Source of the DNA: Patescibacteria group bacterium | GTDB taxonomy: Bacteria; Patescibacteriota; Microgenomatia; Levybacterales; UBA12049 | NCBI GenBank assembly: GCA_026004395.1 | Contig: BPJB01000001.1 | Location: 905,226 to 969,225, forward strand | Direction: 5' to 3' | DNA length: 64,000 bases | In this document: piece after piece, positions 1 through 64,000 of the stretch | How positions within the stretch are numbered: the stretch's first letter is position 1 | How the letters are laid out: each line of letters starts with the position of its first letter | Notes under the pieces: generated by a model | The model's database searches: none | Told to the model about the DNA's origin: nothing | Seen by the model: only the letters and a program-made list of their open reading frames with translations | Made by a program: the position numbers and the translations under genes

Positions 1-204
1 ACATCTCTTTGCACAGGAACTGCCAATAGATTTTCATCCAATAAATGGGCTGGCACTACGACAACTGGTGAAGAAGTCATCTGCAGTACTACAGGAGTCA
101 GCAGTCAAACTACGCGCGTAGGGTGGCAAGTTGAAGTCAATAATCTTCAACCTGCGGGAAGTTATACAGGAACAGTTATTCTCATTGCAACACCTACTTA
201 TTAA
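1..204 (+). CDS. C-terminal end of a secreted WxL-like surface protein (5' part lies outside the window)
   Basis: Frame 1 is open from the window edge to TAA at 202-204. The product ends ...NLQPAGSYTGTVILIATPTY. This is the same C-terminal motif as the 26267..27019 product (...QPAGTYTNVITYIATPTF) and the 28447..29925 product (...PSGEYQTAITYVATPTF). Confidence 0.5.
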   Translation, partial: TSLCTGTANRFSSNKWAGTTTTGEEVICSTTGVSSQTTRVGWQVEVNNLQPAGSYTGTVILIATPTY

Positions 205-211
205 CAAAATC

Positions 212-1156
212 ATGAAGCGGGTATATCCTCTTTCAGTATCAAGAAAATTAAGCCTTTTATTTTTTTTATTGGTTATTATAACTGTTCTGAGTTTATCAAT
301 CTCAGTCATTAAAACTTTAGTTAAAGCACAAAATGCCGGACAGTCTCTTGAGGTTTCTCCTCCTTCTCAAGATATCGAGGCTGACCCCGGAGATACAATT
401 ACAATCAAAGCCAAAATACGCAATCCAAGCAACCAAACTCTTCCTATCTCAGTACATCTTGAAGACTTCACTGCAGTTGGAGAGGAAGGACAGGTGGCAC
501 TCACTCAAGGAGGCAAATATAGTGTGGTGAGTTGGGCAAAAATAAATCCTACAAGATTTAATCTCAAACCCGGCGAGCAGAAAGAAGTAACTGCAACAAT
601 CAATATCCCTCAGAATGCAGCAGGTGGACGATATGGATCATTTATTTTTGCTGTAACTCCCGAGAATAACGAAAATCTCAATACAGCTAGTGTCTCCCAA
701 CAGGTGGCATCACTTTTTCTACTGAGAATTTCAGGTCCTGTAAAGGAAAAATTAGAGCTTAAAGATATTACTGCTCCACGATTTAGTGAATTTGGACCTA
801 TTCCCTTTAGGTTGAAGTTCGAAAACAAAGGCAATGTACATGTTAAAACTTACGGACTTATTAATGTTACTGATATCTTTGGCAGAAAGGTAGCTGATAT
901 AGTGGTCACAGGAACAAATGTCTTTCCTGAAGCAAGTAGAATCATTCAGGCACAGTTAAATAAAACATTGCTTATTGGACCTTTTACAGCTACAGCAATT
1001 ATGTATTATGGCACATCGAATGAGGTGCTCAATGCTACAACTACATTTTATGTCTTCCCTGTCAGAATCGCATTATTGATTATTGTACTTCTTATTATTC
1101 TCTATCTTCTGCGCAAACGCATAACACGAGCTTTTAAAGTGCTCTTTCGAAGCTAA
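212..1156 (+). CDS. DUF916/CscA-like cell-surface protein with signal peptide and C-terminal TM anchor plus basic tail
   Basis: The ORF track gives 131..1156. The more likely start is ATG at 212 (MKRVYPLSV...), just after the upstream stop at 204, so that start is used. N-terminal hydrophobic segment, a beta-rich body (LEVSPPSQDIEADPGDTITIKAKIRN...), and a C-terminal hydrophobic span followed by LLRKRITRAFKVLFRS. It is a paralog of 27034..28131 and 29936..30925. Confidence 0.55.
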   Translation: MKRVYPLSVSRKLSLLFFLLVIITVLSLSISVIKTLVKAQNAGQSLEVSPPSQDIEADPGDTITIKAKIRNPSNQTLPISVHLEDFTAVGEEGQVALTQGGKYSVVSWAKINPTRFNLKPGEQKEVTATINIPQNAAGGRYGSFIFAVTPENNENLNTASVSQQVASLFLLRISGPVKEKLELKDITAPRFSEFGPIPFRLKFENKGNVHVKTYGLINVTDIFGRKVADIVVTGTNVFPEASRIIQAQLNKTLLIGPFTATAIMYYGTSNEVLNATTTFYVFPVRIALLIIVLLIILYLLRKRITRAFKVLFRS

Positions 1157-1576
1157 ATGAAAAGAACTGTACTAATTGCTTCCATAGGCTTTATTGGCGG
1201 TTTTTTGCTCCACTCATTATTCTTACCTGATTTCCTGACCAACGGAGTTATCTTTCTTCCTCGCGCACCTGTGCAGTCAATTCAAAAAGATAGAATTAAT
1301 GATTCTGAACAAACAGATCCTCTTTTAACTAAAATAGCATTCAATGGATCATCCTTTGAGAGGACAAATGTAACTATTGAATCTTCACGCTACATTGCAA
1401 TTGTCAATATGAGTGAGAACGAAACTATGGATCTTAGATCAGACCTTGCCAATCTCCAAACACCCCGACCTTATGGATATGGTGAGGAGTTAAGGACAAG
1501 ACTTGATAAAAAAGGTCAATTTCTTATCTGGAGTGCCAAAAATCCTCAAGTGCGCATGCTGGTGACAGTCAGATAG
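1157..1576 (+). CDS. small membrane-anchored or secreted hypothetical protein
   Basis: ATG immediately follows the preceding stop. N-terminal hydrophobic segment MKRTVLIASIGFIGGFLLHSLFL. No recognisable domain. Confidence 0.35.
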   Translation: MKRTVLIASIGFIGGFLLHSLFLPDFLTNGVIFLPRAPVQSIQKDRINDSEQTDPLLTKIAFNGSSFERTNVTIESSRYIAIVNMSENETMDLRSDLANLQTPRPYGYGEELRTRLDKKGQFLIWSAKNPQVRMLVTVR

Positions 1577-1816
1577 TCATCCTAGATTTCCCAAAAATAA
1601 TTAAGCAGGATAGATGATCATCATTAATAATCTAGTGTAAAAACTATTAAAGCAACTTGATTATCTTAATAAAGCATTGTTGAATCTTTTCTATGACCTA
1701 AGATGTCTTCTAGTTGTTTACTGTATTGTAAAATCGAGGTTATCTTTAAGTGATTTAAAGTAAAAAGTAATAATTCTCTTCCAAATATTCAAATAGTTGT
1801 AATAATCTTCATAAAT

Positions 1817-1852
1817 GAGGTGAAGGCTTTGTGAGGCCAAAGCTTTCACCTC
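1817..1852. terminator. 15-bp-stem hairpin (possible transcription terminator or REP-like element)
   Basis: The stem GAGGTGAAGGCTTTG (1817-1831) pairs with CAAAGCTTTCACCTC (1838-1852) with one mismatch, around the loop TGAGGC (1832-1837). There is no clear U-tract after it, and it lies 240 bp downstream of the 1576 stop. Confidence 0.25.
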
Positions 1853-2472
1853 TTGCAGTCAGATCAGTCCTAATTCATAGTTGTGACATTTGTAGAAGCG
1901 CAAAAACTGCTTTTAGATTTTTAACTGCTTTTTGCAATGATTTATTTAATGATTTGTAAAGATTATTAAGAATTAACATGAGCATACTTTTCTTTCTACA
2001 ATTTGCCTCTTCTCTTTTTTAGAGATCGCAGAAGAAGCCGCAAATGTTTCTCACACACACCATGAGTATATTCCTCATCTTCTCTAAGAAGTGTGTATGT
2101 ATCTTTGGGACACCAGGCACAAGCAAAAATAAGCCTGACCTTATCGCCTGTCGTATACCTGATCATTGATCCAACCATCCTATTTTTTGATAAAAGTTAT
2201 CAAAAAGAGAACATCTTCTTCAATTGAAATTGAAGATTAATCTTATTTAAGAAAGAGACTGTACTTCTTCTACTTCTTCCAAAAAAAATCAAGTCTCTTT
2301 TTCTCTTTCTGTTTTCACTCTGTGAAAACAGATTAGCAAGTATCTCATAATTAGTCAAATTTTTCACAAATTTGCATAGAGATATATATCCAAGCATAAA
2401 ATTGTATATTGACAAACTCCAAACTATTTTTGAAAATAAAAATAGCGACAGTTCTTAAAAATTAACTTTTCT

Positions 2473-2757
2473 ATGGACAACCTATTTAATGTCAACCAAG
2501 CAGCATTCATACTCAAGGTGCATCCTCTGACTGTACGCCGCTATATCAAAGAAGGACGCCTTAAGGCAATAAAAGCAGGCGGCAATGTGAGAATTCGCGA
2601 AAAAGATTTAATGGAGTTTAACAGAGACTACACTCCCTCACAACGATCAACCAACTCACCATTTAAGATAAAACTCAATCCTGCCAAAACTTTCAGTATG
2701 GACGATCCTTTCCTAAGACTTAACGGCAGAGGAGCAAGTATCAAGCTGTCGTCTTAA
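2473..2757 (+). CDS. helix-turn-helix DNA-binding protein, excisionase/MerR-like family
   Basis: N-terminal NQAAFILKVHPLTVRRYIKEGRLKAIKAGGNVRIREKDL matches the Xis-type HTH_17 pattern (L.V....T.RR...G.L...K.G...RI...DL). Confidence 0.6.
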   Translation: MDNLFNVNQAAFILKVHPLTVRRYIKEGRLKAIKAGGNVRIREKDLMEFNRDYTPSQRSTNSPFKIKLNPAKTFSMDDPFLRLNGRGASIKLSS

Positions 2758-2780
2758 TTTAAAATTATCCAATATTTTCT

Positions 2781-3206
2781 ATGCCTGTTCAAAGCAAAAA
2801 AGTTTATTTGGATGCTAGCAGCTTTGTTGCTTTTATTGACCGCGCGCATGTGAAATATGAGCAAGCAACAGCGTATTTCCGTTACTTTGGTATTGAAGAA
2901 TACCAGCTTTTTACAGACCCAATAACACTCACAGAAGCTTATAACAGACTATATAATGATATTAGTCCCTCTCTTGCCAAGGATTTTTTGCGTGTAATGT
3001 CACTCTCCAATATCAACATGATCTATCCTGACGAATCAGATAACAAAGCAGCTCTGAAGGCTATGATTAATTTTAAATCAACTGATCTTACTTATCCAAA
3101 AGCTATTCTCTCTGTGCTTGCAAATCGGCGTGGAGTGCCACAGGTATGTACATTTGAGTATCTGCCGCAGCTTTTTGGACTGACAATTTTTTATCTACCT
3201 CTCTAG
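2781..3206 (+). CDS. putative PIN-domain (VapC-like) protein
   Basis: 141 aa. The N-terminal VYLDASSFVAFID, with acidic residues spaced through the protein (E~52, D~85/102), fits a PIN fold. It lies 24 bp downstream of the HTH gene, as in a two-gene toxin-antitoxin cassette. The assignment is weak. Confidence 0.35.
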   Translation: MPVQSKKVYLDASSFVAFIDRAHVKYEQATAYFRYFGIEEYQLFTDPITLTEAYNRLYNDISPSLAKDFLRVMSLSNINMIYPDESDNKAALKAMINFKSTDLTYPKAILSVLANRRGVPQVCTFEYLPQLFGLTIFYLPL

Positions 3207-3337
3207 ACTGTCTATTAATTTATTTAGAGTAAAAAGAGACAGTGAATTTCATCAAATTAAAACTAAATTCAAACAGCAGATTTAATCATAATATATATCA
3301 ATCTATATATTAAGATGATTTAATATATCGTAAATAT

Positions 3338-4405
3338 TCACTTTTGGTGTTGTTTGATCACTTCTTCGTATACCTGAAGATATCCCTCAATCATCTGATC
3401 TAAATTGAATTTTTTAATTGCGTACTCGCGAATTAGTCCCCTATCAAGCTTATCCACCTTTGCCACTGCCTTAGCCATCTCTTCTGCATCTTGTACGAGA
3501 AAACCTGTTCTACCATCTTGGATAACCTCTGATGCCGAACCAAACGGAAAGGCGATTACCGGCGTACCTGATGCCATGGACTCCACCATCACTAATCCAA
3601 ACGGCTCATTCCAGCGAATTGGGAAAAGTGTAGCTACGGCATCAGCTAAAAATTTAGCCTTTTCTTTAGGATCAAAAAGTTCTCCTAAAAATTCTATATT
3701 CTTCCCTAACAAAGGTTTTATCTCATTCTCAAAATATTCTCTATCTCCAGGATCAATAAATGCCGCAATTTTAAGCTGCAATCCTGTCTTTTGGGCAACT
3801 CTGATAGCAGTATCCAGTCCTTTAGTCGGGGTTATTCTTCCAATCCAGGCAAGATAGCCTCCCTTTCCTTCTCCTAAATAAAAATCATCTGTTTTGATAC
3901 CATTATAGACTGTCCTGATGTAATTAAGATGAGGCATTGCTTGACGCTGATTATCTGAGATACTTACAAAAGCATGGTGAGCAAATCTGTTCAGAGTATC
4001 GCGAATATCATCAATATATCCTGATACAAGCTTTTCTTTCTTATACATTGATCCATGAAGCGTATGGACAAAAGGAGTAGAGAAAAGGTCAAGAAAATAC
4101 ATTGTTTGGTATTGACTGTGATTATGTAGAATATCAAACTGCTCCTGAGCAACAATTTTCATAAAACCATGAATATGTCTTAAAAGATTATAGGGATTAT
4201 TTTTGAGTAAAAGGTTATTGCCTAAGGCTCGAGAGTAAGTATAGGCAAGTCGTGCGGAAGTCTGAGAATCTCCTGTTGCAAAAAGGAGCACATCATGACC
4301 TCTCTTGACTAATCCTTCTGTAAGGTTGGCAACAACTGCCTCTATCCCTCCATAACCTTTTGGAGGGATAGCAATCCACGGTGGCGCAATAAGAGCAATC
4401 TTCAT
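3338..4405 (-). CDS. glycosyltransferase family 4 (GT-B fold)
   Basis: MKIALIAPPWIAIPPKGYGGIEAVVANLTEGLVKRGHDVLLFA at the N-terminus, and the EX7E-type motif NEPFGLVMVESMASGTPVIAF. Confidence 0.8.
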   Translation of the reverse strand: MKIALIAPPWIAIPPKGYGGIEAVVANLTEGLVKRGHDVLLFATGDSQTSARLAYTYSRALGNNLLLKNNPYNLLRHIHGFMKIVAQEQFDILHNHSQYQTMYFLDLFSTPFVHTLHGSMYKKEKLVSGYIDDIRDTLNRFAHHAFVSISDNQRQAMPHLNYIRTVYNGIKTDDFYLGEGKGGYLAWIGRITPTKGLDTAIRVAQKTGLQLKIAAFIDPGDREYFENEIKPLLGKNIEFLGELFDPKEKAKFLADAVATLFPIRWNEPFGLVMVESMASGTPVIAFPFGSASEVIQDGRTGFLVQDAEEMAKAVAKVDKLDRGLIREYAIKKFNLDQMIEGYLQVYEEVIKQHQK

Positions 4406-4437
4406 ATTCTACCTTCTAAAATTTTTAAACTCTACTG

Positions 4438-5532
4438 CTACTCTACTAGCGAGAGTAAAGCTTGTTCATAGCCATCAACCATCTTCTGAATTGTAAAATG
4501 CTCCTCAACAAATCTGCGACAGTTCCTTCTCTCGATTGATTCTACTTTTTTTACTGCCTCAACCATCTCCTCTTCTGTATTAACGACAAATCCGCTCCAA
4601 CCATCTTTTACTACTTCCGGAACTGCTCCTCTATTAAAAGCTATAACAGGTGTACCACAACTCATTGCCTCAATCATGACCAAGCCGAATGGCTCCTCCC
4701 AAACTATTGGGAAGATAAAAGCTTTGGCTTGCTGATAGAGCTTGAGTTTCTGCTCAAAGGGTATCTCTCCAAAATATTGAATTTGTTTGCCATCAATATC
4801 GCTCTTAAGCTCTTCAAAATAATCTTGATCTCGAATCTTTCCAGCAATCACAAGAGGCATACCAAGTTTTTTGGCAATGCGAATTGCTGCTCCCTGATTT
4901 TTGTGCCTCCCAATCGTCCCCATCATTAAAAGATAATCTTTGGGAGTAGAATTAAATGTGTATCTCTCAACATCCACACCGTTATAGACGGTAGCAAGAT
5001 AATTAAGATCCGGATATTCTTTTCTCTGTGCGTTACTTATGGTAATTATACTCGTATTATACTCTCTAAAAAGCTGTGCAAGCTCTTGAAAAAGAGTAAG
5101 ATGCATAACATTTACTAATGGTTTTCCTAAAAGTTGAGCAACAGGCAGAAATACACCTTCTCCGCGCATATTATTTAAGATAAGATCATATTCATCTTTA
5201 TAAGCAATAAGTTTATGAGCTGCTTGTGAAAGATAGACTATTTCTTTTCTAAGTGTTCGTGATGACTCTATCTGAGAAAGATCCTCTTCACCGGCAAGAT
5301 AACTGCCAGCGACAACATCTCCTCGACCTACCTCAATTACATGCACTTTCAAATCCTCAAAAGCAGCGGCACTACCTCTTGCTGCCACCAGAAATACGCT
5401 GTGTCCTCTCTCAGCTAGTCCAGTTGCTTGATGATAAGCAATCCATTCAGTACCCCCTTGACCGGGAGGAGGTACTGGAAGAGCAACAGAACCAAGAATC
5501 ATTATTCGCATAGTATAAAAAGTATTGTACAC
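4438..5532 (-). CDS. glycosyltransferase family 4
   Basis: MRIMILGSVALPVPPPGQGGTEW...GHSVFLVA and EEPFGLVMIEAMSCGTPVIAFNRGAVPEVV. Confidence 0.8.
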   Translation of the reverse strand: MYNTFYTMRIMILGSVALPVPPPGQGGTEWIAYHQATGLAERGHSVFLVAARGSAAAFEDLKVHVIEVGRGDVVAGSYLAGEEDLSQIESSRTLRKEIVYLSQAAHKLIAYKDEYDLILNNMRGEGVFLPVAQLLGKPLVNVMHLTLFQELAQLFREYNTSIITISNAQRKEYPDLNYLATVYNGVDVERYTFNSTPKDYLLMMGTIGRHKNQGAAIRIAKKLGMPLVIAGKIRDQDYFEELKSDIDGKQIQYFGEIPFEQKLKLYQQAKAFIFPIVWEEPFGLVMIEAMSCGTPVIAFNRGAVPEVVKDGWSGFVVNTEEEMVEAVKKVESIERRNCRRFVEEHFTIQKMVDGYEQALLSLVE

Positions 5533-5535
5533 TAA

Positions 5536-6738
5536 TCAGTGAGAAATACTAGATGAGCGAGATTGCTCTTTTTTGCGAAATTGTTGATACATTCGTTCAA
5601 ATTTATGGGCGATCTTTTCCCATGTAAAGCGCTCTTTAATTGTCTGTCTAGCTCTCTCACCCATTCTAGCTCTAAGTGCATCATCTGAGAGAAGTTTATT
5701 AACCTTCTCAGCAATTTCCCTGGCATTACGCGGTCGTACAAAAAATCCATTTACTCCTTCCTTTACAGCCAGTGGAATACCTCCTTTTCTAGTAACTACA
5801 ACTGGTGTCTTGGTCGCCATTGCTTCAAGAACAACAAGCCCTAAAGGCTCATCCCATACGCTTGGCACCACACAAACATCAGCTCTATAGTAAAGCTTTA
5901 TAAGGCTACTATCGCTGATATGACCAAAAAATTTAACGTTACTTAACTTAAGATCTTTGACTAATCTTTCAAGATTTTCTCTTTCCGGCCCATCACCCAC
6001 AATACCAACTAGTGCATTAATTTTGCGCGCTGCCTGTATGAGATACTTAACTCCTTTATATTTGGTAAGCTTACCTGAAAAAAGTACCAGCCTTTTCCCC
6101 TCCAAAGCATATTTTTTATCTATATCACTTGTATCCATCTTCTCTGGAAAAAGCGAGAAATCTATTCCTCCGGGTATGACTCTTGTCTTCTTGGCAAACT
6201 CATCTGCGAAGACTTTTCTCATCCACTCTTTCGTCCAATTACTATTTGGTACAATACGCGCAGCTCTTCTTAACGCCTCAGCAGTGAGTTGAGGATAACG
6301 TTTATCTTCTTGAAGAGTGGGAAGTTCTGAACCATGAGCAGTAACAATAAAATTCAAACCATATGCTATTTTGACAAAACGAGCAATCCAAGTAAGAGGC
6401 ATAAGATGGTGCACATGCAGAATATCTGGTTGGAATTGATCAACAGCCTGAGCAACTGCTTGAAAGTAGGCAAGGTAATTTCTTGTCAGATCTTTTCCTG
6501 AGACTCTGGTATAAAGTTGACAGTCTGGCCATTCAGGATGTCCTGTAAAAGCAATCTTTACAGGCAGTTTGACTGGATATACTTTAACTCCTTTAAGTTT
6601 TCTCTCATCCGGTGCGACGATTGCAACTTTGTGCCATTTGGCAATCTGTTGTGCCAGCTCACGGCTATATGTTCCCGATCCTGAGCCATAAAAAGGAAAT
6701 GTCTGAAGATAAAGTATTCTCATATTTTGCAATCGCAA
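5536..6738 (-). CDS. glycosyltransferase family 4
   Basis: MRILYLQTFPFYGSGSGTYSRELAQQIAKWHKVAIVAP and DEPLGLVVLEAMATKTPVVVTRKGGIPLAV. Confidence 0.8.
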   Translation of the reverse strand: MRLQNMRILYLQTFPFYGSGSGTYSRELAQQIAKWHKVAIVAPDERKLKGVKVYPVKLPVKIAFTGHPEWPDCQLYTRVSGKDLTRNYLAYFQAVAQAVDQFQPDILHVHHLMPLTWIARFVKIAYGLNFIVTAHGSELPTLQEDKRYPQLTAEALRRAARIVPNSNWTKEWMRKVFADEFAKKTRVIPGGIDFSLFPEKMDTSDIDKKYALEGKRLVLFSGKLTKYKGVKYLIQAARKINALVGIVGDGPERENLERLVKDLKLSNVKFFGHISDSSLIKLYYRADVCVVPSVWDEPLGLVVLEAMATKTPVVVTRKGGIPLAVKEGVNGFFVRPRNAREIAEKVNKLLSDDALRARMGERARQTIKERFTWEKIAHKFERMYQQFRKKEQSRSSSISH

Positions 6739-6753
6739 AATTATACCACAGAC

Positions 6754-7470
6754 TTAGTTGATCTTTACAATGCGCATTTTTTGCTTAAGAACAAGGTAGA
6801 GAAACTGAGGAAGTACCACTTGACGCTTGATGCGCCATGGTTGATGGATAAGTCTATATAGCCACTCAAGACCAAGGCTACGAATGAAAAAAGGAGCACG
6901 TTTTACTCTACCACTGAGGTAATCAAAAGCCCCTCCAACACCCATTGCTACTTTGATAGGAAGCATGGGCAAATATTTTGCAATCCATTCTTCCTGCTTG
7001 GGAAAACCAAAAGCCACAAAAAGGATATCCACTCCTTCCTTTGGAAAAGTCTTTACATCCCATTCCTCCCCACTAAATTTGATAATTAATCCTGGATATT
7101 TTTTTCTCAAGCACTCAGCCGTCTTCTCTGCTACTCCATGTCTTCCTCCCAAAAAGCCTACTGTTACAGCATTTTCGGAAGCTTTGGCACAGAGCTTATC
7201 CATGAAATCCACACCTGTTATCCGCTCTCTAAAGGGCTTACCCAAGATACTTCCTGCCAGAAAAAGACCTATCCCATCGCACAAAGCCAAATCAGCCTCA
7301 TTAATAATTCTTTTATAAATTGGATGGGAGAGAGCATACATGACAATTTCAGGATTGGGAGTGACAATCATGCATTTTTTTTTGCCATTTTTAACTCTTT
7401 TTAATACCAACTCTAGGGCATTTTCTTCAGTTATATTAGAAACACCAATTCCAAAAATGTAATTTTTCAC
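6754..7470 (-). CDS. WecB/TagA/CpsF-family (GT26) glycosyltransferase
   Basis: IFGIGVSNITEENALELV...MIVTPNPEIVMYA...GFPKQEEWIAKY matches the GT26 signature. It is the first gene of the minus-strand GT operon. Confidence 0.75.
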   Translation of the reverse strand: MKNYIFGIGVSNITEENALELVLKRVKNGKKKCMIVTPNPEIVMYALSHPIYKRIINEADLALCDGIGLFLAGSILGKPFRERITGVDFMDKLCAKASENAVTVGFLGGRHGVAEKTAECLRKKYPGLIIKFSGEEWDVKTFPKEGVDILFVAFGFPKQEEWIAKYLPMLPIKVAMGVGGAFDYLSGRVKRAPFFIRSLGLEWLYRLIHQPWRIKRQVVLPQFLYLVLKQKMRIVKIN

Positions 7471-7755
7471 GATCTACCTCCTTATATATTATAGGATTTT
7501 TTAGTTTTCATTTTATTTTCCTATAGACAGATTATTGATCATTCTCATTATTCATTTATTCTGCCTAATTATGAAGATTTATACTTAATTTTCTGCAATA
7601 AACAGTAAAATATATATTTTTTAGCTATAAGTTATAGTATATTTTTACTTTAATTTTATAAACATACTCTTTTTTATGAAAAATAAAAAATATTTCTCAT
7701 AACTATAAGACAAATAATGTAGCGTTGCTGATATAAGCATATGCGTGGACAGTCC

Positions 7756-8784
7756 CTATTTTCTAGCAATGCTGCGTTTGTACAACTCAATATTCTCCAT
7801 AGCAACACCTGTTCCCTTCACTACACAAAGCAGTGCATCCTCTGCCACATGGCAGGGCACACCGGTAATCTGTGTCATTAGCTTATCAAGATTTTTAAGA
7901 AGAGATGTCCCACCACTCATCACAATACCTTTATCAATAATATCGCTTGCAAGCTCAGGCGGACATTGTTCGAGAACTTGCTTGGGACCTGAGATAATCT
8001 CCATCAGTACAGGTTTTATAGCCTCATTAATCTGAGCTTCATCAAGCTCAACACTGCGTGGAAGACCTGTTATATTGTCTCTACCCCGTATCTCCATTTT
8101 TTTCAGATCTTTTTTTTCTTTTTCTTCAACAACTGCGTTACCTAATTCTATTTTTATCTGCTCGGCTGTTGTTTCACCAATTAAAAGATTAAATTTCTTT
8201 TTGATATAGACAGCAATCGCCTCATCTATTTTATTACCAGCTACCCTCACTGAGCTATGGACGACAACTCCTCCTAGAGAAATAACAGCTGACTCTGTTG
8301 AACCTCCACCAATATTAACAATCATATGTCCAGCAGGCTGTGCAATTGGAATCTTCGCACCAATAGCCGCTGCCAAAGGTTCATCGATAAGATAGGCTAC
8401 CTTAGCACCAGCTGACATAGTTGCATCCAAAACCGCACGCCTTTCAACTTGGGTAACACCCGATGGTATGCAAACCATCACCTCAGGCTTAAAAAAACGT
8501 GACTGACCACAAGCTTTGTCTATAAAATAGGAGAGCATTGCTTCAGTAATAGTGTAATCTGCTATCACCCCATCCTTAAGAGGCCTCAAGGCAACTACAT
8601 TGCCCGGAGTACGACCCAGCATCTCTTTAGCTTCTTTACCAACAGCGACTACCCTATTTTCTTCTGCTGTGACAGCAACGACTGTTGGTTCATTCAGGAC
8701 AATACCCTCACCTACTAGATAAACAAGCGTGTTAGCTGTTCCAAGATCAATGCCTATACGTTTGGATGTGGGAATATTAAACAT
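7756..8784 (-). CDS. mreB: rod-shape determining actin homolog MreB
   Basis: IGIDLGTANTLVYLVGEGIVLNEPTVVAV...IGGGSTESAVISLGGVV..., a canonical MreB/actin-fold sequence. Confidence 0.9.
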   Translation of the reverse strand: MFNIPTSKRIGIDLGTANTLVYLVGEGIVLNEPTVVAVTAEENRVVAVGKEAKEMLGRTPGNVVALRPLKDGVIADYTITEAMLSYFIDKACGQSRFFKPEVMVCIPSGVTQVERRAVLDATMSAGAKVAYLIDEPLAAAIGAKIPIAQPAGHMIVNIGGGSTESAVISLGGVVVHSSVRVAGNKIDEAIAVYIKKKFNLLIGETTAEQIKIELGNAVVEEKEKKDLKKMEIRGRDNITGLPRSVELDEAQINEAIKPVLMEIISGPKQVLEQCPPELASDIIDKGIVMSGGTSLLKNLDKLMTQITGVPCHVAEDALLCVVKGTGVAMENIELYKRSIARK

Positions 8785-9042
8785 AGAGCTTTTCAGTATT
8801 TTGTTTTAAGTTTTTCAAAACACCAACGAACTGCAAATCACAACTTAAATCCAGAGATTAACTCCAATTCCCAAAATATATCAAAATATCTACTTTCTCT
8901 ATCAATTTTGTTTTCAGGCTTGTATAGACCCATTATAAAGAGAGCATATTTTGCTTGCAAGTATTATTTTGCAAAGAGTATAATTGTTGTATCTGATTAA
9001 ATTCAAAAACTAATAGAAGATAGCTGTATACTTTAGTTTAAT

Positions 9043-10260
9043 ATGCGTAAACAACTTCTCTTCTCTCTTTTGATATTGCTTTTTATTCTGACAGGAACTT
9101 TTCTTGTTGTTCTTTACGGCAAAGGATATCGACTAAATATTGGTGAGGGAAAACCCAAAGTTTCCAAAACAGGTCTTTTAGTTGCAACCAGCATACCTAA
9201 TGGAGCACAGGTGTTGATTAATGGCAACCTAACAACTGCAACTGACAGCACAATAGATCTCACACCTGGCATGTATGAAATTGAGATTAAAAAAGATGGT
9301 TATTTCCCTTGGAAAAAACGATTAGAAATTAAAGAAGAGATTGTGACCAAGGCAGATGCACTTCTTTATCCTATTGCTCCAAAACTGGAGAGTATTACAA
9401 CAACTGGCGTACAGAATCCTGTGCTTGATCCTTCTGGCACCAAAATCGCTTTTACAGTGGCATCTCAATCCGCAAGAAGCAACGGTGTATATGTTTATGA
9501 CATGAATGCACGCACTGTACTATCACTGCAATCAGCAGCTAAGTTAATTGCCAATGATACTGTAGCACCTTTTTCAGAAGCCACGTTATCTTGGACACCT
9601 GATGGCGAACAAATAATCGCAACTATTAACACTTCCTCTGGACCAGTCACCTATCTCTTGAATAGTAGTCAGTTCAACGAAAACCCACGCAATGTTACGG
9701 CAACACTTCCAACTCTTAAAGAACAGTGGGAGATTGAGAAAGCAGAAAAAGACGAGGCTCAGGTCGTTGGATTAAAATCAGCATTAAGAAAAATGATCTC
9801 TGATAATTTTCATATTCTCTCTTGGTCACCTGATGACACTAAGATTCTTTATATTGCATCTAAATCTGCCGATCTACCACTAATTATCAAACCTCGAATT
9901 ATAGGAATTGATACACTCAGAGAAGTAAGAAAGATCGAGAAAGGCGGAGTATATGTTTATGATCTTAAGGAAGATAGAAATACCAAAATTCTAGACTCAG
10001 TTCCTGATACTTGTCGTGAAGATATCACAACGTGTGAATTACCCCTTCGCTGGTTCCCAGATTCTAAGCATCTTGTTTATGTACATGATTCAGAAATTCA
10101 CATGTTGGAGATAGATGGCACAAATGATACTATCATCTATGCAGGACCTTTTATTGATAGCTTTGTTTTTCCTTGGCCAACAGGTGAAAAAATGGTTATT
10201 CTGACTGATCTTAACAACCGCCAAATCCTCCCCAACCTCTACACGATAAGCTTAAAATAA
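9043..10260 (+). CDS. membrane-anchored PEGA-domain protein with C-terminal beta-propeller (TolB/WD40-like) region
   Basis: N-terminal TM. PEGA motif in SIPNGAQVLINGNLTTATDSTIDLTPGMYEIEIKKDGYFPWKKRLEIK. Repeated SWTPDG / SWSPDD propeller-like segments. Confidence 0.6.
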   Translation: MRKQLLFSLLILLFILTGTFLVVLYGKGYRLNIGEGKPKVSKTGLLVATSIPNGAQVLINGNLTTATDSTIDLTPGMYEIEIKKDGYFPWKKRLEIKEEIVTKADALLYPIAPKLESITTTGVQNPVLDPSGTKIAFTVASQSARSNGVYVYDMNARTVLSLQSAAKLIANDTVAPFSEATLSWTPDGEQIIATINTSSGPVTYLLNSSQFNENPRNVTATLPTLKEQWEIEKAEKDEAQVVGLKSALRKMISDNFHILSWSPDDTKILYIASKSADLPLIIKPRIIGIDTLREVRKIEKGGVYVYDLKEDRNTKILDSVPDTCREDITTCELPLRWFPDSKHLVYVHDSEIHMLEIDGTNDTIIYAGPFIDSFVFPWPTGEKMVILTDLNNRQILPNLYTISLK

Positions 10261-10284
10261 CCTCAAATGTATACTTATTGAATG

Positions 10285-10314
10285 ACAAGTATACAGGTAT
10301 ACCTGTATACTTGT
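10285..10314. repeat. 30-nt perfect palindrome ACAAGTATACAGGTATACCTGTATACTTGT (family 1)
   Basis: The sequence is its own reverse complement. It sits between convergent genes (9043..10260 plus strand, 10353..11276 minus strand). An identical copy is at 11915-11944. Confidence 0.85.
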
Positions 10315-10352
10315 TAACTACATCTATCAATCAAATAGCTTAATTTATTCCT

Positions 10353-11276
10353 TTAACGTCTTTGCGGGGTTGCGATTACAAAAAGCCTCTTCCACGTGGT
10401 CCCCGGAGGCCAACAGGTTTGCAGAATGAGTTTTTGAACTCCTGTGTGCTGACTATTCACCAGCAGATCAACATCATCTGCATCTTTAATCTCTATATGA
10501 TCTACTACATAGTTATATCTTCTGCCCTCAAAAAAAATGATTACCTCATCTCCTTTTTGCAGCTCCTTAAGAAGATAAAACACAGCATTATATCTGCCAA
10601 CATTCCAAAAATTATCTGTAGAATGAGCAAAGATATAAGTATTGCCCTCAAATCCTGGAAAAACAGTCCCCTTTGCATGAGCAACACCTGTTTGAAGTAG
10701 TGGCAAAAATTCCTTCTCATTAGTTGGATCAACATTCGGATATACCTTTGAGGTTGCGCCGATTTTGGGAATAACAATACTAAACTGCGTATCTGGAGGA
10801 ACAAGTATTTGCTGCTTGGCTCCTATGAGTGCCTCACCAAAACCCGGAGCTGTCGTTTGTACGGCAGAAGATGTATTAACCTCGACAGTATATTTGATAT
10901 CTCTCATTTTGATGATTTGATATTTGACTTCATAGACAAGTACGGGTCCAAAAGTTGCACCTACACCATAGAGACTGAAAAGCACAAGAAAGTTACCAAT
11001 ACTGCGAAGAATTACAAATCGTATTTTCTCTCTTCTACTCATATAGTGATCAGTGGCAGCTGATGAAGAACTGTGATTAACAGTTGCATTTTTCAAAACT
11101 AGTTCTGAAATGGAATTGTTTTCTGTTTTACTACTAAATATAGATTTGGGAGATGATGTTTTCTGTACTTTTAAGGGGTAAAAACTCTCACCTTTATACT
11201 CATCATTATATGCACTACGACTGTTTTCTCGCTTACGTGTTTTTTGCAGGAAGTCCTTGCCATGTGTATAACTCAT
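10353..11276 (-). CDS. sortase-family transpeptidase with a Ser-rich cytoplasmic N-terminal extension and a TM anchor
   Basis: IVIPKIGATSKVYP... YIFAHSTDNFWN ... GDEVIIFFEGRRYNYVV ... KLILQTCWPPGTTWKRLFVIA. These give a TLxTC-type catalytic Cys context plus the His and Arg positions of the sortase fold. Confidence 0.65.
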   Translation of the reverse strand: MSYTHGKDFLQKTRKRENSRSAYNDEYKGESFYPLKVQKTSSPKSIFSSKTENNSISELVLKNATVNHSSSSAATDHYMSRREKIRFVILRSIGNFLVLFSLYGVGATFGPVLVYEVKYQIIKMRDIKYTVEVNTSSAVQTTAPGFGEALIGAKQQILVPPDTQFSIVIPKIGATSKVYPNVDPTNEKEFLPLLQTGVAHAKGTVFPGFEGNTYIFAHSTDNFWNVGRYNAVFYLLKELQKGDEVIIFFEGRRYNYVVDHIEIKDADDVDLLVNSQHTGVQKLILQTCWPPGTTWKRLFVIATPQRR

Positions 11277-11434
11277 GAGTATATTGTACTCTAAATCAAA
11301 ATTAGGTTAAATTCCTTCAATAATTTTTAAAAAAAACTTAAACTTAATAGACTACTAAAAACCTAATTCAAACAAACAGTTTGCCACTCTTTACATCCTT
11401 TTGTAAAAAATTAAAATTTGCAGCAATGTTATTG

Positions 11435-11507
11435 TACCCCTGGAGGGAATTGCACCCCCGACCAACCCCTTAGGACGGGGCTGCTCTATCTACTGAGCTA
11501 CAGGGGC
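11435..11507 (-). tRNA. tRNA-Arg (anticodon CCT)
   Basis: The reverse complement folds as GCCCCTG-TA-GCTC-AGTAGAT-AGAGC-A-GCCCC-GTCCTAA-GGGGT-TGGTC-GGGGG-TGCAATT-CCCTC-CAGGGGT-A. Anticodon loop is GT-CCT-AA. CCA is not encoded. Confidence 0.7.
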
Positions 11508-11770
11508 ATATTATCTATCATAATATTACTTTTAATATAAAAGTTATAAAAAATACATCAAGATTTGCATCTTATCTTGATCTATTCTATACTCATTTGC
11601 TCTTAAAGTAAAATATTTTGCGACCAAATTAAAACTAAGGATTAACACATCAGTTGTTATTCTAGAAAACATGTGAATGATAGTTAGGTAGGTTTTCCTG
11701 CACAATACAATATAGAAATAGAATAATAAAAATCAAATAAGGATTAAAAAGATATTAAAATTTCTCTTTG

Positions 11771-11845
11771 CGGAGTGTAGCGCAGTTGGTAGCGCGCAGC
11801 GTTCGGGACGCTGAGGTCGGCGGTTCGAGTCCGCCCACTCCGACC
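11771..11845 (+). tRNA. tRNA-Pro (anticodon CGG)
   Basis: CGGAGTG-TA-GCGC-AGTTGGTA-GCGC-G-CAGCG-TTCGGGA-CGCTG-AGGTC-GGCGG-TTCGAGT-CCGCC-CACTCCG-A-CC. The T-loop TTCGAGT and the D-loop are canonical. Confidence 0.75.
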
Positions 11846-11914
11846 TTCTATTTTATTTCACTTTTTCTAATCTCTCTGAGTTCTGAGACTATAAAAGTAG
11901 AAAAGATTAACCCT

Positions 11915-11944
11915 ACAAGTATACAGGTATACCTGTATACTTGT
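11915..11944. repeat. 30-nt perfect palindrome, family 1 (identical to 10285-10314)
   Basis: ACAAGTATACAGGTATACCTGTATACTTGT, between tRNA-Pro and the convergent gene 11967..12398. Confidence 0.85.
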
Positions 11945-11966
11945 TAATCTAAACTTATATTTGAAA

Positions 11967-12398
11967 CTAAGTTATATCTCCTTGATAAAGTTTTGCCCTG
12001 GATTGCATATCGTTCTTTGCTTGAAGTGCTAGATCCAAGGGTTTGAGTAACTCTGTTATATGCTCCCATAACTTACCCTTTTCACTCTGCTTTATCACTT
12101 GTCTTATTAAATCCTTAAATTGATTATCCTTCTCTGCCCAAGAAAGTTCAGAAACGCGAACCATCTCTTTACTTACTCCTATCAAATTTGCTATCTGAGA
12201 TGTTGTATATCCTTTCTCAAGTAGCATAAATACCATCAATCGTTTGGAGATCATTGTTTGTTCTTCTTTGGTAAAAAACTCGCGATACACTACCTGAGCG
12301 TTATCTTTTGAACTCAAAGAAGAAAAAAGATTAAAAATATTCTCCATCATCTCTTTTGCAAGAATAGATGGAATAGGAAATCTCGATGCTCTTGGCAT
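11967..12398 (-). CDS. small HTH DNA-binding protein (TrpR/YerC-like)
   Basis: 143 aa. RLMVFMLLEKGYTTSQIANLIGVSKEMVRVSE resembles a TrpR/sigma-region-4-type HTH. Weak. Confidence 0.35.
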   Translation of the reverse strand: MPRASRFPIPSILAKEMMENIFNLFSSLSSKDNAQVVYREFFTKEEQTMISKRLMVFMLLEKGYTTSQIANLIGVSKEMVRVSELSWAEKDNQFKDLIRQVIKQSEKGKLWEHITELLKPLDLALQAKNDMQSRAKLYQGDIT

Positions 12399-12433
12399 AT
12401 ATACAGGTATACATGTATACCTGTATACTTGTC
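12399..12433. repeat. family-1 palindrome variant (TATACAGGTATACATGTATACCTGTATACTTGT)
   Basis: An extended copy carrying an extra TACATGTATA unit. It lies in the divergent promoter region between 11967..12398 (minus) and 12532..13275 (plus). Confidence 0.7.
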
Positions 12434-12531
12434 AAGAAGAAGTAAGAATACTCCTAAGATTAGTAGTGCCTTATCTTAAAAGTAAATAATTAGAATCAAT
12501 TTAGATCAGATAACAGTGCTATACTATCAGC

Positions 12532-13275
12532 ATGAAACTTCTCTCACTTGCTCCATCTTGCACAGAGATACTTTATGCATTAGGTCTGGGTGATCAAATT
12601 GTTGGGACAACTGTTTACTGCGATTATCCTCCTGATGCCCAAAAAAAGCTAAAAATAGGATCGTGGATCACCACACAACCTGAAAAAATCAAAGCACTTA
12701 AGCCCGATCTTATCTTTACCTCCTATTTTCTCCCGGAACCACTTATTGGATGGACTGGACCCGGAGAAATAATTCATATTGTACCTCGCACACTTGATGA
12801 TATCCAAGAAAGTTTTAAAATCATCGGTAGAGTCACCAAACAATATTGTAGAGCTTTAGAACTTGTTCAGAGATTTAAATATCAGCTTGAACAAATTCGC
12901 CTTTCTCAACCGACTACACGACCTAAGGTTTATATGGAAGAATGGCCATCACCTCCTATGGTAAGCGGCAACTGGATACCCGAAATAGTCGCAATAGCAG
13001 GAGGTATTCCTGTCATCGCTAAAAAGGGACTGCCAAGTTGTGAATTTAATTTCCAAGAATTAGCAAGAGAAGATCCTGATGTTATGATTTTTCACTGGTG
13101 CGGCTTTGGAGATCGCTGGAATAAATCTATCATAATAAATCGCAATGGTTGGAAAGATCTCAAAGCAATTCAAAAAAATACATTATTTGTTATCCACGAC
13201 TCATTGCTTAACCGCCCATCACCAAGATTGGTTATTGGTGCACAAAAACTCCAACAGATATTTGCAAATCTTTAG
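12532..13275 (+). CDS. periplasmic-binding-protein fold (BtuF/FhuD-like, Peripla_BP_2) protein
   Basis: LLSLAPSCTEILYALGLGDQIVGTTVYCDYPPDAQKKLKIGSW...KIKALKPDLIFTS matches the cobalamin/siderophore-binding PBP signature. No obvious signal peptide. Confidence 0.55.
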   Translation: MKLLSLAPSCTEILYALGLGDQIVGTTVYCDYPPDAQKKLKIGSWITTQPEKIKALKPDLIFTSYFLPEPLIGWTGPGEIIHIVPRTLDDIQESFKIIGRVTKQYCRALELVQRFKYQLEQIRLSQPTTRPKVYMEEWPSPPMVSGNWIPEIVAIAGGIPVIAKKGLPSCEFNFQELAREDPDVMIFHWCGFGDRWNKSIIINRNGWKDLKAIQKNTLFVIHDSLLNRPSPRLVIGAQKLQQIFANL

Positions 13276-13303
13276 TATTTTGTTATAAGTAAATTAACAG
13301 TTC

Positions 13304-13771
13304 ATGAAACAAGAACCCAAATTAATTATTTTTCTTTTGCGTTTAAGTCTTGCTTGGATTTTCCTCTACTCAAGTATAAGTAAGATAATTGCAAGTGATT
13401 GGACCTCAGCTGATTTTCTTAAAGGAGCATCAAGCTTAAAACCGCTTTTTGACTGGTTTGCTAGCCCTCAAAATATTGGGTGGGTTGATTTTCTCAATAT
13501 TTATGGTCAACTGGCTTTAGGTATTGCACTTCTCTTAGGAATTTTTTTACCAATTGCAGCAATCGGTGGAGTAGCAATGATGTCACTTTATTATTTAGCA
13601 CAAATTCATTTTCCTTACGTAGGACGTGGAACGCTTTTTCTGCTTATTGATGATCATGTGATTTATTCATTATGTCTGCTACTTCTTTGGAAGTTTGATG
13701 CGGGTAGATACTTAGGTCTTAAAACACAAGTTGCGCAACTATTAGGAAACAGATTACAAAAACTTAACTAA
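13304..13771 (+). CDS. DoxX-like small membrane protein
   Basis: LLRLSLAWIFLYSSISKI... with 3-4 predicted TM helices. Confidence 0.45.
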   Translation: MKQEPKLIIFLLRLSLAWIFLYSSISKIIASDWTSADFLKGASSLKPLFDWFASPQNIGWVDFLNIYGQLALGIALLLGIFLPIAAIGGVAMMSLYYLAQIHFPYVGRGTLFLLIDDHVIYSLCLLLLWKFDAGRYLGLKTQVAQLLGNRLQKLN

Positions 13772-13798
13772 ACAAAATAGAATTAATGCTTTAAGAGC

Positions 13799-14371
13799 TT
13801 AAATCTTCTCCTCAGCTCTTTCGTAGCTGTGAATTTCCTCAGGTGTAAACCAAAGCATTTTTTCAAAGTTAGCTTCCTCTAGAGATCCTGAGATATGAAT
13901 CAAATTACTCACTCCTCGCCTTTCAACATTGGCATATGCTGCTGAATCTGTTGAGAAATCACCGCGTATTGTACCTGCCGGAGCTGCAACAGGCATTGTT
14001 GGCCCTGCTAGACGAATTACATTATCAACTGCATGACGTCCTTCAAGAAGAATTGCGATCACAGGTCCTGACTGCATATAATCCATAAGCCATCCCACTA
14101 CTAATTTGCCTAATTCTTTAGGATCATCTGTACCAAAATCTTTTTTTGCATCCTTGCCGTATTTTTGATAAGTATCAAGGGTTTTCCTACCGAGTCTCTC
14201 AATAGTTGCTTCTTTCTCAGTTCCATAATGCTTGTGGAAGTGTTCACGACTAGGCTTTGTCATTTTCATGGCAACAATTTTGAGTCCACATCTCTCAAAA
14301 CGATGAAGGATTTCTCCAACAACTCCTCTTTTTACTGCATCTGGTTTCATCAAGACAACTGTTTGTTCCAT
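13799..14371 (-). CDS. ndk: nucleoside diphosphate kinase
   Basis: EQTVVLMKPDAVKRGVVGEILHRFERCGLKIVAMKM ... NLIHISGSLEEA (active-site His region). It carries an internal insertion of about 40 aa compared with typical Ndk proteins of about 140-150 aa. Confidence 0.85.
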   Translation of the reverse strand: MEQTVVLMKPDAVKRGVVGEILHRFERCGLKIVAMKMTKPSREHFHKHYGTEKEATIERLGRKTLDTYQKYGKDAKKDFGTDDPKELGKLVVGWLMDYMQSGPVIAILLEGRHAVDNVIRLAGPTMPVAAPAGTIRGDFSTDSAAYANVERRGVSNLIHISGSLEEANFEKMLWFTPEEIHSYERAEEKI

Positions 14372-14443
14372 ATCTATCTAATATTTAAAAATAAAACTCC
14401 TCTCTAAATGAGTATAATTCTTTGGTCACTTAATCTCAACCTT

Positions 14444-15718
14444 TTAGAATTGTACCACTTCTTCAAGTGCTTGTCTATCTTCAAAATTGCCAATAAGGGC
14501 AAGATTAAGACCACGATTGACAAAATATTTTTTCCCTACTTCCTCAATCTCTTCTATTGTTACTGCATCAACTTTTGCAAGCACATCATCAGGATTAAGT
14601 ACCTCTTTTTCTAAAAGCTCTTGGTGGGCATAGAAAGTACAAACAGATCGTGAGTCTTCAAGCTCAAGCACCAAATGACCTTTAATATATTCTTTGGCTT
14701 TTCTAAGCTCTGCTTCAGTGATCTGCATTTTACCTTCGGCTACTTTTCTATACTCGTGCATCATAACCTCAACTGCTTCTTTTACTCTCTTAGGATCAAT
14801 ACCAGCAAGAGAGACAAGACTTCCACAATCCAGATACTCATCTGAGTGCGATTTAACGTAGTATGCAAGACCTCTTTTTTCCCGCACCTCACTAAAAAGG
14901 CGTGAAGACATTCCCCCACCCAAGATTGACGCCAGTACAGATAAAGGATATTTCTCAGGATTATTAATGGATACTGTGCGCACACCAAGAGCGATATGTA
15001 TCTGTTCAGTTTTTTTCAAGCGGATGAGAATCTGAGGTTTTTCTTGTTTTTCAATAACGCCAACTGGTTTTTTTGTCTCAAATTTTTTCATCTTGCCGAA
15101 ATAATCTTCTACCAACTCGACAATTTTTTGCTCCTCTATTCCACCAGCGACGACAACGGTCATATTATGAGGGCTATAAAAAGATGAGAGATACTCTACA
15201 AAATCATCACGTGTAATTGAGCGAATAACATCCTTCTCTCCAGCAATATCCCAACCCATTGGCGTATCATCGTACAGCAACTGTTCATAGACGTCGCTGA
15301 TTTTACGCATGGGCATATCCTCGTAGAGATTGATCTCTTCAATAATTACACCTTTTTCTTTCTCTATCTCTGCGGGATCAAGCCTGCTGTTCTGAAGCAT
15401 ATCTGAGAGAACATCTAGCGTTATTTCGACATTATTTTTTCCTGCTTTCACATAGTAACCTGTGTATTCCTTACCTGTAAAAGCGTTAAACTCCCCACCA
15501 ATTCCATCAATAAGGCTGGAAATGTCCATGGCTGTTGGACGCTTTTTGGTACCTTTAAAAGCCATATGTTCCAAAAAATGAGATATGCCATTATTTTTCT
15601 TGGTTTCATATCTAGATCCGGCACCCACCATCACCAAAGCCGTAGCAGATTCGAAAGAAGGCATGGGAATTGTTAAAATTCTTAAACCATTAGAAAGTAA
15701 GTGTTTGTTGTACTTCAT
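14444..15718 (-). CDS. M16-family zinc peptidase (insulinase/pitrilysin-like)
   Basis: Inverted zinc motif HxxEH in GISHFLEHMAFKGT, followed by ...EY... for the downstream Glu. 424 aa. Confidence 0.8.
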   Translation of the reverse strand: MKYNKHLLSNGLRILTIPMPSFESATALVMVGAGSRYETKKNNGISHFLEHMAFKGTKKRPTAMDISSLIDGIGGEFNAFTGKEYTGYYVKAGKNNVEITLDVLSDMLQNSRLDPAEIEKEKGVIIEEINLYEDMPMRKISDVYEQLLYDDTPMGWDIAGEKDVIRSITRDDFVEYLSSFYSPHNMTVVVAGGIEEQKIVELVEDYFGKMKKFETKKPVGVIEKQEKPQILIRLKKTEQIHIALGVRTVSINNPEKYPLSVLASILGGGMSSRLFSEVREKRGLAYYVKSHSDEYLDCGSLVSLAGIDPKRVKEAVEVMMHEYRKVAEGKMQITEAELRKAKEYIKGHLVLELEDSRSVCTFYAHQELLEKEVLNPDDVLAKVDAVTIEEIEEVGKKYFVNRGLNLALIGNFEDRQALEEVVQF

Positions 15719-15943
15719 AAGATCATTGAGATTAAAACAACAGTTGAAATTTGCTCATTTTGCTTAAAATCTAAATTATTTTGTTCTGCTATTTTAGCAT
15801 TATCTTCTTAAGTTGCCAACCCTATTAATTCCTCAACAGCATATGCTTTCTCTCAGTGTCCATTTACAATCTATCACTATCAAAATATGAATTAATATAT
15901 ATTATAATATCAGTATCTTTAAGGTTTTCTATTGTATATGTAA

Positions 15944-15970
15944 GGTATACAAGTATACCTGTATACCTGC
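15944..15970. repeat. family-1 palindromic repeat variant (GGTATACAAGTATACCTGTATACCTGC)
   Basis: Shares the GTATACCTGTATAC core. Downstream of argS and upstream of the M16 peptidase gene. Confidence 0.7.
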
Positions 15971-16034
15971 AAAAGTTAGTTTGAATCTGCTGATGAGTCA
16001 AATAAGTTGTCTGACTCAGATCAATATTGAATAT

Positions 16035-17834
16035 TTACATTTTTTCAGGAGATTGTATACCAAGAAGCCAAAGACCTTCTTTAATAGTCTCTCCAACTCT
16101 CTGAGTCAAAAGAAGTCTAAATTCCCGAATATTTTCCGATGCTGTGAGAATTGGGTATTTTTGGTAAAAGAGATTGAAATGTTGCGCAAGCTCAAAAAGA
16201 TAGGTACAAATATCACTTGGACTGTACTTCTCAGCAGCTTCTTTCTTGACATCAGACCAGCGTATTAGATCAATAAGAAGCTGTCGCTCATCTTTTGATA
16301 AAGAATGCAAACACTCCACCTTATTAAGAAAAACTTTTTTTTCTGTTAAACCTGACTTCTCCAACACACTCCTTGTCCTAACATATGTATATTGTAGATA
16401 AGGTCCAGAGTTACCTTCAAATGAGATTGATTCCTCGAATCGAAATTCAATATCTTTTCCTATACTACTTCGCAGCAGTGCATACTTTACAGCACCCACT
16501 CCTACGATCTCTGCTATCTGATCTTGTTCCCAAGAAGCCACCTTGTAATGAGAGGTTTCACCTCTTATCTGTTTTTTTACTTCATCAAGTTTTGCTTTTG
16601 CCCGTGCAACAGCCTCATCCAAAAGCCACTCTCCTGTAATAATGTTCCCCATCCTGCTACTCATTTTCCCCTCAGGAAGTCTGACCATACCATGACCTAT
16701 ATGCAGAGTTTTTTCTGCAAGGTAAGGCTTGATAAGAGAAAGGACTTGCAAAAGAACGCGAAAGTACTCATTTATTTCATTTCCAGTGACGATTATAGAA
16801 AGATCATAAGGAAAATCGTGATATTTACTGATAGCAAGCCCTAGCTCTTTTGCCTCATATGTAGGAAGACCAAGTGAGTTAATAAAAACACGGTTATGCA
16901 AACCATATTTTTCACCTTTAAAAATAATCGCATTTTCACTTTCCTCAAAAACACCTTTCTTCAGATACTCTTTCACCAATGCAAGACCCACAGGACTAGC
17001 CTGACTCTCAAAATAATACTTCCAAAACTTTGTTCCTAATCGTTTATAAATAGTCTCAAAATACTCCAAGCTCCAAGATCTACCCTTGTAATAAAGTTGT
17101 TTGATATCAGGATATTTTTCACTCTCAGGTGCTTCTACTATGGTGTATATTTTTTTATTAAGTTCTATAATCTCTTTTTTCGCAGCCTCATCTTCTTCAT
17201 AACTTTTCGCACCTAAAGCGTAGGCTTCACCCAAAAATTTTGCTTTTTCTTTTAATGTTCTTTTATCAATATCATTAAGATCTATATTTTCCTCTTTAAG
17301 CTTGATGATCAGACCATAAATAGCCTTCGCCACATGCAAACCTACATCGCCTTGATAGTTTACTCTTCTGACCTCTGCTCCTTGCGATTCAATAAGTCGT
17401 GCCAAAGCTTCTCCAACAATATTGCTATAGAGATGACCTATATGAAATTCTTTGAAAGGATTGGGGTCTGTGAACTCAATCATAATTTTTTTCCCATTGA
17501 ACTTTTTTGATTTTTCCTCTGATACAGGTTCTATTAATTGAGAGCAAAGAAAAGTATTTTTCAAAGTGAAGTTAATAAAGCCCGGTTTGGCTATATCTAT
17601 TCTTTCAATCATCTCAGATTTTTCTTCTTGTAACTCGTCAACCAACAAAGATGCTGCCTCAAGCGGAGACTTTTTAAGCTTCTTTGCGATTACAAAAGCT
17701 ACATTGGTTGCGTAATCTCCAAAAGAGGGATCTTCTGTAGGAGTCACAGATACTTGAATATCTGAAATTTGCATCTTTTCAAGAGCATTCTTAAGTAATG
17801 CTGCAATTTGAGAAATCATACTCACATTATACAC
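16035..17834 (-). CDS. argS: arginyl-tRNA synthetase
   Basis: NPFKEFHIGHLYSNIVGEALARL...RRVNYQGDVGLHV (class I HIGH plus the ArgS signature). GKMSSRMG as the KMSKS-like loop. 599 aa. Confidence 0.9.
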   Translation of the reverse strand: MYNVSMISQIAALLKNALEKMQISDIQVSVTPTEDPSFGDYATNVAFVIAKKLKKSPLEAASLLVDELQEEKSEMIERIDIAKPGFINFTLKNTFLCSQLIEPVSEEKSKKFNGKKIMIEFTDPNPFKEFHIGHLYSNIVGEALARLIESQGAEVRRVNYQGDVGLHVAKAIYGLIIKLKEENIDLNDIDKRTLKEKAKFLGEAYALGAKSYEEDEAAKKEIIELNKKIYTIVEAPESEKYPDIKQLYYKGRSWSLEYFETIYKRLGTKFWKYYFESQASPVGLALVKEYLKKGVFEESENAIIFKGEKYGLHNRVFINSLGLPTYEAKELGLAISKYHDFPYDLSIIVTGNEINEYFRVLLQVLSLIKPYLAEKTLHIGHGMVRLPEGKMSSRMGNIITGEWLLDEAVARAKAKLDEVKKQIRGETSHYKVASWEQDQIAEIVGVGAVKYALLRSSIGKDIEFRFEESISFEGNSGPYLQYTYVRTRSVLEKSGLTEKKVFLNKVECLHSLSKDERQLLIDLIRWSDVKKEAAEKYSPSDICTYLFELAQHFNLFYQKYPILTASENIREFRLLLTQRVGETIKEGLWLLGIQSPEKM

Positions 17835-18074
17835 TAGACTTATGCAAAAGTTTTCAAATAAATTGATATTACAAAATCAATAATTCAAAACTTTAATCTA
17901 AGTAGATATCGATTTTGAATTCTCAGACTGCCAGAAAGACTGGATGCATGCAGATCTCACCCTCAAGATTAACACTTGCATTTTTTGCTAATACTTGCTA
18001 GCCTCATAAGTAGGAGCTATTGCTAGCGTTTTTGTAAAATATATATTACCTGTAAACGCTGCAACTGAACAATT

Positions 18075-18494
18075 ATGTCACCACATTCTGACCAAGAGTA
18101 TAAAAAGCTACTAACAGACGTTATACAAAGGCAAATTATGCTTCTTGGACCAACAATTGCTGTCACCAAAGCCAGACAAGTACCAGGAATTACTGTGGCA
18201 GATGATGGAACAGTAGTCAGCTTCACAGGTGATCCGCAACAGCTTACGCAACAGTTGATCGAACAGTTTGTGGAGCTCTCAGGACTTATTGTTAGAAAAA
18301 CAATGGAGCCTCTCCTTGCAAGCTATCCAGGATTAACAAATATTGTTCAAATGAATTCTAAAGTTTCTGACTCAAATACAGCGCAGCCTCCCCAACCACT
18401 CACATCATCCAATCAGACCACTGCACAACCAATACAAAATGCAACATCAAATCAGCAAACAGCAGAACAACCAATGCCAAAAATTGTAAACTGA
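18075..18494 (+). CDS. hypothetical protein with Gln/Thr-rich C-terminus
   Basis: ORF only. No recognisable domain. Confidence 0.3.
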   Translation: MSPHSDQEYKKLLTDVIQRQIMLLGPTIAVTKARQVPGITVADDGTVVSFTGDPQQLTQQLIEQFVELSGLIVRKTMEPLLASYPGLTNIVQMNSKVSDSNTAQPPQPLTSSNQTTAQPIQNATSNQQTAEQPMPKIVN

Positions 18495-18578
18495 TAATAT
18501 GCGGGAATAAACAGCGAAAGATCGTATCAATATTTCTCGCCTTAGCAAACTAGGTCATTTGAAATAAAAACTGATAAA

Positions 18579-18920
18579 ATGGACACAGAAAAATTAATAA
18601 TCATTTTAATTCAGGCAGGATCGTTTATATCAGCATTTGCTGCAATTGCCGCTGGTGTGATGATGGCATCAGTACGCAAGAAATTCGGGACAGGTATCCT
18701 AGCTTCAGGATTTAAGTCAATCTCTATTGGTGTCTTTTTTATAGCAGGAGGAATTTTAGCAGATGCTGTTCAATCCTATATCTCACTCAACTTCCCTACC
18801 TTCATAATGGGAATTGTAGGTGTGCTAATCATAAAAGAAATACTCTTTGTCGTTGGGACATACATTATTGTCATCGGCAGCAAAAAAACAGGCGATAAGC
18901 TTGAATCTCTCACCAAATAA
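18579..18920 (+). CDS. small hypothetical membrane protein
   Basis: Three to four hydrophobic helices (IIILIQAGSFISAFAAIAAGVMMA, ISIGVFFIAGGILADAV, IMGIVGVLIIKEILFVVGTYIIVIG). Confidence 0.35.
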   Translation: MDTEKLIIILIQAGSFISAFAAIAAGVMMASVRKKFGTGILASGFKSISIGVFFIAGGILADAVQSYISLNFPTFIMGIVGVLIIKEILFVVGTYIIVIGSKKTGDKLESLTK

Positions 18921-19643
18921 TCCTCTTTTTCAGAATTTATATTTTCTAAAGTCCAAAATCAATATACAATTTTATGTAATTTTAAATAATTGAATATCTA
19001 TAGTAAAAAATTAGTTGCTAGCAAATATTATTTAGGTTCGCTAATGTTTTACCACCCTGATAATCTTGGACTATCTGTTGAAAAACTGAAAGCTTTTCTT
19101 AACTCTGAGATTTATCAGACATCAAACTTTTGCCAATTGTTGAAGCAAGATAAAGCGAATAGAATAACTAATTTTCTTTCATTGAAAAAGATCAGGAATA
19201 AAGATTAATTTCTTAAAATACAAAGTTGCATTATGACTTCCTTAGATTCAACTACTCAAGTTCAATATACTCTCTCCTGCAAATCATATTCAAAAAAAGA
19301 TAATTAAATATTTTCAAAATCGAAAGATTACTGAAAAATAACATTCGCTAGTCAATACTAGAGTCCTTAACCGAAAAAATCTCAGACTAATATTTTCTAA
19401 CATGACTTTCATAAAATAGAAAATACAAAGATAATTCTGATCAAATCTGAGAGCAAACAAAAAAATATAACTTTCACAATAATCAACTTAACTTTTTTAT
19501 ATTACTAGCCTCACTATTACTAAATACTAAGCTACAATCCTATAGTCATAATTCTAAAAAACCTCGCTATATTTTGATATATTCTGATAATTTTTTATAC
19601 TTATATCAAACTATAGGGGGATAAATGAATACTATAGGAGTTA

Positions 19644-20525
19644 TTACTTTATGCTATAAGTTTCACCATTAGTTTTTATTGTAATATCAGCATCTTTGTC
19701 TGTGCGATAGACGAGAATTCCTCTCTCAGATAAAAGACTTAAAGTAAAAGACGCAGGATGCTTATACTTATTATTGCTCCCCACTGAGATTGTAGCCACT
19801 TGTGGATCAAGCAATTTGAGAATCTCCCTTGTCAAACCTGTACGCGAACCATGATGAGGAACTTGTAAGACCTCAATATGGGGAATCTCTTTCTTAAAAC
19901 TGGACTCTAATGCATCTTGCAGTTGAGCTGCTTGCGTATCACCTGTAAGTAGAAAATCAAAATTTTTGTAGGAGAGAAGTATGATTAGAGAAGCAAACTC
20001 ACCTGTTTCTCTAATAATGCCATTATCAGATGTTCTCTTAAGAAACTCTGAGGAAGGACTCAGTACACGTAGTAAAATTCCATCAGACGTTCGCAAAACG
20101 TAAGAATCATCTATGATAATACGCCTGAGACCCTTTTTTTGGATAGTTCTTATCAAGGTTTTATAGCCCTCAGTATTATTAATTAAATCCTCTGTAACAA
20201 ACTGTTTTACTTTATAAGCACCCAAAACCTCAATAAGCCCATCCAGATGATCTGCATGAGGATGGCTAAGGATTACTAACTCAATTGTTCTATCCCAGAA
20301 AGGCATAAATTTAAAAAGACAGTTTAATACTTTTTTATCCGGTCCACCATCAAAAAGAATATCCTGCCCTTTTGGTGTTCGAATATAGATAGCATCTCCC
20401 TGACCCACATCACAAACGTTGATATGCAGTCTCCCATCGCCTACCTCGACCATATAGTAAATAAAAAGCAAGATAAAAAAGAGTATTGGAAAAAAGATAA
20501 AAAGGACAAATTTCATAAACTTCAT
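19644..20525 (-). CDS. MBL-fold metallo-hydrolase, ComEC C-terminal-domain-like (separate ORF)
   Basis: N-terminal TM, then VCDVGQGDAIYIRTPKGQDILFDGGP...VILSHPHADHLDGL (HxHxDH metallo-beta-lactamase motif). Lies 40 bp downstream of the comEC competence-domain ORF. Confidence 0.7.
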   Translation of the reverse strand: MKFMKFVLFIFFPILFFILLFIYYMVEVGDGRLHINVCDVGQGDAIYIRTPKGQDILFDGGPDKKVLNCLFKFMPFWDRTIELVILSHPHADHLDGLIEVLGAYKVKQFVTEDLINNTEGYKTLIRTIQKKGLRRIIIDDSYVLRTSDGILLRVLSPSSEFLKRTSDNGIIRETGEFASLIILLSYKNFDFLLTGDTQAAQLQDALESSFKKEIPHIEVLQVPHHGSRTGLTREILKLLDPQVATISVGSNNKYKHPASFTLSLLSERGILVYRTDKDADITIKTNGETYSIK

Positions 20526-20565
20526 TAAGTTTTGATTATGCGACTAAGATAAAGACTTTACTAAG

Positions 20566-21819
20566 TTAGCTAATTGTTCTGTGCTTTTTAGAAATCAAAA
20601 ACGCAATAATAAGAATATAATAACCAATAATAATTGGCCATGGCAGAAAGTTGATCGAAAAAATAGGTGTTATAGGAGCAAAAATCCGAACCATTGTCTC
20701 AAAATAGAATAAAAATGGCAGGCTCAAAAGCGCTACAAGACCTCCCAGAGGTGGTAGAATAAGCCCTAACAAAGATGCCACTCCTCCAATGATCATTAAA
20801 GGAGGTATCGTCCAAAGTACTAATGCATTGACTACAACAGAAAGTAAGCCATAACTATGAAAATAAGCCAAAAGAAGCGGTACTGTTGCCAACTGTGCTG
20901 CAATCGTAGCTGCTAAATCATCTTGAATAAGAAATGACAAATTCTTACTGGATCCTTTCCCATCTTGCTTGGAAATAGCAAGATGTGGACGAAGGAAGAT
21001 CATCCCTGCCGTTGCTGCAAATGAAAGCTGGAAACCAATATCTTCTATAAGATCAGGATTTAACAAAAGCATCAGAGATGCTGTCAGAAACAAAGTCACA
21101 AAAGCAGTATTCTGACGGCCTAAAAGGTAGGCTGAAAAAGTAATTACAGCCATGATACCAGCTCGCATAATTGATGGCTCAAGACCAGCAATTATTGTAT
21201 AAAAAGCTATTCCTAAAATACTTAGTTTGATAGCTAATGATCTATTAAAGTAATGATTAAGAAATGTCATGAGAAATCCAGCAACTAGGGCTACATTCAT
21301 CCCCGATGCTGCAACCACATGCATAAGGCCAGTTGATTGAAGATCTTTCACAAATTCATCAGGTAATGACTTCTGACCCAAAACAATTCCTAAGAGAAGA
21401 GAGCTTGCTGTTGGAGGCAAACTAGCGCTGAAAGTCTCTCTTATTCTCTCTCTAATCCAAGTGGCTGAAATAAATAAAAGATTGATATCATTTTGTATGA
21501 TTTGAATCTGAGGAAATGACATGGTTGTAATTATTTTTCCATTATCGAGAACATAATGATCTACTGTTCCTCTGACTTGAAGCAGTTGACCATAAAGATA
21601 GCGGGGATACTTTGTCGTCCTTACCAAAATAGACTCTCCGTTGGGTGCTTTGAGGAAGAATTGTTGCGTATGATTTTTTTCTTTGGGTGTTGTTACTAGT
21701 CGCGTCGTGAATGAGATCTCCTCTCCCTCTGCTAGAGGCGAGGGATTCCCATGGAGGACAACTCTTAAAATAACGATTAGTAAAACAGTGCTATACAAAA
21801 TTAGGAGTCTGGAGGTCAT
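20566..21819 (-). CDS. comEC: DNA internalisation channel protein ComEC (competence domain only)
   Basis: GLMHVVAASGMNVALVAGF...IMRAGIMAVITFSAYLLGR...FQLSFAATAG matches the ComEC/Rec2 competence domain. Multi-TM. Confidence 0.75.
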   Translation of the reverse strand: MTSRLLILYSTVLLIVILRVVLHGNPSPLAEGEEISFTTRLVTTPKEKNHTQQFFLKAPNGESILVRTTKYPRYLYGQLLQVRGTVDHYVLDNGKIITTMSFPQIQIIQNDINLLFISATWIRERIRETFSASLPPTASSLLLGIVLGQKSLPDEFVKDLQSTGLMHVVAASGMNVALVAGFLMTFLNHYFNRSLAIKLSILGIAFYTIIAGLEPSIMRAGIMAVITFSAYLLGRQNTAFVTLFLTASLMLLLNPDLIEDIGFQLSFAATAGMIFLRPHLAISKQDGKGSSKNLSFLIQDDLAATIAAQLATVPLLLAYFHSYGLLSVVVNALVLWTIPPLMIIGGVASLLGLILPPLGGLVALLSLPFLFYFETMVRIFAPITPIFSINFLPWPIIIGYYILIIAFLISKKHRTIS

Positions 21820-21825
21820 AATTAT

Positions 21826-22443
21826 TTATAATGAAAGTTGGTTTTTGATCTTCTCAAAGAGCTTTTCTGAAATCACTTTTTTGGTAATTAACTCCTCAAT
21901 AGCCGAATAAGGACGATTATCAATGATCTTTTTTGCTGTAATTTGACCAATTCCAGGAAGCTTATCTAGCTCACTTTCTGTGGCATTATTTATACTGATA
22001 AAGCCTTGTGCGTAAGATGATGAGTCAACATCTACCCCTTTAAAGCTTTCTTTAAATGAAGTATCTCCCATCACATCTTCCCCTTCAAAAGGAAAATAAA
22101 GCTTCATCCCATCATTAAGAAGAGCTGCTAGATTAATTGTTTTGGCAATCCGCAGATCATCTGCCTCATCTACTAGACCCCCAGCCTTTTTTAGCGCATC
22201 GCTGACTCTATCTCCTTTTGAGAGTTCATAAACCCCTGGATTTTTGACAGCACCCTGAATATCAACTACCAGCTTCTCACGTGAAATTGAATTATTTTCA
22301 TCTTTTTCAATAACAATTTCTTCTTTAGTATCTTGATTTGCAATATACAGAAATCCCCCATAAGCAATTAATACTATTCCCAAAAAACTAAGAATAATTA
22401 CCATCTTACGCTCTTTAATGAAAGTGAAAACAAACTCTTCCAT
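21826..22443 (-). CDS. comEA: competence protein ComEA (SLBB + helix-hairpin-helix DNA-binding)
   Basis: N-terminal TM. VDIQGAVKNPGVYELSKGDRVSDALKKAGG (SLBB). ININNATESELDKLPGIGQITAKKIIDNRPYSAIEEL (HhH). Confidence 0.8.
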   Translation of the reverse strand: MEEFVFTFIKERKMVIILSFLGIVLIAYGGFLYIANQDTKEEIVIEKDENNSISREKLVVDIQGAVKNPGVYELSKGDRVSDALKKAGGLVDEADDLRIAKTINLAALLNDGMKLYFPFEGEDVMGDTSFKESFKGVDVDSSSYAQGFISINNATESELDKLPGIGQITAKKIIDNRPYSAIEELITKKVISEKLFEKIKNQLSL

Positions 22444-22485
22444 TCTCTTTTTAGATTATAAATAATTTAACAGACAGTAAAGTGA

Positions 22486-22513
22486 CAGGTATACAGGTAT
22501 ACCTGTATACCTG
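22486..22513. repeat. family-1 palindromic repeat (CAGGTATACAGGTATACCTGTATACCTG)
   Basis: Downstream of leuS and upstream of comEA. Confidence 0.7.
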
Positions 22514-22524
22514 CAAAATGAGGA

Positions 22525-25287
22525 TTAGTGGGTGACAAAGTTTATTATTTTACCTGGTATGTAGATAGTCTTTTGGATTGTCTTTCCTTTGAGGTGGCGC
22601 TTTATACTCTCCTCTCTTTTCACAAGATCAATAATTTCCTCCTCTGTAATTTTTTTGACTGAGGGTACAGATAAAGTACCACGCAGCTTGCCATTCACTT
22701 GAACTGCAATTACTATCTCTTCCTCTTTTATAGCAGATGGATCAAACTTAGGCCATGAAGAGGTATGAATTGACTCAAAGAGTTGAGAATCTGAAGTATT
22801 AGTTCCTTTCGCATTTGCTTTTCTGCCTGATAATCTGATCTTTTGCATATTTAATCTTTGATAAAGCTCTTCTGTCAGATGCGGAGCAAAAGGGGCCAAT
22901 AATTTTAAAAGCACCTCCAACTCCTGCTTCATTATCTCTCTCTTCTTGCTTAAAAAATTATAGTAAGTCATTATCTTGGCAATGGCTGTGTTATAGTGAA
23001 ATGCCTCAAGGTCTGCGGTCACTTCTTTAATTGTTTTGTGCATTTTGGAGAGATCTGATTGAGTTAAGCGATCATTCTGTTTATAAGACATTGCATTTTG
23101 TCCATCAATTTGAGACACAACAAGTGTCCAAACACGTTTGAGGAAGCGATGAATACCTTCAATACCATTATCACGAAAATCCCCTCCTTGGCTAAAGGGT
23201 CCAATAAACATCAGATATGTTCTTAGCGTATCAGCGCCAAATTTCTTAATATATTGATCTGGGACAACTACATTTCCTTTACTTTTACTCATCTTAGCAC
23301 CATCTTTGATGATGAGTCCATGAGCAAAAAAGCGCGGGAAGGGTTCATCGTCTCCGGTCATGTATCCCAAATCGTATAATACTTTGTATAAAAATCGTGT
23401 GTACAAAAGGTGAAGTACTGCATGCTCAGCACCACCAGTGTAGAGGGTCACTGGAAGCCATTTGACTCGCTTCTTGGCTTTTGACACTTCCTCTGTCAGA
23501 CTGCCAATCTCCTCACGTGTTCTTGCTGGATGAAGCTCTGTCATTATTTCATCTCGATCAAATGCAAGAGATGGGAAAGGAAGGTGCTTTAAATCAGTAG
23601 CAAGATAACGCAAAAAGTACCAACTGGAGTCAAGAAATGTATCTGAGACATCTGTTTCTCTTCTAGCTTGTGATCCACACTCAGGGCAAACTGTTTCAAA
23701 AAACTCCAGATGATTTGCCAAAGGAGAAGCCTCTGTACCCAAAGGTTTATAATCCTCAATCCTTGGCAGAAGCACTGGAAGATTCTCCTCAGGATACCAT
23801 CCAGCAGAATTCCATTCTTTATAATTGGAAATAGCTTCAACTTGTAGTTTTTCCCTCTGTTTCTTATTCTGAGTAAACCACGATTTACCCTCCCTAGCGC
23901 ATTTTTCACAATAAATCATCGGTATCGGCGGTCCCCAATAACGCTGACGAGAGATAATCCAATCTCTAAGGTGATAATGGACTTCTTTCTTGCCAAATCC
24001 TTTTTTCTCAATATCCTCAATAATCTGTGAAATACTCTCGGGAACTTTTAATCCCTCCCAATCTCCTGAGTTAATAACTATTCCCCCTCCTTGATAAGCT
24101 TGTTTGGTGATATCTCCTCCTGATACAACCTCAACTATAGGAAGATCATATTTCTTAGCAAACTCAAAATCTCGCTGATCATGAGCTGGAACTGCCATAA
24201 TCGCACCCGTACCATAACTTATTAAGACATAATCAGCAATCCAGATAGGAATTTTTTGCCTGTTAGCAGGATTGATCGCATAAATCTGAGAAAATACCCC
24301 TGTTTTTTCCCTACCCTCTGCCACTCTCTCCTGTTCTGTTTTATTTTTGGCAGATAGAACATATTCGCGGATTGCCGCTTTAGCATCAATAGATGCTTCT
24401 TCAAGAAGCTCATCAACAAGAGGATGTTCAGGAGAAATTACCAAAAATGTCGCTCCATAGAGAGTATCCGGTCTTGTTGTAAATACTTCAATGAATTTAG
24501 TCTGCAACTCTTTATTCTCTAATTCAAACCTTATTCTTGCTCCTTCACTTTTACCAATCCAACTTTTCTGTGCAATCTTAACTTTTTCAGTCCAGTCAAT
24601 TTTTTGCAACCCTTCAAGAAGACGCTCAGCATATGCTGTGATACGAAAAAACCACTGCTCAAGCTCTTTCTTCTCAACCTGTGTACCACAGCGCTCACAG
24701 ACACGAAGAGTAATTTCTTGACCATCCTTAGATTCTGTTTTGGGGATTACCTGTTCATCTGCCAAGACTGTTTTACAGGATGGACAGAAATTAACAGGAG
24801 CTTTTTCTCTATAGGCAAGACCTGCTTTAAAAAGCTGGATAAAAATCCACTGTGTCCATCTGTAGTATTCAGGTTTCCAGGTTTCAACTTTGTTCTCCCA
24901 GGCAAAAGAACTTCCCGTTGATCTCATCTGGCGATAAAAATTCTCCTCACTTTTCTCAGCCTGATCCATCGGGTGAGTTCCAACTTTCAGAGCGTAGTTT
25001 TCAGAATGGATACCAAACCCATCAAGACCGATAGGCTCAAATACATCAAATCCCTGCATTCTTTTAAACCGCCCATAAATATCAGCTCCTGTTTGAGCAT
25101 ACATATTGCCAACATGCAATCCCTCGGCTGAGGGATAGGGGAACATCATGAGATTATAAAATGGTGTTTTAGCAGTATCCAAATCCGGCTGATATATCCT
25201 TTTGGATTGCCAAATAGATTGCCAATAAGGCTCAATCGTTTGAGGATCATATTTTATTGTTTTTTCCTGTTTCCTATCCTGCTTCAT
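22525..25287 (-). CDS. leuS: leucyl-tRNA synthetase
   Basis: PYPSAEGLHVGNMY... (HIGH-like region, present as HVGN). GAKMSKSKGNVVVP (KMSKS). ...GADTLRTYLMFIGP. 920 aa, with editing-domain-sized insert. Confidence 0.9.
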   Translation of the reverse strand: MKQDRKQEKTIKYDPQTIEPYWQSIWQSKRIYQPDLDTAKTPFYNLMMFPYPSAEGLHVGNMYAQTGADIYGRFKRMQGFDVFEPIGLDGFGIHSENYALKVGTHPMDQAEKSEENFYRQMRSTGSSFAWENKVETWKPEYYRWTQWIFIQLFKAGLAYREKAPVNFCPSCKTVLADEQVIPKTESKDGQEITLRVCERCGTQVEKKELEQWFFRITAYAERLLEGLQKIDWTEKVKIAQKSWIGKSEGARIRFELENKELQTKFIEVFTTRPDTLYGATFLVISPEHPLVDELLEEASIDAKAAIREYVLSAKNKTEQERVAEGREKTGVFSQIYAINPANRQKIPIWIADYVLISYGTGAIMAVPAHDQRDFEFAKKYDLPIVEVVSGGDITKQAYQGGGIVINSGDWEGLKVPESISQIIEDIEKKGFGKKEVHYHLRDWIISRQRYWGPPIPMIYCEKCAREGKSWFTQNKKQREKLQVEAISNYKEWNSAGWYPEENLPVLLPRIEDYKPLGTEASPLANHLEFFETVCPECGSQARRETDVSDTFLDSSWYFLRYLATDLKHLPFPSLAFDRDEIMTELHPARTREEIGSLTEEVSKAKKRVKWLPVTLYTGGAEHAVLHLLYTRFLYKVLYDLGYMTGDDEPFPRFFAHGLIIKDGAKMSKSKGNVVVPDQYIKKFGADTLRTYLMFIGPFSQGGDFRDNGIEGIHRFLKRVWTLVVSQIDGQNAMSYKQNDRLTQSDLSKMHKTIKEVTADLEAFHYNTAIAKIMTYYNFLSKKREIMKQELEVLLKLLAPFAPHLTEELYQRLNMQKIRLSGRKANAKGTNTSDSQLFESIHTSSWPKFDPSAIKEEEIVIAVQVNGKLRGTLSVPSVKKITEEEIIDLVKREESIKRHLKGKTIQKTIYIPGKIINFVTH

Positions 25288-25493
25288 ATTCTGGAGTATA
25301 TCACAGAGCGGTTATAGTGATCTAGTATAAAATATTGGGATTTAAAGAAAAAAACTTTTTGATGATGTTTGATATATCTAGATATACTTTTGATTAATCC
25401 TAATAATCTTTCATAAATTAGTCAAAACTTATATTAAGAAAATGTGAAAAAATAAACCTGCAACATCTGAACATTTGTTGTATAGTAAAGAGT

Positions 25494-26171
25494 ATGAGCC
25501 AACTCCTAAAACAGGCATTATTTCTTTTTACATCATTTGGAGTTGTCTTTTTATGGAAAGAATCTACTTTTGTTGAATTTACAATACCCTTACTAGGATT
25601 TTTGGTCTTTCTCTACCTGCTACTTGCAAGCAAAAAGCCTCTTCTCTGGAAAAAATCTCAGTCAGTTGAGAATACACAACAACATTCCCTAGAGCAAAAT
25701 AAGAAAAAAATTTTTAATAAGGATGAGATCAATATTTTTATTCTTAATACCATTGTATTTCTTCTTATCTTCTCTACAGGATCTCTGAAATCTCCTCTTT
25801 TTTTCCTTCTCTACTTTATATCTTTTGGTATCGCTTTTGTACTTCTGCCACAGATAGTATTTGTCTTTATCTTAGGATCTATTTTGATCTTTATTCCTGA
25901 CGCTCTCTCTAATCAAACCCCCTCAGACACAAAATTGCTCAGCGAAAATCTTGTGAAATTAGCTTCCTTAGGACTAATCTCTCCACTTGCCTATTTTTTT
26001 GGCAAAGAATATCAGGAAAGGCTTATTCATCAAGAAAAAGATAAAGAGGTGGCAGAAATCATCAGCAACGAAGCAGCGAATGTTCTCAATAATGAGGAAG
26101 AAAAACTAAGTGAGGAAGATAAAGAACAACTGGTTGATATCATAGAAGAGAGTGAAAAACTCAAAGAATAA
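25494..26171 (+). CDS. hypothetical polytopic membrane protein with acidic coiled-coil-like tail
   Basis: Four or more hydrophobic helices, then an EEEKLSEEDKEQLVDIIEESEKLKE tail. Confidence 0.4.
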   Translation: MSQLLKQALFLFTSFGVVFLWKESTFVEFTIPLLGFLVFLYLLLASKKPLLWKKSQSVENTQQHSLEQNKKKIFNKDEINIFILNTIVFLLIFSTGSLKSPLFFLLYFISFGIAFVLLPQIVFVFILGSILIFIPDALSNQTPSDTKLLSENLVKLASLGLISPLAYFFGKEYQERLIHQEKDKEVAEIISNEAANVLNNEEEKLSEEDKEQLVDIIEESEKLKE

Positions 26172-26266
26172 CCTTGTTACACTATACTATTGCTTCAGGA
26201 CTTTAAACTCTTCTGATGTTAAGAAGAGAGTGGAGCCAAAAATAAAACAAATGTAATTAGGCAATT

Positions 26267-27019
26267 ATGAAAAGCGCTACTATCATTACACTAAGCATTT
26301 TTATTATCTTATTCTTACTAGGTCAAAAGCTGCCTCCTGTTAATCATGTATTAGCCTTTACAATGATTGGTGATAACTGGAAAATTGACTTTGCCAATCT
26401 GAATATGGGAGGGGCAACTCAACTGGGATCAGGCAAAAAACTGACATTTACCACAGGTCAAACTGCACCCGGACTCTATACAGGCACTAATTATAAAGTA
26501 CGCGCTGGATTTCAGTATGTCTATACTCTTATTCCTTTCCGCTTTAGTATCTCCCAAACTCAAATTGACTTTGGCACCCTCACACCGACTAACCCTGTTA
26601 CTAGAACGAATACGCTGACAATTTCTAATGGATCTGCCAATGGTTATCAAGTAACAGCTTTTGAAGATCATCAACTTCTCAATCCTGCCAATGGCATGTT
26701 GATACCTGATACTACCTGTGACAATGGACTCTGTACAGAAACAACGTCAGCACAATGGACTAATACACTCACCTATGGGTTTGGTTATCGCTGCGATAAT
26801 ATAACAGGAACCGATTGTGCAACAGGGTTTACAAATAGCAATTATTATAAACAGTTTGCAGACTCATCCCTCAACGAATCACCCCAATCAGTAATGTCCG
26901 GAACCAACGTTGGACGCAGTAAACAAGTTCAGATTACTTATAAAGTCAATATCTCAGGTACTCAGCCGGCAGGAACATATACGAACGTCATAACCTATAT
27001 TGCTACACCAACATTTTAA
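26267..27019 (+). CDS. secreted WxL-like surface protein (module 2, A component)
   Basis: Signal peptide. Gly/Thr/Asn-rich beta-type sequence with conserved Cys pairs. C-terminus ...GTQPAGTYTNVITYIATPTF. Homologous to the 28447..29925 product and to the fragment at 1..204. Confidence 0.5.
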   Translation: MKSATIITLSIFIILFLLGQKLPPVNHVLAFTMIGDNWKIDFANLNMGGATQLGSGKKLTFTTGQTAPGLYTGTNYKVRAGFQYVYTLIPFRFSISQTQIDFGTLTPTNPVTRTNTLTISNGSANGYQVTAFEDHQLLNPANGMLIPDTTCDNGLCTETTSAQWTNTLTYGFGYRCDNITGTDCATGFTNSNYYKQFADSSLNESPQSVMSGTNVGRSKQVQITYKVNISGTQPAGTYTNVITYIATPTF

Positions 27020-27033
27020 GAAAGGCAATTAAA

Positions 27034-28131
27034 ATGAAGATCTTGCAAAAAATAGTTTTATCTACTGGAATTTTTTGTCTCCTCTTCATTATTTTTCCAT
27101 CGGATATCAAAGCGGCAACTTTTGATCTTGCTGTCAATCCTTCAATTTTTCAGATAGAGCTTAATCCTCCTGCTATTATTGAAGCAAAAAAATCATTGAC
27201 TATAGAAAATCTCAGTGACACTCCACTAACTCTGTCTATCCAATACAGACCCTTTAAGCCGAAAGATGAGTCCGGAATAATAGAATATTTGCCACGGGAA
27301 GACAGTTTTGTTGGAGCTGATCCTCTTATCTTTCAGAGAATACATATTATTGAAAATAATAATCCGATTGAGCAAATTACTCTGGCACCCAAACAAACAA
27401 AAAAACTTGATCTTAAAATGACAATCCCTAAAGATGAGCCTCCATCTGATTACTATTTTGCCATTCTTTTTCTCAGCCAAGAAGAAACTTCAGACAGTCT
27501 GCAAAGCTCATATTCAAATTATGTTGGTGGTATCGGAGTTAGTGTACTTCTTTCAATAGGTCCCAAAAAAGAAACAACTGGAAAAATTGAGGAATTCTCA
27601 ACATCTTTTTTCCATGAGAAAAGCCCTGTACCCTTTACAGTACGTATCAGAAATACGAGTCAGCACTTCATCTACCCCAAAGGACAGATAACAATCAAAA
27701 ATATGTTTGGTCAGACAATCGGAATTGTTGATTTGTTGCCTGTTAATATTTTGGCAAACTCTATTCGCGCTCTGCCAAGTAAGGAGAATTTTATCTTTGC
27801 TGCACAAAAAAATAGATTAAACATTGCTGAAGAAGACTCAAAATCATTCTCCAAAGAAGAGTTGGAAATGATAAAGCAATATGAAAAAATAATGAAAAAC
27901 GAGCAATCAAATCTCTCAATCAGTCCGAAGGCTTTTTGGAACGGAGGGTTTTTGCTTGGACCCTACTCTGCCACTTTGACTGTAGCTCTGAGTGATCAAG
28001 GTCCTCTCCTTACACGAACTATTCATTTTTTTGCACTACCAATCTATCTTATAATTACTTTTTTTATTGTCATTGCTATTGTCTTGTTTATTCGTCAGAG
28101 ATTGAACAAGATTAGGACCAAAGTATCCTGA
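27034..28131 (+). CDS. DUF916/CscA-like anchored surface protein (module 2, B component)
   Basis: Signal peptide. AVNPSIFQIELNPPAIIEAKKSLTIENLSDTPLTL... The C-terminal hydrophobic helix is followed by the basic tail RQRLNKIRTKVS. Start is 15 bp after the A gene. Confidence 0.55.
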   Translation: MKILQKIVLSTGIFCLLFIIFPSDIKAATFDLAVNPSIFQIELNPPAIIEAKKSLTIENLSDTPLTLSIQYRPFKPKDESGIIEYLPREDSFVGADPLIFQRIHIIENNNPIEQITLAPKQTKKLDLKMTIPKDEPPSDYYFAILFLSQEETSDSLQSSYSNYVGGIGVSVLLSIGPKKETTGKIEEFSTSFFHEKSPVPFTVRIRNTSQHFIYPKGQITIKNMFGQTIGIVDLLPVNILANSIRALPSKENFIFAAQKNRLNIAEEDSKSFSKEELEMIKQYEKIMKNEQSNLSISPKAFWNGGFLLGPYSATLTVALSDQGPLLTRTIHFFALPIYLIITFFIVIAIVLFIRQRLNKIRTKVS

Positions 28132-28285
28132 TTAAAATCTTTCTTGCAAACTAAGATCAATATTTGCAACCTTAGCTAGAACAAAAACTCTCAATTTTTA
28201 AAAACTCTACTTTCTGCTGCTATATTTTTTACATGCAGTCAAAGGCTAACAAATTATAAAAATCAATATCAAATAGAATATTGCC

Positions 28286-28315
28286 AAGTATACCTGTATA
28301 CCTGTATACCTGTAT
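28286..28315. repeat. family-1 repeat variant (CAAGTATACCTGTATACCTGTATACCTGTATA; TATACCTG x3)
   Basis: Between module 2 and module 3. Confidence 0.7.
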
Positions 28316-28446
28316 AATGATTTAAAAATTGGATCTCAAACATTTTGCTTATTCAATGACCAAACTACTCTTTTATTTATTTTAACTATTGACAAGTTAA
28401 AAAATTTGTCTTCATACTAATAATACTCAATGATAAATACTCAAAG

Positions 28447-29925
28447 ATGAGAAAATACAGCTTTATTTTAACGTATTGTTTAGTGGCTTTAGTTGTCACA
28501 GTTTTTTTTGCGGCACAGGCACACGCTGCAACATTAACCGGAGCCAAAGATACGATTACTACCTCACGACCATCGCCCTCAACTCCTCTCTCTGCAAATG
28601 CTGCATCAGGAGCTTATCAGGTAAGCGTATATAATAACGGCTCCCGCTTTCTTGCATCAGATTCTGCCAAGCTCATAAGAGGCACAACGCTTATTGATCC
28701 TGTAATTACGATTGCATCCCAATCAGCTGGATTAACATCTGTTTATTTTTCTGACGCACTAGGTGCTGCTGGCCAAAATGGAACAGACGTGCTCTTTTTC
28801 CCAGTAACTGCAATGCATACTATTCAGTTTACCGTACAGAACACAATACCCACCAATGGAGATATCGTCATCACTTTCCCAACACTCTCTGCAACTGATG
28901 CCGATAACGATGCATCCCCATCTGCTACCACATTTCAGTTCAATAATCTAGTCAGCGGTACCGGTGGTAGAGACAACATAGATGTTTATGATGATTCAAC
29001 AGATATCTCAGCCAATGTGACAATTACTGAGACTGAGCCCTCACCGGGCAATCCCGGAATTATTAGTATAAATCTTGATTCTGGGACTATTGCAGCTGGC
29101 TCGGTAGTCAAAATCTATCTTGGCTGCACAGCATCGACCTCTGCATCCTGCACTACTCAGGCACCACGCATCATCAATCCTACCAAATCAGCAACAGCAG
29201 GAACAGCTGATATCTGGAAAATAAATATCAGCACCAAAGATAGTAGCGGTATATTACTCGATGAGGCTACAGTGGCAATTGGAACTATCGAAACTGTCGA
29301 AGTACGAGCAACAGTTGATGCAACACTTACTTTCTCAATCGGCGGGATTGCAAATGGATCAGCAGTTAACACAGGAAATACAACAGGTTGTGCAGCAACA
29401 GAGACAACTAGCGCAGGCAACCCATCAACAGCAACACTTGTTGATCTAGGTGTACTCGCTAACACACCAACCACAACAGGTACTCCAATCAGCAACATCG
29501 CAGCCCAACTTATAACCATTACTACAAACGCTGCCAATGGATATACCCTCACAGCAACATCCTCAGGCCAACTTCGCAACTTTCAGTCAGGATTCGCAAT
29601 TGCAAGCAGTACTACACCTCAGGCATTTCCCAATGGCACTCATTTCTTTGGGATTAATGCCTGTGGACTAGATGTCAATACCAGTACGTGGGGAAATAAT
29701 AACTGTAACACTTATATAACAGGATCATCAAATGCCTGCAAATATGGATGGCCAACACCCACAACAGCCATCACACTAGCATCTGACTCAACAGGTCCAG
29801 TCGGCAATACCATCACAGCAGGAAATGGATTAGTCACTGTCAGGTATGCAGCTAGTATTGATGCCAGTGTACCATCGGGTGAGTACCAAACAGCTATAAC
29901 TTATGTAGCAACACCAACATTCTAA
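28447..29925 (+). CDS. secreted WxL-like surface protein, large Thr/Ser/Ala-rich variant (module 3, A component)
   Basis: Signal peptide (MRKYSFILTYCLVALVVTVFFAAQAHA). The C-terminal ~200 aa aligns with the 26267..27019 product (..TNAANGYTLTA.., Cys pairs, ..GEYQTAITYVATPTF). Confidence 0.5.
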   Translation: MRKYSFILTYCLVALVVTVFFAAQAHAATLTGAKDTITTSRPSPSTPLSANAASGAYQVSVYNNGSRFLASDSAKLIRGTTLIDPVITIASQSAGLTSVYFSDALGAAGQNGTDVLFFPVTAMHTIQFTVQNTIPTNGDIVITFPTLSATDADNDASPSATTFQFNNLVSGTGGRDNIDVYDDSTDISANVTITETEPSPGNPGIISINLDSGTIAAGSVVKIYLGCTASTSASCTTQAPRIINPTKSATAGTADIWKINISTKDSSGILLDEATVAIGTIETVEVRATVDATLTFSIGGIANGSAVNTGNTTGCAATETTSAGNPSTATLVDLGVLANTPTTTGTPISNIAAQLITITTNAANGYTLTATSSGQLRNFQSGFAIASSTTPQAFPNGTHFFGINACGLDVNTSTWGNNNCNTYITGSSNACKYGWPTPTTAITLASDSTGPVGNTITAGNGLVTVRYAASIDASVPSGEYQTAITYVATPTF

Positions 29926-29935
29926 AAGGAGCATT

Positions 29936-30925
29936 ATGTATAAGGATTTAATTCTAATAAAACTAAAAGATAAAAAAATTTTTCTTTTGCTATCTATTAT
30001 TTTAGCTTTGTTACTATTCACCCTCTCACGACAAGCCAAAGCGCAAGAGATGCTGCGTACTTTTACTGTCTCTCCTCCTGTAATTGAAACCACAATTAAA
30101 CCCGGCGGCTATATGGAAGGCAAAATGAAGATTTTTAATGAAAGCTCTACTCCACTTACTTTTGATGCATCTTTACAAGACTTTATTGTTGACAATGATG
30201 AGGGACGCCCAACAATTCTCCAAGAAGATACACTCAGTAATAAATACTCAGCTAGTTCATGGATTGCAGTTTATCCTCATACTTTTACAGTGCAACCCAA
30301 AGAAAGATTTGAAGTAAGCTACTACATCAACGTACCTCAAAATGCACGTCCCGGAGGACGCTATGCTACAGTAGTCTTCAAACCACGCTCTTCTCTCTCT
30401 GTTGCGGGTACAGGAACTGCTGTTCAAACACAAATCGGAAGCCTTTTCTACATCAGTGTAGATGGACCAATCACAGAAAAAGCAGAAGTCACCAAGTTTG
30501 ATGCTAAAAGATTTGTCGAGAATGGACCTGTTACAGTATTCACCAGTATTAAAAATCTAGGTGATCTTCACATCAGACCAAAAGGATATATCAAAGTCAC
30601 CAATATGCTGGGCAAACAATCTTATGTAACTACTCTTGCAGAGTATAATATCTTTCCAGAGGCACAACGCAACTATGAGAACACATTTGGTAAAAAATTC
30701 ATGTTTGGCCGCTACAAGGCAGAACTTATCGCAAGCTATGGTAAAAACAATAATCTTCCATTAACAGCCACTATCTATTTCTGGGTGTTCCCATGGAAAG
30801 TTGCGCTTATCCTAATTGTTATAGTCATCACAGCAATACTTGGGTATCTCTACATGAGAAAGAATAAGAAAACTCATGGACATGTTCAACAGCCAACGGA
30901 TACTCCAACTTCTTCTGATAATTAA
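29936..30925 (+). CDS. DUF916/CscA-like anchored surface protein (module 3, B component)
   Basis: TFTVSPPVIETTIKPGGYMEGKMKIFNESSTPLTF... C-terminal TM plus YMRKNKKTHG. Confidence 0.55.
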   Translation: MYKDLILIKLKDKKIFLLLSIILALLLFTLSRQAKAQEMLRTFTVSPPVIETTIKPGGYMEGKMKIFNESSTPLTFDASLQDFIVDNDEGRPTILQEDTLSNKYSASSWIAVYPHTFTVQPKERFEVSYYINVPQNARPGGRYATVVFKPRSSLSVAGTGTAVQTQIGSLFYISVDGPITEKAEVTKFDAKRFVENGPVTVFTSIKNLGDLHIRPKGYIKVTNMLGKQSYVTTLAEYNIFPEAQRNYENTFGKKFMFGRYKAELIASYGKNNNLPLTATIYFWVFPWKVALILIVIVITAILGYLYMRKNKKTHGHVQQPTDTPTSSDN

Positions 30926-31361
30926 ACTCAAACGTATCTAGTATATTTTGCATCTTGCTTCTAGGATGAGTGTAACTAACATAGTATCAATAACTGCTTT
31001 GAGAAAATCATATCTTTTAATTTTTTATCTCAAAACTTACTGTCACCAAACAATAAACAGACTCACTGATAAATCAGATGATACAAGGTGATTTTCTAGC
31101 AATAATCTCGACTATATAAGACTTTTCTATGAATATTAAAATGGAAAAACTTCAACTCTCTTTTACAAAACAAACAAAATCTCTCAGACAGAATTAACAA
31201 TTTGCTGTTATACGCAGTGTATGTTTGGCACTGAAGACGACTTCCAGAATGCAGCATAAAAATCAGTGCTTGTGCATAATTTCTCAATGGTATCCAAAAC
31301 AGCAACAGCCAAACTTTATCTTTAGATACTAAACATTAAACACTAAAAACAAAATCCTATT

Positions 31362-32246
31362 CTAGTATCCAAACATCCACGCATGATGCAACTTCCTTTC
31401 ACGGCGTCTTAGAAGACCATACAGTTTGGAGTTATAAATAAAGGTAAATTTCTCAGGCCAAATTTTGAGAACAAAAAAGGTAATAAGAGGTATTAGAGGA
31501 AACACAAGCCACAATGGTCCCAAACCAAGCCCTGTAAACAGCTCTACAAGCCATTTCCAGAGTCTTTTTATCAAAACAATGATTTGCTGCCACCATGACA
31601 ACGCAATAAGCCTAACGCTATCTGATGGGTTTTCAGAAGGCTTCCTGTTGTACACTGCAGTCGCAAATAATTGATATACACCTGCTTTAAGATTGGTGAG
31701 CGTGTATTCGTAGTATCCATTTTGATCTGCTGTGATAGTAAAAATCATCCCATTATCCATATGGATGGTAACAGTAGCACCCGGCATCGTATAACCAAAA
31801 ACCAGAGCATTTCCTCCGGCTGCGATCTCTGATCTGAGAAGACCAATTGTTGGAGGGAGGAATATTCCATCCCGTCTTATATCCTGCACAGCCCCTCTCA
31901 CCTTAAAACATGTTTTGGAATCGCCAATACGTTTAAAATCAATATGTTCAAGACAATACTCTTTAATCGTTTTGCGAATGAGAACATCTAGTAGAGAAAA
32001 ATTGCCGCCTTTATCAGCTACTGTGGCGCGCACAAATACTCCATCAATCGTAAGCACAATTGATGCAAAAGGGGAAGCAAATCCGGAAATACTCAGATTA
32101 TTCTCTCCAACACGCGCCAAAACCTGAGTAGTAGCAGAATAATTTTTAAGACCAAGAATTTTGGCAAAATAATCTTTGCTTAAAAGCATGGAGAGAAGAA
32201 ATAAAAAAGATGTAATGCAACCGATGATAAATAACTTAGATTTCAT
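31362..32246 (-). CDS. membrane protein with carboxypeptidase-regulatory-like (CarbopepD_reg/Big-like) beta-sandwich domain
   Basis: Signal/TM at the N-terminus. ...GATVTIHMDNGMIFTITADQNGYYEYTLTNLKAGVYQLFATAV. C-terminal hydrophobic segments. Confidence 0.4.
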   Translation of the reverse strand: MKSKLFIIGCITSFLFLLSMLLSKDYFAKILGLKNYSATTQVLARVGENNLSISGFASPFASIVLTIDGVFVRATVADKGGNFSLLDVLIRKTIKEYCLEHIDFKRIGDSKTCFKVRGAVQDIRRDGIFLPPTIGLLRSEIAAGGNALVFGYTMPGATVTIHMDNGMIFTITADQNGYYEYTLTNLKAGVYQLFATAVYNRKPSENPSDSVRLIALSWWQQIIVLIKRLWKWLVELFTGLGLGPLWLVFPLIPLITFFVLKIWPEKFTFIYNSKLYGLLRRRERKLHHAWMFGY

Positions 32247-32277
32247 ATTTTAATCTTCAACTATCTTTAACTTCTAA

Positions 32278-32313
32278 CTTAGAGGTTTCACCTCTTTAGA
32301 GGTGAAACCTCTG
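32278..32313. repeat. REP doublet (REPIN-like), family 2: TAGAGGTTTCACCTCTTTAGAGGTGAAACCTCTGA
   Basis: Two AGAGGT-nnn-ACCTCT hairpins in inverted orientation, directly abutting. The same unit flanks the RAYT gene at 61055-61167. Confidence 0.75.
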
Positions 32314-34304
32314 ATATTCAGAATGCTCACCTCAAACACACATTTTCCTATAGTAGTTGATAAAAAATATCTCATAGTTAGAAAGTGGGCGTTGTCCAAT
32401 TTTTACTTTAGAATATCAATCTTAGCCTTTTTCTTGAGACTACTTTCTCTCTGATCTAAAACTATTCTCTTATCAGCTCAAGCAACTACTTATTTTCACA
32501 TTCCTTCCTTCTGTTATAGCCATTATATTTGTCATCTTAGTCTTGTATCTGTTCTTCCAAAATCATTGCCCTTCGTTAATTTGTTGATCATCCCAATCTT
32601 CTTACTTGTGATCTCAATTTCTGCTTTCCTTCTTAAGCTAGAATAAAGATCCGCCTCATAACTGAGAAAAGCCAAAGAGAACATCTCTAACTCATTGTTC
32701 AAATCACACTTTAAATGTACCTCGAAATAACAATTAATACACTGCCACAGATCAATTTAAAGATTTGTTCCAAAGACATTCTCAAAAACAATCAAAGTAC
32801 AATTAGCATTCCTAATATCATTGTATATTTTCAGATTGGACAAATACAACTTAGAAAGAAGGTATGCTCAAATTACATTAGCCAATAACTTCTAATTTAA
32901 AAGTGCTGAAAAGAGGGAAATTGCAATTCTTTCACTCACTTGAATAAGACAACTTCTCTATCGCAGGAATAATCAATCCTCTAATATTATCTCTTTGTGG
33001 GTAGAATAAAGTATAAAAACAAATAAATGATTGATAAATCAATCTAAATTGCTAAATAAAAAAACTTATCAATTAATAACTCTCTCTGACAATTTTCAAT
33101 TTGTTTAAAAATGTTAAATATCATTTTTTGCTTAAAATAGGTAAATGTAGTTATTAATCAACAGTAACTCTAGATAGAAGGATTGCATTGTGAAAAAGAA
33201 AAATTCATTATTACCATTTTTCATTATCAACAAAATAAAAAAAACTTAGATTTTTAAAAAAATGAAAAAATCACATCCCTAGAAATATATCAAAATATCT
33301 CAACACGAAAGAAAGTAGAATATGTATTATTTTGATATATTATATATCTGTACCGATAACGACGTTTTTTTATCACACAACGAAAAAAATGAGAAAATTA
33401 ATGATGTTTTCATAGAAATTAACAACTTTTCACAAAAACTATTATCTTTTTTCCATTTATAGAAAAAATATCACAAAACATCAAAATATATCAAGATTAT
33501 TTTACTCTAGGATATTGACAAGTAAACTTAACAATACCTAAGCTATTAATAGATGTATTTTTATAAGAAGTATGATGAATAATTGGTATAATCTGTATAA
33601 TCTTGAGGCTAAAAACCAAAATCAAACACAGTTTTTTCACGACTCAACAAACGAGTTTGTGAAAAGTAAGCTCTACTTTGCGTCTGGGCTGTCTATATTT
33701 AATTTGGATCCCCTATCTTTGTCATTTATAACCTTTTTATCCTCTCAATCTTCGTTTCTGTCCTCTTGGCCTTTTATTTCTTATCCTATGCGCAGCAATA
33801 AACCTTCATCACCACTACTAAAAAAGACAGAGGCAATCTATCGCTTCAAGCTCCAAAACAATCGTTTTATGCCTGATACAGAACATATACAAACAAATCC
33901 AAGAAAGGAAGGTGACACTTTATGCGAACTCACAAAGTAGGTCAAGATCTAGTTTTTATAGCTTCCAAAAAATTCCCAAGAAGCTTTTTGTCCCAAAGCA
34001 GAAAGAATTCGATAACTTTCAAGTTGGATCTAAAATTCGATCAAGAGATAAATAATCATGATCTCATCAAACATAATAGGCTGAAAATCGGACTGCCAAC
34101 CAACTATGGGTTTGTTTGGTTTTCAGCAGCACTTATACTTAGTTACTTCATCAGCCAGTTGTACTTAATTTTCACAGGTAACTAAATATACAAACTTTAT
34201 TCTAGTCTTGCAAACAGATGGACTATTTTGTCTTAAAAAAACAAACACTAAAAATGAATTTGTTATCAATTTATCAATCATAAGTAAAAAATCTTAAATC
34301 AAAT

Positions 34305-37300
34305 ATGGACTTACTTGCCCGGTTCAAAAAATACTTAGAAGCACAGAAAAATCCGCCATCATACCTGACGGTTAAAAATTACCTATCAGATATTCGTCAA
34401 TTCATCACGTGGTATGAAACTACCCAACAGCAGGAATTCAAACCAAAGCAAATCACAAAACTTTTGATTGATGCGTATATCAACTACCGCAAGAACTTAA
34501 ATTCAGCTTCTGTCAGATCAACAGAAAGATACTTATCATCGCTTCGGAAGTTTTTCGACTTTCTTAAAGAGAAAAAATATATCAGCTCTAATCCACTCAA
34601 AGACCAAAACAGACTTACCAATAATCCTGATCCGTGGAAACTAAAAGCATTTAAAGATTATCTTTATGTCTATAACGCATCCAATCTAACTATAAAAAAC
34701 TATATCAATGATGTTAAACAGTTTCTGGACTGGGTTGCCAAATCTTCGGGAATAAAAACTCCAGATCAAGATACTATAACTTTTTGGAGAAATACCAAAA
34801 TTAATATATTTTCCTTGATTAATAAGGAGCTCTTACAAAAATACCGCAGCTATCTTCTCTCACAACTCAAATTATCAGAGAATCTTTATCTTGAAAAGCA
34901 GAACAAAGACATAAACACTACAACAATACAGCAATCAGGCAATGCAATCTCTCTATCAGATTCCAAAGAAGCAACTGCAACCGATTTGAATACCAAACAA
35001 GGACTCTCTATTCTTTCTATCAACCGCAAACTCTCATCACTGCGCAAATTCCTTTCATGGGCACAAGATGAAGGACTGGTACAAATTGATCTCTCTTCCC
35101 TCTCCAACATCAGACGCACTGCAGAGGTGAAAGCTATATCATCTGAAGATGCACAGCGCACCTTCACTGGCCCAAGTGCTGCAGGTGAATCAGAAAAAAC
35201 ACAACTGATTTCTCATCTTGCACCCTTAGATGACAGTTCTAAAGATAATCAAAATGACAAGTATCCAAGTCGCCAAATTGAAACTCTTGATACTGAACAA
35301 AAACATAAATACTCCTCATTCCCCCCTCTAAGACTTATCCAAAAGTTAGTAAAAGCTACTCTGCTAGGTATAGATCTGACAATCATCGCTGGTATTGCCA
35401 AATTACTTGAACAGATAACGTACATCAAATGGCTTGCCTCAGGTAAGCAGATATTTATAAAGAGTGCTAAAAAACAATTAGACTTTATTGTCAATAAAAA
35501 CATCAAATCCACGCTTGATAATACTCAACCAGAAAACCGATTTTCTAGTATTGTGGATCTAGTATCTAAAGAAAATCCAAGATTGGAAAAGAACTCAAAT
35601 ACTCAATATCATATACCAAATATCAAATCTCGCTTTCACCCCGCTCATCCAGAATTTACTACCCTGCCTCTGCATTACAGAATCTTGGGGCATCTGCGTC
35701 ATACTAGACCACAATGGTACATAAAGTATCATCAGTATCCGATCGTCCACTATTTCCATTTCGCAGCTCTTATCATCTTTATGAGTGTGATTGGATTTGG
35801 ACTGTACCGATCTTTCTTTGAGCAGCCACAAAAGGAAAAAACTCTTGCTGCTCCTCCAACAGCTCCTCCTAGGATCCTCTCTTTTCAAGGAAGACTAACA
35901 GATATTTCAGATAATCCCATCACCTCAGCTACACCGCTGAGATTTGCGATTTATAATGATCTCACTGCGTCAGGCTCAGCGCTACTTTGGCAGGAGGTGC
36001 AAACAGTTACACCAGACACAGATGGTGTCTTCTCTGTGTTGCTGGGAACAAATACTACTATTCCCTCTAGTGTCTTTACAGACAACTCAAGTCTATATCT
36101 TGGTGTTACGGTACAGACAGACCCTGAGCTTACACCTAGACAACAGATCGCAACAGTGGCATTTGCAGCCAACTCTGAGACGTTGCAGGGACTTTATCCT
36201 ATCACAGCAGCTGGTGCTGGCACATCCAATGTAGTTCTTGCCCTTGATTCATCCGGTAATTTGACAATTGGAGGATCAGCAACACCTAAATTTTCAGCAA
36301 CAGGCGGCGAATTTACCCTATCAGGTAATGTTCTCTCTCTGACAACAAATGTAGGATCCAATACCAACATCAATATTAGCCCAGATGGTAAAGGCGTAGT
36401 AAATATTATCAAACCGTTACAAAATACATCACTCAATAATAACATTACTACAGCTGCTGGAGCTGTAGAAGTAGATGATCTCTTCGCAGTTTTAGCCACA
36501 TCAAGTGGTCAATCAGCCTTTACTATCAATCAAAACGGTGCAGGACCACTGATTAGCGCATCAAGTAGTGGAATTGCTAAATTTACAGTTAATAACGATG
36601 GCTCTGCTTATTTTGCAGGAAATGTAGGCATAGGTATTACTTCACCTACTGGTATATTATCTTTAGCCAATTCTGCAGCTGGTGTTGAGATACTTTTCTC
36701 AGGTGCAAATGCGGCTAATATATATCAAAGTACGTCAGGACAATCTCTATATATTAATACCAATACCGGTGATCTCAGATTAGGAGCTAACGGCTCAGGA
36801 TCAAATGACTTAGTAATAAAATCTACTGGCAACATTGGTATTGGCAATACTACAGCTTCCAACTTCAAACTAGAAGTGACAGGCAATATTGGTCCATCCG
36901 CTGACGTGACCTATAATCTAGGATCACCATCTCTCAGATGGAACAATGTCTATGCCAACAACTTCATCGGCAGCGGCACAGGAGGTACCGCAGGCTATTG
37001 GCAATTAAATAACGGTGCGCTCTCTCCTGCATACAGCACCAATGATGTACTCATAGGAGGAACTGCTACCTCCAGTGCCAAATTTGGATTTATCAACGTC
37101 ATCGGCAGCGGCACACCTACTGCGACAATCTCTGGTAATTTTTCTATTCAAGTCCCAACTGGAACAAATCCTGCCATTAAAATTAATGCTCTCAATGGAG
37201 GATCTATCAACTTCCAAACAGCGACAACAGGACAAGGAGACGCTGGACTCACTTCACGTCTATTCATCAATAATAACGGCAACGTCGGCATCGGGACAAC

Positions 37301-38885
37301 AGCACCAGTACACAAACTAGAACTAGCCTCACACACAACAGCAGCTGGCGGCATAGGTTTTGGCACTGATGTAGAACTCTACAGAGGAGCTGCTAACACA
37401 CTCTACCTTGCCTCTGGTGACTCCCTCAACTTAGTATCAGGCAATCTACAAGTTGCTGGTACAACAGTTATCACCAGTGGTAGGATTATCCAGGCTGCCA
37501 ATGGATCTGCTGCCTCACCCTCATTCACCTTCGCATCCGACACCAACACAGGCATATTTGGGACTGGTAGTGATGTACTCGCTCTCTCAACTGCTGGTGT
37601 AGAAAGACTAAGAGTTGATGCCAGTGGCAATGTGGGTATTGGGACGACTGCACCAACTTCCAAACTAGACATCACCTCAACTGGTACAACCACCAACGGA
37701 TTAAATATCACAGCCAACTCCCTAACAACTGGAACAGGTTTCTCCCTCTCCTCCACATCAACAACTCTCACATCAGGTGGACTCCTCTCTCTTGACTGGT
37801 CCCCAACATCAGCCACTACAGCAACAGGTGATCTTCTCTCCATCAACATCGGTACCAACGGCAACATCGGCAAACTTTTCAACATCAAAGACGCAGGATC
37901 AAGTATCTTCTCCGTCTCAGAATCAACATTTGAAACATCTCTCCCCGTCAACTTCACCTCTCCAGGTGACGTCTCCATTGCCTACGACCTACTCTTCACC
38001 AACCCAACAGCCTCCTACATCAAATCATCAGCTCCTCTCTACATCCAAGCTGGTGAAACATTCAACTCCTCAGACCTCACACTTCAGACCTACAATGCTG
38101 GCAACGTCATCATTGACTCCCAAGCTCTTGTTACCAATCAAGCAGCCACCATCTCAGGTCAACTAGTTATCGGAACAACAAACCCCAACTCCGCTCACAT
38201 AGGCAACTTTTATCTGACCAACTCATCAACCTTTGGCAAAGCTCTTGCCATACTCAACCAAACAGAATCCGCTGACATCTTCACTGCCTCCTCCTCCGGC
38301 ACCACAAGATTTACCATATCCAACAACGGCACCCTCACTGCCACAGCTTACACAATAAACAATGGCTTACTATATACCAATACATCAGGTGTCATCTCTC
38401 AAGTTTCTGACACACCTGCCACCAACGAATGTCTCATCTTCAACGGATCTACCATCCTCTGGGATGCATGCTCAACTGGTGGAGGTGTCACTGGATCAGG
38501 CACCACCAACTACATACCCAAATGGAACTCTTCCTCCTCACTCACAGACTCAACCATCTTTGACAACGGCAACGTGGGTATTGGCACAACAACACCAACT
38601 ACCAAGTTAGAACTAGGCAGTGGTCAATTAGCAGTACCACTAGGATCAGCTACAACTCCATCCTACACCTTCAGCGGAGATCTCAATACCGGTATCTGGT
38701 CATCAGGAGCAGACACTCTCAACTTCTCCACTGGAGGATCTGAAAGAATAAGAATTATCAGCAACGGCAACGTCGGCATCGGGACGACGAGTCCAGCAGT
38801 AAAGCTACATGTTATAGGAACAGGTAAATTCGAAACAGGTCCTAATACATGGAACTGGATAGAAATAAATAGAGGCGGGGGATAA
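34305..38885 (+). CDS. giant membrane-anchored fibre protein 1: N-terminal tandem XerD-type SAM-like/core-binding domains, TM, then GNVGIGTT..KL.V tail-fibre-like repeats
   Basis: aa 1-100: LLARFKKYLEAQKNPPSYLTVKNYLSDIRQFITWYE...IDAYINYRKNLNSASVRSTERYLSSLRKFFDFLKEKKYISSNPL matches the phage-integrase N-terminal SAM-like domain. Two further partial copies follow (LKAFKDYLYVYNASNLTIKNYINDVKQFLDWV; SINRKLSSLRKFLSWAQDEGLV). There is no R..HxxR..Y catalytic domain. Strong TM at about aa 480 (IVHYFHFAALIIFMSVIGFGLY). About 1000 aa of Gly/Thr/Ser/Asn-rich repeats with recurring NGNVGIGTTAPxxKLEL. Confidence 0.75.
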   Translation: MDLLARFKKYLEAQKNPPSYLTVKNYLSDIRQFITWYETTQQQEFKPKQITKLLIDAYINYRKNLNSASVRSTERYLSSLRKFFDFLKEKKYISSNPLKDQNRLTNNPDPWKLKAFKDYLYVYNASNLTIKNYINDVKQFLDWVAKSSGIKTPDQDTITFWRNTKINIFSLINKELLQKYRSYLLSQLKLSENLYLEKQNKDINTTTIQQSGNAISLSDSKEATATDLNTKQGLSILSINRKLSSLRKFLSWAQDEGLVQIDLSSLSNIRRTAEVKAISSEDAQRTFTGPSAAGESEKTQLISHLAPLDDSSKDNQNDKYPSRQIETLDTEQKHKYSSFPPLRLIQKLVKATLLGIDLTIIAGIAKLLEQITYIKWLASGKQIFIKSAKKQLDFIVNKNIKSTLDNTQPENRFSSIVDLVSKENPRLEKNSNTQYHIPNIKSRFHPAHPEFTTLPLHYRILGHLRHTRPQWYIKYHQYPIVHYFHFAALIIFMSVIGFGLYRSFFEQPQKEKTLAAPPTAPPRILSFQGRLTDISDNPITSATPLRFAIYNDLTASGSALLWQEVQTVTPDTDGVFSVLLGTNTTIPSSVFTDNSSLYLGVTVQTDPELTPRQQIATVAFAANSETLQGLYPITAAGAGTSNVVLALDSSGNLTIGGSATPKFSATGGEFTLSGNVLSLTTNVGSNTNINISPDGKGVVNIIKPLQNTSLNNNITTAAGAVEVDDLFAVLATSSGQSAFTINQNGAGPLISASSSGIAKFTVNNDGSAYFAGNVGIGITSPTGILSLANSAAGVEILFSGANAANIYQSTSGQSLYINTNTGDLRLGANGSGSNDLVIKSTGNIGIGNTTASNFKLEVTGNIGPSADVTYNLGSPSLRWNNVYANNFIGSGTGGTAGYWQLNNGALSPAYSTNDVLIGGTATSSAKFGFINVIGSGTPTATISGNFSIQVPTGTNPAIKINALNGGSINFQTATTGQGDAGLTSRLFINNNGNVGIGTTAPVHKLELASHTTAAGGIGFGTDVELYRGAANTLYLASGDSLNLVSGNLQVAGTTVITSGRIIQAANGSAASPSFTFASDTNTGIFGTGSDVLALSTAGVERLRVDASGNVGIGTTAPTSKLDITSTGTTTNGLNITANSLTTGTGFSLSSTSTTLTSGGLLSLDWSPTSATTATGDLLSINIGTNGNIGKLFNIKDAGSSIFSVSESTFETSLPVNFTSPGDVSIAYDLLFTNPTASYIKSSAPLYIQAGETFNSSDLTLQTYNAGNVIIDSQALVTNQAATISGQLVIGTTNPNSAHIGNFYLTNSSTFGKALAILNQTESADIFTASSSGTTRFTISNNGTLTATAYTINNGLLYTNTSGVISQVSDTPATNECLIFNGSTILWDACSTGGGVTGSGTTNYIPKWNSSSSLTDSTIFDNGNVGIGTTTPTTKLELGSGQLAVPLGSATTPSYTFSGDLNTGIWSSGADTLNFSTGGSERIRIISNGNVGIGTTSPAVKLHVIGTGKFETGPNTWNWIEINRGGG

Positions 38886-39070
38886 GATATACTTCTGGTA
38901 GTGATGACACAAACAGAGGAATATGGTCCAATGGCCAATACGCGATGTCGGTATTTACACAAATGGTGTTAATAGAATTTTAGTCAAAAGGAGATTCTGG
39001 CAACGTCGGCATCGGGACAACAACACCCCTTGGCAAACTCAATGTTGATGGTGCTGCCACCGGCAAAGCA

Positions 39071-42000
39071 TTGGTCATCCTCAATGAAACTGGTGATCAG
39101 GCCATACTCACTGCCAGTAAGTCAGGATCAACCAAGTTCCTCATTGACAACAACGGCAATGTTGGCATTGGCACCACTACTATCACCCCAGGCTTCACCT
39201 TCGACAATATCGGACGCGGCAGATTCTCAACAGGTCTATCAATCGGCACAACTGCCACCACCAACACACTCGAACTCTCAGGTACTCTCAACCAAACCTC
39301 AGGTCAAGTAACCTTCGGTGGAAACGTAGATGCTACATCAGGTCTTGACGTCACAGGTGCCTCCCTCACCGTTGGAGGATCAGCCTTCACAGTCACCACC
39401 GCTGGAGTCATAACTGGTACATCCCAAACACTCACCTCAACAGGCAACGCCCTCACACTCTCTGGTGCTGGTGCCAATATATCCTTCAGCGGTGCTGGTC
39501 TTGCCCAAATCACAACAGCTGCCTCCCAACACCTCGCCCTCATGCCAGGCGGCAACGTGGGTATTGGGACGACAACACCCCAAATGAAACTCGATGTAGC
39601 AGGAGCAATAGGAATATCAGGCACAACTGTCATTGATGCATCAAGAAACCTAACCAACATCGCAGGAGTATCAACACACCTTAACCCAACAACTGCCAAC
39701 ACCTACAACCTAGGAACAGGAACTGGCAATCAATACCTCAACCTCTACGCACAAAACATCTACCAAAATGGTATAGCAGTCTGTGACGCCAATGGCAACA
39801 ACTGCCCAACAGGTGGCAACGCTGGACCATGGACAGAAACAGCAGGCATTGTCTACCTAGACACCACCTCCAACAAAGTCTCAATAGGTGACACAACAAC
39901 AGAACACAAACTAGAAGTAGAAGGAGCAATCACCGGCAAAGCACTAGTCTCCCTCTGGGAAAAAGGTGATCAGGACATCTTAGTAGCCTCCAACTCTGCT
40001 ACCCCCACCAACGTCTTCAGAATTACCAATAACGGCTCAATTATCAGCAATGGCACTATTACCGCATCAACCACTAATACCATCAATAGTCTATCCATCA
40101 ACAATGCATCCATCACCAACGCAGTTAATCTAACAGCATCAGGAACAATCACCTTCTCAGGATTAACTCCCAACAGATTAGTCACCACTGATCCCTCATC
40201 CAATCTCACCACCTCCATCTCCTCAGCCAACGTCGCTGCATCAGTAACTGACGAAACAGGAACTGGCAATCTAGTCTTTAACACCTCACCCTCATTCACA
40301 ACCAGCATCACAACAGGATCAACCTCCTTCTCCCTCCTCAATACAACAGCAACTACCATCAACGCCTTCGGTGCAGCAACAACACTGAATATAGGAGCAA
40401 ACTCCGGAACCTTAACACTTGGCAATCCAACTGTTGTTGGCACTCAAACAACTCAAAATCTCTGGAATACCACTGCCACAACCATCAACTTTGCAGGAGC
40501 AGCAACTACTTTGAATATGGGAGCCTCTTCTGGAACAACAACCATCAACAATGCCACTCTCTCTCTACCTAATGCCACCTCAGTCAATATCGCAGGAGCA
40601 TCAGCTATCATCAACCTCTCCTCCTCAACTGGTGCCAAACAAATACAAACAGGTGGAACTACCAACTTAGCCCTCATGCCAGGCGGCAACGTCGGCATCG
40701 GGACGACGAATCCGGGGGCTAAACTTGAAGTTAACGGAACTAGTGATATTGTTCAACTGAAGGTAAAACCAAATGGAAGTCAAACAGCTAATCTTATCGA
40801 AGTTGGAACAGGTAACTTAACCTTTGCCATAAATGGATCCAATAATGTCGCTGTCTCTACTCTTCCTTCAACTGATACCTTCCTAAGAGTCGGTTCTACA
40901 GGATATATCTCATTTAACTCATCTTCTGCTGTCTATGGTATTACTACCACTCCTGTTAACTTTGGTTCAGGAAACGTAGTTGGTATCAGCGCAGGTCCTG
41001 TTACAAATAACTCAGGCGCTGTTTCTGCAATAACAAGTATCTATGGAAGTGTGCGCACAGCGGGTGGAGTATCCAATATTGTAGCAGCAGGAAAAATTTT
41101 TGAAGCTGGTTCCCCTACGATTTCATCAGGTGGTATTACTACTCTTACAGGACTTTATATCAATCAACAAAAAGTAAGTGGTGTGACAACTGGTTATGGT
41201 ATCTATCAAGTATCCTCTGCAGACCTGAATTACTTCGCTGGCAACGTCGGCATCGGGACGACAGCACCAGTCCACAAACTAGAACTAGCTACCCATACAA
41301 CAGCAGCTGGTGGTATAGGTTTTGGCACTGATGTAGAACTCTACAGAGGAGCTGCTAACACACTCTACCTTGCCTCTGGTGACTCTCTCAACTTAGTATC
41401 CGGCAATCTACAAGTTGCTGGTACAACAGTTATCACCAGTGGTAGGATCATCCAGGCTGCCAATGGATCTGCTGCCTCACCCTCATTCACCTTCGCCTCC
41501 GACACCAACACAGGCATATTTGGAACTGGCGCTGATGTACTTGCTCTCTCAACTGCTGGAGTAGAGAGACTAAGAGTTGATGCCAGCGGCAATGTGGGTA
41601 TAAACACCACCTCACCCTCCTATAAACTAGACGTCCAAGGTGGATCAGGCATAGTAGCTCAGTTTAGTGGCAGAGTCATAGGCGCTGATGCTATCAACAC
41701 CAATGAGTTCGTAACTCTAGGTCAACTCCAAGGAGGCAGTGGATCCCTCTGGCTTGATGGTGGAGATTATCTATATCCTAACTCCTCCTTTGCCACCAAT
41801 GTCATGGTACCATCAGGAAGACTAGGTATAGGTCTAACATCTACTCCTTTCAAATTAGAAATCAATGGCAATGATCCCGGCAAAGCCCTAGTCTCCCTCA
41901 ACTACACTGGCACTGATCAAAACATCTTAGTTGCCTCTCAATCTGGAAATCTAAAGTTTGCTGTAGGATACAATGGCAATATCACATCAGCAACTGGTAC

Positions 42001-45000
42001 CCAATGGCTTCCCACCTCAGATTCAACCACTGCTTTGAATATTGCCAATGCTGCAGGAACTTCATTCGTCACCTTTGACAGTACTAATCAACGTGTTGGA
42101 ATTGGGACTACAGCACCAACTACCAAGTTAGAACTAGGCAGTGGTCAATTAGCAGTACCACTAGGATCAGCTACAACTCCATCCTACACCTTCAGCGGAG
42201 ATCTCAATACCGGAATCTGGTCATCAGGAGCAGACACTCTCAACTTCTCCACAGGAGGATCTGAAAGAATAAGAATTATCAGCAACGGCAACGTCGGCAT
42301 CGGGACGACGGGACCTACGGCAAAACTACAAATTGAAGGCTCTGGGGCAAATATATTCCTTAGCAACACGACCTCAAAGTATATCACTTTTGGAGCAGCC
42401 GGCTTTGCTCCTCCTGCTATAGATAGTGCCGGAACCAAATTAATCCTTTACGGTAGTGCCAATAATAATACTAATAACCCAAGATATGCGATGGGGATTG
42501 CACCATCAGAATTGTGGTATTCAAGTGGAGGTGTGCATAGGTGGTATACAGAAAGCGCAGGAACATGGACACCAAGGATGACAATAGATACCTCCGGCAA
42601 CGTCGGCATCGGGACGACAGCTCCTCTTGAAAAACTAGATGTATCAGGAAATGCAACAGTCTCTGGCAATCTCACCTTCTCTGGAGCAAGAACAATCGCC
42701 TCAAGAGCATTCACTCAACTAACCATTGGTGATACCCAAACTGGAAATATCCTTTTCTCACCAGCATCTGGAAAACAAATAATGTTCTTCTCCTCATCCA
42801 ACTACATAGACTCCTCTGGAAACCTTGTTCTCGCTGGCACAACAGGCATCACAGCATCAGGAACAGGTGCTGGTCTTAATTTCTCAGGCACTGGAACCCA
42901 TATCATCCAAGCAAGCGCTGGCACTCTCCAAATCAACGCCTTCACTCTAGGAGGAGCCATAACAGGCAACAACCAAAACATCTCCAGCATCGGCAACATC
43001 ACAGCCAATACCAGTGCCAATACCATAACAGGATTTGGTACTATTGGAACATCAGGTACTACAGCATTCCAAGGTATAACAGCAACACTCAATGGTACTG
43101 GCAACGCTCTCACCCTCTCTGGTGCTGGCGCCAACATCGCCTTTACTGGTGCTGGTCTTGCACAGATCACAACAGCTGCCTCCCAACACCTCGCCCTCAT
43201 GCCAGGCGGCAACGTCGGTATAAACACCACCTCACCCTCCTACAAACTAGACGTCCAAGGTGGATCAGGCATAGTAGCTCAGTTTAGTGGCAGAGTCATA
43301 GGCGCTGATGCTATCAACACCAATGAGTTCGTAACTCTAGGTCAACTCCAAGGAGGCAGTGGATCCCTCTGGCTTGATGGTGGAGACTATCTCTACCCCA
43401 ACTCCTCCTTTGCCACCAATGTCATGGTACCATCAGGAAGACTAGGTGTTGGTCTCTCCTCCACTCCCTTCAAACTGGAAATAACAGGTGCTGATGCTGG
43501 CAAAGCTCTAGCTTCCTTCAACTACACAGGCACTGATCAGAACATCCTTGTTGCTTCACAATCTGGCACACTCAAATTTGCTGTTGGATACAATGGCAAC
43601 ATCACCTCTGCAACAGGTACCAAATGGCTACCTACCTCAGACTCAACCACTGCTTTGAATATAGCCAACTCCTCTGGTACCTCCTTCGTCACCTTTGACA
43701 CTACCAATCAGAGAGTTGGAATTGGGACGACGGCACCTGGAGCAACATTAGACGTATCTGGGACTGATACTTTATTGCAAGATATAAGGTTTGTAGAAGC
43801 AAGCGGAATTAACTATATCCAAAGTACTAACAATAGAGGAGCAAACACATGGCAACCTCTCCACATTGGTGCTGGTTACAGTGGAAGCGATATTAAATTA
43901 GCAATAGACTCTACAGGCAACGTCGGCATCGGGACAACGGGACCGGGACAAAGATTAGATGTACAAGCTTCTGGAACAAATGATGATAGTATAAGACTCA
44001 CCACTGGAAATGCAGATGGTGGTTTACGCTTGAAAAATACTGGCACCGGCGGAGTTGAGTGGTTTATTGATTCTACATCAGGCTCAAGTGGTTACGGACA
44101 AGGAAAACTTGCGTTCGTACCAAATGTTGGGAGCACTCCAACAATGACATTAAGTGGCAGCAACGTAGGTATAAGCACCACAGCTCCAGGGGCATTACTG
44201 GATGTTAGAGGCAACGTTAGATTTCTTTCACAGACCAATAATTATTATCGTACATTTTTTGAAGCTACTACTGAAGGCGGATGGAATTTTCCGTCAATGA
44301 TAGTAGGACAACAAAGAGGAATTGTTATAAAAGATCGATCTGGACTAAGCGGAGGATTATGGCTAAATGGAGGAGATTATAATGCCATTGGTTCAAGAGG
44401 CGGAATAGGAGTTGGTTTAGTTACTGATCTTGGAACATATTTTGCATTAACCTCTTCATCTTCATTCATTAGATTTCACGATGGACAAATTATATTTTAT
44501 GGTAATACAGGATTAACCCCAGGATCAACGTTTTCGCCAACAGAACGTATACGTATTGATGCAACCGGCAACGTCGGCATCGGGACGACGAATCCAACAG
44601 AAAAATTAGAAGTAGTCGGAGATGTGAGGCTTAGGTCTGATAGTGATGTAAATACAAGTGTAGGATCTGGAGTATTGCAAATTTTAAACTCTGGGGGCAC
44701 AGCTGGTATTCATCTTGATGCTAACGAAATCCAAGCTATAGGAAATGATCTCCATATCAACAATGATAATCAAGTTAATACACATATTAACAACTTAGTT
44801 CACATAACTACAGGCGGCAACGTCGGCATCGGGACGACGGGTCCGGTAGCGAAGTTGGATGTGGCAGGATTAATAAAAGGTTCAAGTGGTTTTAGCTCCG
44901 ATGGTACAGCGAAAGTATTAACATACAGGTTGTCGAATTCAACCACAAATAGTGGCGATAGGTATATTGGAAGATTTACCGGCTCTCAATCTAACAGAAT

Positions 45001-47911
45001 AAAAATTACTATCATTGGTCAGGACGGATATAGTGGCTCTTCGCTTGGTAGAGAAACGGTAATTTATGGACAGTTTAATAATAATAATGATTTAGAGGGT
45101 CAATGGTACAACCTTGGTGGTTCAAATGGGGGAGCAATAACAGATGTTAAAGTGGAAGATATGGGTGCCAATGATTTCAAAATATACATTACTCATGGAC
45201 AATATTTTGAAGCAGTAGTAACAGTTGAAATAAGCGGTGGAACATTTACACCAGCTGACTCTCTTACTTCACCAACTGCTTACACTTCGCTTACAAAGCA
45301 ATTTATAGTCTTAGCAAATACTGGTATTGGATATGAAAATCCAGGTACGGCGAAATTGGCAATAAATGGCAACGTCGGCATCGGGACGACGAATCCTTCT
45401 TACAAACTTGATGTTCAAGGAGGATCTGGAATTGTTGCTCAGTTCTCAGGAAGAGTCATAGGCGCTGATGCTGTCAACACCAATGAGTTTGTTACTCTAG
45501 GTCAACTCCAAGGTGGCAGTGGATCCCTCTGGCTTGATGGTGGAGACTATCTCTACCCCAACTCCTCCTTTGCCACCAATGTCATGGTACCATCAGGAAG
45601 ACTAGGTATAGGTCTAACATCTACTCCTTTCAAATTAGAGATCAGTGGCAATGATCCCGGCAAAGCCCTAGTCTCCCTCAACTACACTGGCACTGATCAA
45701 AACATCTTAGTTGCCTCTCAATCTGGAAATCTAAAGTTTGCTGTAGGATACAATGGCAATATCACATCAGCAACTGGTACCCAATGGCTTCCCACCTCAG
45801 ACTCAACCACTGCTTTGAATATTGCCAATGCTGCAGGAACTTCATTCGTCACCTTTGACAGTACTAATCAACGTGTTGGTATTGGGACTACAGCACCAAC
45901 TACCAAGTTAGAACTAGGCAGTGGTCAATTAGCAGTACCACTAGGATCAGCTACAACTCCATCCTACACCTTCAGCGGAGATCTCAATACCGGAATCTGG
46001 TCATCAGGAGCAGACACTCTCAACTTCTCCACAGGAGGATCTGAAAGAATAAGAATTATCAGCAACGGCAACGTCGGCATCGGGACGACAGCACCAGTCC
46101 ACAAACTAGAACTAGCTACCCATACAACAGCAGCTGGTGGTATAGGTTTTGGCACTGATGTAGAACTCTACAGAGGAGCTGCTAACACACTCTACCTTGC
46201 CTCTGGTGACTCTCTCAACTTAGTATCCGGCAATCTACAAGTTGCTGGTACAACAGTTATCACCAGTGGTAGGATCATCCAGGCTGCCAATGGATCTGCT
46301 GCCTCACCCTCATTCACCTTCGCCTCCGACACCAACACAGGCATATTTGGAACTGGCGCTGATGTACTTGCCATCTCAACTGCTGGAGTAGAGAGACTAA
46401 GAGTTGATGCCAGCGGCAATGTGGGTATAAACACCACCTCACCCTCCTATAAACTAGACGTCCAAGGTGGATCAGGCATAGTAGCTCAGTTTAGTGGCAG
46501 AGTCATAGGCGCTGATGCTATCAACACCAATGAGTTCGTAACTCTAGGTCAACTCCAAGGAGGCAGTGGATCCCTCTGGCTTGATGGTGGAGACTATCTC
46601 TACCCCAACTCCTCCTTTGCCACCAATGTCATGGTACCATCAGGAAGACTAGGTATAGGTCTAACATCTACTCCTTTCAAATTAGAAATCAATGGCAATG
46701 ATCCCGGCAAAGCCCTAGTCTCCCTCAACTACACTGGCACTGATCAAAACATCTTAGTTGCCTCTCAATCTGGAAATCTAAAGTTTGCTGTAGGATACAA
46801 TGGCAATATCACATCAGCAACTGGTACCCAATGGCTTCCCACCTCAGATTCAACCACTGCTTTGAATATTGCCAATGCTGCAGGAACTTCATTCGTCACC
46901 TTTGACAGTACTAATCAACGTGTTGGAATTGGGACTACAGCACCAACTACCAAGTTAGAACTAGGCAGTGGTCAATTAGCAGTACCACTAGGATCAGCTA
47001 CAACTCCATCCTACACCTTCAGCGGAGATCTCAATACCGGAATCTGGTCATCAGGAGCAGACACTCTCAACTTCTCCACAGGAGGATCTGAAAGAATAAG
47101 AATTATCAGCAACGGCAACGTCGGCATCGGGACGACGAATCCAGGGGCGAAACTAGAAATTTCAAATGGAACAATTGGTATACAAGTTGCTCCAGGACTA
47201 TATTGGAATGGTAGTTCTATGGTTTCAGATAATAACTGGGTTAATTTTGATATTCCAGGCACTAAAAACGTTAACTTTTCAGATAATTTTATAGTAACCG
47301 GTGGCAACGTCGGCATCGGGACGACGAGTCCTGAAGCCAAACTTAATGTCCAAGGTGGAAGTATAAGAGTTGGATCCTCTTCAGGAAATTATGAAGAGAT
47401 TACGGGTGGCGATATTGGTATAAGACATCGCTGGGTAAACGATCCTGCAGACAACTATAGATTTTGGCTAGCAGCTAACGCAGGTATTGCCCTCGGGCTT
47501 ACTGGTAATGACGGTGGCGCCCTACGACTTGCAGATAGCGGAGCAAATACAGTGACTTTCTATGTCAAACAAAGTGGTATAGGAATTCTAAGAGCTAGTA
47601 GCAATGATGTCCTTGCTTTTACCTCTTCCGGCAACGTCGGCATCGGGACAACAGTACCAGCGTATAAATTGGATGTTGTTGGAGAGATTAGGGCATTTGG
47701 TAGTGGAGATACAAGATACAGAGTATATTCTAGTGGGACTACTGGTTGGGTAGGTTACGAATTAAGATCAAGCGGTTTAGATGCATTTGCTGGTGGTATA
47801 TTTAGAAACAATGCTGATAATAACAGAGTATCTATTTGGTCTAAAAATCAAGAAGCAATAAGTATTTTAGATTCCGGCAACGTCGGCATCGGGACGACGG
47901 GACCGGGGTAG
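39071..47911 (+). CDS. giant fibre protein 2 (at least 2946 aa) built from tail-fibre-like repeats; the frame is open from 38984, has no ATG, and uses a TTG at 39071
   Basis: About 20 repeats containing GNVGIGTT(A/S/G/N)P..KL(D/E)V, long Gly/Thr/Ala/Ser-rich beta-strand-type sequence. The reading frame continues upstream of the annotated start to a TAG at 38981-38983, which suggests former continuity with ORF 1. Confidence 0.75.
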   Translation: MVILNETGDQAILTASKSGSTKFLIDNNGNVGIGTTTITPGFTFDNIGRGRFSTGLSIGTTATTNTLELSGTLNQTSGQVTFGGNVDATSGLDVTGASLTVGGSAFTVTTAGVITGTSQTLTSTGNALTLSGAGANISFSGAGLAQITTAASQHLALMPGGNVGIGTTTPQMKLDVAGAIGISGTTVIDASRNLTNIAGVSTHLNPTTANTYNLGTGTGNQYLNLYAQNIYQNGIAVCDANGNNCPTGGNAGPWTETAGIVYLDTTSNKVSIGDTTTEHKLEVEGAITGKALVSLWEKGDQDILVASNSATPTNVFRITNNGSIISNGTITASTTNTINSLSINNASITNAVNLTASGTITFSGLTPNRLVTTDPSSNLTTSISSANVAASVTDETGTGNLVFNTSPSFTTSITTGSTSFSLLNTTATTINAFGAATTLNIGANSGTLTLGNPTVVGTQTTQNLWNTTATTINFAGAATTLNMGASSGTTTINNATLSLPNATSVNIAGASAIINLSSSTGAKQIQTGGTTNLALMPGGNVGIGTTNPGAKLEVNGTSDIVQLKVKPNGSQTANLIEVGTGNLTFAINGSNNVAVSTLPSTDTFLRVGSTGYISFNSSSAVYGITTTPVNFGSGNVVGISAGPVTNNSGAVSAITSIYGSVRTAGGVSNIVAAGKIFEAGSPTISSGGITTLTGLYINQQKVSGVTTGYGIYQVSSADLNYFAGNVGIGTTAPVHKLELATHTTAAGGIGFGTDVELYRGAANTLYLASGDSLNLVSGNLQVAGTTVITSGRIIQAANGSAASPSFTFASDTNTGIFGTGADVLALSTAGVERLRVDASGNVGINTTSPSYKLDVQGGSGIVAQFSGRVIGADAINTNEFVTLGQLQGGSGSLWLDGGDYLYPNSSFATNVMVPSGRLGIGLTSTPFKLEINGNDPGKALVSLNYTGTDQNILVASQSGNLKFAVGYNGNITSATGTQWLPTSDSTTALNIANAAGTSFVTFDSTNQRVGIGTTAPTTKLELGSGQLAVPLGSATTPSYTFSGDLNTGIWSSGADTLNFSTGGSERIRIISNGNVGIGTTGPTAKLQIEGSGANIFLSNTTSKYITFGAAGFAPPAIDSAGTKLILYGSANNNTNNPRYAMGIAPSELWYSSGGVHRWYTESAGTWTPRMTIDTSGNVGIGTTAPLEKLDVSGNATVSGNLTFSGARTIASRAFTQLTIGDTQTGNILFSPASGKQIMFFSSSNYIDSSGNLVLAGTTGITASGTGAGLNFSGTGTHIIQASAGTLQINAFTLGGAITGNNQNISSIGNITANTSANTITGFGTIGTSGTTAFQGITATLNGTGNALTLSGAGANIAFTGAGLAQITTAASQHLALMPGGNVGINTTSPSYKLDVQGGSGIVAQFSGRVIGADAINTNEFVTLGQLQGGSGSLWLDGGDYLYPNSSFATNVMVPSGRLGVGLSSTPFKLEITGADAGKALASFNYTGTDQNILVASQSGTLKFAVGYNGNITSATGTKWLPTSDSTTALNIANSSGTSFVTFDTTNQRVGIGTTAPGATLDVSGTDTLLQDIRFVEASGINYIQSTNNRGANTWQPLHIGAGYSGSDIKLAIDSTGNVGIGTTGPGQRLDVQASGTNDDSIRLTTGNADGGLRLKNTGTGGVEWFIDSTSGSSGYGQGKLAFVPNVGSTPTMTLSGSNVGISTTAPGALLDVRGNVRFLSQTNNYYRTFFEATTEGGWNFPSMIVGQQRGIVIKDRSGLSGGLWLNGGDYNAIGSRGGIGVGLVTDLGTYFALTSSSSFIRFHDGQIIFYGNTGLTPGSTFSPTERIRIDATGNVGIGTTNPTEKLEVVGDVRLRSDSDVNTSVGSGVLQILNSGGTAGIHLDANEIQAIGNDLHINNDNQVNTHINNLVHITTGGNVGIGTTGPVAKLDVAGLIKGSSGFSSDGTAKVLTYRLSNSTTNSGDRYIGRFTGSQSNRIKITIIGQDGYSGSSLGRETVIYGQFNNNNDLEGQWYNLGGSNGGAITDVKVEDMGANDFKIYITHGQYFEAVVTVEISGGTFTPADSLTSPTAYTSLTKQFIVLANTGIGYENPGTAKLAINGNVGIGTTNPSYKLDVQGGSGIVAQFSGRVIGADAVNTNEFVTLGQLQGGSGSLWLDGGDYLYPNSSFATNVMVPSGRLGIGLTSTPFKLEISGNDPGKALVSLNYTGTDQNILVASQSGNLKFAVGYNGNITSATGTQWLPTSDSTTALNIANAAGTSFVTFDSTNQRVGIGTTAPTTKLELGSGQLAVPLGSATTPSYTFSGDLNTGIWSSGADTLNFSTGGSERIRIISNGNVGIGTTAPVHKLELATHTTAAGGIGFGTDVELYRGAANTLYLASGDSLNLVSGNLQVAGTTVITSGRIIQAANGSAASPSFTFASDTNTGIFGTGADVLAISTAGVERLRVDASGNVGINTTSPSYKLDVQGGSGIVAQFSGRVIGADAINTNEFVTLGQLQGGSGSLWLDGGDYLYPNSSFATNVMVPSGRLGIGLTSTPFKLEINGNDPGKALVSLNYTGTDQNILVASQSGNLKFAVGYNGNITSATGTQWLPTSDSTTALNIANAAGTSFVTFDSTNQRVGIGTTAPTTKLELGSGQLAVPLGSATTPSYTFSGDLNTGIWSSGADTLNFSTGGSERIRIISNGNVGIGTTNPGAKLEISNGTIGIQVAPGLYWNGSSMVSDNNWVNFDIPGTKNVNFSDNFIVTGGNVGIGTTSPEAKLNVQGGSIRVGSSSGNYEEITGGDIGIRHRWVNDPADNYRFWLAANAGIALGLTGNDGGALRLADSGANTVTFYVKQSGIGILRASSNDVLAFTSSGNVGIGTTVPAYKLDVVGEIRAFGSGDTRYRVYSSGTTGWVGYELRSSGLDAFAGGIFRNNADNNRVSIWSKNQEAISILDSGNVGIGTTGPG
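41240..42310 (+). repeat. 1.07-kb direct repeat inside giant gene 2 (copy A; copy B at 46066-47137, about 99% identical)
   Basis: Read directly: both copies begin GGCAACGTCGGCATCGGGACGACAGCACCAGTCCACAAACTAGAACTAGCTACCCATACAACAGCAGCTGG and end ...AGAATAAGAATTATCAGCAACGGCAACGTCGGCATCGGGACGACG. Only a handful of synonymous differences, for example GATTATCTATATCCTAAC versus GACTATCTCTACCCCAAC. Confidence 0.85.
45364..46088 (+). repeat. third copy (about 700 bp) of the distal part of the 1.07-kb repeat
   Basis: 45430-46076 matches 41650-42300 and 46475-47125 almost exactly (..GTCATAGGCGCTGATGCT[G/A]TCAACACCAATGAGTT..). Confidence 0.8.
46066..47137 (+). repeat. 1.07-kb direct repeat inside giant gene 2 (copy B)
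   Basis: See copy A at 41240-42310. Confidence 0.85.
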
Positions 47912-48575
47912 AAACTTCATGTAATCGGAAACTACAACAGATAACTAATGATTTAGAAGCTATTGACCCCAGCAACCGTATTCTTTGTAGCATCAAATGA
48001 TACTCTATCAACTACATGGCTCATCGGTAAAAACTCCAGGAATCAATTAATACTTAAAGATAAAGATCCAAATACTACTCTTACTGGTCAACGGCAGGCA
48101 CAGTTGCACTTTCAAACACACAACGGCACTGATTGATGGAACTGAATATAATTTTGCAACAGCTGCATTAACTAGTACAAGCGACTACTGTTGTGATTGA
48201 AATTACTAATCCCAATGGCCTTAACGCAGTTTACTCAAATGCAGCATGGTTTACGAGTGTTTTCTTTAGGAACAATTATGCCACAGCTCTATAACAGTTG
48301 ACGCACGTTATGATGGACATCCAGGATCCTATCAAACAATTTGGTCAACAACAACAAACGATCAAAGAACATGGCTAAGTTCAGCTGTCACGACCACGCT
48401 CACGGGATGACAGTCCCAGAAAATCACATCGTTGGTGGATCACTTACCTTGGTACCAGCGCTGGAGTCCACTTAACTACGGATGGACTCCAAACAGTAGA
48501 ACGGCAACTATCTCAGTATGCTCTTGAACTAGGAACAACATTTTATCGGTCATCAACTTTCCTACTGGTAGCTGC
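47912..48575 (+). pseudogene. degenerate, stop-riddled remnant of fibre-repeat coding sequence between giant ORFs 2 and 3
   Basis: Directly after the TAG at 47909-47911 the sequence still encodes KLHVIGNYNR, the same KLHVIG motif that ends ORF 1. It then gives protein-like translation interrupted by many stops in all frames. Confidence 0.4.
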
Positions 48576-50147
48576 TTGATACTCCCTACAGCGGAACAGA
48601 ATCACCTCGCACTCATGCCAGGTGGCAACGTGGGTATAAACACCACCACTCCAGTCTATACCCTTGATGTTAATGGCACATTTAGATCCTCATCGACATC
48701 AAACGCTGTTTTCGGCAATGGTACAACAGGTGGAATCCAACTAGGAGATGGTACTATTACAAAAACTACAGGCAATCCCTTTACTATGAATAGTGGACTA
48801 ACACTTAGCCAAAATCTCGCAGTCAATGGCGGTTCAATCACCTCAACTGTTGATCTGACTCTCAATCCATCAGGCGGTCAAGTCTTCCTCGCTGATACTG
48901 ATACCCTAGCTATAGGAGGCCATGCAGGAGCTGCCTACAACGCAATATCCAACGCAGGTGGAACTCCATCCAACCCCAACGTCACATCAGACAACGATCT
49001 CTACATCCAAGGCGATCTGGACATCGGAGGCACACTATATGTCGGTGGATCTCAAATTGCCAATTACTGGCAGCGCAATGGCACAACTCTTGCCCCAACA
49101 ACTACTACAGACAGTGTCGTACTAGGAGGCAATACATCAACTGTTCACCAGTTTGAAGTTAATGGAGCAGTAACAGGCAAGGCTCTTGTTGCCCTCACTG
49201 AGACTGGTGATCAAAATATCATCACTGCCTCCTCTTCTGCTACAACAACTGTCTTCAATCTCTCACGCACAGGCGCAATCAGCGTTGCCGCAGGACAAGG
49301 ATTGGATACGATCTCAGCTGGAGCACTTAATATAGGTACCACCACCCAAACAGCACTTACTCTTGGACAATCAGGAGCAACAACAACTATTAATGGCTCA
49401 TCTCTAACTGTTGGTCCCACCTCATGGACAGCAACACCTACTATCTCAGGACTGATCACAGCCACAAGCGGACTCACTGCCAACGGAGCACTCACCGCTA
49501 ACAACGTCTTTACACTAGGAGACGGTGGTGACACAGGATCAATCAACACCTCAGACTGGGATATCTCAACCACAGGCGTTATGACTGGTATCTCAGGCAT
49601 AACAACAGATGGAGGATACACTCAGTCAGGTACTGCCATCAATACCTTCACCGGTGATCTATCTCTTGGAACAGGTGTACAGGTAGACTTCGCAGATGAA
49701 GTCGGTGACAAATTGTATCTTTTCTCCAATACATATGGAATAGGCATTGAATCCTCAACACTCACCAACTGGTCAGCAAGTACATTCCGCTGGAGAATAG
49801 GTGGCACATCTGTCTCAACTGGCACTGAATACATGACACTAACAAGCAGTGCTCTTAACCTTGCCAACAACACTCTGACCTCAACTGTGATCTCACCCTC
49901 AATCCCTCAGGAGGCCAAGTCTTCCTCGCTGATACGATACCCTAGCTATTGGAGGCCATGCAGGAGCTGCCTACAACGCAATATCCAACGCAGGTGGAAC
50001 TCCATCCAACCCCAACGTCACATCAGACAACGATCTCTACATCCAAGGCGATCTGGACATCGGAGGCACACTATATGTCGGTGGATCTCAAATTGCCAAT
50101 TACTGGCAGCGCATCGCTGGCAACCTCTCACCAATAAATCTCAATGA
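48576..50147 (+). CDS. fibre-protein fragment 3 (523 aa as called); the last ~85 codons are out-of-frame read-through of a duplicated segment
   Basis: Starts ...QNHLALMPGGNVGINTTTPVYTLDVNG, the motif seen in gene 2. The C-terminal Arg-rich tail (RYPSYWRPCRSCLQRNIQRRWNSIQPQRHIRQRS...) is the +1 frame of a copy of 48860-49077. Confidence 0.5.
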   Translation: MILPTAEQNHLALMPGGNVGINTTTPVYTLDVNGTFRSSSTSNAVFGNGTTGGIQLGDGTITKTTGNPFTMNSGLTLSQNLAVNGGSITSTVDLTLNPSGGQVFLADTDTLAIGGHAGAAYNAISNAGGTPSNPNVTSDNDLYIQGDLDIGGTLYVGGSQIANYWQRNGTTLAPTTTTDSVVLGGNTSTVHQFEVNGAVTGKALVALTETGDQNIITASSSATTTVFNLSRTGAISVAAGQGLDTISAGALNIGTTTQTALTLGQSGATTTINGSSLTVGPTSWTATPTISGLITATSGLTANGALTANNVFTLGDGGDTGSINTSDWDISTTGVMTGISGITTDGGYTQSGTAINTFTGDLSLGTGVQVDFADEVGDKLYLFSNTYGIGIESSTLTNWSASTFRWRIGGTSVSTGTEYMTLTSSALNLANNTLTSTVISPSIPQEAKSSSLIRYPSYWRPCRSCLQRNIQRRWNSIQPQRHIRQRSLHPRRSGHRRHTICRWISNCQLLAAHRWQPLTNKSQ

Positions 50148-50181
50148 CACAATCTCTGCTACTACATCAGCATCTACAGCA

Positions 50182-50715
50182 TTGACTATAACTCAAACTG
50201 GTGCATTTGATGTCGTCAGATTTGAAGATCAAGCATCAGATACAACACCATTCGTAATCGATCAAAATGGGAATGTCGGTATTGGTACCACAGCACCAGG
50301 GTACAAACTAGATGTAGCTGGAAGTGTCAATATTGGTAGTAATAGTCACTTATATTTTGCCGGAGGTAATCCTCATATTGAAAGTATATATGATGACTTT
50401 ATTTTCCAAGTTGATACTGACAATAATGCCACAGGTAGATTTTTCTTCAAAGACACAAATACCGATGTTATGACAATCGTCAATGGCAACGTGGGTATTG
50501 GTACAACTGCACCTACAGCCAAACTTGATATTACTGGTGATGCTTCCTCCTCCGGCTCTCTAGTACTTCGAGGTACTTCACCAACTACATTAGATATCTT
50601 AAATGGAGGAAGATTTGATATCCAAACCTCTGTAGGAGGAGATGCAGGACTTACTCCAAGATTGACAATCACCAGCAACGGCAATGTAGGCATCGGGACA
50701 ACGGGACCAGCTTGA
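50182..50715 (+). CDS. fibre-protein fragment 4 (177 aa; TTG start as called). Its frame extends upstream through the duplicated segment and downstream, via a 1-nt shift, into ORF 5
   Basis: Contains DQNGNVGIGTTAPGYKLDVAG and NGNVGIGTTAPTAKLDITG, and ends GNVGIGTTGPA*. The upstream in-frame sequence reads ...GGSQIANYWQRIAGNLSPINLNDTISATTSAS with no stop. Confidence 0.5.
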   Translation: MTITQTGAFDVVRFEDQASDTTPFVIDQNGNVGIGTTAPGYKLDVAGSVNIGSNSHLYFAGGNPHIESIYDDFIFQVDTDNNATGRFFFKDTNTDVMTIVNGNVGIGTTAPTAKLDITGDASSSGSLVLRGTSPTTLDILNGGRFDIQTSVGGDAGLTPRLTITSNGNVGIGTTGPA

Positions 50716-50899
50716 TCTTCTGGACGTAAATGGTGGCGTCATCATTCGCGATCGAGCTGCAATTCAAGGGACAGGCGCAAGCTGTAGCGCTCCTGGTGCT
50801 GGAACTGCAGGCTGGTGGTATGCTGATGCAGGAGATTGTTCAACTGTCTTTGCCGGGATAAATACTGCTACCAACGGCTCTGAGGTCTTTGGAATATAC

Positions 50900-53800
50900 A
50901 TGGGCAGCTGGGACTGGACAATAGATATTAATGGCAATGTCACCAATGCTGGCAATCTCACAGTCCAGGGTACAACAGGTATAACTGCTTCTGGAACTGG
51001 TGCTGGTCTTAACTTCTCTGGCACAGGAACGCACACAATCCAAGCAAGCGCTGGAACTTTGCAAATCAACGCATTTACTCTGGGAGGAGCTATCACAGGC
51101 AACAACCAAAATATCTCCAGTATCGGCAACATCACAGCCAATACAAGTGCCAATACCATCACAGGATTTGGCACCATAGGAACATCAGGCACAACAGCAT
51201 TCCAAGGAATAACAGCTACCCTCAGTGGTACTGGCAACGCTCTCACCCTCTCTGGTGCTGGTGCCAACATCGCCTTCACTGGTGCAGGTCTAGCCCAAAT
51301 CACAACAGCCGCCTCCCAACACCTCGCCCTCATGCCAGGCGGCAACGTGGGTATAGGCACTACTACTCCAACACTGGGCAAACTCACAGTACTTGGCACA
51401 ACGGCAGCTCAAACATTTGCTGATTATGACAATACAGCCTACTTCTTGGATCCAGCAACAACAACTACCTCACTCAACATCGCAGGTGGTGCCAATATTG
51501 GTGGTTATGCAACAGTCTCTGCCTCTCTTGCTGTTGGCTACACCAACGCACCTGCTGGTCCTGGACATGCCATCTTCGCAGGCAACTTAGGCATAGGTAC
51601 TACAGCACCAGTCCACAAACTAGAACTAGCCTCCCACACAACAGCAACTGGTGGCATAGGATTTGGCACTGATGTAGAACTCTACAGATCTGCTGCTGAT
51701 ACCCTCTCCCTTGCATCAGGTGACTCCCTCAACCTAGTCTCTGGCAATCTACAGGTTGGTAGTACAACAGTTATCACCAGTGGTAGGATTATTCAAGCTA
51801 CCAATGGCAGTGCTACATCTCCCTCATTCACCTTCTCCTCTGACACCAACACTGGCATATTTGGAACAGGTGCTGATGTACTCGCTATCTCAACTGCTGG
51901 CACAGAGAGAGTACGAATTGCTGCCAATGGCAATGTAGGTATAGGGACAACAACAACTGATTTCCAAACCACTATTCAAGAAAGCACTAATAGTAAAGGT
52001 ATCTTAGCGCTTCTTGGCGATGGCAACCAAACATTATTCACTGCCTCAATCTCAGGATCAACTAAGTTCTTAGTTGATAAGACTGGTAACGTCGGCATCG
52101 GGACTATAGCACCTAGTACCCTTTTGCATGTTGCCATGGACAACGGCACCCTACCTACATTAAGCTCTAGTACAGGTTTTGTAATTAATAATAATAGTGC
52201 AACGACAGACGATGTAAGTTTGTCTCTGGTAGCAGGAACAGCGGCAATGGCATGGCTTAGAATGGGTGATAGCGCTGATGAAAGTGCAGGAGCTGTCATA
52301 TATGACAACTCAGAGGATAGTATGTCACTCAGAGTTAACTCTGGAACACGTATAAAGATTACAAGTACCGGAAAAATTTCTCTTGGTGCCAGCGGTGTTA
52401 CTGAGCTTGGAAGTTCTAACATTCCTGATGGATCAGTTATTCTTCCTAATGGAGCATTTTGTGTCGACGATGGTGCTCAAAACTGTGATGACGCAGCTCG
52501 CGTAGCTGGAAGAATTTATGCTGAGTCAACAACAATTACTGCGATAGACTTGGCAGAAAATTATCCATCTAAAGACTCTACTATGGAAGCTGGAGACCTA
52601 GTAGTTGCCGATCCGGACAATACAGAGTATGTGAAGAAATCAACTGGCGCGTACCAGCCGTCTCTTATAGGTGTCATCTCAACCAAACCTGGTATTCTCC
52701 TTGGAGGATTTGGCGAGGAGGCAAAGAGATTCCCAGATGACAAAAAATACCCAATAGCTCTTGCCGGAAGAATACCAGTAAAAGTTTCAACGATCAATGG
52801 ACCCATCAAACGAGGCGACTACCTCACCTCCTCTCCAATTCCAGGTGTGGCGATGAAAGCAACTAGAGCTGGACAAATAGTCGCAAAAGCACTTGAGGAT
52901 TATAACACTCCTGATACGAATACAGTTGGCAAAATAGTCGCATTGGTTAACGTCTCTTGGTACGACCCACAGGTCTATATTGCAGACTCAGGTGACTTGA
53001 ATATCACAAACAACGCTGGTGACTTTAAAGCATGGGTTGCCGGACAACCAGTTGAGAGAAAAGCAGCCTATGCAGATGCTGTTATTGCACGTCTTACAAC
53101 AGGTATTGTAAAGACCAAACAATTACTTGTTGAAGGCACTGCTACATTCCTTGGAAGTGTCCAGATGCAGACATTGAATGTAGCCAATACTCTTAAAGCA
53201 GCATCTATTGAGGTTGCCAATAATCTCCAGGCAGGCACGATCAATGCCACAACTATAGCGGTCAATAGCCTCTCCATTGCCGGTCAGAATCTGAGAGATT
53301 ATATACTTGCAGTTGTTGAACAAGCTGGATTCTCTAAGAATCAAAATAACATCACCTCACCCATAGCTGATATTGATAGAATCCATACCAGCGTCATATC
53401 ACCGCTTGCTTCTGACTCTGCAATCTTGGTAAACGGCAAACTTGTCATCAAGAGAGGTAACGAAGGATCTGATGATTCTTCGACTTCGTCTCAAAATAAC
53501 ATTGCACTAGAAGTTCAAGGTTCAGCCTCAATTAGTGGAAATCTATCAGTCAGTGATGCAAGTATTGCTGGTACTCTTCGCGCTGGTAAGATCATCGCTG
53601 ATCAGATAGAGGGACTCGATGCACGCATTGCAAGTCTTGCAGCCAACGCTATCACCGCAACCAACGCAGCTATTGCGACAAACTCTACTGCATCGGATTC
53701 AGGAATACTTGCATCAGGAAGTGCAACTCTTGCTTCTCTGATCTCATCTACAATCGTTAGTGACTATGCTTCTGTTGCTAGCTTCACAGCAAATCTAGCC

Positions 53801-54586
53801 TTTGTACCCAATCTTAATGCGCAATTTGGGACATTTGAACAAGGACTGATGGCATTTGGACCATCATCCCTTTCTGATGTCTCTATTGCGGGACAACTCT
53901 CAATCAATGGCTCTATGATCTTTGCTGATAATAGTATCAATACACTTGGCGCTGATCTTCAGATACAGCCACTCAGACAAGGCAATATCTCATTTATGGC
54001 AGGTCTTGTCACCATAGATATTGACGGGAATATATCTGTTGCAGGGAATGCTACATTTGCAAAGAATGTTCGAGTCAATGGAACACTTGCAGCAAAAGTT
54101 ATCTCACCTGTTCCAGATGAAGACCTGGTCTTCAAGCTTCCGGGTACATCCAATAGCACACAACTTGCTGTTGATAGACCAAGTATTGTTGTCCAGAACG
54201 CATCCGGTTCAGCAGTCCTGAAGATCACTGATGAGGGAGATATCATCGCATCAGGCGAGGCTAATTTCAAAAATATTGCCACCAATACATTCAAGATCGT
54301 CAGAGGCGCGCAAGCTGATACCTCCCTCACCCAAACTATTGCCACAGCAAGTGCCGGAACAGCAACAATCAAGGCGGGTCAATTCGAGCGCACAATTATC
54401 AGTCCATTTGTCTCTGAAAAATCACTGATTTATATCACACCTGTCACCAATACCAATGGAGTCACACCTTATATCGCTCGTCAGACAGCTGAAGATGCAG
54501 AAAATGGTATCAAAGGATCATTCACAATTCGTATCCCTGTACTACAGACATCAGATGTGAAAGTTAACTGGTGGATTATTAATTAA
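50900..54586 (+). CDS. giant fibre protein 5 (1228 aa): N-terminal fibre repeats homologous to gene 2 plus a distinct, non-repetitive C-terminal ~700-aa region
   Basis: aa 20-160 are near-identical to gene 2 residues encoded at 42840-43215 (GTTGITASGTGAGLNFSGTGTH.IQASAGTLQINAFTLGGAITGNNQNISSIGNITANTSANTITGFGTIGTSGTTAFQGITATL.GTGNALTLSGAGANIAFTGAGLAQITTAASQHLALMPGGNVGI). The C-terminal part (..IDLAENYPSKDSTMEAGDLVVADPDNTEYVKKS..PIALAGRIPVKVSTINGPIKRGDYLTSSPIPGVAMKATRAGQIVAKALE..) lacks the repeats. Confidence 0.7.
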   Translation: MGSWDWTIDINGNVTNAGNLTVQGTTGITASGTGAGLNFSGTGTHTIQASAGTLQINAFTLGGAITGNNQNISSIGNITANTSANTITGFGTIGTSGTTAFQGITATLSGTGNALTLSGAGANIAFTGAGLAQITTAASQHLALMPGGNVGIGTTTPTLGKLTVLGTTAAQTFADYDNTAYFLDPATTTTSLNIAGGANIGGYATVSASLAVGYTNAPAGPGHAIFAGNLGIGTTAPVHKLELASHTTATGGIGFGTDVELYRSAADTLSLASGDSLNLVSGNLQVGSTTVITSGRIIQATNGSATSPSFTFSSDTNTGIFGTGADVLAISTAGTERVRIAANGNVGIGTTTTDFQTTIQESTNSKGILALLGDGNQTLFTASISGSTKFLVDKTGNVGIGTIAPSTLLHVAMDNGTLPTLSSSTGFVINNNSATTDDVSLSLVAGTAAMAWLRMGDSADESAGAVIYDNSEDSMSLRVNSGTRIKITSTGKISLGASGVTELGSSNIPDGSVILPNGAFCVDDGAQNCDDAARVAGRIYAESTTITAIDLAENYPSKDSTMEAGDLVVADPDNTEYVKKSTGAYQPSLIGVISTKPGILLGGFGEEAKRFPDDKKYPIALAGRIPVKVSTINGPIKRGDYLTSSPIPGVAMKATRAGQIVAKALEDYNTPDTNTVGKIVALVNVSWYDPQVYIADSGDLNITNNAGDFKAWVAGQPVERKAAYADAVIARLTTGIVKTKQLLVEGTATFLGSVQMQTLNVANTLKAASIEVANNLQAGTINATTIAVNSLSIAGQNLRDYILAVVEQAGFSKNQNNITSPIADIDRIHTSVISPLASDSAILVNGKLVIKRGNEGSDDSSTSSQNNIALEVQGSASISGNLSVSDASIAGTLRAGKIIADQIEGLDARIASLAANAITATNAAIATNSTASDSGILASGSATLASLISSTIVSDYASVASFTANLAFVPNLNAQFGTFEQGLMAFGPSSLSDVSIAGQLSINGSMIFADNSINTLGADLQIQPLRQGNISFMAGLVTIDIDGNISVAGNATFAKNVRVNGTLAAKVISPVPDEDLVFKLPGTSNSTQLAVDRPSIVVQNASGSAVLKITDEGDIIASGEANFKNIATNTFKIVRGAQADTSLTQTIATASAGTATIKAGQFERTIISPFVSEKSLIYITPVTNTNGVTPYIARQTAEDAENGIKGSFTIRIPVLQTSDVKVNWWIIN

Positions 54587-54860
54587 CAAAAGATGGTTAG
54601 CATGTAAACTATCACCTGTTTTATCTTTTAAACTTGATAACTTTTATGAGTAGAGCAGAAATGCATTATTTTATTAACCTATCAAATATTATCAAAATAT
54701 CGCTTAATAGATACTAAAGTTCCCGTATATGTGTTTGATTGCAATAAATAGATTGTGGCTATATAAGCAAAAAGTAGGATTAAAGAAAATGTTTTGTGAA
54801 AATATTGGATACATTGTTAGATCTTCTATTTTAGAAATTATATTCTAGTAGATACTATTA

Positions 54861-54900
54861 TTAAAATATTAATAAAAGTATTAAAATATTAATAAAAGAG
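54861..54900. repeat. tandem 20-bp direct repeat (TTAAAATATTAATAAAAGTA x2, second copy 18/20)
   Basis: Read directly, in the AT-rich region about 110 bp upstream of the PA14/LamG gene start. Confidence 0.6.
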
Positions 54901-55008
54901 ATCTTTGATTTTCAAATTTTGATGTATGCAAATATCATGTATACTGATACTAAAAATAGCTATGTAAAGTTAGAGACTAAAAGCATATTAAGAATCTGAT
55001 CTTATCGT

Positions 55009-58000
55009 ATGAAAATTTATAAAAAATCTCCCTCACAACCAAACTCTTTTATCAATAAAAGTAAAGCATCCCAACTACCCCTAAAATGGTCAGAAAGTTT
55101 TATCTCCTATATCATCATCCTCCCATTTAGACTCCTCTTATTAGTTGCAAATATAGCGTGGCAAGCTCTAAATTTTCCTCTTAAACTCTTACCTCATCGT
55201 CTTATACATCGCCTTAACCCCATTCAGCGACTCTTTCTTAACGTCGTCACTGCTTCCATCTTCCTCATCTTTGGTATCTGGATCTATACTTCATTTTCTC
55301 AACCCGAACAATCAGAAGCGGTGTGGTTTAATGATCAATGGCTTTATAGACAAAAGGTAGATATTACCAATTCATCAGGATCAAACCTTACTGATTTCCA
55401 AGTTGCAATTACCTTAAATACAGCTCAAATGATTACAGATGGCAAACTCCAATCAGATTGTGATGATATCCGATTTGTTAATCAAAAAGGAGATATTCTT
55501 CATCATTGGCGTATACCTACAACTTTATGCAACACATCTACTACTAAATTTTTTGTACGTATTACCTCTATTCCAACAAACGGTACCACAATATTTGTAT
55601 ATTACGGTAATTCAACAGCACAAAATATCGAAGATGCAGGAAAAGTTTTTGATAGAGGAGGCATTAGAGGATTCTTCTATGCACATAACTCAGGATCACA
55701 TCCTACCACATCTGCAGCTTTTGACACATTCTTCACATCCAATATTGCAGGATTTCAGGGGCAACAACTTTATTCGCAGATCAATTGTGCTAATAATAAT
55801 TGCAATCCTTTTGATCCAGACGATGATAATTATGCCACTTATTTTGAGGGAATAATTTATATCCCAACCACGGGGACTTATTATTTTGCAACTGATTCTG
55901 ATGATGCATCAGATATTTATATAGATGGAGATTTCACAGCATCAAGTAGCGCTGGTACAAATGTCGCTAATTGGTACAATGGTCATGGTCTTGCTAATAA
56001 TTGGTCGCATAATGGATCTATAGTACTTACTAAAGGTTATCATACATTTCGCTATCGTATGGAAGAAGTATCTGGAGGTGATGGTTTTCGAGCAGCGTGG
56101 CAAAAACCTGGTGACACTTCATATTCATATATTACGGGAGAATATTTTTACTCCAAAAAATATGCATCTTCTGAGCCCACGATCTCTCTTGGCACAGAAG
56201 AACAATCCCCAGGACCTGTTGCCTATTGGAAATTTGATGAAGGAACCGGAACAACAGCCTATGATAGCTCTACGAATAAGTATCATGGAATAATCAGCGG
56301 AGCCACCTGGAAACAAGAAGGAGAGTGCTTAATTGGTAAATGTCTATATTTCGATGGGGTAAATGATTATATTGACCTTGGTAGCTCAAGTCGGTATGGA
56401 GCAACCAAAACAACAGGAGCATACACTATTGAAGCGTGGGTCAAACCAGTTGATGTTGCTAGATACAATATCCTAACGCTTCGTATTGGAGGATTTCACT
56501 ATTTTAGTACTGGAATTACAGGAGGTGAGGCTGGCGGCATGCGAACTATGGTACATGATGCAGTATCCAATGCCAATTATTGGCCAACTTCAAATTTGGG
56601 TATTTTGAAAGCTAATCAGTGGAATCACGTCGTTTTCATCTTTGAAGATGGTGTTGGCTATAAATATTATCTTAATGGAAAATTAGATAAAGAGGTAGCA
56701 AATTCCAACTTACAATTCTACAATTATGGGGGAAATGCATATATTGGCTATGGAACTGATAGTACAACTTTCTTCAAAGGATTTATTGACGAAGTAAAAG
56801 TCTATCCATATGTTCGTACACCAGAACAAATAAGAGCTGATTTTGGAAGTATAAAAGGATCCATCAAAGGTACATCTGTAGGTATAGGTGGATCGAGTCT
56901 CACCTCTTCTCTATCCAATGGACTTGTTGGCTACTGGAAGATGGATGAAACGACGTGGAGTGGCACAGCGGGAGAGGTAATTGATAGTTCGGGGAATGAG
57001 AATAACGGGACAGCAGTGAGTGGTGCTGAAGCTAGCCCTTCAGCAAAATTTGGCAGATCAGGTTATTTTGCAGGGATAGATGAAAACGTGGCTATAAATA
57101 ATTCTCCTTCAATAAGTAATTTTTCAAATGGGGTGACAGTATCTTTATGGTTTAAAACGAATTCTGTTAGCTCTGCGCAAAGCCAATTCGGATACAATGG
57201 GGGTGGATTTTTAAATTTTTGGATGAATTCAGGAGTCTCCTCAACAAATCTACGATGGGAGACAAACTCAGGACAATCAATAACTTCTACTACAGCTATT
57301 TATCCTAATACCTGGTACCATGCAGTAGGCGTTTATGATACAAAGACAGGAATTGCAAGCCTCTATATCAATGGAAGAATAGATGTTTCAGCAAATCGAA
57401 CATTTAACACAAGTAAAAGTGGTATTGTAACAATTGGATCATATTCAACCTCACAATATTTTTTTAATGGTAACATAGATGAAGTCCGTATTTACAATCG
57501 CGCACTCTCTCCAGCTGAAGTTCAAGAGCTTTATAATTTTGCTCCAGGACCTATTGCTTATTATGATTTTGAGGAAGGACAAGGAACATCACTCAATGAT
57601 AAGTCTGGCAATGGTAATAATAGCACTTCCTTTGGAGGTACTCCCACTTGGACAAAAGGATTTTATGGAAAGGGAATGAAATTTGATAATGCCAGCACGG
57701 ACCAAGTCACGATCCCTGGTTCAGAAATACTCAATTACAATAACTATACACTTGGTTTTTGGATTAATTTTACAGATGAATATGATGGAAGCTATCGGCA
57801 AATTATTGCCAGAGATCCGAATGGATCAGATAGGTCACCAGGCATATGGAGATATCCTAATATGCTTCGAATACACTGGAAACATCCTTATCCAGGAAAT
57901 GCTGGACCGGTAGCTATTGGTCCTAATGGGGAAAATACAAGCTTTGTTGCAAATAAATGGTATTACATGACTGGTGTTAAAAATGGCACATCATTTGATT

Positions 58001-59646
58001 ACTACTTAAATGGAGTAAAAATCGGTTCAACATATACCCTTACTGATCCTATGATTAATGATGCAGGAGGCAGCTTTTACATTGGCAAAAGCGCAGGCTA
58101 TAACTCTGCAGGATTTATTATTGACGAAATAAAACTTTACAACTACGCGCGTACACAAAAACAAATTATCGAGGATATGAACGCCGGCCATCCAATAGGT
58201 GGCTCCCCTGTTGGATCTCAAGCACTATATTTGAAATTTGATGAAGGATACGGGACAACCGCTTACGATTCGGGACCAAATCGCATTAACGGCACTATTA
58301 CCAGCTGTTCGTGGACATTGGCAGGTAAATTCAATAAAGGTATTAACTGTAATGGTGGGGGATATGTAACACTCGGATCGAACACAGCATTTGATTCTTC
58401 CAGTTTTACCTATACATTTTGGATTAAAACAGGCGTACTGGGAGCGGATCAATATAGTAATATTATCCTTGGGCGAGAAAACTATACCGTATCCGGCTTT
58501 CGAGCAGGATTGGACAACAGTGGTCGTGTCTATTTCTGGACCACACAATCAGGAGGAACACTTAGTCTTACTTCTAATCGTTCTGTTACCGGTGATTGGC
58601 ACTATGTAGCAGTTACTTACGACTCAACTTCATCAACAGGCACCATCTATATTGATGGCAAAAAAGATGTTACTGCAACAGGAACATATATTGTTCCAAC
58701 TGGTGTCTCATTGGTACTCAATGGTGGTATTGGGGGTACTACTCGAAGCAATAGCCTTTTCGACGAATTTAAATTCTACTCCTCTGCTCTATCACCAAGT
58801 GAAATTCAAAATGATTACAACCGCGGTGCATCACTGGTCATGGGTGCCACCTCAACAAGTGATGATGGCACGACTGCCAGTAGCTCTGCCTCTCGCGCAT
58901 ACTGTATCCCTGGTGACACGTCGGTACCTGCAATCCACCTAGTTGGAGAATGGAAATTTGAAGAAGGAAGCGGTGGGACTGTGAATGACACATCCGGCAA
59001 CGGAAATACTGGGACATGGAATGGTACAGGTACGCTGCACTGGACCAAAGGAAAGATAGGAAAGGCTGGTAATTTTGACGGGAGCAGTGATTATGTCAGC
59101 GTCAATAGCAGCGCCACAATCCCTACTGGAGGTACTGCCAGGACTTTAGAGATGTGGGTATATACTACTGATAATTCCTGGGCAGATAACGCCAACACAA
59201 TCTTCGAGTATGGCACTAATACAACAAGACAAGCTTTTGGCATAGATATGAATCCCTTCCCTAATATCGAGGTTTATACTTGGGCTGATGATGCCACCGT
59301 TAATACAGGATTGTCAAACAAAGCAGGATGGTGGCATTTGGCTGTTACTTATGATGGAAGTACTACCATAAAAACTTATATTAATGGTGTGTTAAAAAGT
59401 ACAAAAACATTAGCTGGAGTCCTTAATACAGCCTCTTCAACGGTAAATATAGGTAGATCGGCTCTTGTAAATGCCTATTTTGATGGCCGATTAGATCATA
59501 TTCAGCTCTACGACTATGCTCGAACACCTTCTCAAATTACCTGGGATTACAATCGTGGCAAGCCGGTATTGCACACTGGAAATTTGACGAGTGCCAAGGA
59601 TCAACTGTCAATGATTCATCAGGCAACGGCAATTCTGGGACGATAA
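55009..59646 (+). CDS. giant membrane-anchored lectin-like protein: N-terminal TM, PA14 domain, at least 5 Laminin-G_3 (ConA-like) domains
   Basis: TM at about aa 75-95. PA14-like segment YFEGIIYIPTTGTYYFATDSDDASDIYIDGDFTA...TKGYHTFRYRMEEVSGG. Repeated LamG hallmarks: ..YWKFDEGTGTTAYDSS.N...G.. ; (L/M/G)(Y/K)FDG(V/S)(N/S)DY(I/V) ; W(N/Y/H)H(V/A)(V/A)..YD....K.Y(L/I)NG. The last ~25 aa (HTGNLTSAKDQLSMIHQATAILGR) look out of frame. Confidence 0.75.
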   Translation: MKIYKKSPSQPNSFINKSKASQLPLKWSESFISYIIILPFRLLLLVANIAWQALNFPLKLLPHRLIHRLNPIQRLFLNVVTASIFLIFGIWIYTSFSQPEQSEAVWFNDQWLYRQKVDITNSSGSNLTDFQVAITLNTAQMITDGKLQSDCDDIRFVNQKGDILHHWRIPTTLCNTSTTKFFVRITSIPTNGTTIFVYYGNSTAQNIEDAGKVFDRGGIRGFFYAHNSGSHPTTSAAFDTFFTSNIAGFQGQQLYSQINCANNNCNPFDPDDDNYATYFEGIIYIPTTGTYYFATDSDDASDIYIDGDFTASSSAGTNVANWYNGHGLANNWSHNGSIVLTKGYHTFRYRMEEVSGGDGFRAAWQKPGDTSYSYITGEYFYSKKYASSEPTISLGTEEQSPGPVAYWKFDEGTGTTAYDSSTNKYHGIISGATWKQEGECLIGKCLYFDGVNDYIDLGSSSRYGATKTTGAYTIEAWVKPVDVARYNILTLRIGGFHYFSTGITGGEAGGMRTMVHDAVSNANYWPTSNLGILKANQWNHVVFIFEDGVGYKYYLNGKLDKEVANSNLQFYNYGGNAYIGYGTDSTTFFKGFIDEVKVYPYVRTPEQIRADFGSIKGSIKGTSVGIGGSSLTSSLSNGLVGYWKMDETTWSGTAGEVIDSSGNENNGTAVSGAEASPSAKFGRSGYFAGIDENVAINNSPSISNFSNGVTVSLWFKTNSVSSAQSQFGYNGGGFLNFWMNSGVSSTNLRWETNSGQSITSTTAIYPNTWYHAVGVYDTKTGIASLYINGRIDVSANRTFNTSKSGIVTIGSYSTSQYFFNGNIDEVRIYNRALSPAEVQELYNFAPGPIAYYDFEEGQGTSLNDKSGNGNNSTSFGGTPTWTKGFYGKGMKFDNASTDQVTIPGSEILNYNNYTLGFWINFTDEYDGSYRQIIARDPNGSDRSPGIWRYPNMLRIHWKHPYPGNAGPVAIGPNGENTSFVANKWYYMTGVKNGTSFDYYLNGVKIGSTYTLTDPMINDAGGSFYIGKSAGYNSAGFIIDEIKLYNYARTQKQIIEDMNAGHPIGGSPVGSQALYLKFDEGYGTTAYDSGPNRINGTITSCSWTLAGKFNKGINCNGGGYVTLGSNTAFDSSSFTYTFWIKTGVLGADQYSNIILGRENYTVSGFRAGLDNSGRVYFWTTQSGGTLSLTSNRSVTGDWHYVAVTYDSTSSTGTIYIDGKKDVTATGTYIVPTGVSLVLNGGIGGTTRSNSLFDEFKFYSSALSPSEIQNDYNRGASLVMGATSTSDDGTTASSSASRAYCIPGDTSVPAIHLVGEWKFEEGSGGTVNDTSGNGNTGTWNGTGTLHWTKGKIGKAGNFDGSSDYVSVNSSATIPTGGTARTLEMWVYTTDNSWADNANTIFEYGTNTTRQAFGIDMNPFPNIEVYTWADDATVNTGLSNKAGWWHLAVTYDGSTTIKTYINGVLKSTKTLAGVLNTASSTVNIGRSALVNAYFDGRLDHIQLYDYARTPSQITWDYNRGKPVLHTGNLTSAKDQLSMIHQATAILGR

Positions 59647-60272
59647 CTATTGGTGCAACAGGGAGTCAGACCTCAGTCGGCACCTGCTCCACCTCTGGTA
59701 CTGCTTGGGGCAACGGAGCAACAGGTAAATTTAACCACTCACTTAATTTTGACGGGACTGATGATTATATCAATTTTGGAGATAATAGCAATTTTGACTT
59801 TGGAACAAATGATTTCTCATATTGTTTCTGGATCAAGACCACAGATACAGCCGGTCAAGTTGTCGGAAAAGGCGTTTGGTCATACGATGCATGGGGTTCC
59901 TATATATCATCAGGTAAAGTACGTTTTGAGATGAAAATTGAAAATCCACCTGGAAACAATTATACAACTGACTCTGCTGTTATCAATGATGGTAATTGGC
60001 ATCATGTTTGTGGAGTATATGATAGAGATACCAGTCTGAATGCTTACACCGATGGACAATTAACAAGTAGCAATACTTCATTCTCATCCGCTGTAAATTA
60101 TGATATAAGCAATGCTTCTAATTTTGCTATAGGCAATGGATCACCTGGTTATCTTTCAGGACAACTGGATGAAATTCAAGTCTTCAACTATGCCTTAACA
60201 GCCAATCAAGTCAAATCTCTCTACAATCAAGGCAGTGCAATTCGTTTTGCACCCGCAACAGGTACACCATAA
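59571..60272 (+). CDS. frameshifted 3' continuation of the PA14/LamG gene encoding one more complete LamG domain (no ATG; frame open from about 59571)
   Basis: In this frame: AHWKFDECQGSTVNDSSGNGNSGTITIG...KFNHSLNFDGTDDYINFGDNS...FWIKTTD...GNWHHVCGVYDRDTSLNAYTDGQLTSS...GQLDEIQVFNYALTANQVKSLYNQG. It has every hallmark of the preceding LamG units. The ORF track only shows the Met-initiated tail, 59931..60272. Confidence 0.55.
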   Translation, partial: AHWKFDECQGSTVNDSSGNGNSGTITIGATGSQTSVGTCSTSGTAWGNGATGKFNHSLNFDGTDDYINFGDNSNFDFGTNDFSYCFWIKTTDTAGQVVGKGVWSYDAWGSYISSGKVRFEMKIENPPGNNYTTDSAVINDGNWHHVCGVYDRDTSLNAYTDGQLTSSNTSFSSAVNYDISNASNFAIGNGSPGYLSGQLDEIQVFNYALTANQVKSLYNQGSAIRFAPATGTP

Positions 60273-60396
60273 CATAATATTTTCTTGCAAATTATTTAAA
60301 TACTGTCTGAGATTTAGAGACTTTAATGAAATAAATAGCAAAGAACCATGACAAGTGATAAAGCATTTTCTTTATCTAGTATTCATCCCTTATTAT

Positions 60397-61041
60397 TTAT
60401 TCTAGAATAAGATGCTTAATCTCATGCAGTTTCTTAGCATAGTCCTTTTGATCATTGACAAATTTTTTATATGCGTAGACTGATGGAAAAAGATCCAAAA
60501 CAGTCTTGGTATTACAGAGTTTTAAGGAAGATTCATCTATATACTCTTTATAACTTGACCATTCATACTCAGGATCTTTGCTCAGATTTGCCACTAGAGG
60601 ATTAAGGTGAATATAACGCGAGGTATGCATCAAAAGTTCGTCTGTTGGAATGGGTACAGATTTAAAAGACCCTTCAAAAAGTGTTCCTGCTCTTTTATAC
60701 TTGTTGTTGAAGTAATGTGTATAGGCATTGGATAACTGTTTCATAAATTGAGATATACCATTTTTCTCCTTTGCACGGATTAAAAAATGAAAATGATTGG
60801 GCATCAGGCAATATGCCAAAAGATCAACCTTTTTGGAAACATTTTTATTAAATAAACGCAGAGGAAGATCATGATACCTTTTGAGCACTTTTTCTAGTGG
60901 TGTGAGATAAATATATAAATAATAAAGAAAAATTCGATAATCCTGTTCATCCAAAAATATAGCTCTCTTATCCACGCCTCTATTAAAAATATGGTAAATA
61001 CCACCTACTTCAAAATTACGAATATGATACTTTGACGGCAT
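60397..61041 (-). CDS. IS200-like Y1 transposase / REP-associated tyrosine transposase (RAYT, TnpA_REP)
   Basis: YHIFNRGVDKRAIFLDEQDYRIFLYYL...LLAYCLMPNHFHFLIRA (HuH motif H-F-H) ...QLSNAYTHYFNNKYKRAGTLFEGSFKS (catalytic Tyr region) ...YIHLNPL. Flanked by AGAGGT-nnn-ACCTCT hairpins. Confidence 0.75.
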   Translation of the reverse strand: MPSKYHIRNFEVGGIYHIFNRGVDKRAIFLDEQDYRIFLYYLYIYLTPLEKVLKRYHDLPLRLFNKNVSKKVDLLAYCLMPNHFHFLIRAKEKNGISQFMKQLSNAYTHYFNNKYKRAGTLFEGSFKSVPIPTDELLMHTSRYIHLNPLVANLSKDPEYEWSSYKEYIDESSLKLCNTKTVLDLFPSVYAYKKFVNDQKDYAKKLHEIKHLILE

Positions 61042-61054
61042 AAAATTATCCTAA

Positions 61055-61167
61055 TAGAGGTGAAACCTCTTTGTCAATCTTTTTAGAGGTTTCACCTCTA
61101 AAAAGATTGTTATTACAATAAAAAAATAATTTTTATATATGTATTTGAATTAGAGGTTTCACCTCTA
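61055..61167. mobile_element. REP/REPIN cluster (family 2) adjacent to the RAYT gene: inverted REP doublet at 61055-61100 plus a third REP at 61151-61167
   Basis: TAGAGGTGAAACCTCT-ttgtcaatcttt-TAGAGGTTTCACCTCTA, then 50 bp on TAGAGGTTTCACCTCTA. The segment 61084-61170 is repeated at 63414-63500 (hairpin, AAAAAGATTG.TA.TACAATA.AAA.ATAATTTTTAT, hairpin). Confidence 0.75.
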
Positions 61168-61213
61168 ATTTCTCTCCTTGACAAATACAAAATTCAACTG
61201 ATACTCTGGATTC

Positions 61214-63397
61214 ATGGCAAAAAATTCCAAACAAGAGATTCTCTCATATTTAGAAAACGTATCGCTTTTTATATTGGGAATCACTTTTTTAGCATTTCCT
61301 CTACTTTTTACTATTCTGACCACTGATGCATTTATTCTGCCCAAACAAATATTGCTTGCAGCAGCTGCTGCCATCTCAGTTATCGTATTGGGTCTTAGAA
61401 TGATTATTGAAGGAAAAGTTAGATTGCGAACTTCTCCTTTTGATCTACCAGTTTTCCTTTTCTTAGTCACACTTCTATTATCAGCATTATTTGCTGTCAA
61501 TAGATATGATGCCCTTATTAGTTTTGTTCCCATGTTTTTTGTTATCCTGCTCTATTTTGTAATTCAAAATCTTGTGCAAAATGAAAAATCTATTCTTTTT
61601 CTTGTATCAAGCTTGGTATTAGGAACTACGGCATCTACAATTCTTTCAGTACTCGCATTCTTCAAGATTTATCTATTGCCGTTTGATTACACTCATGTTC
61701 AAACATTTAGTACCTTAGGATCTCTCCTTGATCAAGCAATTTTTACCGCTCTCATCCTCCCGCTTGCTGGCTATATCGCATGGCCAATGATTAGCCCACT
61801 TTTTAACAAAAAAACATCTGAAATTTTTGGTGATTCTGAGCAAAGAAGAAATACAGTCACACCTCTTACCATTGTATTTTCAATTGCATCAGCAGTTCTT
61901 CTTATTGGATTAGGGGTAACGGTATATCAACTCGTTACATCAGCCAAACCTCTGATATTGCCCTTAACTACAGGGTTTCAGACGGCATTTGCAGCAATTT
62001 CACAAGATACTGGACGAGTCTTACAAGGTTTTCTTTTTGGCTCAGGATATGGAACATATTTCACAGATTTTACAAGGTTCAAGCAAGCTACCTACAATAG
62101 CAATCCTGATCTTTGGTCATTAACATTTTTCCGATCTAGTAGCTTTGTGTTGGAACTTCTCGCTACAACAGGAGTCTTGGGTCTAGGATCATTCCTCTTT
62201 ATTGTCTACAGATTTATCAAAGAACGATCTTTCTTCCTCCCTATGGTTTTGGCTATAGCTGCAGCCTTTTTGCTCCCCTTCACCTTCAATCTGCAGGCAC
62301 TTTTCTTCATCCTGTTGGCGATTTTTGTCGCACTCAGAGCTCTTCATGCACCATCTCGGTACGCTGATTTGGAGTTTTACTTTGTCGCACTTAAACACGG
62401 CCTAATTCTGGCTCAACCTGAGGGAGAGAGAGCGCCTCATGATAGAGTCAATACCAGATATGGCAAGATACTACCCTTTGCCTTTGTTTTTATACTGCTA
62501 GCTCTGATTGGATACGTTGGATTCTTTTCTGTACAATACGCAATCGCTAATGTCACGTTCCAGCGATCCTATGATGCAATCAGAAAAAATGATGCCCGAG
62601 CAGCACTTACTGCACAGGCTCAAGCTATTCAACGCTTTCCTTATGAAGACTTCTATCATGTAGAGTTTTCACGACTCAATCTAAGAATTGCCAATGCTAT
62701 TGCTGCCAATCAACCTCAAGGTGCATCACCCAGTGCTGAAGTTCAACAGGATATTATCAACTCAATTCAACGCGCTATAACAGCTGGAAGATCAGCGATC
62801 ACCATATCTCCTCAAACAGCTCTAAACTGGAATAACCTCTCTGAAATCTATCGCTCTTTAATCGGATTTGGACAAAATGCAGAACAGTTTGCTATCCTTA
62901 CTGCTCAGCAAGCAGTAACACTAGACCCATCAAATCCTCAACAATATATAAATCTTGGTGGAATTTATTATCAGCTTCAGTCTTGGGATGAAGCACAAAG
63001 ACAATTTCAGCTAGCAGTTAATCTCAAACCTGACTATGCTAATGCATACTACAACTTAGGACATGCTCTGGAAAATAAAGGTGATCTACAAAACGCACTT
63101 CAAGCATATCAAATAGTCCAGCAGTTAGTTGCGAATGATAAAGCCAACTCCGATCGCATCAAAAATGAAATTCAAGCTTTACAAAATAAAATTAAATCAG
63201 GACAAGCTGCTCAGCAACAAGCATCAAATCAATCCAATCAACAAAAACAAGAGGGTGATTTGAGTGTAAATCAACCAAGGACACAGCTTCCTGAGCAAAA
63301 AGAAAAAGCTGAAATACCAGCTCCTCCTAAAGCATTAATCACTCCTACACCAACACAAAATCCTTCTCCAACTCCCACCCCATCACCTACAGAGTAA
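61214..63397 (+). CDS. O-antigen-ligase/Wzy_C-like polytopic membrane protein with C-terminal TPR repeats and Pro/Thr-rich tail
   Basis: About 12 predicted TM helices in the first 430 aa. TPR-like repeats (..QQYINLGGIYYQLQSWDEAQRQFQLAVNLKPDYANAYYNLGHALENKGDLQNALQAYQ..). Ends PTPTQNPSPTPTPSPTE. Confidence 0.5.
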   Translation: MAKNSKQEILSYLENVSLFILGITFLAFPLLFTILTTDAFILPKQILLAAAAAISVIVLGLRMIIEGKVRLRTSPFDLPVFLFLVTLLLSALFAVNRYDALISFVPMFFVILLYFVIQNLVQNEKSILFLVSSLVLGTTASTILSVLAFFKIYLLPFDYTHVQTFSTLGSLLDQAIFTALILPLAGYIAWPMISPLFNKKTSEIFGDSEQRRNTVTPLTIVFSIASAVLLIGLGVTVYQLVTSAKPLILPLTTGFQTAFAAISQDTGRVLQGFLFGSGYGTYFTDFTRFKQATYNSNPDLWSLTFFRSSSFVLELLATTGVLGLGSFLFIVYRFIKERSFFLPMVLAIAAAFLLPFTFNLQALFFILLAIFVALRALHAPSRYADLEFYFVALKHGLILAQPEGERAPHDRVNTRYGKILPFAFVFILLALIGYVGFFSVQYAIANVTFQRSYDAIRKNDARAALTAQAQAIQRFPYEDFYHVEFSRLNLRIANAIAANQPQGASPSAEVQQDIINSIQRAITAGRSAITISPQTALNWNNLSEIYRSLIGFGQNAEQFAILTAQQAVTLDPSNPQQYINLGGIYYQLQSWDEAQRQFQLAVNLKPDYANAYYNLGHALENKGDLQNALQAYQIVQQLVANDKANSDRIKNEIQALQNKIKSGQAAQQQASNQSNQQKQEGDLSVNQPRTQLPEQKEKAEIPAPPKALITPTPTQNPSPTPTPSPTE

Positions 63398-63413
63398 AAA
63401 ATATTAAAGAGAG

Positions 63414-63500
63414 TATTAGAGGTTTCACCTCTAAAAAGATTGATAATACAATATAAACATAATTTTTATGTTGTCCTTGGATTAGGGGTTTCACCTCTGA
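63414..63500. repeat. second copy of the REP-spacer-REP element (family 2)
   Basis: TTAGAGGTTTCACCTCTAAAAAGATTGATAATACAATATAAACATAATTTTTATGTTGTCCTTGGATTAGGGGTTTCACCTCTGAGG. Compare 61084-61170. The distal hairpin is degenerate (AGGGGT/ACCTCT). Confidence 0.7.
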
Positions 63501-63707
63501 GGGAGTGTGGACTCGAGCGGAATCGAACCGCCTACTCTTTCATGGTATTAATCAGTATTGAATTTAATAATCTTTTAATAAATTTGTAGAGAGGAAACAA
63601 AAGTACTTTAGAAACAATAAACGTTTAAAACTAAGAAAATATATTTAAAATAAGAATTTAAATTCGATCTTCTATTTTAGAGACAATATCATTCCTCTTT
63701 ATAAGAA

Positions 63708-63986
63708 TTATTTTGTATTATAGCAGGTTTTTAATACACTTGATTTAGACCAAACACCATTTTTATCTATAGCATAAACCCAATAGCTTATTTTTTTATT
63801 GCAGGCAACAGGTATAGTGTAAGAATTAGTTATCACACTGTCATTCATCCAATCTCCGGGTTTCATGTTTGACTCACTCCATCCATTACTTCTATCATCA
63901 ACTCTTACTGCATAACGCACAGCACCCTCAACTGCTCTCCATTGTATTATTAAATTAGGGTATTTGTAAGAAGCGCTAAGATACAT
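63708..63986 (-). CDS. hypothetical protein (possibly N-terminally incomplete; gene may extend past the window end)
   Basis: ORF only. Beta-sandwich-like composition (..WRAVEGAVRYAVRVDDRSNGW..). No confident domain call. Confidence 0.3.
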   Translation of the reverse strand: MYLSASYKYPNLIIQWRAVEGAVRYAVRVDDRSNGWSESNMKPGDWMNDSVITNSYTIPVACNKKISYWVYAIDKNGVWSKSSVLKTCYNTK

Positions 63987-64000
63987 TGTGTCATTAAGGG

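What the first reader, a model, noticed from the sequence alone, without database searches (positions are those of the whole stretch)
10285..28315. Family of GTATAC-based perfect palindromes at six intergenic sites, mostly at convergent or 3' gene ends
Seen directly: the 30-nt self-complementary sequence ACAAGTATACAGGTATACCTGTATACTTGT occurs identically at 10285 and 11915. Those two copies bracket the sortase gene and both tRNAs. Variants built from the same GTATACCTG units occur at 12399, 15944, 22486 and 28286. Five of the six lie within a few tens of bp of a stop codon (after the PEGA gene, tRNA-Pro, argS, leuS and a DUF916 gene), as expected for bidirectional terminator or REP-type elements. 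The sixth sits in a divergent promoter next to a small HTH regulator gene. The core GTATAC is itself a 6-bp palindrome typical of Type II restriction targets. Candidate roles are terminators, regulator operators, or recombination sites that delimit a sortase-tRNA cassette.
Basis: seen in the sequence. Interest (0 to 1): 0.6.

Follow-up and report, generated by a model that had tools for sequence, protein, structure and literature searches.

The report
Operator sites of a TrpR-like regulator
The repeated GTATAC palindromes are most likely the DNA docking sites of a small Trp-repressor-like regulator encoded next to them in an uncultured Patescibacteria genome; the regulator's gene is flanked by such sites at both ends, and another site sits in front of DNA-uptake genes.

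Summary
Six intergenic clusters each carry 3-4 GTATAC hexamers spaced exactly 8 bp apart, against about 0 expected by chance. They are not terminators, REP elements or cassette borders. The 143-aa gene at 11967-12398(-) is a Trp_repressor-family protein. One array abuts its ATG, and a second lies 22 nt after its stop.

The same layout, operator then gene then operator, holds across the family. In 24 homologous loci (33-86% identity) with varied neighbours, 24/24 have the upstream site. Of the 22 loci with sequence past the stop, 21 have the downstream site. The two copies co-vary between lineages. The upstream copy usually supplies the -10 box of a leaderless mRNA.

The basic operator is arm-RTATAY-NN-RTATAY-arm. 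This matches the E. coli trp operator plan, two palindromic hexamers 8 bp apart, so the arrays probably bind dimers in tandem.

The comEA-comEC site is conserved in four relatives. The other sites (PBP-DoxX, M16-NDK, a 492-aa gene, the PEGA/sortase gap) are less well conserved.

The role of the sites at gene 3' ends is unresolved; looping or a roadblock are the candidates. No binding has been shown experimentally. One relative lacks the regulator gene at the syntenic position.

The parts
11967..12398 (-). Gene for a 143-aa Trp_repressor-family (TrpR/YerC-like) regulator, the proposed binder of the arrays.
   Evidence: Pfam PF01371 scores 31.1 bits against a cut-off of 27. A profile search of PDB finds 3kor at 2.4e-8, plus 3frw and 3g1c. 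The AlphaFold2 model has pLDDT 81, and its top Foldseek hits are E. coli TrpR (including 1TRR and 1TRO) and YerC-like structures. The N-terminus MPRAS is invariant in the 14 aligned homologues, which fixes the ATG at 12398.
12399..12436 (-). Site 3, the upstream operator. Four hexamers (GTATAC AG GTATAC AT GTATAC CT GTATAT on the minus strand) fill the space between a TTGACA -35 (12431-12436) and the ATG. It is shared with the divergent PBP-DoxX promoter.
   Evidence: Relatives L121-L123 have TTGACA-N18-(T/C)ATACT followed by 6-7 nt and then ATG. Across the family the operator centre is usually 14 nt before the ATG.
11915..11944 (.). Site 2, the downstream operator. A perfect 30-nt palindrome 22 nt after the regulator's stop codon, in the convergent gap with tRNA-Pro.
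   Evidence: A downstream copy is present in 21 of the 22 homologous loci that have sequence past the stop.
10285..10314 (.). Site 1. A 30-nt palindrome identical to site 2, in the 92-bp convergent gap between the PEGA gene and the sortase gene.
   Evidence: The equivalent site is present in L121 (12020-12033) and degenerate in L122 (11941).
15941..15970 (-). Site 4. Three hexamers 226 bp upstream of the M16 peptidase-NDK genes and 68 bp after the argS stop.
   Evidence: It is intact in L153 (16495-16516), degenerate in L121 and absent in L122.
22485..22514 (-). Site 5. A 28-nt perfect palindrome (22486-22513) 41 bp upstream of comEA and 10 bp after the leuS stop.
   Evidence: It is conserved at the same position in L152/L153, L154/L155 and L156/L157.
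28286..28317 (+). Site 6. The direct-repeat array (GTATACCT)3 running into TATAAT, 129 bp upstream of a 492-aa gene of unknown function.
   Evidence: In L153 the same spot holds a single GCAGGTATACCTGC followed by CATAAT.
19644..22443 (-). comEA-comEC-metallo-beta-lactamase genes (DNA uptake), a candidate regulated operon downstream of site 5.
   Evidence: Pfam hits to SLBB/HHH_3, Competence and Lactamase_B.
12532..13771 (+). Periplasmic-binding-protein (Peripla_BP_2) and DoxX genes, divergent from the regulator gene and sharing site 3.
   Evidence: Gene order is conserved in L121-L125.
13799..15718 (-). M16 peptidase and nucleoside-diphosphate kinase genes, downstream of site 4.
28447..30925 (+). 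Genes for 492-aa and 329-aa proteins of unknown function, downstream of site 6.
   Evidence: no Pfam match.

Best explanation
The six GTATAC arrays are operator sites for the Trp_repressor-family protein encoded at 11967-12398(-).

Shown directly:
- The protein belongs to the TrpR family.
- In every family member examined, its gene is bracketed by an upstream and a downstream copy of a GTATAC-centred palindrome.
- The two copies change together between lineages.
- The upstream copy overlaps the core promoter. In most loci its right hexamer plus T forms a TATAYT -10 box ending 7 nt before the A of the ATG, which fits a leaderless mRNA.

Inferred:
- The protein binds as dimers to the unit arm-RTATAY-NN-RTATAY-arm. 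This is the plan of the E. coli trp operator (TGT-ACTAGT-TA-ACTAGT-ACA), two palindromic hexamers 8 bp apart. The 3-4-hexamer arrays of this lineage would bind two or three dimers in tandem, 8 bp out of register, as E. coli TrpR does.
- Binding at the regulator's own promoter shuts it off (autorepression).
- The downstream copy is usually the cleaner palindrome, because it does not also have to encode a -10 box. It probably acts as an auxiliary high-affinity site that helps occupancy of the promoter site by looping over about 450-500 bp, perhaps through the extra C-terminal helices. Alternatively it acts as a protein roadblock at the gene's end.
- In this lineage the regulon has grown to include comEA-comEC (conserved in four relatives), PBP-DoxX, M16-NDK, a 492-aa gene and the PEGA/sortase gap.
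- The effector molecule, and the sign of regulation at comEA and M16, are unknown. At those genes the array lies about -40 to -70 from a conserved -10 box.
For: 1. Family membership. Pfam PF01371 scores above its cut-off. A profile search of PDB hits the YerC-like structures 3kor, 3frw and 3g1c. The predicted fold best matches E. coli TrpR, including the tandem-binding complex 1TRR.

2. Bracketing. The upstream operator is present in 24/24 loci. The downstream operator lies within 2-56 nt of the stop in 21/22 loci. Protein identities are 33-86% and the neighbouring genes differ. Shuffled loci give at most 0.16 arrays.

3. Co-variation. Both copies of a locus share lineage-specific arms, spacers and hexamer variants. 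Examples are ATGTCCAGTATACTGGACAT (both copies) in L126, TATACTAGTATACCAGTATTGT (both copies) in L133, and ATATAC..GTATAT in L134 and L146. Operator type also tracks the recognition-helix sequence: the SRQTV(L/S)TH clade has single-hexamer sites and the S(K/R)EMVRV clade has 3-4-hexamer arrays.

4. Symmetry. Asymmetric features sit in direct orientation in L128 and L133 but inverted in L134 and L146. This fits a symmetric binder, not a directional signal.

5. Promoter overlap. A TATAYT -10 ends at -7 in 13/24 loci and at -8 in 3 more, with a TTGnnn -35 hexamer 17-19 nt upstream.

6. Same plan as the trp operator. The motif TGTAcTnGTnnACnAgTACA and the 8-bp half-site spacing are quoted in PMC9413887.

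7. An independent distant case. In a Peribacteria genome (L065), GTATACCAGTATACTGGTATAC lies 39 nt upstream of another Trp_repressor ORF.

8. The comEA site is conserved in four distinct relatives.

9. No other HTH regulator was found among the window ORFs scanned.
Against: - There is no binding experiment. The assignment rests on the logic that regulators are usually encoded next to their own sites.
- GTATAC arrays with an 8-bp period are not specific to TrpR-like proteins. In Firmicutes they sit in promoters of GntR/FCD regulators, and in Listeria and Enterococcus next to ParA genes. GTATAC is also the core site of DipR and of CcdA.
- Relative L153 keeps intact arrays at comEA and M16 but has no TrpR-like gene at the syntenic position, only a decayed remnant. 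The contig ends 220 bp further on, so the gene may lie elsewhere.
- In the window itself the -10 candidate is TATACC, which lacks the T at -7.
- Sites 1 and 2 lie in convergent gaps where no promoter is expected, so simple promoter occlusion cannot explain them.
- Operator centre-to-centre distances (444-507 bp) show no clear helical phasing, which gives looping no positive support.
- The Foldseek E-values are weak (0.07-0.5) even though the reported probabilities are 0.99-1.0.
Confidence: 0.76

Rival explanations
1. The palindromes act as RNA hairpins: bidirectional intrinsic terminators, or REP-like elements that stabilise mRNA at gene 3' ends.
For: Sites 1, 2, 4 and 5 fold into 11-15-bp RNA stems of about -21 kcal/mol (z about -5). 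The three perfect palindromes (sites 1, 2 and 5) lie 24, 22 and 10 nt after a stop codon. The family-wide downstream copy starts 0-25 nt after the stop in most loci.
Against: - No U tract follows any of them, and the terminator scan calls none of the six.
- Site 6 is a direct repeat with no hairpin (z = -0.8), yet it has the same hexamer period.
- A terminator has no reason to copy, lineage by lineage, the sequence that overlaps the gene's promoter.
- The upstream copies lie upstream of the predicted transcription start, so they would not be in the RNA.
- The copies are confined to 18 kb around the regulator gene and absent from the other 46 kb, unlike dispersed REP elements.
Confidence: 0.12
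2. The arrays are operators of a different regulator encoded elsewhere in the genome, for example a GntR/FadR-type protein. The TrpR-like gene would then be merely one of its targets.
For: In more than 10 Firmicutes loci the identical GTATAC-NN-GTATAC-NN-GTATAC array lies between the -35 and -10 of GntR+FCD regulator genes. DipR (GntR/FadR family) binds GTATAC. L153 keeps arrays without a local TrpR-like gene.
Against: No GntR gene is present in the window ORFs scanned, and none appears among the genes called next to the homologues. The one constant partner of the arrays across 24 loci is the TrpR-like gene itself, bracketed on both sides with co-varying sequence.
Confidence: 0.07
3. The identical 30-mers are recombination sites or borders of a mobile cassette: the sortase-tRNA segment, or the regulator gene itself flanked by repeats.
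For: Identical 30-mers lie 1.6 kb apart. The regulator gene is exactly flanked by near-identical repeats in many lineages. One relative, L153, lacks the gene and retains a single decayed repeat, as a repeat-mediated deletion would leave. A DDE transposase gene lies next to the gene in L127.
Against: Gene order PBP-regulator-tRNAs-sortase-PEGA is conserved in L121 and L122 at 77-86% protein identity. No recombinase gene accompanies the module. The same arrays occur at single-copy promoter positions (comEA, M16), where a cassette border makes no sense.
Confidence: 0.04
4. The clusters are targets of a GTATAC-specific restriction-modification system or methyltransferase.
Against: Outside the arrays GTATAC occurs 10 times against 9.6 expected, so it is neither avoided nor enriched. 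The strict 8-bp period, the palindromic arms and the RTATAY variants in relatives are properties of a transcription-factor site, not of a restriction-modification target.
Confidence: 0.01

Closest known systems
E. coli Trp repressor (TrpR) and its trp/aroH/trpR operators, including tandem binding (PDB 1TRO, 1TRR)
   Same: Same Pfam family and same predicted fold. The operator has the same plan, two palindromic hexamers with a 2-bp spacer (8-bp period) and short palindromic arms: ACTAGT-TA-ACTAGT there, GTATAC-NN-GTATAC here. Extra hexamers in register suggest tandem dimers. The regulator's own gene carries an operator in both systems.
   Different: - The protein fails the TrpR equivalog model (TIGR01321, 18.4 bits against a 67.25 cut-off).
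- It is 143 aa, with an invariant MPRAS N-terminus and two extra C-terminal helices.
- The hexamer sequence differs.
- No trp genes lie near any site.
- A second operator directly after the stop codon is a family-wide feature. To my knowledge this has not been described for TrpR.
HisR / YerC (histidine repressor of Firmicutes, TrpR family; PMC9413887)
   Same: These are the closest solved relatives by sequence (3kor, 3frw, 3g1c). The operators are 20-bp palindromes, and autoregulation is frequent.
   Different: HisR proteins are under 100 aa, and their motif is cacTTTAnnnnnnTAAAgtg. The protein here is 143 aa with a GTATAC-based motif. No his genes lie at the sites seen.
Auxiliary-operator looping systems (lac O1-O2 about 400 bp apart; lambda OR-OL bracketing cI) - from my own knowledge
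   Same: A promoter-overlapping operator is paired with a second operator a few hundred bp downstream. In lambda the repressor gene lies between the two operator regions.
   Different: Oligomerisation and looping are untested here. The downstream site abuts the stop codon instead of lying inside a coding region or at another promoter.
GntR/FadR-family operators with a GTATAC core (e.g. DipR, PMC11472048) and the CcdA operator (PMC5389731)
   Same: The same GTATAC palindrome is used. In Firmicutes loci L007, L020, L032, L034, L075 and L110, three hexamers at an 8-bp period lie between -35 and -10.
   Different: The adjacent regulator belongs to a different protein family (winged HTH plus FCD domain, or ribbon-helix-helix). 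No such gene is seen near the Patescibacteria sites.

Membership tests
Trp_repressor family (Pfam PF01371) | Sequence match above the curated Pfam cut-off | tested here: met
   31.1 bits against a cut-off of 27, covering residues 18-100. A profile search hits 3kor at 2.4e-8.
Trp_repressor family (Pfam PF01371) | TrpR-type all-helical fold with an HTH (helices D and E) | tested here: met
   The AF2 model has pLDDT 81. The top 20 Foldseek PDB hits are all TrpR or YerC-like chains (TM normalised to target 0.66-0.81, probability 0.97-1.0), although E-values are only 0.07-0.8.
Trp_repressor family (Pfam PF01371) | Operator of two palindromic hexamers 8 bp apart inside a roughly 20-bp palindrome | tested here: met
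   Operators in 24 loci follow arm-RTATAY-NN-RTATAY-arm. The TrpR consensus TGTAcTnGTnnACnAgTACA is quoted in PMC9413887. That the protein binds these sites is inferred, not shown.
Trp_repressor family (Pfam PF01371) | Intertwined dimer; DNA binding dependent on a small-molecule co-repressor | not testable with these tools
   Only a monomer model was made, and no ligand information is available.
trp operon repressor proper (NCBIfam TIGR01321 equivalog) | Score above the equivalog cut-off; control of trp/aro genes | tested here: not met
   18.4 bits against a 67.25 cut-off. No trp genes are next to any of the six sites.
HisR / YerC histidine repressor | Protein under 100 aa; motif cacTTTAn6TAAAgtg; sites at his genes | tested here: not met
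   The protein is 143 aa, its motif is GTATAC-based, and the adjacent genes are comEA, M16, PBP and others. The HisR features are taken from PMC9413887.
Intrinsic (rho-independent) terminator | G+C-rich stem-loop followed directly by a U tract | tested here: not met
   None of the six sites is among the 14 terminator-like calls. The stems are A+U-rich, no T run follows them, and site 6 has no stem.
REP / MITE-like dispersed palindromic repeats | Many copies scattered through intergenic regions, independent of any one gene, at non-orthologous positions | tested here: inconclusive
   There are only 6 copies, all within 18 kb of the regulator gene, and none in the other 46 kb. Copies sit at orthologous positions in relatives. 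The rest of the 1.08-Mb genome could not be scanned.
GntR/FadR operator | A cognate GntR-family gene adjacent to or co-occurring with the sites | tested here: not met
   No GntR hit among the window ORFs scanned, and none among the genes called next to the homologues. The rest of the genome was not seen.
Looping auxiliary-operator systems (lac- or lambda-like) | Two operators for one repressor a few hundred bp apart, plus repressor oligomerisation that bridges them | tested here: inconclusive
   The two-operator part is met: 444-507 bp centre to centre in 21 loci. There is no helical phasing signal, and oligomerisation is not testable here.

The most novel reading that the evidence does not exclude
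A previously uncharacterised Patescibacteria-centred branch of the TrpR family (566 clusters at 50% identity with E<=1e-10) is built as a compact, self-contained module: operator, leaderless gene, operator. The copy that abuts the stop codon would work by looping or as a protein roadblock, which acts as a protein-made terminator or insulator in genomes poor in intrinsic terminators. In at least one lineage the regulator would control the comEA-comEC DNA-uptake machinery on which these reduced bacteria are thought to depend.
Probability: 0.3. Interest if true: 0.7.

Novelty: new variant of a known kind. Interest (0 to 1): 0.55.

Why it matters
Almost nothing is known about transcriptional control in Patescibacteria (CPR), which cannot be grown alone. 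This analysis yields a concrete regulator-operator pair with a clear sequence rule and a testable set of target genes. One target, comEA-comEC, encodes the DNA-uptake system thought to be central to the scavenging lifestyle of these organisms.

The family-wide placement of a second operator right after the regulator's stop codon is an unusual design. If it acts by looping or as a roadblock, it would be a simple new case of a self-insulating autoregulatory gene.

A methodological point also follows. GTATAC arrays with an 8-bp period are used by unrelated DNA-binding families, so the motif alone does not identify the binder.

Tried and rejected
- Terminator reading. The consensus scan and RNA folding found stable A+U-rich hairpins at four sites but no U tracts, and no hairpin at site 6.
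- Known RNA families. Rfam finds only the two tRNAs in the window.
- Restriction-site reading. GTATAC outside the arrays occurs at the expected frequency.
- Cassette reading. Gene order and tRNAs are conserved in L121 and L122.
- Using the motif alone to find relatives. Most have nothing to do with TrpR-like genes: they are GntR/FCD promoters, ParA-adjacent arrays, or long (GTATACCT)n tandem arrays in Chloroflexota. Only L065 (Peribacteria) had a Trp_repressor ORF beside the array.
- Helical phasing of the two operators as a looping signature. Distances of 444-507 bp show no clear 10.5-bp pattern.
- Sigma-70 promoter scan as evidence. The total number of promoter-like hits in 10-29 kb is no greater than in shuffles (67 against 62), so single promoter calls are weak. 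I relied instead on the fixed geometry relative to the ATG across 24 loci.
- Structured leader upstream of the M16 gene. The sequence is conserved, but the consensus fold is weak (-10 kcal/mol) with little covariation.
- Literature. No paper was found on TrpR-like regulators in CPR or on this operator.

Full report
**1. The observation**

The 30-mer ACAAGTATACAGGTATACCTGTATACTTGT occurs identically at 10285 and 11915. Close variants lie at 12403 and 22485, and none is expected in shuffles. Searching for GTATACCTGTATAC with up to 2 mismatches, or for two RTATAY hexamers 8 bp apart, gives exactly six clusters at 10289, 11919, 12399, 15945, 22489 and 28288. Shuffles give 0.14-0.3.

What all six share is not perfect palindromy. 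It is 3-4 GTATAC hexamers at a strict 8-bp period:
- Sites 1, 2 and 5 are perfect palindromes.
- Site 3 has four units.
- Site 4 has asymmetric spacers.
- Site 6 is the direct repeat (GTATACCT)3 followed by GTATAA.

All six are intergenic (P about 1.4e-5). GTATAC outside the arrays occurs at the chance frequency (10 against 9.6).

**2. Gene context**

The window comes from 'Patescibacteria group bacterium KatS3mg089', on a 1.08-Mb contig. The relevant genes are these:

| Coordinates | Strand | Gene |
|---|---|---|
| 9043-10260 | + | PEGA |
| 10353-11276 | - | sortase |
| 11434-11507 | - | tRNA-Arg |
| 11771-11845 | + | tRNA-Pro |
| 11967-12398 | - | 143-aa Trp_repressor-family protein |
| 12532-13771 | + | Peripla_BP_2 and DoxX |
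| 13799-15718 | - | M16 peptidase and NDK |
| 16035-17834 | - | argS |
| 19644-22443 | - | comEA, comEC and a metallo-beta-lactamase |
| 22525-25287 | - | leuS |
| 27034-28131 | + | WxL-interacting-protein-like (DUF916) |
| 28447-29925 | + | 492-aa unknown |

Sites 3, 4, 5 and 6 each lie upstream of a gene start: the regulator and PBP genes (divergent), M16, comEA and the 492-aa gene. Sites 1 and 2 lie in convergent gaps.

**3. The regulator**

- The protein matches Pfam PF01371 above its cut-off.
- A family profile finds the YerC-like structures 3kor, 3frw and 3g1c in PDB.
- An AlphaFold2 model (pLDDT 81) is most similar to E. coli TrpR, including the operator complexes 1TRO and 1TRR, and to the YerC-like structures.
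- It is not the trp repressor proper (TIGR01321, 18 bits against a 67 cut-off).
- It differs from HisR/YerC, which is under 100 aa and has the motif cacTTTAn6TAAAgtg (PMC9413887).
- It carries an invariant MPRAS N-terminus, which fixes the start codon at 12398.
- It has two extra C-terminal helices, residues 110-138.
- The branch is sizeable: 566 clusters at 50% identity with E<=1e-10.

**4. The decisive comparison**

I collected 24 loci that encode members of this branch (33-86% identity) from relatives and metagenomes.

The bracket is general.
- A GTATAC-centred palindrome lies immediately upstream of the ATG in all 24 loci.
- A second copy lies 2-56 nt after the stop codon in 21 of the 22 loci that have sequence there. 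It often overlaps the stop codon itself, as in TAG|TATAC....
- The neighbouring genes differ between loci, so the gene itself is the constant partner of the sites.

The two copies of a locus resemble each other in lineage-specific detail.
- L126 has ATGTCCAGTATACTGGACAT at both ends.
- L133 has a 22-nt identical repeat.
- L134 and L146 have ATATAC..GTATAT.
- Operator type tracks the sequence of the predicted recognition helix.

Asymmetric features are in direct orientation in some loci and inverted in others. This is expected for a symmetric protein, not for a directional signal.

An independent, more distant case came from the motif scan. A Peribacteria genome has GTATACCAGTATACTGGTATAC 39 nt upstream of another Trp_repressor ORF (L065).

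**5. How the own-gene site works**

- The operator centre is typically 14 nt before the ATG.
- In 13 of 24 loci the right hexamer plus T forms a TATAYT -10 box ending exactly at -7 relative to the A of the ATG. It ends at -8 in three more.
- A TTGnnn -35 hexamer, TTGACA in many loci, lies 17-19 nt upstream.
- The gene is therefore probably transcribed as a leaderless or near-leaderless mRNA, with the operator occupying the whole core promoter. This is classical autorepression by occlusion.
- Where the -10 needs T at -7 the upstream copy departs from symmetry, while the downstream copy is the clean palindrome (L141, L144, L147).
- In the window the geometry is TTGACA-N18-TATACC-N7-ATG, so its -10 is weaker than in L121 and L122, which have TATACT.

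**6. Operator plan**

The basic unit is arm-RTATAY-NN-RTATAY-arm, 20-24 bp. The E. coli trp operator consensus TGTAcTnGTnnACnAgTACA has the same plan: two palindromic hexamers (ACTAGT) with a 2-bp spacer and 3-bp arms. TrpR half-sites recur with 8-bp spacing (PMC9413887; the 1TRR title).

I therefore infer that the 3-4-hexamer arrays of the window lineage bind two or three dimers in tandem. Hexamer number changes in 8-bp steps between relatives: site 6 has three and a half units in the window and one unit in L153.

**7. Regulon in this lineage**

| Site | Conservation in relatives |
|---|---|
| comEA (site 5) | Same position in four distinct relatives, with a conserved TATAAT/TATACT -10 just downstream |
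| M16 (site 4) | Intact in L153, degenerate in L121, absent in L122 |
| PEGA/sortase gap (site 1) | Present in L121, degenerate in L122 |

At comEA and M16 the array lies roughly -40 to -70 from the conserved -10 box. Alternatively it carries its own weak embedded promoter (TTGACA- or TTTGCA-N18-TATACC). I cannot tell whether the regulator represses or activates there. More distant family members show only the bracket pair within the flanks available.

**8. The 3'-end sites**

Simple promoter occlusion does not explain sites 1 and 2, or the family-wide downstream copy.

They can form RNA hairpins of about -21 kcal/mol, but they lack U tracts and are not called as terminators. A pure terminator also would not track the promoter operator's sequence from lineage to lineage.

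My preferred reading is an auxiliary high-affinity operator that assists the promoter site by looping over 444-507 bp. The distances give no phasing support for this. A protein roadblock or insulator at the gene end is the main alternative. Both remain inference.

**9. Caveats**

- Nothing here shows binding.
- GTATAC arrays with the same 8-bp period occur in many phyla beside unrelated DNA binders: GntR/FCD regulators in Firmicutes, ParA in Listeria and Enterococcus, and long tandem arrays in Chloroflexota. GTATAC is also the known core of the DipR and CcdA sites.
- Relative L153 has intact comEA and M16 arrays but no regulator gene at the syntenic spot, only a decayed remnant. The contig ends 220 bp beyond it.

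**10. Verdict**

The system is a new variant of a known kind: a TrpR-family repressor with a TrpR-type operator plan. It sits in an uncharacterised Patescibacteria branch and has an unusual, conserved operator-gene-operator layout. In this lineage it is likely linked to the DNA-uptake genes.

I found no paper describing it.

Noticed in passing
L007, L020, L032, L034, L037, L057, L075, L095, L110 (genome-contig hits): In Paenibacillus, Tetragenococcus and Clostridia genomes, the same GTATAC-NN-GTATAC-NN-GTATAC array lies between a TTGAC(A/G) -35 and a TATACT -10. These promoters sit directly upstream of, or divergent from, 217-251-aa GntR+FCD regulator genes. They look like autoregulated GntR/FadR promoters that use the same hexamer period.
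   Followed up: partly
L010 2654-4452; L067 729-2135: In Listeria newyorkensis and Enterococcus ratti, several GTATACCAGTATACTGGTATAC arrays cluster around ParA-like ATPase genes. They may be plasmid partition or centromere-like sites.
   Followed up: partly
L019, L022, L023, L027, L040, L063, L090, L105, L111: Long head-to-tail arrays of 5-10 or more 8-mers such as (GTATACCT)n, (GTATACTT)n and (GTATACGG)n occur in Chloroflexota, Flavobacteriales and others, flanked by degenerate units. Their function is unknown.
   Followed up: no
L153 19944-20164, compared with L122 9722-10413 and window 11846-12531: One close relative lacks the TrpR-like gene between the PBP gene and the tRNA. Only a decayed operator remnant remains (TTTACAAGAATACAGAAAGG), as a deletion between the two flanking operators would leave. 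Its comEA and M16 arrays are intact.
   Followed up: partly
window 15719-15900 (-); L121 6452-6685; L122 6310-6540; L153 16517-16753: A leader of about 200 nt upstream of the M16 peptidase gene is well conserved, including the block TTGGCAACT.AA.AAGAT..TGCTAAAATAGCAG.ACAAAA. It has no Rfam match, and its consensus fold is weak (-10 kcal/mol). Relatives have an extended -10 box (TGATATAAT) at its start.
   Followed up: partly
window 28288-28317 versus L153 about 4110-4125 (reverse strand): The number of hexamer units at one orthologous site differs between relatives: three and a half units in the window, one in L153. This suggests gain or loss in 8-bp steps by slippage.
   Followed up: partly
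window 34305-59646: A block of very large ORFs (1526, 2946, 523, 1228 and 1545 aa) has raised G+C, about 0.42-0.48 over 36-54 kb against 0.34-0.39 in most of the remaining window. They are possibly giant surface proteins and were not examined.
   Followed up: no
window 2781-3206 (+): A PIN-domain protein gene scores 24.1 bits against a cut-off of 23.6. It may be a toxin-antitoxin toxin; the partner gene was not looked for.
   Followed up: no
window 10269-10274: A lone extra GTATAC lies 9 nt after the PEGA stop codon and 20 bp before the first hexamer of site 1, so it is out of the 8-bp register.
   Followed up: no

What the first reader, a model, noticed from the sequence alone, without database searches (positions are those of the whole stretch)
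26267..30925. Tandem duplication of the A-B surface module with strong size divergence of the A component (250 versus 492 aa)
Seen directly: 26267..27019 (A) and 27034..28131 (B) are followed by 28447..29925 (A', twice as long through insertion of a Thr/Ser/Ala-rich N-terminal region) and 29936..30925 (B'). The A genes conserve only the C-terminal ~200 aa (Cys pairs, NGY motif, ITY.ATPTF end). The B genes conserve the beta-sandwich start and the TM-plus-basic-tail anchor, each preceded by an aromatic-Pro motif (YVFPVR / FFALPIY / FWVFPWK). Diversifying paralogous adhesin-and-anchor pairs next to a sortase and a mega-fibre island suggest a host- or partner-attachment repertoire. The conserved F-x-x-P just before the anchor could be a sorting or processing signal.
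Basis: partly seen in the sequence, partly recalled or inferred. Interest (0 to 1): 0.55.

Follow-up and report, generated by a model that had tools for sequence, protein, structure and literature searches.

The report
Pam-type pilus operon in CPR bacterium
The four genes are two pilin-plus-chaperone pairs of a recently described "Pam" pilus, the thin filament that ultra-small CPR bacteria probably use to reach host cells, so this is a distant new member of a known system and not a new adhesin-and-anchor invention.

Summary
The four ORFs exist as described. A/A' share a C-terminal domain of about 160 aa. B/B' align end to end.

A and A' are distant homologues of the Pam pilins of CPR bacteria (NCBIfam PamT and Pam_pilin_C, E 1e-11 to 4e-8, below the curated cut-offs). 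A is collinear with the single-domain tip pilin PamT. A' is a two-domain pilin whose "Thr/Ser/Ala-rich insertion" is a conserved, confidently folded beta-sandwich domain.

B and B' are signal peptide, two Ig domains and a C-terminal TM helix. Their best structural matches are Enterococcus WxLIP, RbmA and chaperone-usher chaperones, which is the PamC/PamD architecture.

The duplication is ancient. A-B-A'-B' is syntenic in at least 43 of 83 related Microgenomatia loci, and the two B types form clean separate clades.

A second pilin-chaperone-pilin-chaperone locus straddles the left edge of the window.

The pre-TM motif is real: F-x-x-x-P is invariant in 54/54 sequences. It lies at the junction of the last beta-strand and the TM helix.

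The sortase is 15 kb away, and none of the pilin or chaperone genes read carries LPXTG.

Verdict: new member of a known kind, with one chaperone per pilin and a WxLIP link that the Pam preprint does not mention.

The parts
1..204 (+). 3' end of pilin gene A0. The full gene (382 aa, two-domain pilin) continues left of the window.
   Evidence: Frame-1 translation ends ...QPAGSYTGTVILIATPTY*. The full gene was recovered on L084:10111-11259(-). NCBIfam Pam_pilin_C E 4.2e-6. The linker motif SATVDPTLTFTV matches the A' linker HMM at 6.6e-10.
212..1156 (+). B0, a chaperone-like protein (314 aa): signal peptide, two Ig-like domains, FYVFP motif, TM helix, basic tail.
   Evidence: Pfam WxLIP_PGBD 1.3e-5. 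Aligns with the B family with invariant F and P. TM at aa 281-299.
25494..26171 (+). Conserved multi-TM protein (225 aa, acidic C-terminal tail), the first gene of the operon. Role unknown.
   Evidence: Found directly upstream of A on the same strand in 70 of 83 related loci. No Pfam or NCBIfam family. TM segments.
26267..27019 (+). A: PamT-like single-domain pilin (250 aa). Signal peptide aa 1-30; conserved N-terminal segment aa 31-95; Pam pilin C-terminal domain aa 96-250 (window 26552-27016).
   Evidence: NCBIfam NF058579 PamT E 1.3e-11, collinear 11-250 against 5-241 of 241; NF058581 E 5.2e-8. 33/33 aligned family members hit both models. 1308 relatives found; the 32 aligned are 57-92% identical to A.
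27034..28131 (+). B: membrane-anchored PapD/WxLIP-like chaperone cognate to A (365 aa). F-x-x-x-P at 28027-28041; TM helix about 28042-28110.
   Evidence: AF2 pLDDT 88.3: two beta-sandwich domains plus C-terminal helix 337-364. Foldseek top hits are WxLIP 9i1y/9i25 (E 7e-11), RbmA, CsuC, CfaA, Caf1M, DraB and EcpB. Pfam PF06030 3.9e-5; 39/54 family members hit it. Starts 14 nt after the A stop.
28132..28446 (+). 315-nt AT-rich intergenic region between the two modules, with the best promoter-like site of the region (28389-28418) and an 8-bp tandem repeat (28288-28316).
   Evidence: Promoter-like sites are not more frequent than in shuffled sequence, so this is weak evidence.
28447..29925 (+). 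A': two-domain Pam-type shaft pilin (492 aa). Signal peptide aa 1-27; N-terminal beta-sandwich domain aa 28-280 (28528-29286); linker / candidate donor strand VEVRATVDATLTFSIGG aa 281-303 (29287-29355); C-terminal domain aa 328-492 (29428-29922).
   Evidence: NCBIfam NF058581 E 3.9e-8 on aa 330-492. 25/55 homologues hit it. AF2 pLDDT 86.5, with a dip to 60 at aa 281-290. Full-length homologues at 50-86% identity. Conservation by region.
29936..30925 (+). B': membrane-anchored chaperone cognate to A' (329 aa). FWVFP at 30779-30793; TM helix about 30800-30856; basic then Pro/Thr/Ser tail.
   Evidence: BLASTP against B E 1e-13. Starts 10 nt after the A' stop, behind AAAGGAG. B-type proteins that follow long pilins form a separate clade from those that follow short pilins.
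31362..32246 (-). Convergent Ig-domain protein (294 aa) with a signal peptide and a C-terminal TM region. Candidate PamR-like filament anchor (untested).
   Evidence: Pfam Big_6 4.7e-8, two stretches. TM at aa 242-260. Syntenic in L001 and L003 and present in 40 related loci.
34305..38885 (+). Giant fibre protein with N-terminal integrase-SAM-like domains. A conserved neighbour of the pilus genes (context, not shown to be part of the pilus).
   Evidence: Pfam Phage_int_SAM_1 5.3e-17. Homologous giant ORFs lie downstream in at least 36 related loci, in some directly after A-B.

Best explanation
The region is a Pam-type pilus operon of a Microgenomatia (Levybacteria-like) CPR bacterium. It is built as two pilin-chaperone gene pairs.

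Shown:
- A and A' carry the Pam pilin C-terminal domain.
- A is collinear with the single-domain tip pilin PamT.
- A' has an extra conserved N-terminal beta-sandwich domain joined to the C-terminal domain by a conserved, strand-forming linker.
- B and B' are signal peptide + two PapD/WxLIP-like Ig domains + C-terminal TM helix.
- Each B gene starts 10-14 nt after its pilin gene.
- The two B types are separate, old orthologous groups.

Inferred, by analogy with the cryo-EM and AlphaFold model for Ca. Mycosynbacter amalyticus:
- The pilins are exported by Sec.
- Each is caught at the outer face of the cytoplasmic membrane by its cognate membrane-tethered chaperone, which completes the open Ig-like C-terminal domain with one of its own strands.
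- The filament grows from the base by donor-strand exchange. The linker strand of an incoming A' displaces the chaperone strand from the preceding subunit.
- A, which has no N-terminal domain or linker, can only accept a strand and so caps the distal tip.
- A membrane-anchored Ig protein (31362-32246) may terminate and tether the fibre.
- The filament extends the reach of the tiny cell towards a host.
For: NCBIfam:
- A hits PamT at 1.3e-11 over its full length and Pam_pilin_C at 5.2e-8. A' hits Pam_pilin_C at 3.9e-8.
- 33/33 A homologues and 25/55 A' homologues repeat these hits.
- The two further pilins left of the window also hit: Am1 at 5.7e-13 (49.2 bits against a cut-off of 55) and A0 at 4.2e-6.

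Pilin structure:
- The A/A' shared domain scores hhalign probability 97.6%.
- The A' model has pLDDT 86.5: two beta domains, with a confidence dip exactly at the linker.
- The linker alternates hydrophobic residues (V.V.A.V.A.L.F.I) and recurs in A0 at E 6.6e-10.

Chaperone candidates:
- The B model (pLDDT 88.3) has two Ig domains plus a TM helix.
- Its best PDB matches are WxLIP, RbmA and eight families of chaperone-usher chaperones, all at probability 1.0.
- 39/54 B-family members hit Pfam WxLIP_PGBD.

Other features:
- Signal peptides on all four proteins and paired Cys in the pilins.
- Synteny: A-B-A'-B' in at least 43 of 83 loci from Levy-, Shapiro-, Woese-, Beckwith- and Roizmanbacteria.
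- The cognate B clades separate 112/112 by nearest neighbour.

Published system: two-domain pilins, PamT, TM-anchored PapD-like PamC/PamD, an RbmA-like anchor PamR, a tail-fibre-like neighbour, and occurrence in Saccharimonadia and Microgenomatia (bioRxiv 10.64898/2026.03.03.709456).
Against: - All NCBIfam scores are below the curated cut-offs (44 against 240; 33 against 55).
- No direct comparison with the M. amalyticus sequences or structures was possible. PDB 25PZ and 25QA are not in the library used, and the A' model found only weak generic Ig hits.
- Having one chaperone per pilin differs from M. amalyticus (two chaperones named against the five pilin-like proteins named). It would also fit a stoichiometric anchor-ligand complex.
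- No filament has been seen for this lineage.
- The strongly conserved mature N-terminus of A' (aa 36-50) leaves open which strand is donated.
Confidence: 0.75

Rival explanations
1. A WxL/WxLIP-like static surface complex, which is the first reader's 'adhesin plus anchor'. A and A' would be displayed as monomers on the cell surface. Each would be held permanently by its own membrane-anchored B protein through insertion of a B strand, with no polymerisation.
For: - The best structural match of B is E. faecium WxLIP, including the entry 'WxLIP bound to long WxL'.
- Pfam WxLIP_PGBD hits 39/54 family members.
- The architecture and length (signal peptide, Ig, Ig, TM; 314-365 aa) equal those of WxLIP (337-365 aa).
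- WxL clusters also hold one small protein that is essentially only the shared domain and one large protein that carries it at the C-terminus.
- One-to-one gene pairing suits a stoichiometric complex.
Against: - A and A' match the Pam pilin domain, which was seen by cryo-EM to polymerise.
- They do not match the Pfam WxL domain, even at E 10.
- There is no W-x-L C-terminal motif.
- The A' model did not retrieve the WxL chain of 9i25 among its top 50 matches.
- A conserved donor-type linker strand is present in A' and A0.
Confidence: 0.15
2. A recently duplicated, diversifying adhesin repertoire. The two A-B modules would be young tandem copies evolving fast under host pressure.
For: The modules are adjacent and share the same order and strand. 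A differs greatly in size from A'.
Against: - The paralogues are only 24-29% identical, whereas each has orthologues at 79-92% identity.
- The A-B-A'-B' order is conserved across several Microgenomatia groups (Levy-, Shapiro-, Woese-, Beckwith- and Roizmanbacteria).
- The B types split into two clean clades: within-clade identity 33-40%, between-clade 20%, nearest neighbour in the same class 112/112.
- A is the most conserved gene of the locus.
Confidence: 0.04
3. Sortase- or other sorting-enzyme-dependent surface proteins. The F-x-x-x-P + TM + basic tail of B would be a tripartite sorting signal, cleaved so that B (and the A bound to it) is attached to the wall.
For: - The tripartite layout (motif, hydrophobic helix, Arg/Lys cluster) resembles LPXTG-type signals.
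- F and P are invariant in 54/54 sequences.
- A sortase gene is present in the window.
Against: - The motif is inside the last beta-strand of a confidently modelled domain (strand 325-334, helix 337-364, pLDDT 94-98), not after a flexible stalk.
- There is no LPXTG in A, A', A0, Am1, B, B', B0 or Bm1.
- The sortase is 15 kb away on the other strand. No sortase appears among the called genes of two Levybacteria loci, L001 (and its duplicate L002) and L003.
- PamC/PamD and WxLIP are described as keeping their TM helix.
Confidence: 0.03

Closest known systems
Pam pilus of Candidatus Mycosynbacter amalyticus (Saccharimonadia): PamA/PamB/PamE pilins, PamT tip pilin, PamC/PamD chaperones, PamR anchor (Troman et al., bioRxiv 10.64898/2026.03.03.709456; NCBIfam NF058579, NF058581)
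   Same: - A Pam-type pilin C-terminal domain in A, A', A0 and Am1.
- A short PamT-collinear pilin plus two-domain pilins of PamA-like (492 aa) and PamB-like (382 aa) size.
- Paired cysteines and signal peptides on all parts.
- PapD-like two-domain chaperones that keep a C-terminal TM helix.
- No usher.
- An Ig-domain, TM-anchored neighbour and a fibre-like giant neighbour.
- A CPR host. The preprint already reports remote homologues in Microgenomatia.
   Different: - Sequence similarity is far below NCBIfam's naming cut-offs.
- There is one dedicated chaperone gene after every pilin gene (four pairs in this genome), against two chaperones for five pilin-like proteins.
- An extra conserved multi-TM gene precedes A.
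- No ATP-synthase, CorB or MFS neighbourhood was identified among the window ORFs scanned against Pfam.
- B carries a two-helix insert.
- No filament has been observed.
WxL / WxLIP (DUF916-DUF3324) surface clusters of Lactobacillales and Listeria (Hassan & Williamson 2022/2023; PDB 9i1y, 9i25)
   Same: - B proteins share architecture, length and best structural match with WxLIP, and hit Pfam PF06030.
- The cluster logic is the same: one small protein that is essentially only the shared domain, one large protein with N-terminal domains plus that domain at the C-terminus, and a TM-anchored two-Ig partner predicted to insert a strand into it.
   Different: - A and A' have no detectable WxL domain or W-x-L motifs.
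- There is no DUF3324 hit.
- There is no LPXTG protein in the cluster.
- The host is CPR, not Firmicutes.
- WxL proteins are regarded as peptidoglycan-bound monomers, not filaments.
Chaperone-usher pili of Gram-negative bacteria (Pap/Fim, archaic Csu, Caf1, CFA/I)
   Same: - A two-domain Ig chaperone fold: CsuC, CfaA, Caf1M, DraB, EcpB, YadV and CupB2 are all retrieved at probability 1.0.
- An incomplete Ig-like pilin domain.
- An invariant aromatic residue at the extreme pilin C-terminus.
- Presumed donor-strand complementation and exchange.
   Different: - There is no outer membrane and no usher.
- The chaperone is membrane-tethered.
- The donor strand is presumed to be an inter-domain linker, not an N-terminal extension.
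- The PapD_N/PapD_C Pfam families were not detected.
Sortase-assembled pili of Gram-positive bacteria
   Same: A monoderm host, Ig-like pilin domains, and a sortase gene somewhere in the window.
   Different: There is no LPXTG sorting signal or TM tail on the pilins and no adjacent pilin-specific sortase. The pilins end in a free ...ATPTF.

Membership tests
Pam pilus system (CPR) | [quoted passage not shown] | tested here: inconclusive
   Significant but sub-threshold. A 5.2e-8 (33.1 bits), A' 3.9e-8 (33.5 bits), Am1 5.7e-13 (49.2 bits), A0 4.2e-6; the curated cut-off is 55 bits. The hit is reproduced in 33/33 A homologues and 25/55 A' homologues. Homology is supported; the naming threshold is not reached.
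Pam pilus system (CPR) | A single-domain tip pilin equivalent to PamT (NF058579) | tested here: inconclusive
   A aligns over the whole model (aa 11-250 against positions 5-241 of 241) at E 1.3e-11, but scores 44 bits against an equivalog cut-off of 240. The best score among 33 homologues is 4.4e-14.
Pam pilus system (CPR) | [quoted passage not shown] | tested here: met
   The AF2 model of A' (pLDDT 86.5) has an all-beta NTD at aa 28-280, a low-confidence linker at 281-290 followed by strand 294-301, and an all-beta CTD. The NTD is 56% conserved across 55 homologues.
Pam pilus system (CPR) | Assembly by donor-strand exchange of the linker into the neighbouring CTD | not testable with these tools
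   This needs multimer modelling or cryo-EM. The only indirect support is a conserved linker with alternating hydrophobic residues, shared by A' and A0.
Pam pilus system (CPR) | Operon-encoded PapD/FimC-like chaperones that keep a C-terminal TM helix | tested here: met
   The B model has two Ig domains plus helix 337-364. Foldseek retrieves CU chaperones at probability 1.0. TM helix plus basic tail in B, B', B0 and Bm1.
Pam pilus system (CPR) | RbmA-like, TM-anchored terminator PamR | tested here: inconclusive
   31362-32246(-) has a signal peptide, two Big_6-type Ig stretches and a C-terminal TM, and it is syntenic. It was neither modelled nor compared with PamR. The match of the A' linker HMM inside its first Ig domain (E 0.013) is probably generic.
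Pam pilus system (CPR) | Restricted to CPR (Saccharimonadia, Microgenomatia) | tested here: met
   The source MAG is labelled Patescibacteria. 111 GTDB species carry A. The informative record titles are nearly all Levy-, Shapiro-, Woese-, Beckwith- or Roizmanbacteria, Microgenomates or Patescibacteria. Many other records carry the label 'uncultured Gammaproteobacteria', which I take to be a mislabelled placeholder, and one 1.7-kb contig is labelled Bacteroidetes.
WxL / WxLIP cluster (Firmicutes) | WxLIP = DUF916 (PF06030) + DUF3324 + TM helix | tested here: inconclusive
   PF06030: B 24.1 bits and B0 25.6 bits against a cut-off of 27.3; 39/54 family members hit it, best 6.7e-8. Some orthologues carry the precomputed PF06030 call. 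DUF3324 was not detected. The top structural match is WxLIP 9i1y/9i25.
WxL / WxLIP cluster (Firmicutes) | Small and large proteins end in a WxL domain with two W-x-L motifs | tested here: not met
   No WxL Pfam hit for any of the 33 A-family members at E up to 10, nor for A or A' at E up to 1. The C-terminus is ITY(I/V)ATPTF. No PDB sequence hit to the WxL chain.
Chaperone-usher pili | An outer-membrane usher and a periplasmic (soluble) PapD-family chaperone | tested here: not met
   No usher or PapD_N/C Pfam hit was found for any window protein scanned. The chaperone-like proteins are TM-anchored. Only the fold is shared.
Sortase-dependent pili | Pilins with a C-terminal LPXTG sorting signal and an adjacent pilin sortase | tested here: not met
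   A, A', A0, Am1, B, B', B0 and Bm1 all lack LPXTG. The pilins have no C-terminal TM. The sortase is at 10353-11276(-), 15 kb away. No sortase is among the called genes of L001 or L003.

The most novel reading that the evidence does not exclude
The membrane-anchored 'chaperones' of Pam pili (the B family here) and the WxLIP proteins of Firmicutes would be one protein family. The Pam operon (short pilin + long pilin + TM-anchored two-Ig partner) and the WxL cluster (small WxL + large WxL + WxLIP) would then be two branches of a single ancient monoderm system built on strand complementation. If so, either WxL proteins of lactobacilli, enterococci and Listeria are assembled (perhaps polymerised) like pilins, or the CPR 'chaperones' double as permanent anchors. 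The Pam preprint does not mention WxL.
Probability: 0.3. Interest if true: 0.65.

Novelty: new member of a known kind. Interest (0 to 1): 0.42.

Why it matters
CPR/Patescibacteria make up a large share of bacterial diversity, and how these ultra-small cells find and hold a host is largely unknown. These genes are annotated only as "hypothetical" in the source MAG. Recognising them as a Pam-type pilus operon gives a concrete, testable attachment apparatus for Levybacteria-like Microgenomatia.

The work shows three things:
- The system has a conserved core: membrane protein, tip pilin, chaperone, shaft pilin, chaperone, Ig anchor candidate, giant fibre.
- Each pilin has its own co-evolving chaperone.
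- The chaperone family is recognisably related to WxLIP of Gram-positive gut bacteria. That link could join two so far separate literatures.

Tried and rejected
- **Sequence search of solved structures.** I searched with A', B and the three family profiles. Only chance hits came back: DAHP synthase, antibody chains, a glucanotransferase, HCV E2. The Pam structures (25PZ, 25QA) are evidently not in the copy, and WxLIP is too distant for HMMER.
- **Foldseek of the A' model against PDB.** Only weak generic Ig matches appeared: integrins, SdrD, CfaE/CfaB, BcpA, TTHA1873. This gives no support for or against identity with WxL.
- **tblastn of B against plasmids**, to fetch a WxL cluster for a profile comparison: no match.
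- **Pfam WxL domain in the A family:** absent even at E 10. A weak, recurrent hit to the 'Tip pilin GBS104-like Ig' domain (15/33, best 1.4e-4) was not pursued.
- **Linker HMM against all window ORFs**, to find a donor strand in the putative anchor. The second-best hit was inside its first Ig domain (E 0.013). I judged it a generic beta-strand resemblance.
- **Exact-sequence look-ups** of B0 (two start codons) and of the 139-aa gene failed. The glycosyltransferase look-up succeeded and revealed the second locus.
- **Supplement of the preprint:** it holds no sequences, so no direct alignment with PamA/B/C/D/T/R was possible.
- **Rfam and terminator/promoter scans** of the region gave nothing beyond chance.
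- **Minus-strand ORFs** inside the four genes (81-140 aa) overlap the conserved plus-strand genes. I treated them as shadow ORFs.

Full report
**1. Observation**

The four ORFs are present on the + strand at the stated coordinates:

| Gene | Coordinates | Length |
|---|---|---|
| A | 26267-27019 | 250 aa |
| B | 27034-28131 | 365 aa |
| A' | 28447-29925 | 492 aa |
| B' | 29936-30925 | 329 aa |

- All four begin with a typical signal peptide. B and B' also end in a hydrophobic helix followed by Arg/Lys.
- Each B gene starts 14 or 10 nt after its A gene, behind a Shine-Dalgarno-like sequence. A 315-nt AT-rich spacer separates the two pairs.
- A and A' are similar only in their C-terminal parts. 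BLASTP gives 29% identity over 170 aa, E 1e-8. The profile-profile comparison gives probability 97.6%, E 2.8e-12, A 96-250 against A' 328-492.
- B and B' align over their whole length at 24% identity, E 1e-13. The exception is an insert of about 45 aa in B that is predicted to form two helices.
It is directly preceded by the last 67 codons of another A-type gene, ending ...LIATPTY.

The shared A domain is about 160 aa. The pre-anchor motif is F-x-x-x-P.

**2. What the A genes are**

- NCBIfam places A on the model 'CPR-type pilus protein PamT' (NF058579) at E 1.3e-11. The alignment is collinear, aa 11-250 against 5-241 of 241 positions.
- Both A and A' fall on 'Pam pilus system pilin subunit' (NF058581) at E 5.2e-8 and 3.9e-8.
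- The scores are well below NCBI's naming cut-offs (44 against 240 bits; 33 against 55 bits). These are distant relatives, not equivalogs.
- The hits are specific and reproducible. All 33 aligned A homologues hit both models (best 4.4e-14 and 2e-10). 25 of 55 A' homologues hit NF058581.
- The models derive from a 2026 preprint (bioRxiv 10.64898/2026.03.03.709456). It solved cryo-EM structures of two filaments of Ca. Mycosynbacter amalyticus and described:
  - a single-domain tip pilin, PamT;
  - PapD/FimC-like chaperones PamC/PamD that keep a C-terminal TM helix;
  - an RbmA-like, TM-anchored terminator, PamR;
  - remote homologues in Microgenomatia.

**3. The 'insertion' in A'**

- A' has hundreds of full-length homologues at 50-86% identity.
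- Its N-terminal half is as T/S/A-rich as its C-terminal domain (38% against 40%). It has normal sequence entropy (3.81 bits) and is nearly as conserved (56% against 63% identity to A' across 55 sequences).
- AlphaFold2 on that alignment gives mean pLDDT 86.5. The model has an all-beta N-terminal domain (aa 28-280), a dip in confidence to 60 exactly at aa 281-290, and an all-beta C-terminal domain.
- The segment between the domains, VEVRATVDATLTFSIGG, alternates hydrophobic residues like a long edge strand. It recurs almost unchanged in the paralogue A0 (SATVDPTLTFTV; linker HMM E 6.6e-10).
- This is the Pam two-domain pilin layout, not a low-complexity insertion. A (250 aa) matches PamT in length.

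**4. What the B genes are**

- The AF2 model of B (pLDDT 88.3) has two beta-sandwich domains followed by a long C-terminal helix, aa 337-364.
- Foldseek against the PDB, all at probability 1.0, ranks:
  - first, WxLIP of Enterococcus faecium (9i1y, and 9i25 'bound to long WxL'; E 7e-11);
  - then RbmA;
  - then chaperone-usher chaperones of many families (CsuC, CfaA, Caf1M, YadV, CupB2, EcpB, DraB), together with ASH/MSP-type PapD-like domains of eukaryotes.
- At sequence level, B and B0 hit Pfam PF06030 (WxLIP_PGBD, formerly DUF916) at 3.9e-5 and 1.3e-5, just under the gathering score. 39 of 54 family members hit it, best 6.7e-8.
- Signal peptide + two PapD-like Ig domains + TM helix is exactly how the preprint describes PamC/PamD. 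It is also how Hassan and Williamson describe WxLIP.
- NCBIfam returned no family for any of the B proteins.

**5. The pre-TM motif**

- In an alignment of B with 51 homologues plus B' and B0, F332 and P336 are invariant (54/54). R356 in the tail is present in 50/54.
- In the model the Phe lies in the last beta-strand (325-334) and the Pro one residue before the TM helix (337-364), in a region with pLDDT 94-98.
- The position argues for a structural strand-to-helix junction and against an exposed sorting signal.
- A, A', A0, Am1, B, B', B0 and Bm1 all lack LPXTG. The only sortase in the window (10353-11276, minus strand) lies 15 kb away, behind tRNA synthetases, NDK, ComEC and ComEA. No sortase appears among the called genes of two Levybacteria loci.

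**6. Age and conservation of the arrangement**

- The source is MAG KatS3mg089 ('Patescibacteria group bacterium', a 1.08-Mb contig).
- A scan of one genome per GTDB species found A in 111 species. The informative record titles are nearly all Levy-, Shapiro-, Woese-, Beckwith- and Roizmanbacteria, that is, class Microgenomatia. Many other records carry the label 'uncultured Gammaproteobacteria', which I take to be a mislabelled placeholder.
- An HMM census of 83 loci gave A-B-(long pilin)-B in at least 43. Most of the rest were truncated, or had A-B followed directly by a giant ORF.
- B-type proteins that follow a short pilin and those that follow a long pilin form two clean groups. Within-group identity is 33% and 40%; between-group identity is 20%. 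The nearest neighbour is in the same class in 112/112 cases, and UPGMA splits them exactly.
- The 'tandem duplication' is therefore old. It has been kept as two orthologous pilin-chaperone pairs, which points to cognate specificity.
- A is the most conserved gene: 57-92% identity among the 32 relatives aligned, with 1308 relatives found in all. That does not fit a diversifying adhesin.

**7. Wider locus**

- A look-up through the neighbouring glycosyltransferase recovered the sequence left of the window (L084).
- The order there is pilin Am1 (359 aa), chaperone-like Bm1 (312 aa, FVVVFP motif + TM), pilin A0 (382 aa, PamB-like size), B0, and a 139-aa gene.
- Am1 hits PamT at 3.1e-15 and Pam_pilin_C at 5.7e-13 (49.2 bits). 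A0 hits Pam_pilin_C at 4.2e-6.
- The genome thus has four pilin-chaperone pairs in two A-B-A-B loci about 26 kb apart. M. amalyticus has two named chaperones (PamC, PamD) against five named pilin-like proteins (PamA, PamB, PamE, PamT, PamR).
- Three further genes are syntenic with the four:
  - a 225-aa multi-TM protein directly upstream of A (70 of 83 loci);
  - a convergent Ig-domain protein with a signal peptide and a C-terminal TM (40 loci). By architecture it is the obvious PamR candidate, but this is untested;
  - a giant fibre protein with N-terminal integrase-SAM-like domains (at least 36 loci). The preprint likewise notes a tail-fibre-like protein as a central neighbour of pam operons.

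**8. Mechanism**

Shown: homology of the pilin C-terminal domain to Pam; two-domain architecture with a conserved linker; chaperone fold plus membrane anchor; tight gene pairing; co-divergence of chaperone types with pilin types.

Inferred from the Pam model and from chaperone-usher biology:
- The pilins are exported by Sec.
- The cognate tethered chaperone captures each one by donor-strand complementation.
- The filament grows from its base by donor-strand exchange, using the A' linker.
- A sits at the distal tip because it lacks an N-terminal domain and linker.
- A TM-anchored Ig protein may provide tethering.

I put 0.75 on this.

The main rival (0.15) is a non-polymerising, WxL-like display complex in which B is a permanent anchor. 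It is favoured by the WxLIP resemblance and the 1:1 stoichiometry. It is disfavoured by the Pam-domain homology of A and A' and by the absence of any WxL signal.

The recent-duplication/diversifying reading and the sortase/sorting-signal reading are essentially excluded.

**9. Novelty**

- The system is already described (preprint plus NCBIfam models), and its presence in Microgenomatia was reported through language-model searches. I therefore file this as a new, distant member of a known kind.
- What goes beyond the description:
  - the strict one-chaperone-per-pilin organisation, with two ancient chaperone clades;
  - the conserved upstream membrane protein;
  - the sequence- and structure-level link of the chaperone family to WxLIP/DUF916 of Firmicutes. 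The preprint does not mention this link; the term occurs 0 times in it.
- The parallel between 'short pilin + long pilin + TM-anchored two-Ig partner' and 'small WxL + large WxL + WxLIP' is the most novel reading my evidence leaves open.
- I could support only the chaperone half of that parallel.

**10. Limits**

- I could not compare with the M. amalyticus sequences or coordinates.
- Tip and shaft roles, the identity of the donated strand, and the anchor role of 31362-32246 are inferences. The very conserved mature N-terminus of A' (aa 36-50) is an alternative candidate for the donated strand.

Noticed in passing
window 25494-26171 (+): A 225-aa protein with 3-4 TM segments and a very acidic C-terminal tail, with no Pfam or NCBIfam family. 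It sits directly upstream of the tip-pilin gene on the same strand in 70 of 83 related loci. It is probably an undescribed component of the pilus operon.
   Followed up: partly
window 31362-32246 (-): A convergent 294-aa protein with a signal peptide, two Big_6-type Ig stretches and a C-terminal TM region. It is syntenic in 40 related loci. By architecture it is a candidate PamR-like filament terminator or anchor, but it was neither modelled nor compared with PamR.
   Followed up: partly
window 34305-38885 (+), continuing through the large ORFs to 59646: Giant fibre proteins. The first has two cytoplasmic-type phage-integrase SAM-like domains at its N-terminus, then a TM segment, then a Gly/Thr/Ser-rich fibre. 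Homologous giant ORFs (up to 7095 aa) follow the pilus genes in at least 36 loci, sometimes directly after A-B. A DNA-binding-type domain fused to a surface fibre is odd and unexplained.
   Followed up: partly
L084:9159-13368 (left of window position 1; minus strand of L084 = plus strand of the window): A second pilin-chaperone-pilin-chaperone locus: Am1 359 aa, Bm1 312 aa, A0 382 aa, B0 314 aa. Am1 combines a PamT-like N-terminal segment, an inserted middle region and the Pam C-terminal domain. It is followed by a 139-aa gene with one TM segment (window 1157-1576) that has no homologue in the related loci.
   Followed up: partly
window 28552-28596 (A' aa 36-50), with the start of mature A0 on L084: The mature N-termini of A' (ATLTGAKDTITTS) and A0 (GTLSNAKVLINNS) resemble each other. 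A' aa 36-50 (TITTSRPSPSTPLSA, with S40-R41-P42-S43 invariant) is among its most conserved stretches. This could be a second strand-exchange or chaperone-recognition element, or a modification site.
   Followed up: no
window 27781-27906 (B aa 250-291): A two-helix insert of about 45 aa in the second Ig domain of B. It is absent from B' and B0 and variable in sequence among B orthologues.
   Followed up: no
window 36001-54000: G+C rises from about 0.37 to 0.45-0.48 across the fibre island. This may reflect Gly/Ala/Thr-rich coding or foreign origin.
   Followed up: no
window about 48967-49077 and about 50003-50113: The same 37-residue peptide (HPTPTSHQTTISTSKAIWTSEAHYMSVDLKLPITGSA) is encoded twice, about 1 kb apart. 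Both copies are in frames other than the called ORF, so this is a long direct DNA repeat inside the fibre island. Their LPITG is the only LPxTG-like string found in the window.
   Followed up: no
window 28288-28316: A perfect 8-bp tandem repeat, GTATACCT x 3.6, in the intergenic region between B and A', about 100 nt upstream of the best promoter-like site.
   Followed up: no
window 60397-61041 (-) and 11435-11843: An IS200-like Y1 transposase gene at the right end of the fibre island. Two divergent tRNA genes lie next to the sortase gene.
   Followed up: no
A family (alignment A3): 15 of 33 A homologues give a weak Pfam hit to 'Tip pilin GBS104-like, Ig-like domain' (best E 1.4e-4). This is a faint echo of Gram-positive tip pilins.
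   Followed up: no

Follow-up and report, generated by a model that had tools for sequence, protein, structure and literature searches.

What is a pair of recombinase-type DNA-binding domains doing at the inner end of a giant surface fibre? This question is raised by the 1526-aa ORF 34305..38885 of the window, by which we mean the whole 64,000-nucleotide stretch of Patescibacteria DNA that was analysed. A preliminary description of the ORF had recognised the SAM-like domain of tyrosine recombinases in its first 100 residues. We find that the protein belongs to a family conserved in Levybacteria, which are tiny uncultured bacteria, and that its cytoplasmic head is encoded by nt 34305-35800. The head is composed of two core-binding (CB) domains, an acidic linker, a basic juxtamembrane motif, a helix and an A-x-A site, and leads into a fibre resembling tail fibres and MATs (Table 1).

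Table 1. Features of the fibre locus and of the region ahead of it, in window coordinates.
Feature	Position (nt)	Strand	Residues (aa)	Remarks
Putative sigma-70-like promoter, conserved	33515..33544	+		TTGACA, 18 nt, TAAGCT; conserved ACTCTAGG ahead
Tandem 9-bp repeat, candidate operator/leader element of the fibre operon	33577..33613	+		GAATAATTG, GTATAATCT, GTATAATCT, then conserved TGAGGCTAAA
Small ORF between repeat element and fibre gene	33922..34185	+		87 aa; C-terminal hydrophobic helix
CB1, first core-binding (SAM-like) domain	34305..34604	+	1-100	four helices: 2-12, 20-41, 52-66, 70-89
CB2, second complete core-binding domain	34626..35108	+	~108-268	four-helix
Lineage-specific insert inside CB2	34893-35018	+	~197-238	~40 aa, between helices C and D
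Acidic, variable linker	35109..35309	+	269-335	predicted disordered; pLDDT <50; family median net charge -2
Conserved YSxFPPLRLxQK motif and long amphipathic/hydrophobic helix pair	35310..35513	+	336-403	helices 340-378 and 384-403; pLDDT ~75-80
Invariant basic and aromatic juxtamembrane motif	35697..35753	+	465-483	H-T-R-P-x-W-Y-x-x-Y-H-x-Y-x-x-x-H-Y; cytoplasmic side
Single strongly hydrophobic helix	35754..35819	+	484-505
Candidate signal-peptidase-I-like site, conserved	35841..35852	+	513-516	A/V/T-L-A, then A
Beta-rich fibre base	35859..36194	+		LSFQGRLTD...PRQQIATVAFA; resembles N-terminal domain of Bdellovibrio MAT fibres
Fibre shaft repeats	36195..38885	+		premature end without family C-terminal domain
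Four more fibre ORFs, other frames	39071..54586	+		39071..47911, 48576..50147, 50182..50715, 50900..54586

The N-terminal core-binding (SAM-like) domain of XerC/XerD-type recombinases is present in the window protein. The Pfam family Phage_int_SAM_1 matches the full protein with E=5e-17 and aa 1-110 by themselves with E=7e-11, and SAM_4 and SAM_5 are also above their cut-offs, which makes all three of the models that had been named for checking this domain. In the AF2 model the pLDDT is >90 over aa 1-100 and ~85-94 over the CB2 helices, and the fold as well as the sequence of the CB pair match the DNA-binding CB domain; the pTM of 0.38 means that the mutual placement of the domains is not predicted. 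The absence of the catalytic domain, also noticed earlier, is borne out: Phage_integrase (PF00589, with the R-K-H-R-H/W-Y active site) has no match in the window protein even at E<=1, and the XerC and XerD NCBIfam equivalog models align over positions 2-93 of ~295 only, with 59-65 bits against cut-offs of ~330. Public records annotate the family only as 'site-specific integrase', which a CB-fibre protein cannot be without a catalytic domain.

The preliminary description had counted two additional partial copies of the domain, three in all, and here we come to a different result. CB1 and CB2 are two complete domains (33% identical, E=3e-8), and the 'partials' are CB2, which Pfam splits into two stretches with the ~40-aa insert in between, as the alignment shows. 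We therefore rejected a third copy, Pfam's third 'stretch' being the second half of CB2. In the family alignment the insert is found only in the window protein. The acidic linker differs in length and sequence across the family. The region of aa 336-403 that follows contains a second, weaker hydrophobic/amphipathic helix (aa 340-378, Kyte-Doolittle 1.54), which is kept in most members, and the whole region is missing from a short-linker subgroup (P0017, P0020, P0024, P0026). Cys/His motifs are absent from aa 1-270, and a phmmer search of the PDB with aa 1-282 found no match. The best PDB profile match, chain 14 of 9i5v ('RaiA', Porphyromonas gingivalis, E=5e-8), proved misleading: what aligns to the CB profile is the N-terminus of a ~400-aa deposited chain, of which only 34 residues, at the ribosome hpf site, are modelled.

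Conservation was analysed in 143 members at <=50% identity. The near-invariant residues concentrate at the starts of helix B and helix D in CB1 and CB2, where both domains have TxKNYxxDxxxFxxW motifs (helix B) and RKLSSLRKF motifs (helix D). Basic positions are kept in CB1 (K24, R75, R81, K82) and in CB2 (K131, R181, R241, K242, R247, K248), and K131, N132, Y133, D136, W143, R241, K242, L243 and S244 of CB2 are conserved at 98-100%. The median net charge is +4 for each CB. Judged by these alignments, the CB module is under strong purifying selection. In XerC/D-type recombinases it is helices of the core-binding domain that enter the DNA major groove (PMC3537659).

In the juxtamembrane motif R468, P469, W471, Y472 and Y475 are 100% conserved. 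The hydropathy maximum of the whole protein lies at aa 480-501 (Kyte-Doolittle 2.0), in agreement with the one strongly hydrophobic helix that had been placed at about aa 480, and AF2 predicts a helix spanning 479-506. The helix of aa 484-505 could be a membrane anchor; the alternative is that it forms the h-region of a signal peptide whose n-region is 480 aa long. The number of K+R per 20 aa is 4.1 preceding the helix and 1.85 following it (n=140), and the juxtamembrane segment has a net charge of +13. This charge bias and composition support a bitopic protein with the N-terminus inside, as had been proposed with a cytoplasmic N-terminus. At the A-x-A site, position 513 is A, V, T or I, position 515 is A (84%), G or S, and position 516 is A (70%), with Pro at 512 and 508. 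This site lies ~10 aa ahead of the fibre base, and a similar spacing separates the base from the cleavage-type sites of relatives whose signal peptide is plain. The predicted signal-peptidase-like site may part the CB module from the fibre once it is exported.

The rest of the ORF had been described as an extracellular fibre, and this is borne out: tail-fibre PHROGs (9942, 18345 and 28766) match it with E=2e-26. The 1526-aa ORF is only a piece of a ~20-kb locus. The PHROG matches cover short repeat stretches only (model positions 153-205 of 1178), a pattern that points to common repeat modules and no orthology. Bdello_MAT_N (NCBIfam NF053851) matches aa 519-586 weakly (model positions 11-78 of 162, E=5e-6, 26.4 bits against a cut-off of 60). 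Homologue comparison shows that fibre bases outside CPR (Patescibacteria) come straight after a signal peptide. The fibres of the family are 1,000-5,500 aa long, and 100 complete relatives, which are single uninterrupted genes, terminate in ...SFT[IV]...NW[WLI][IV][IV]N. The C-terminus of the 1526-aa ORF is unlike these, and the family ending is reached at 54586 after out-of-frame fibre ORFs, where ORF 50900..54586 closes with the motif ...GSFTIRIPVLQTSDVKVNWWIIN; the 1526-aa ORF is therefore a fragment of a protein. Together, by their frames and ending, the five fibre ORFs (ORF1 included; frames 0, 2, 0, 1, 2) are one broken or mis-assembled fibre locus of ~20 kb. Single frameshifts would account for the junctions 3/4 and 4/5; the situation at 1/2 and 2/3 is more complex. 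The locus is rich in direct repeats, which measure 178-300 nt or more and are 72-100% identical. The window copy is broken after aa 1526; it may have become a pseudogene, or the break may have arisen in the assembly. An S74 domain was not detected in the window, and ORF 50900..54586 has no Pfam match. The adjoining giant LamG gene is likewise broken, at its 3' end.

The CB module is common to at least 256 protein clusters (50% identity) and 131 species-level genomes, and its named carriers are nearly all Levybacteria (Microgenomates, CPR). The fibre gene has a fixed place on the chromosome and is syntenic throughout Levybacteria, nearly always with one locus per genome, in a cell-envelope neighbourhood whose conserved members include WxL-interacting-protein-like and Ig-like surface proteins. 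Five of five loci from Microgenomates other than Levybacteria have the module split between CB2 helices B and C, giving a soluble protein and a fibre protein, so the CB2 halves must at least also serve as a protein-protein interface. P0185 from Roizmanbacteria was considered as a CB-less relative and rejected, as a frameshifted CB is encoded directly upstream. The preliminary description could not assign the architecture to a described family. In the open-access full-text literature on SAM-like domains with transmembrane segments, CB-only proteins and CPR giant proteins we likewise found no account of the conserved CB-CB-helix-fibre design.

The region upstream of the gene offers a candidate target for the CB pair. 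In the putative promoter the TTGACA columns are invariant in a 12-locus alignment and visible also in an anchored listing of 76 loci. The -10 element is TATTCT in most relatives and TAAGCT in the window; a generic promoter scan misses the window promoter because this -10 matches at just 3 of 6 positions. Downstream of it, the repeat GTATAATCN is found in 2-3 units ahead of nearly every family member and is specific to this gene. It lies upstream on the + strand in 75 of 80 related loci, and the exact tandem repeat occurs nowhere else in 1.2 Mb of flanks except as the inverted copy of L023. The 8-mer GTATAATC has two occurrences in the 64 kb window, both in the tandem repeat, for which the chance expectation is 0.05. 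In a metagenome scan with 120 repeat matches, the CB-module gene was the sole recurring downstream gene family. Other Microgenomates orders also have the tandem repeat (L201, L202, L203). The number of units does not follow the number of CBs, since L201 has one CB and two units, and L205 has no tandem element within the 975 nt available upstream. The core of the repeat is TATAAT, the sigma-70 -10 consensus, and the repeat may therefore simply be a conserved (double) promoter.

Other readings of this region were dropped. The repeat element has 0 predicted conserved RNA pairs, which led us to abandon an RNA structure, and Rfam has no match on 31000-35000. A conserved leader peptide, 'YNLYNLEAK' by translation of the repeat, was rejected because neither start codons nor frames are kept and, at the most frequent spacings, a TAA falls inside the repeat, in frame with the ATG of the gene. 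L023 has the tandem repeat reversed, downstream of the same promoter, but we regard this as an anecdote rather than as a sign of an invertible promoter, as L023 alone is inverted and has no clear flanking inverted repeats. The small ORF has weak, position-specific tblastn matches in the leaders of L001 (E=9e-4), L002, L012, L023, L064 and L050, with the common motif W(L/V)SIA(I/V)TLSFV(I/L)SQ. It has no Pfam match and probably encodes a real small membrane protein.

We suggest, with a probability of about 0.4, that the CB pair has kept its ability to bind nucleic acid (DNA) and, either held at the membrane's inner face or set free on export, links the fibre to transcription. This reading is based on the match of the CB pair in fold and sequence, the conserved basic residues of helices B and D, the net charge of +4 and the N-in topology, together with the tie between repeat and gene, the synteny, the near-single locus and the envelope neighbourhood. 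The protein would resemble a ToxR-style membrane-bound DNA-binding protein, with the fibre as its outside part, and the production, export or engagement of the fibre would be coupled to transcription through the CB pair. Points on the other side are the TATAAT core, the mismatch of units and CBs in L201, the lack of the element in L205, the split CB2, the broken window copy and the low pTM. That the target is the tandem GTATAATCN in the promoter/leader region of the family's own operon, leading to autoregulation, is a more tentative proposal than DNA binding itself. In a variant, signal peptidase would cut the A-x-A site and leave one CB-CB-helix stub in the membrane per exported fibre; the stub could act at the membrane or be freed by intramembrane proteolysis, and its amount would count the exported fibres. 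In its fullest form, which we regard as quite improbable, the fibre would report to the chromosome: the hydrophobic helix would be a signal peptide with 480 aa as its n-region, cleavage between A515 and A516 would free the fibre, and the CB-CB stub would bind the tandem repeat and scale operon transcription with the fibres exported or engaged with a host cell. Sister Microgenomates would then have a two-gene version, in which a soluble CB protein docks on the fibre tail and completes the split CB.

Binding to DNA might not be what the CB pair has been kept for. It could be re-used for protein docking and hold the foot of the fibre to a cytoplasmic partner such as the cytoskeleton, the divisome, a secretion or assembly factor or a resident Xer recombinase, positioning or stabilising the fibre. 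CB domains make protomer contacts in recombinase tetramers, and the split loci imply that the CB2 halves associate as proteins. RodZ, with a cytoplasmic helix-turn-helix, one membrane helix and a periplasmic domain, is likewise a bitopic envelope protein whose cytoplasmic N-terminus adopts a DNA-binding-type fold, and this helix-turn-helix binds MreB rather than DNA. RodZ is a model for docking only, however, and its outside part is small, unlike the window fibre. We consider docking unlikely, as conservation falls on those basic and polar positions of helices B and D that typify DNA-binding CB domains, both CBs are net positive, and the only conserved gene neighbours encode extracellular proteins, with no candidate partner among them. 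The head might also be passive, a 480-aa folded cytoplasmic stopper or topogenic leader, or an anchor against pulling, that is maybe discarded after signal-peptidase cleavage. The conserved A-x-A lies where plain-signal-peptide relatives have their cleavage site, the WxL-interacting-protein-like and Ig-like neighbours could retain a released fibre, and the fibre base is similar to the N-domain of MATs, for which unaided binding to a surface element has been proposed (PMC10769870). But a stopper needs neither two domains with near-invariant DNA-contact-type motifs over >250 clusters (50% identity) nor an invariant juxtamembrane motif, and we doubt this explanation as well.

A role in recombination is very improbable. 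A catalytically dead CB pair could guide or block a resident tyrosine recombinase at sites within or close to the fibre locus and so control inversion of the promoter element or shuffling of fibre cassettes, that is, phase or antigenic variation. The richness of the locus in direct repeats and the reversed repeat of L023 would fit, and the anchor-less fibre ORFs could be silent cassettes. Against this, the inverted state is seen in 1 of 76 loci, flanking inverted repeats do not stand out, no recombinase gene lies within the window, and the complete relatives are uninterrupted. Finally, the five fibre ORFs and the broken LamG gene could raise the suspicion of a mis-joined ORF or a decaying, functionless integrase remnant. 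We give this next to no weight. The CB-fibre fusion is uninterrupted in the window and found in >140 sequenced relatives and 131 species-level genomes, so that the misjoin by the ORF caller considered in the preliminary description did not occur, and synteny and residue conservation contradict an accident. The strong purifying selection in 143 members and the synteny across Levybacteria also speak against its suggestion of an integrase fragment made by insertion of the fibre gene, at least as a local or recent event.

The proposed DNA-binding, membrane-held design can be compared with known systems. XerC, XerD, XerA and lambda-type tyrosine recombinases have the same N-terminal core-binding (SAM-like) domain; the window family lacks their catalytic domain, and its CB is duplicated in tandem and followed by a membrane helix and a fibre. 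ToxR/TcpP/CadC-type one-component regulators and proteolysis-released anti-sigma factors have the bitopic layout that is predicted for the window family: a cytoplasmic N-terminal domain binds DNA or a regulator, and a single membrane helix joins it to an outside domain exposed to the environment. In the window family a CB fold replaces the (OmpR-type) winged helix of the ToxR type, a giant fibre replaces the small sensor, and regulation is only proposed. The ALOG (LSH/G1) plant transcription factors have a CB-like helical bundle without a catalytic domain, as in the window protein, and a zinc-ribbon insert (HxxxC ... CxC) between helices 2 and 3 (PMC3537659), which the window protein does not have. 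The phage repressors MrpR and SroF keep the entire recombinase fold, unlike the window CB pair. Neither these repressors nor ALOG are membrane-tethered or fused to an extracellular domain. On the outer side, the MAT fibres of Bdellovibrio (PMC10769870) and phage tail fibres are comparable in that a beta-rich base comes straight after the export signal and is followed by a long repetitive shaft with GNVGIGTT-type motifs; the similarity of the window base to the conserved beta-rich MAT N-domain of ~130 aa is weak. MATs are trimers with an S74 chaperone-protease or a variable tip at their C-terminus. They begin with an ordinary signal peptide, whereas in the window protein 480 aa with folded cytoplasmic domains come ahead of the export helix.

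The prevailing view is that CPR/Patescibacteria live on the surface of other cells, but little is known about how they sense and regulate attachment. A conserved giant fibre with two inner DNA-binding-type domains, encoded nearly always at one locus per genome, is a testable candidate for a direct wire from surface to genome. Hundreds of database entries are misnamed 'site-specific integrase', and the mobile-element counts in CPR genomes are inflated as a result. If the DNA-binding reading is true, the family would contribute a bacterial example to the few recombinase core-binding domains that have taken on non-recombination roles. In the fullest, improbable form of that reading it would represent a new class of transcription control, coupled to export or contact, in CPR episymbionts.

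In this analysis we establish the architecture, conservation, likely topology and genomic setting of the fibre protein, together with a DNA element associated with its gene. In Pfam, the 1526-aa ORF matches Phage_int_SAM_1 (E=5e-17) as well as SAM_4 and SAM_5, all above the curated cut-offs. Residues 1-110 by themselves reach E=7e-11 with Phage_int_SAM_1, which bears out the preliminary description of the first ~100 aa as a SAM-like recombinase domain. The XerC and XerD models of NCBIfam align only over the first 93 of their ~295 positions, well under their cut-offs, and no catalytic-domain family is matched even at E<=1 in the Pfam and NCBIfam profile searches of the ORF; the catalytic domain is missing, as had been claimed. 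In an AlphaFold2 model built from 19 homologues, pLDDT lies at 86-96 for most of residues 1-100 and at ~85-94 for the second domain's helices. The core-binding (CB, SAM-like) assignment of the N-terminal module (the CB module) and the lack of a catalytic domain are therefore solid. What had been taken for two further partial copies is, in the alignment, one complete second domain (CB2) with a ~40-residue insert (aa ~197-238) between helices C and D, exclusive to the window protein, and HMMER reports CB2 in two pieces because of this insert. The two domains share 33% identity (E=3e-8) and are therefore a tandem duplication.

CB2 is followed by a variable acidic linker with predicted disorder and then by a conserved YSxFPPLRLxQK motif and a long amphipathic helix (aa 340-378, Kyte-Doolittle hydropathy, KD, 1.54). 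Next to an invariant RPxWYxxYHxYxxxHY motif (aa 468-483) lies the most hydrophobic segment of the protein, at about aa 484-505 (KD 2.0), in agreement with the helix noticed earlier at ~aa 480. The fibre starts with a beta-rich base (LSFQGRLTD...PRQQIATVAFA) that weakly matches the N-terminal domain of Bdellovibrio mosaic adhesive trimer (MAT) fibres (26 bits, cut-off 60), and the shaft repeats beyond it, recognised as fibre from the start, match phage tail-fibre PHROGs (E=2e-26). The protein likely has its N-terminus inside and the fibre outside, because there is no N-terminal signal sequence at the start of the ORF, the 20 residues before the hydrophobic helix hold 4.1 K+R versus 1.85 after it (n=140), the segment from CB2 to the helix has a median net charge of +13 and is positive in all members, and the composition of the C-terminal 1000 aa is of the secreted type (3.3% K+R, 47% G+S+T+N).

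A word-indexed search with aa 1-520 returns 27 proteins, the named ones labelled 'site-specific integrase, partial', and a full HMMER scan of 1.84 billion cluster representatives returns at least 256 proteins at E<=1e-30, up to 6048 aa long. Most of the best 150 HMMER relatives cover the whole CB module; the remainder are contig-end fragments or short-linker variants. A survey for the same fusion, an idea of the preliminary description, finds the module in these clusters and in 131 relatives from a scan of one genome per species, where the lineage, if the record states one, is almost always Levybacteria or Patescibacteria and the locus is nearly always single per genome. Among 143 members with a mutual identity of 50% or lower, helix B (TxKNYxxDxxxFxxW) and helix D ((N)RKLSSLRKF) are kept in both CB domains, and K24, R75, R81, K82, K131, R181, R241, K242, R247 and K248 are 86-100% conserved. 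This conservation excludes a decaying integrase remnant.

Coordinates of the features in the window and of the split CB modules in related loci, with the kind of junction
Feature	Position	Strand	Basis or remark
Fibre ORF1, 1526 aa, uninterrupted	34305..38885	+	ORF reading
CB1, complete four-helix domain	aa 1-100	+	alignment with relatives
CB2, complete four-helix domain	aa ~108-268	+	alignment with relatives
Candidate signal peptidase I-like motif, A/V/T-L-A↓A	aa 513-516, nt 35841-35852	+	conservation
Fibre ORF	39071..47911	+	
Fibre ORF	48576..50147	+	
Fibre ORF	50182..50715	+	
Fibre ORF with family C-terminal domain	50900..54586	+	
87-aa ORF with C-terminal hydrophobic helix, between repeat element and fibre gene	33922-34185	+	
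Surface-protein cluster upstream of fibre gene	26267-32246		conserved, syntenic
comEA (HHH_3 + SLBB) and comEC DNA-uptake genes	19644-22443	-	conserved synteny, ~12 kb upstream
LamG/DUF2341/PA14 protein, 1545 aa, N-terminal membrane helix, after fibre locus, with the two LamG-like ORFs at its 3' end	55009-60272	+	
IS200-type transposase, past LamG ORFs	60397-61041	-	
Split CB module	L205 976-1428		2 nt between called genes
Split CB module	L207 1-344		genes overlap
Split CB module	L203 2391-3001		125 nt with GC-rich hairpin
Split CB module	L204 2025-2574		about 270 nt
Split CB module	L206 1-1448		920 nt with 23S_rRNA_IVP-family gene

The hydrophobic helix and fibre base as query find relatives in Shapiro-, Roizman- and Woesebacteria, and relatives outside the Patescibacteria in which the fibre base directly follows an ordinary signal peptide. 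In all five resolved Microgenomates loci outside Levybacteria, which come from Shapiro-, Roizman-, Woese- and other Microgenomates, two genes encode the CB module and part at one point, between helices B and C of CB2. A first ORF carries CB1 and CB2 helices A-B, and a second carries the rest of CB2 (helices C-D) together with the hydrophobic helix and the fibre. No two of the five junctions are alike, which indicates that the two-gene state is real and tolerated. The lineage of a further locus (L201) has one CB domain only.

The gene order comEC, comEA, leuS, a membrane protein, four surface-protein genes, a divergent Ig-domain membrane protein and the CB-fibre gene is conserved. Two of the surface-protein genes have weak WxL-interacting-protein peptidoglycan-binding similarity, and a TPR membrane protein is often found 3' of the CB-fibre gene. 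The surface cluster of the window includes two proteins with Y(I/V)ATPTF ends and the divergent Ig-domain (Big_6/Big_1) membrane protein. Synteny between its members and the fibre gene is kept in about 30-64 of 80 loci, the number varying from gene to gene, and the Big_1 gene adjoins the fibre gene also in other Microgenomates (L201-L204). comEC consists of two ORFs, one with the Competence and one with a metallo-beta-lactamase domain; it may be chance that comEA/comEC lie close to a fibre whose tail is of a DNA-binding type. Many related contigs (L002, L004-L008 and others) are titled 'uncultured Gammaproteobacteria bacterium' in GenBank/ENA; their gene content and synteny match Levybacteria, and the names look like placeholders.

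The C-terminus of the 100 complete relatives, whose median length is 1520 aa, reads ...SFT[IV]......NW[WLI][IV][IV]N, and ORF1 ends differently (...NWIEINRGGG). The family ending (GSFTIRIPVLQTSDVKVNWWIIN) closes the last of five fibre ORFs, and ORF1 is therefore the first piece of the gene. The five lie in frames 0, 2, 0, 1 and 2, and two of their junctions fit single frameshifts while two are more complex. Window 38885-54586 is packed with direct repeats (178-300 nt or more, 72-100% identical), and this part of the locus could be a pseudogene, a set of (silent) cassettes or an assembly problem. G+C is 42-48% over the fibre ORFs (window 36000-54000) versus about 30-39% in the flanks, which probably reflects the Gly/Ala/Thr/Ser-rich repeats and not foreign origin. 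The LamG gene also seems broken at its 3' end, into two LamG-like ORFs (59650..59934 and 59931..60272).

The AT-rich spacer upstream of the fibre gene (32247-34304) has a single stretch common to related loci (window 33515-33613). It holds an invariant promoter-like TTGACA-N18-TA..CT pair and, ~30-45 nt beyond, three tandem 9-nt units (window 33577-33603) reading GAATAATTG, GTATAATCT and GTATAATCT, then TGAGGCTAAA. After the pair, the related loci L001-L080 have 2-3 tandem GTATAATCN units and CTCGAGGCTA; a TTTTCACA motif is often found on both sides of the repeats. There are no other GTATAATC octamers in the 64-kb window beyond the element, and the chance expectation for the tandem is 0.05 occurrences. 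With up to 2 mismatches, 75 of the 80 loci have it ahead of the gene and on its coding strand, usually 27-90 nt and sometimes 130-1086 nt from the ATG (704-720 nt in the window). Three of the five exceptional loci have little or no sequence upstream, in L035 the element stands ahead of a LamG giant gene (a homologue of the one in the window), which precedes the fibre gene, and in L023 the three units are inverted. The 1.2 Mb of flanks hold no exact tandem match elsewhere besides this inverted copy. Metagenome contigs give 120 exact matches, mostly expected by chance for a short AT-rich pattern, and the sole recurring downstream gene family among them is the CB-module gene. The element also precedes relatives in other Microgenomates orders (L201, L202, L203), and throughout Levybacteria and in part of the other Microgenomates its presence is specific to the CB-fibre gene. 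It has no conserved RNA structure and no match in Rfam. A plain alternative is a conserved double promoter, because the repeat core is the sigma-70 -10 consensus. The 87-aa ORF has weak position-matched homologues in long-leader loci (L001, L002, L012, L023, L064, L050), and it probably encodes a small membrane protein that is transcribed together with the fibre.

The most likely reading, with a probability of about 0.4, is that the CB pair still binds DNA, as suggested by the conserved basic and polar positions where helices B and D begin. In XerC/D-type proteins, B and D are the helices of the major groove (PMC3537659). Plant ALOG factors use the same fold in gene regulation without a catalytic domain, and the SPbeta-type phage repressors MrpR and SroF regulate genes with the integrase-like fold kept (PMC10927535; bioRxiv 10.1101/2025.11.27.690993). 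The split inside CB2 implies an association of its two halves as proteins, and that the fibre's tail can serve as a dock for a soluble protein bearing CB1. Protein docking in the manner of RodZ is an unlikely rival for the pair itself. Equally unlikely is a passive stopper or leader.

At 10-14 residues past the hydrophobic helix, 96 members keep a candidate cleavage motif, A/V/T/I - L/F - A(84%)/G/S - A(70%), accompanied by prolines at -4 and -8. It agrees with the -3/-1 rule for signal peptidase I and lies ~10 residues ahead of the fibre base, the position of the cleavage site in plain-signal-peptide relatives. The motif and its position suggest that the hydrophobic helix may form the core of a signal peptide whose n-region is 480 residues long, and that the fibre may come free of the CB module once exported.

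A role in recombination or phase variation is very improbable. The L023 copy (9533-9557, three AGATTATAC units, the same promoter upstream, gene 450 nt on) could be an inversion, and no clear flanking inverted repeats are seen there. We hardly credit an artefact. The broken fibre does not touch the CB module, which is intact in the window and in many complete relatives.

A targeted search of the open-access literature found no description of the CB-helix-fibre architecture, in line with the initial impression that no described family has it. The protein is no tyrosine recombinase, since a search for the catalytic domain finds none. It is not a strict MAT member because its score is under the cut-off and it has no plain signal peptide, nor is it an ALOG protein, as it lacks the zinc ribbon. 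Separately, the top PDB sequence match of the CB profile is chain 14 of the P. gingivalis ribosome 9i5v, labelled 'RaiA' (roughly 400 aa, 34 residues modelled), whose first ~100 residues align with E=5e-8; the chain may consist of RaiA joined to an N-terminus like that of recombinases.

If the CB pair binds DNA, it could act at the inner face of the membrane of a very small cell like ToxR-type regulators, and the tandem repeat would be its obvious candidate site. Use of the A-x-A site would leave one stub per exported fibre, and export would then feed back in a simple way. The surprising architecture is real and widespread, but any function is inferred: at most, the protein would work as a one-component regulator of the membrane-bound kind, to which a MAT-like fibre is joined.
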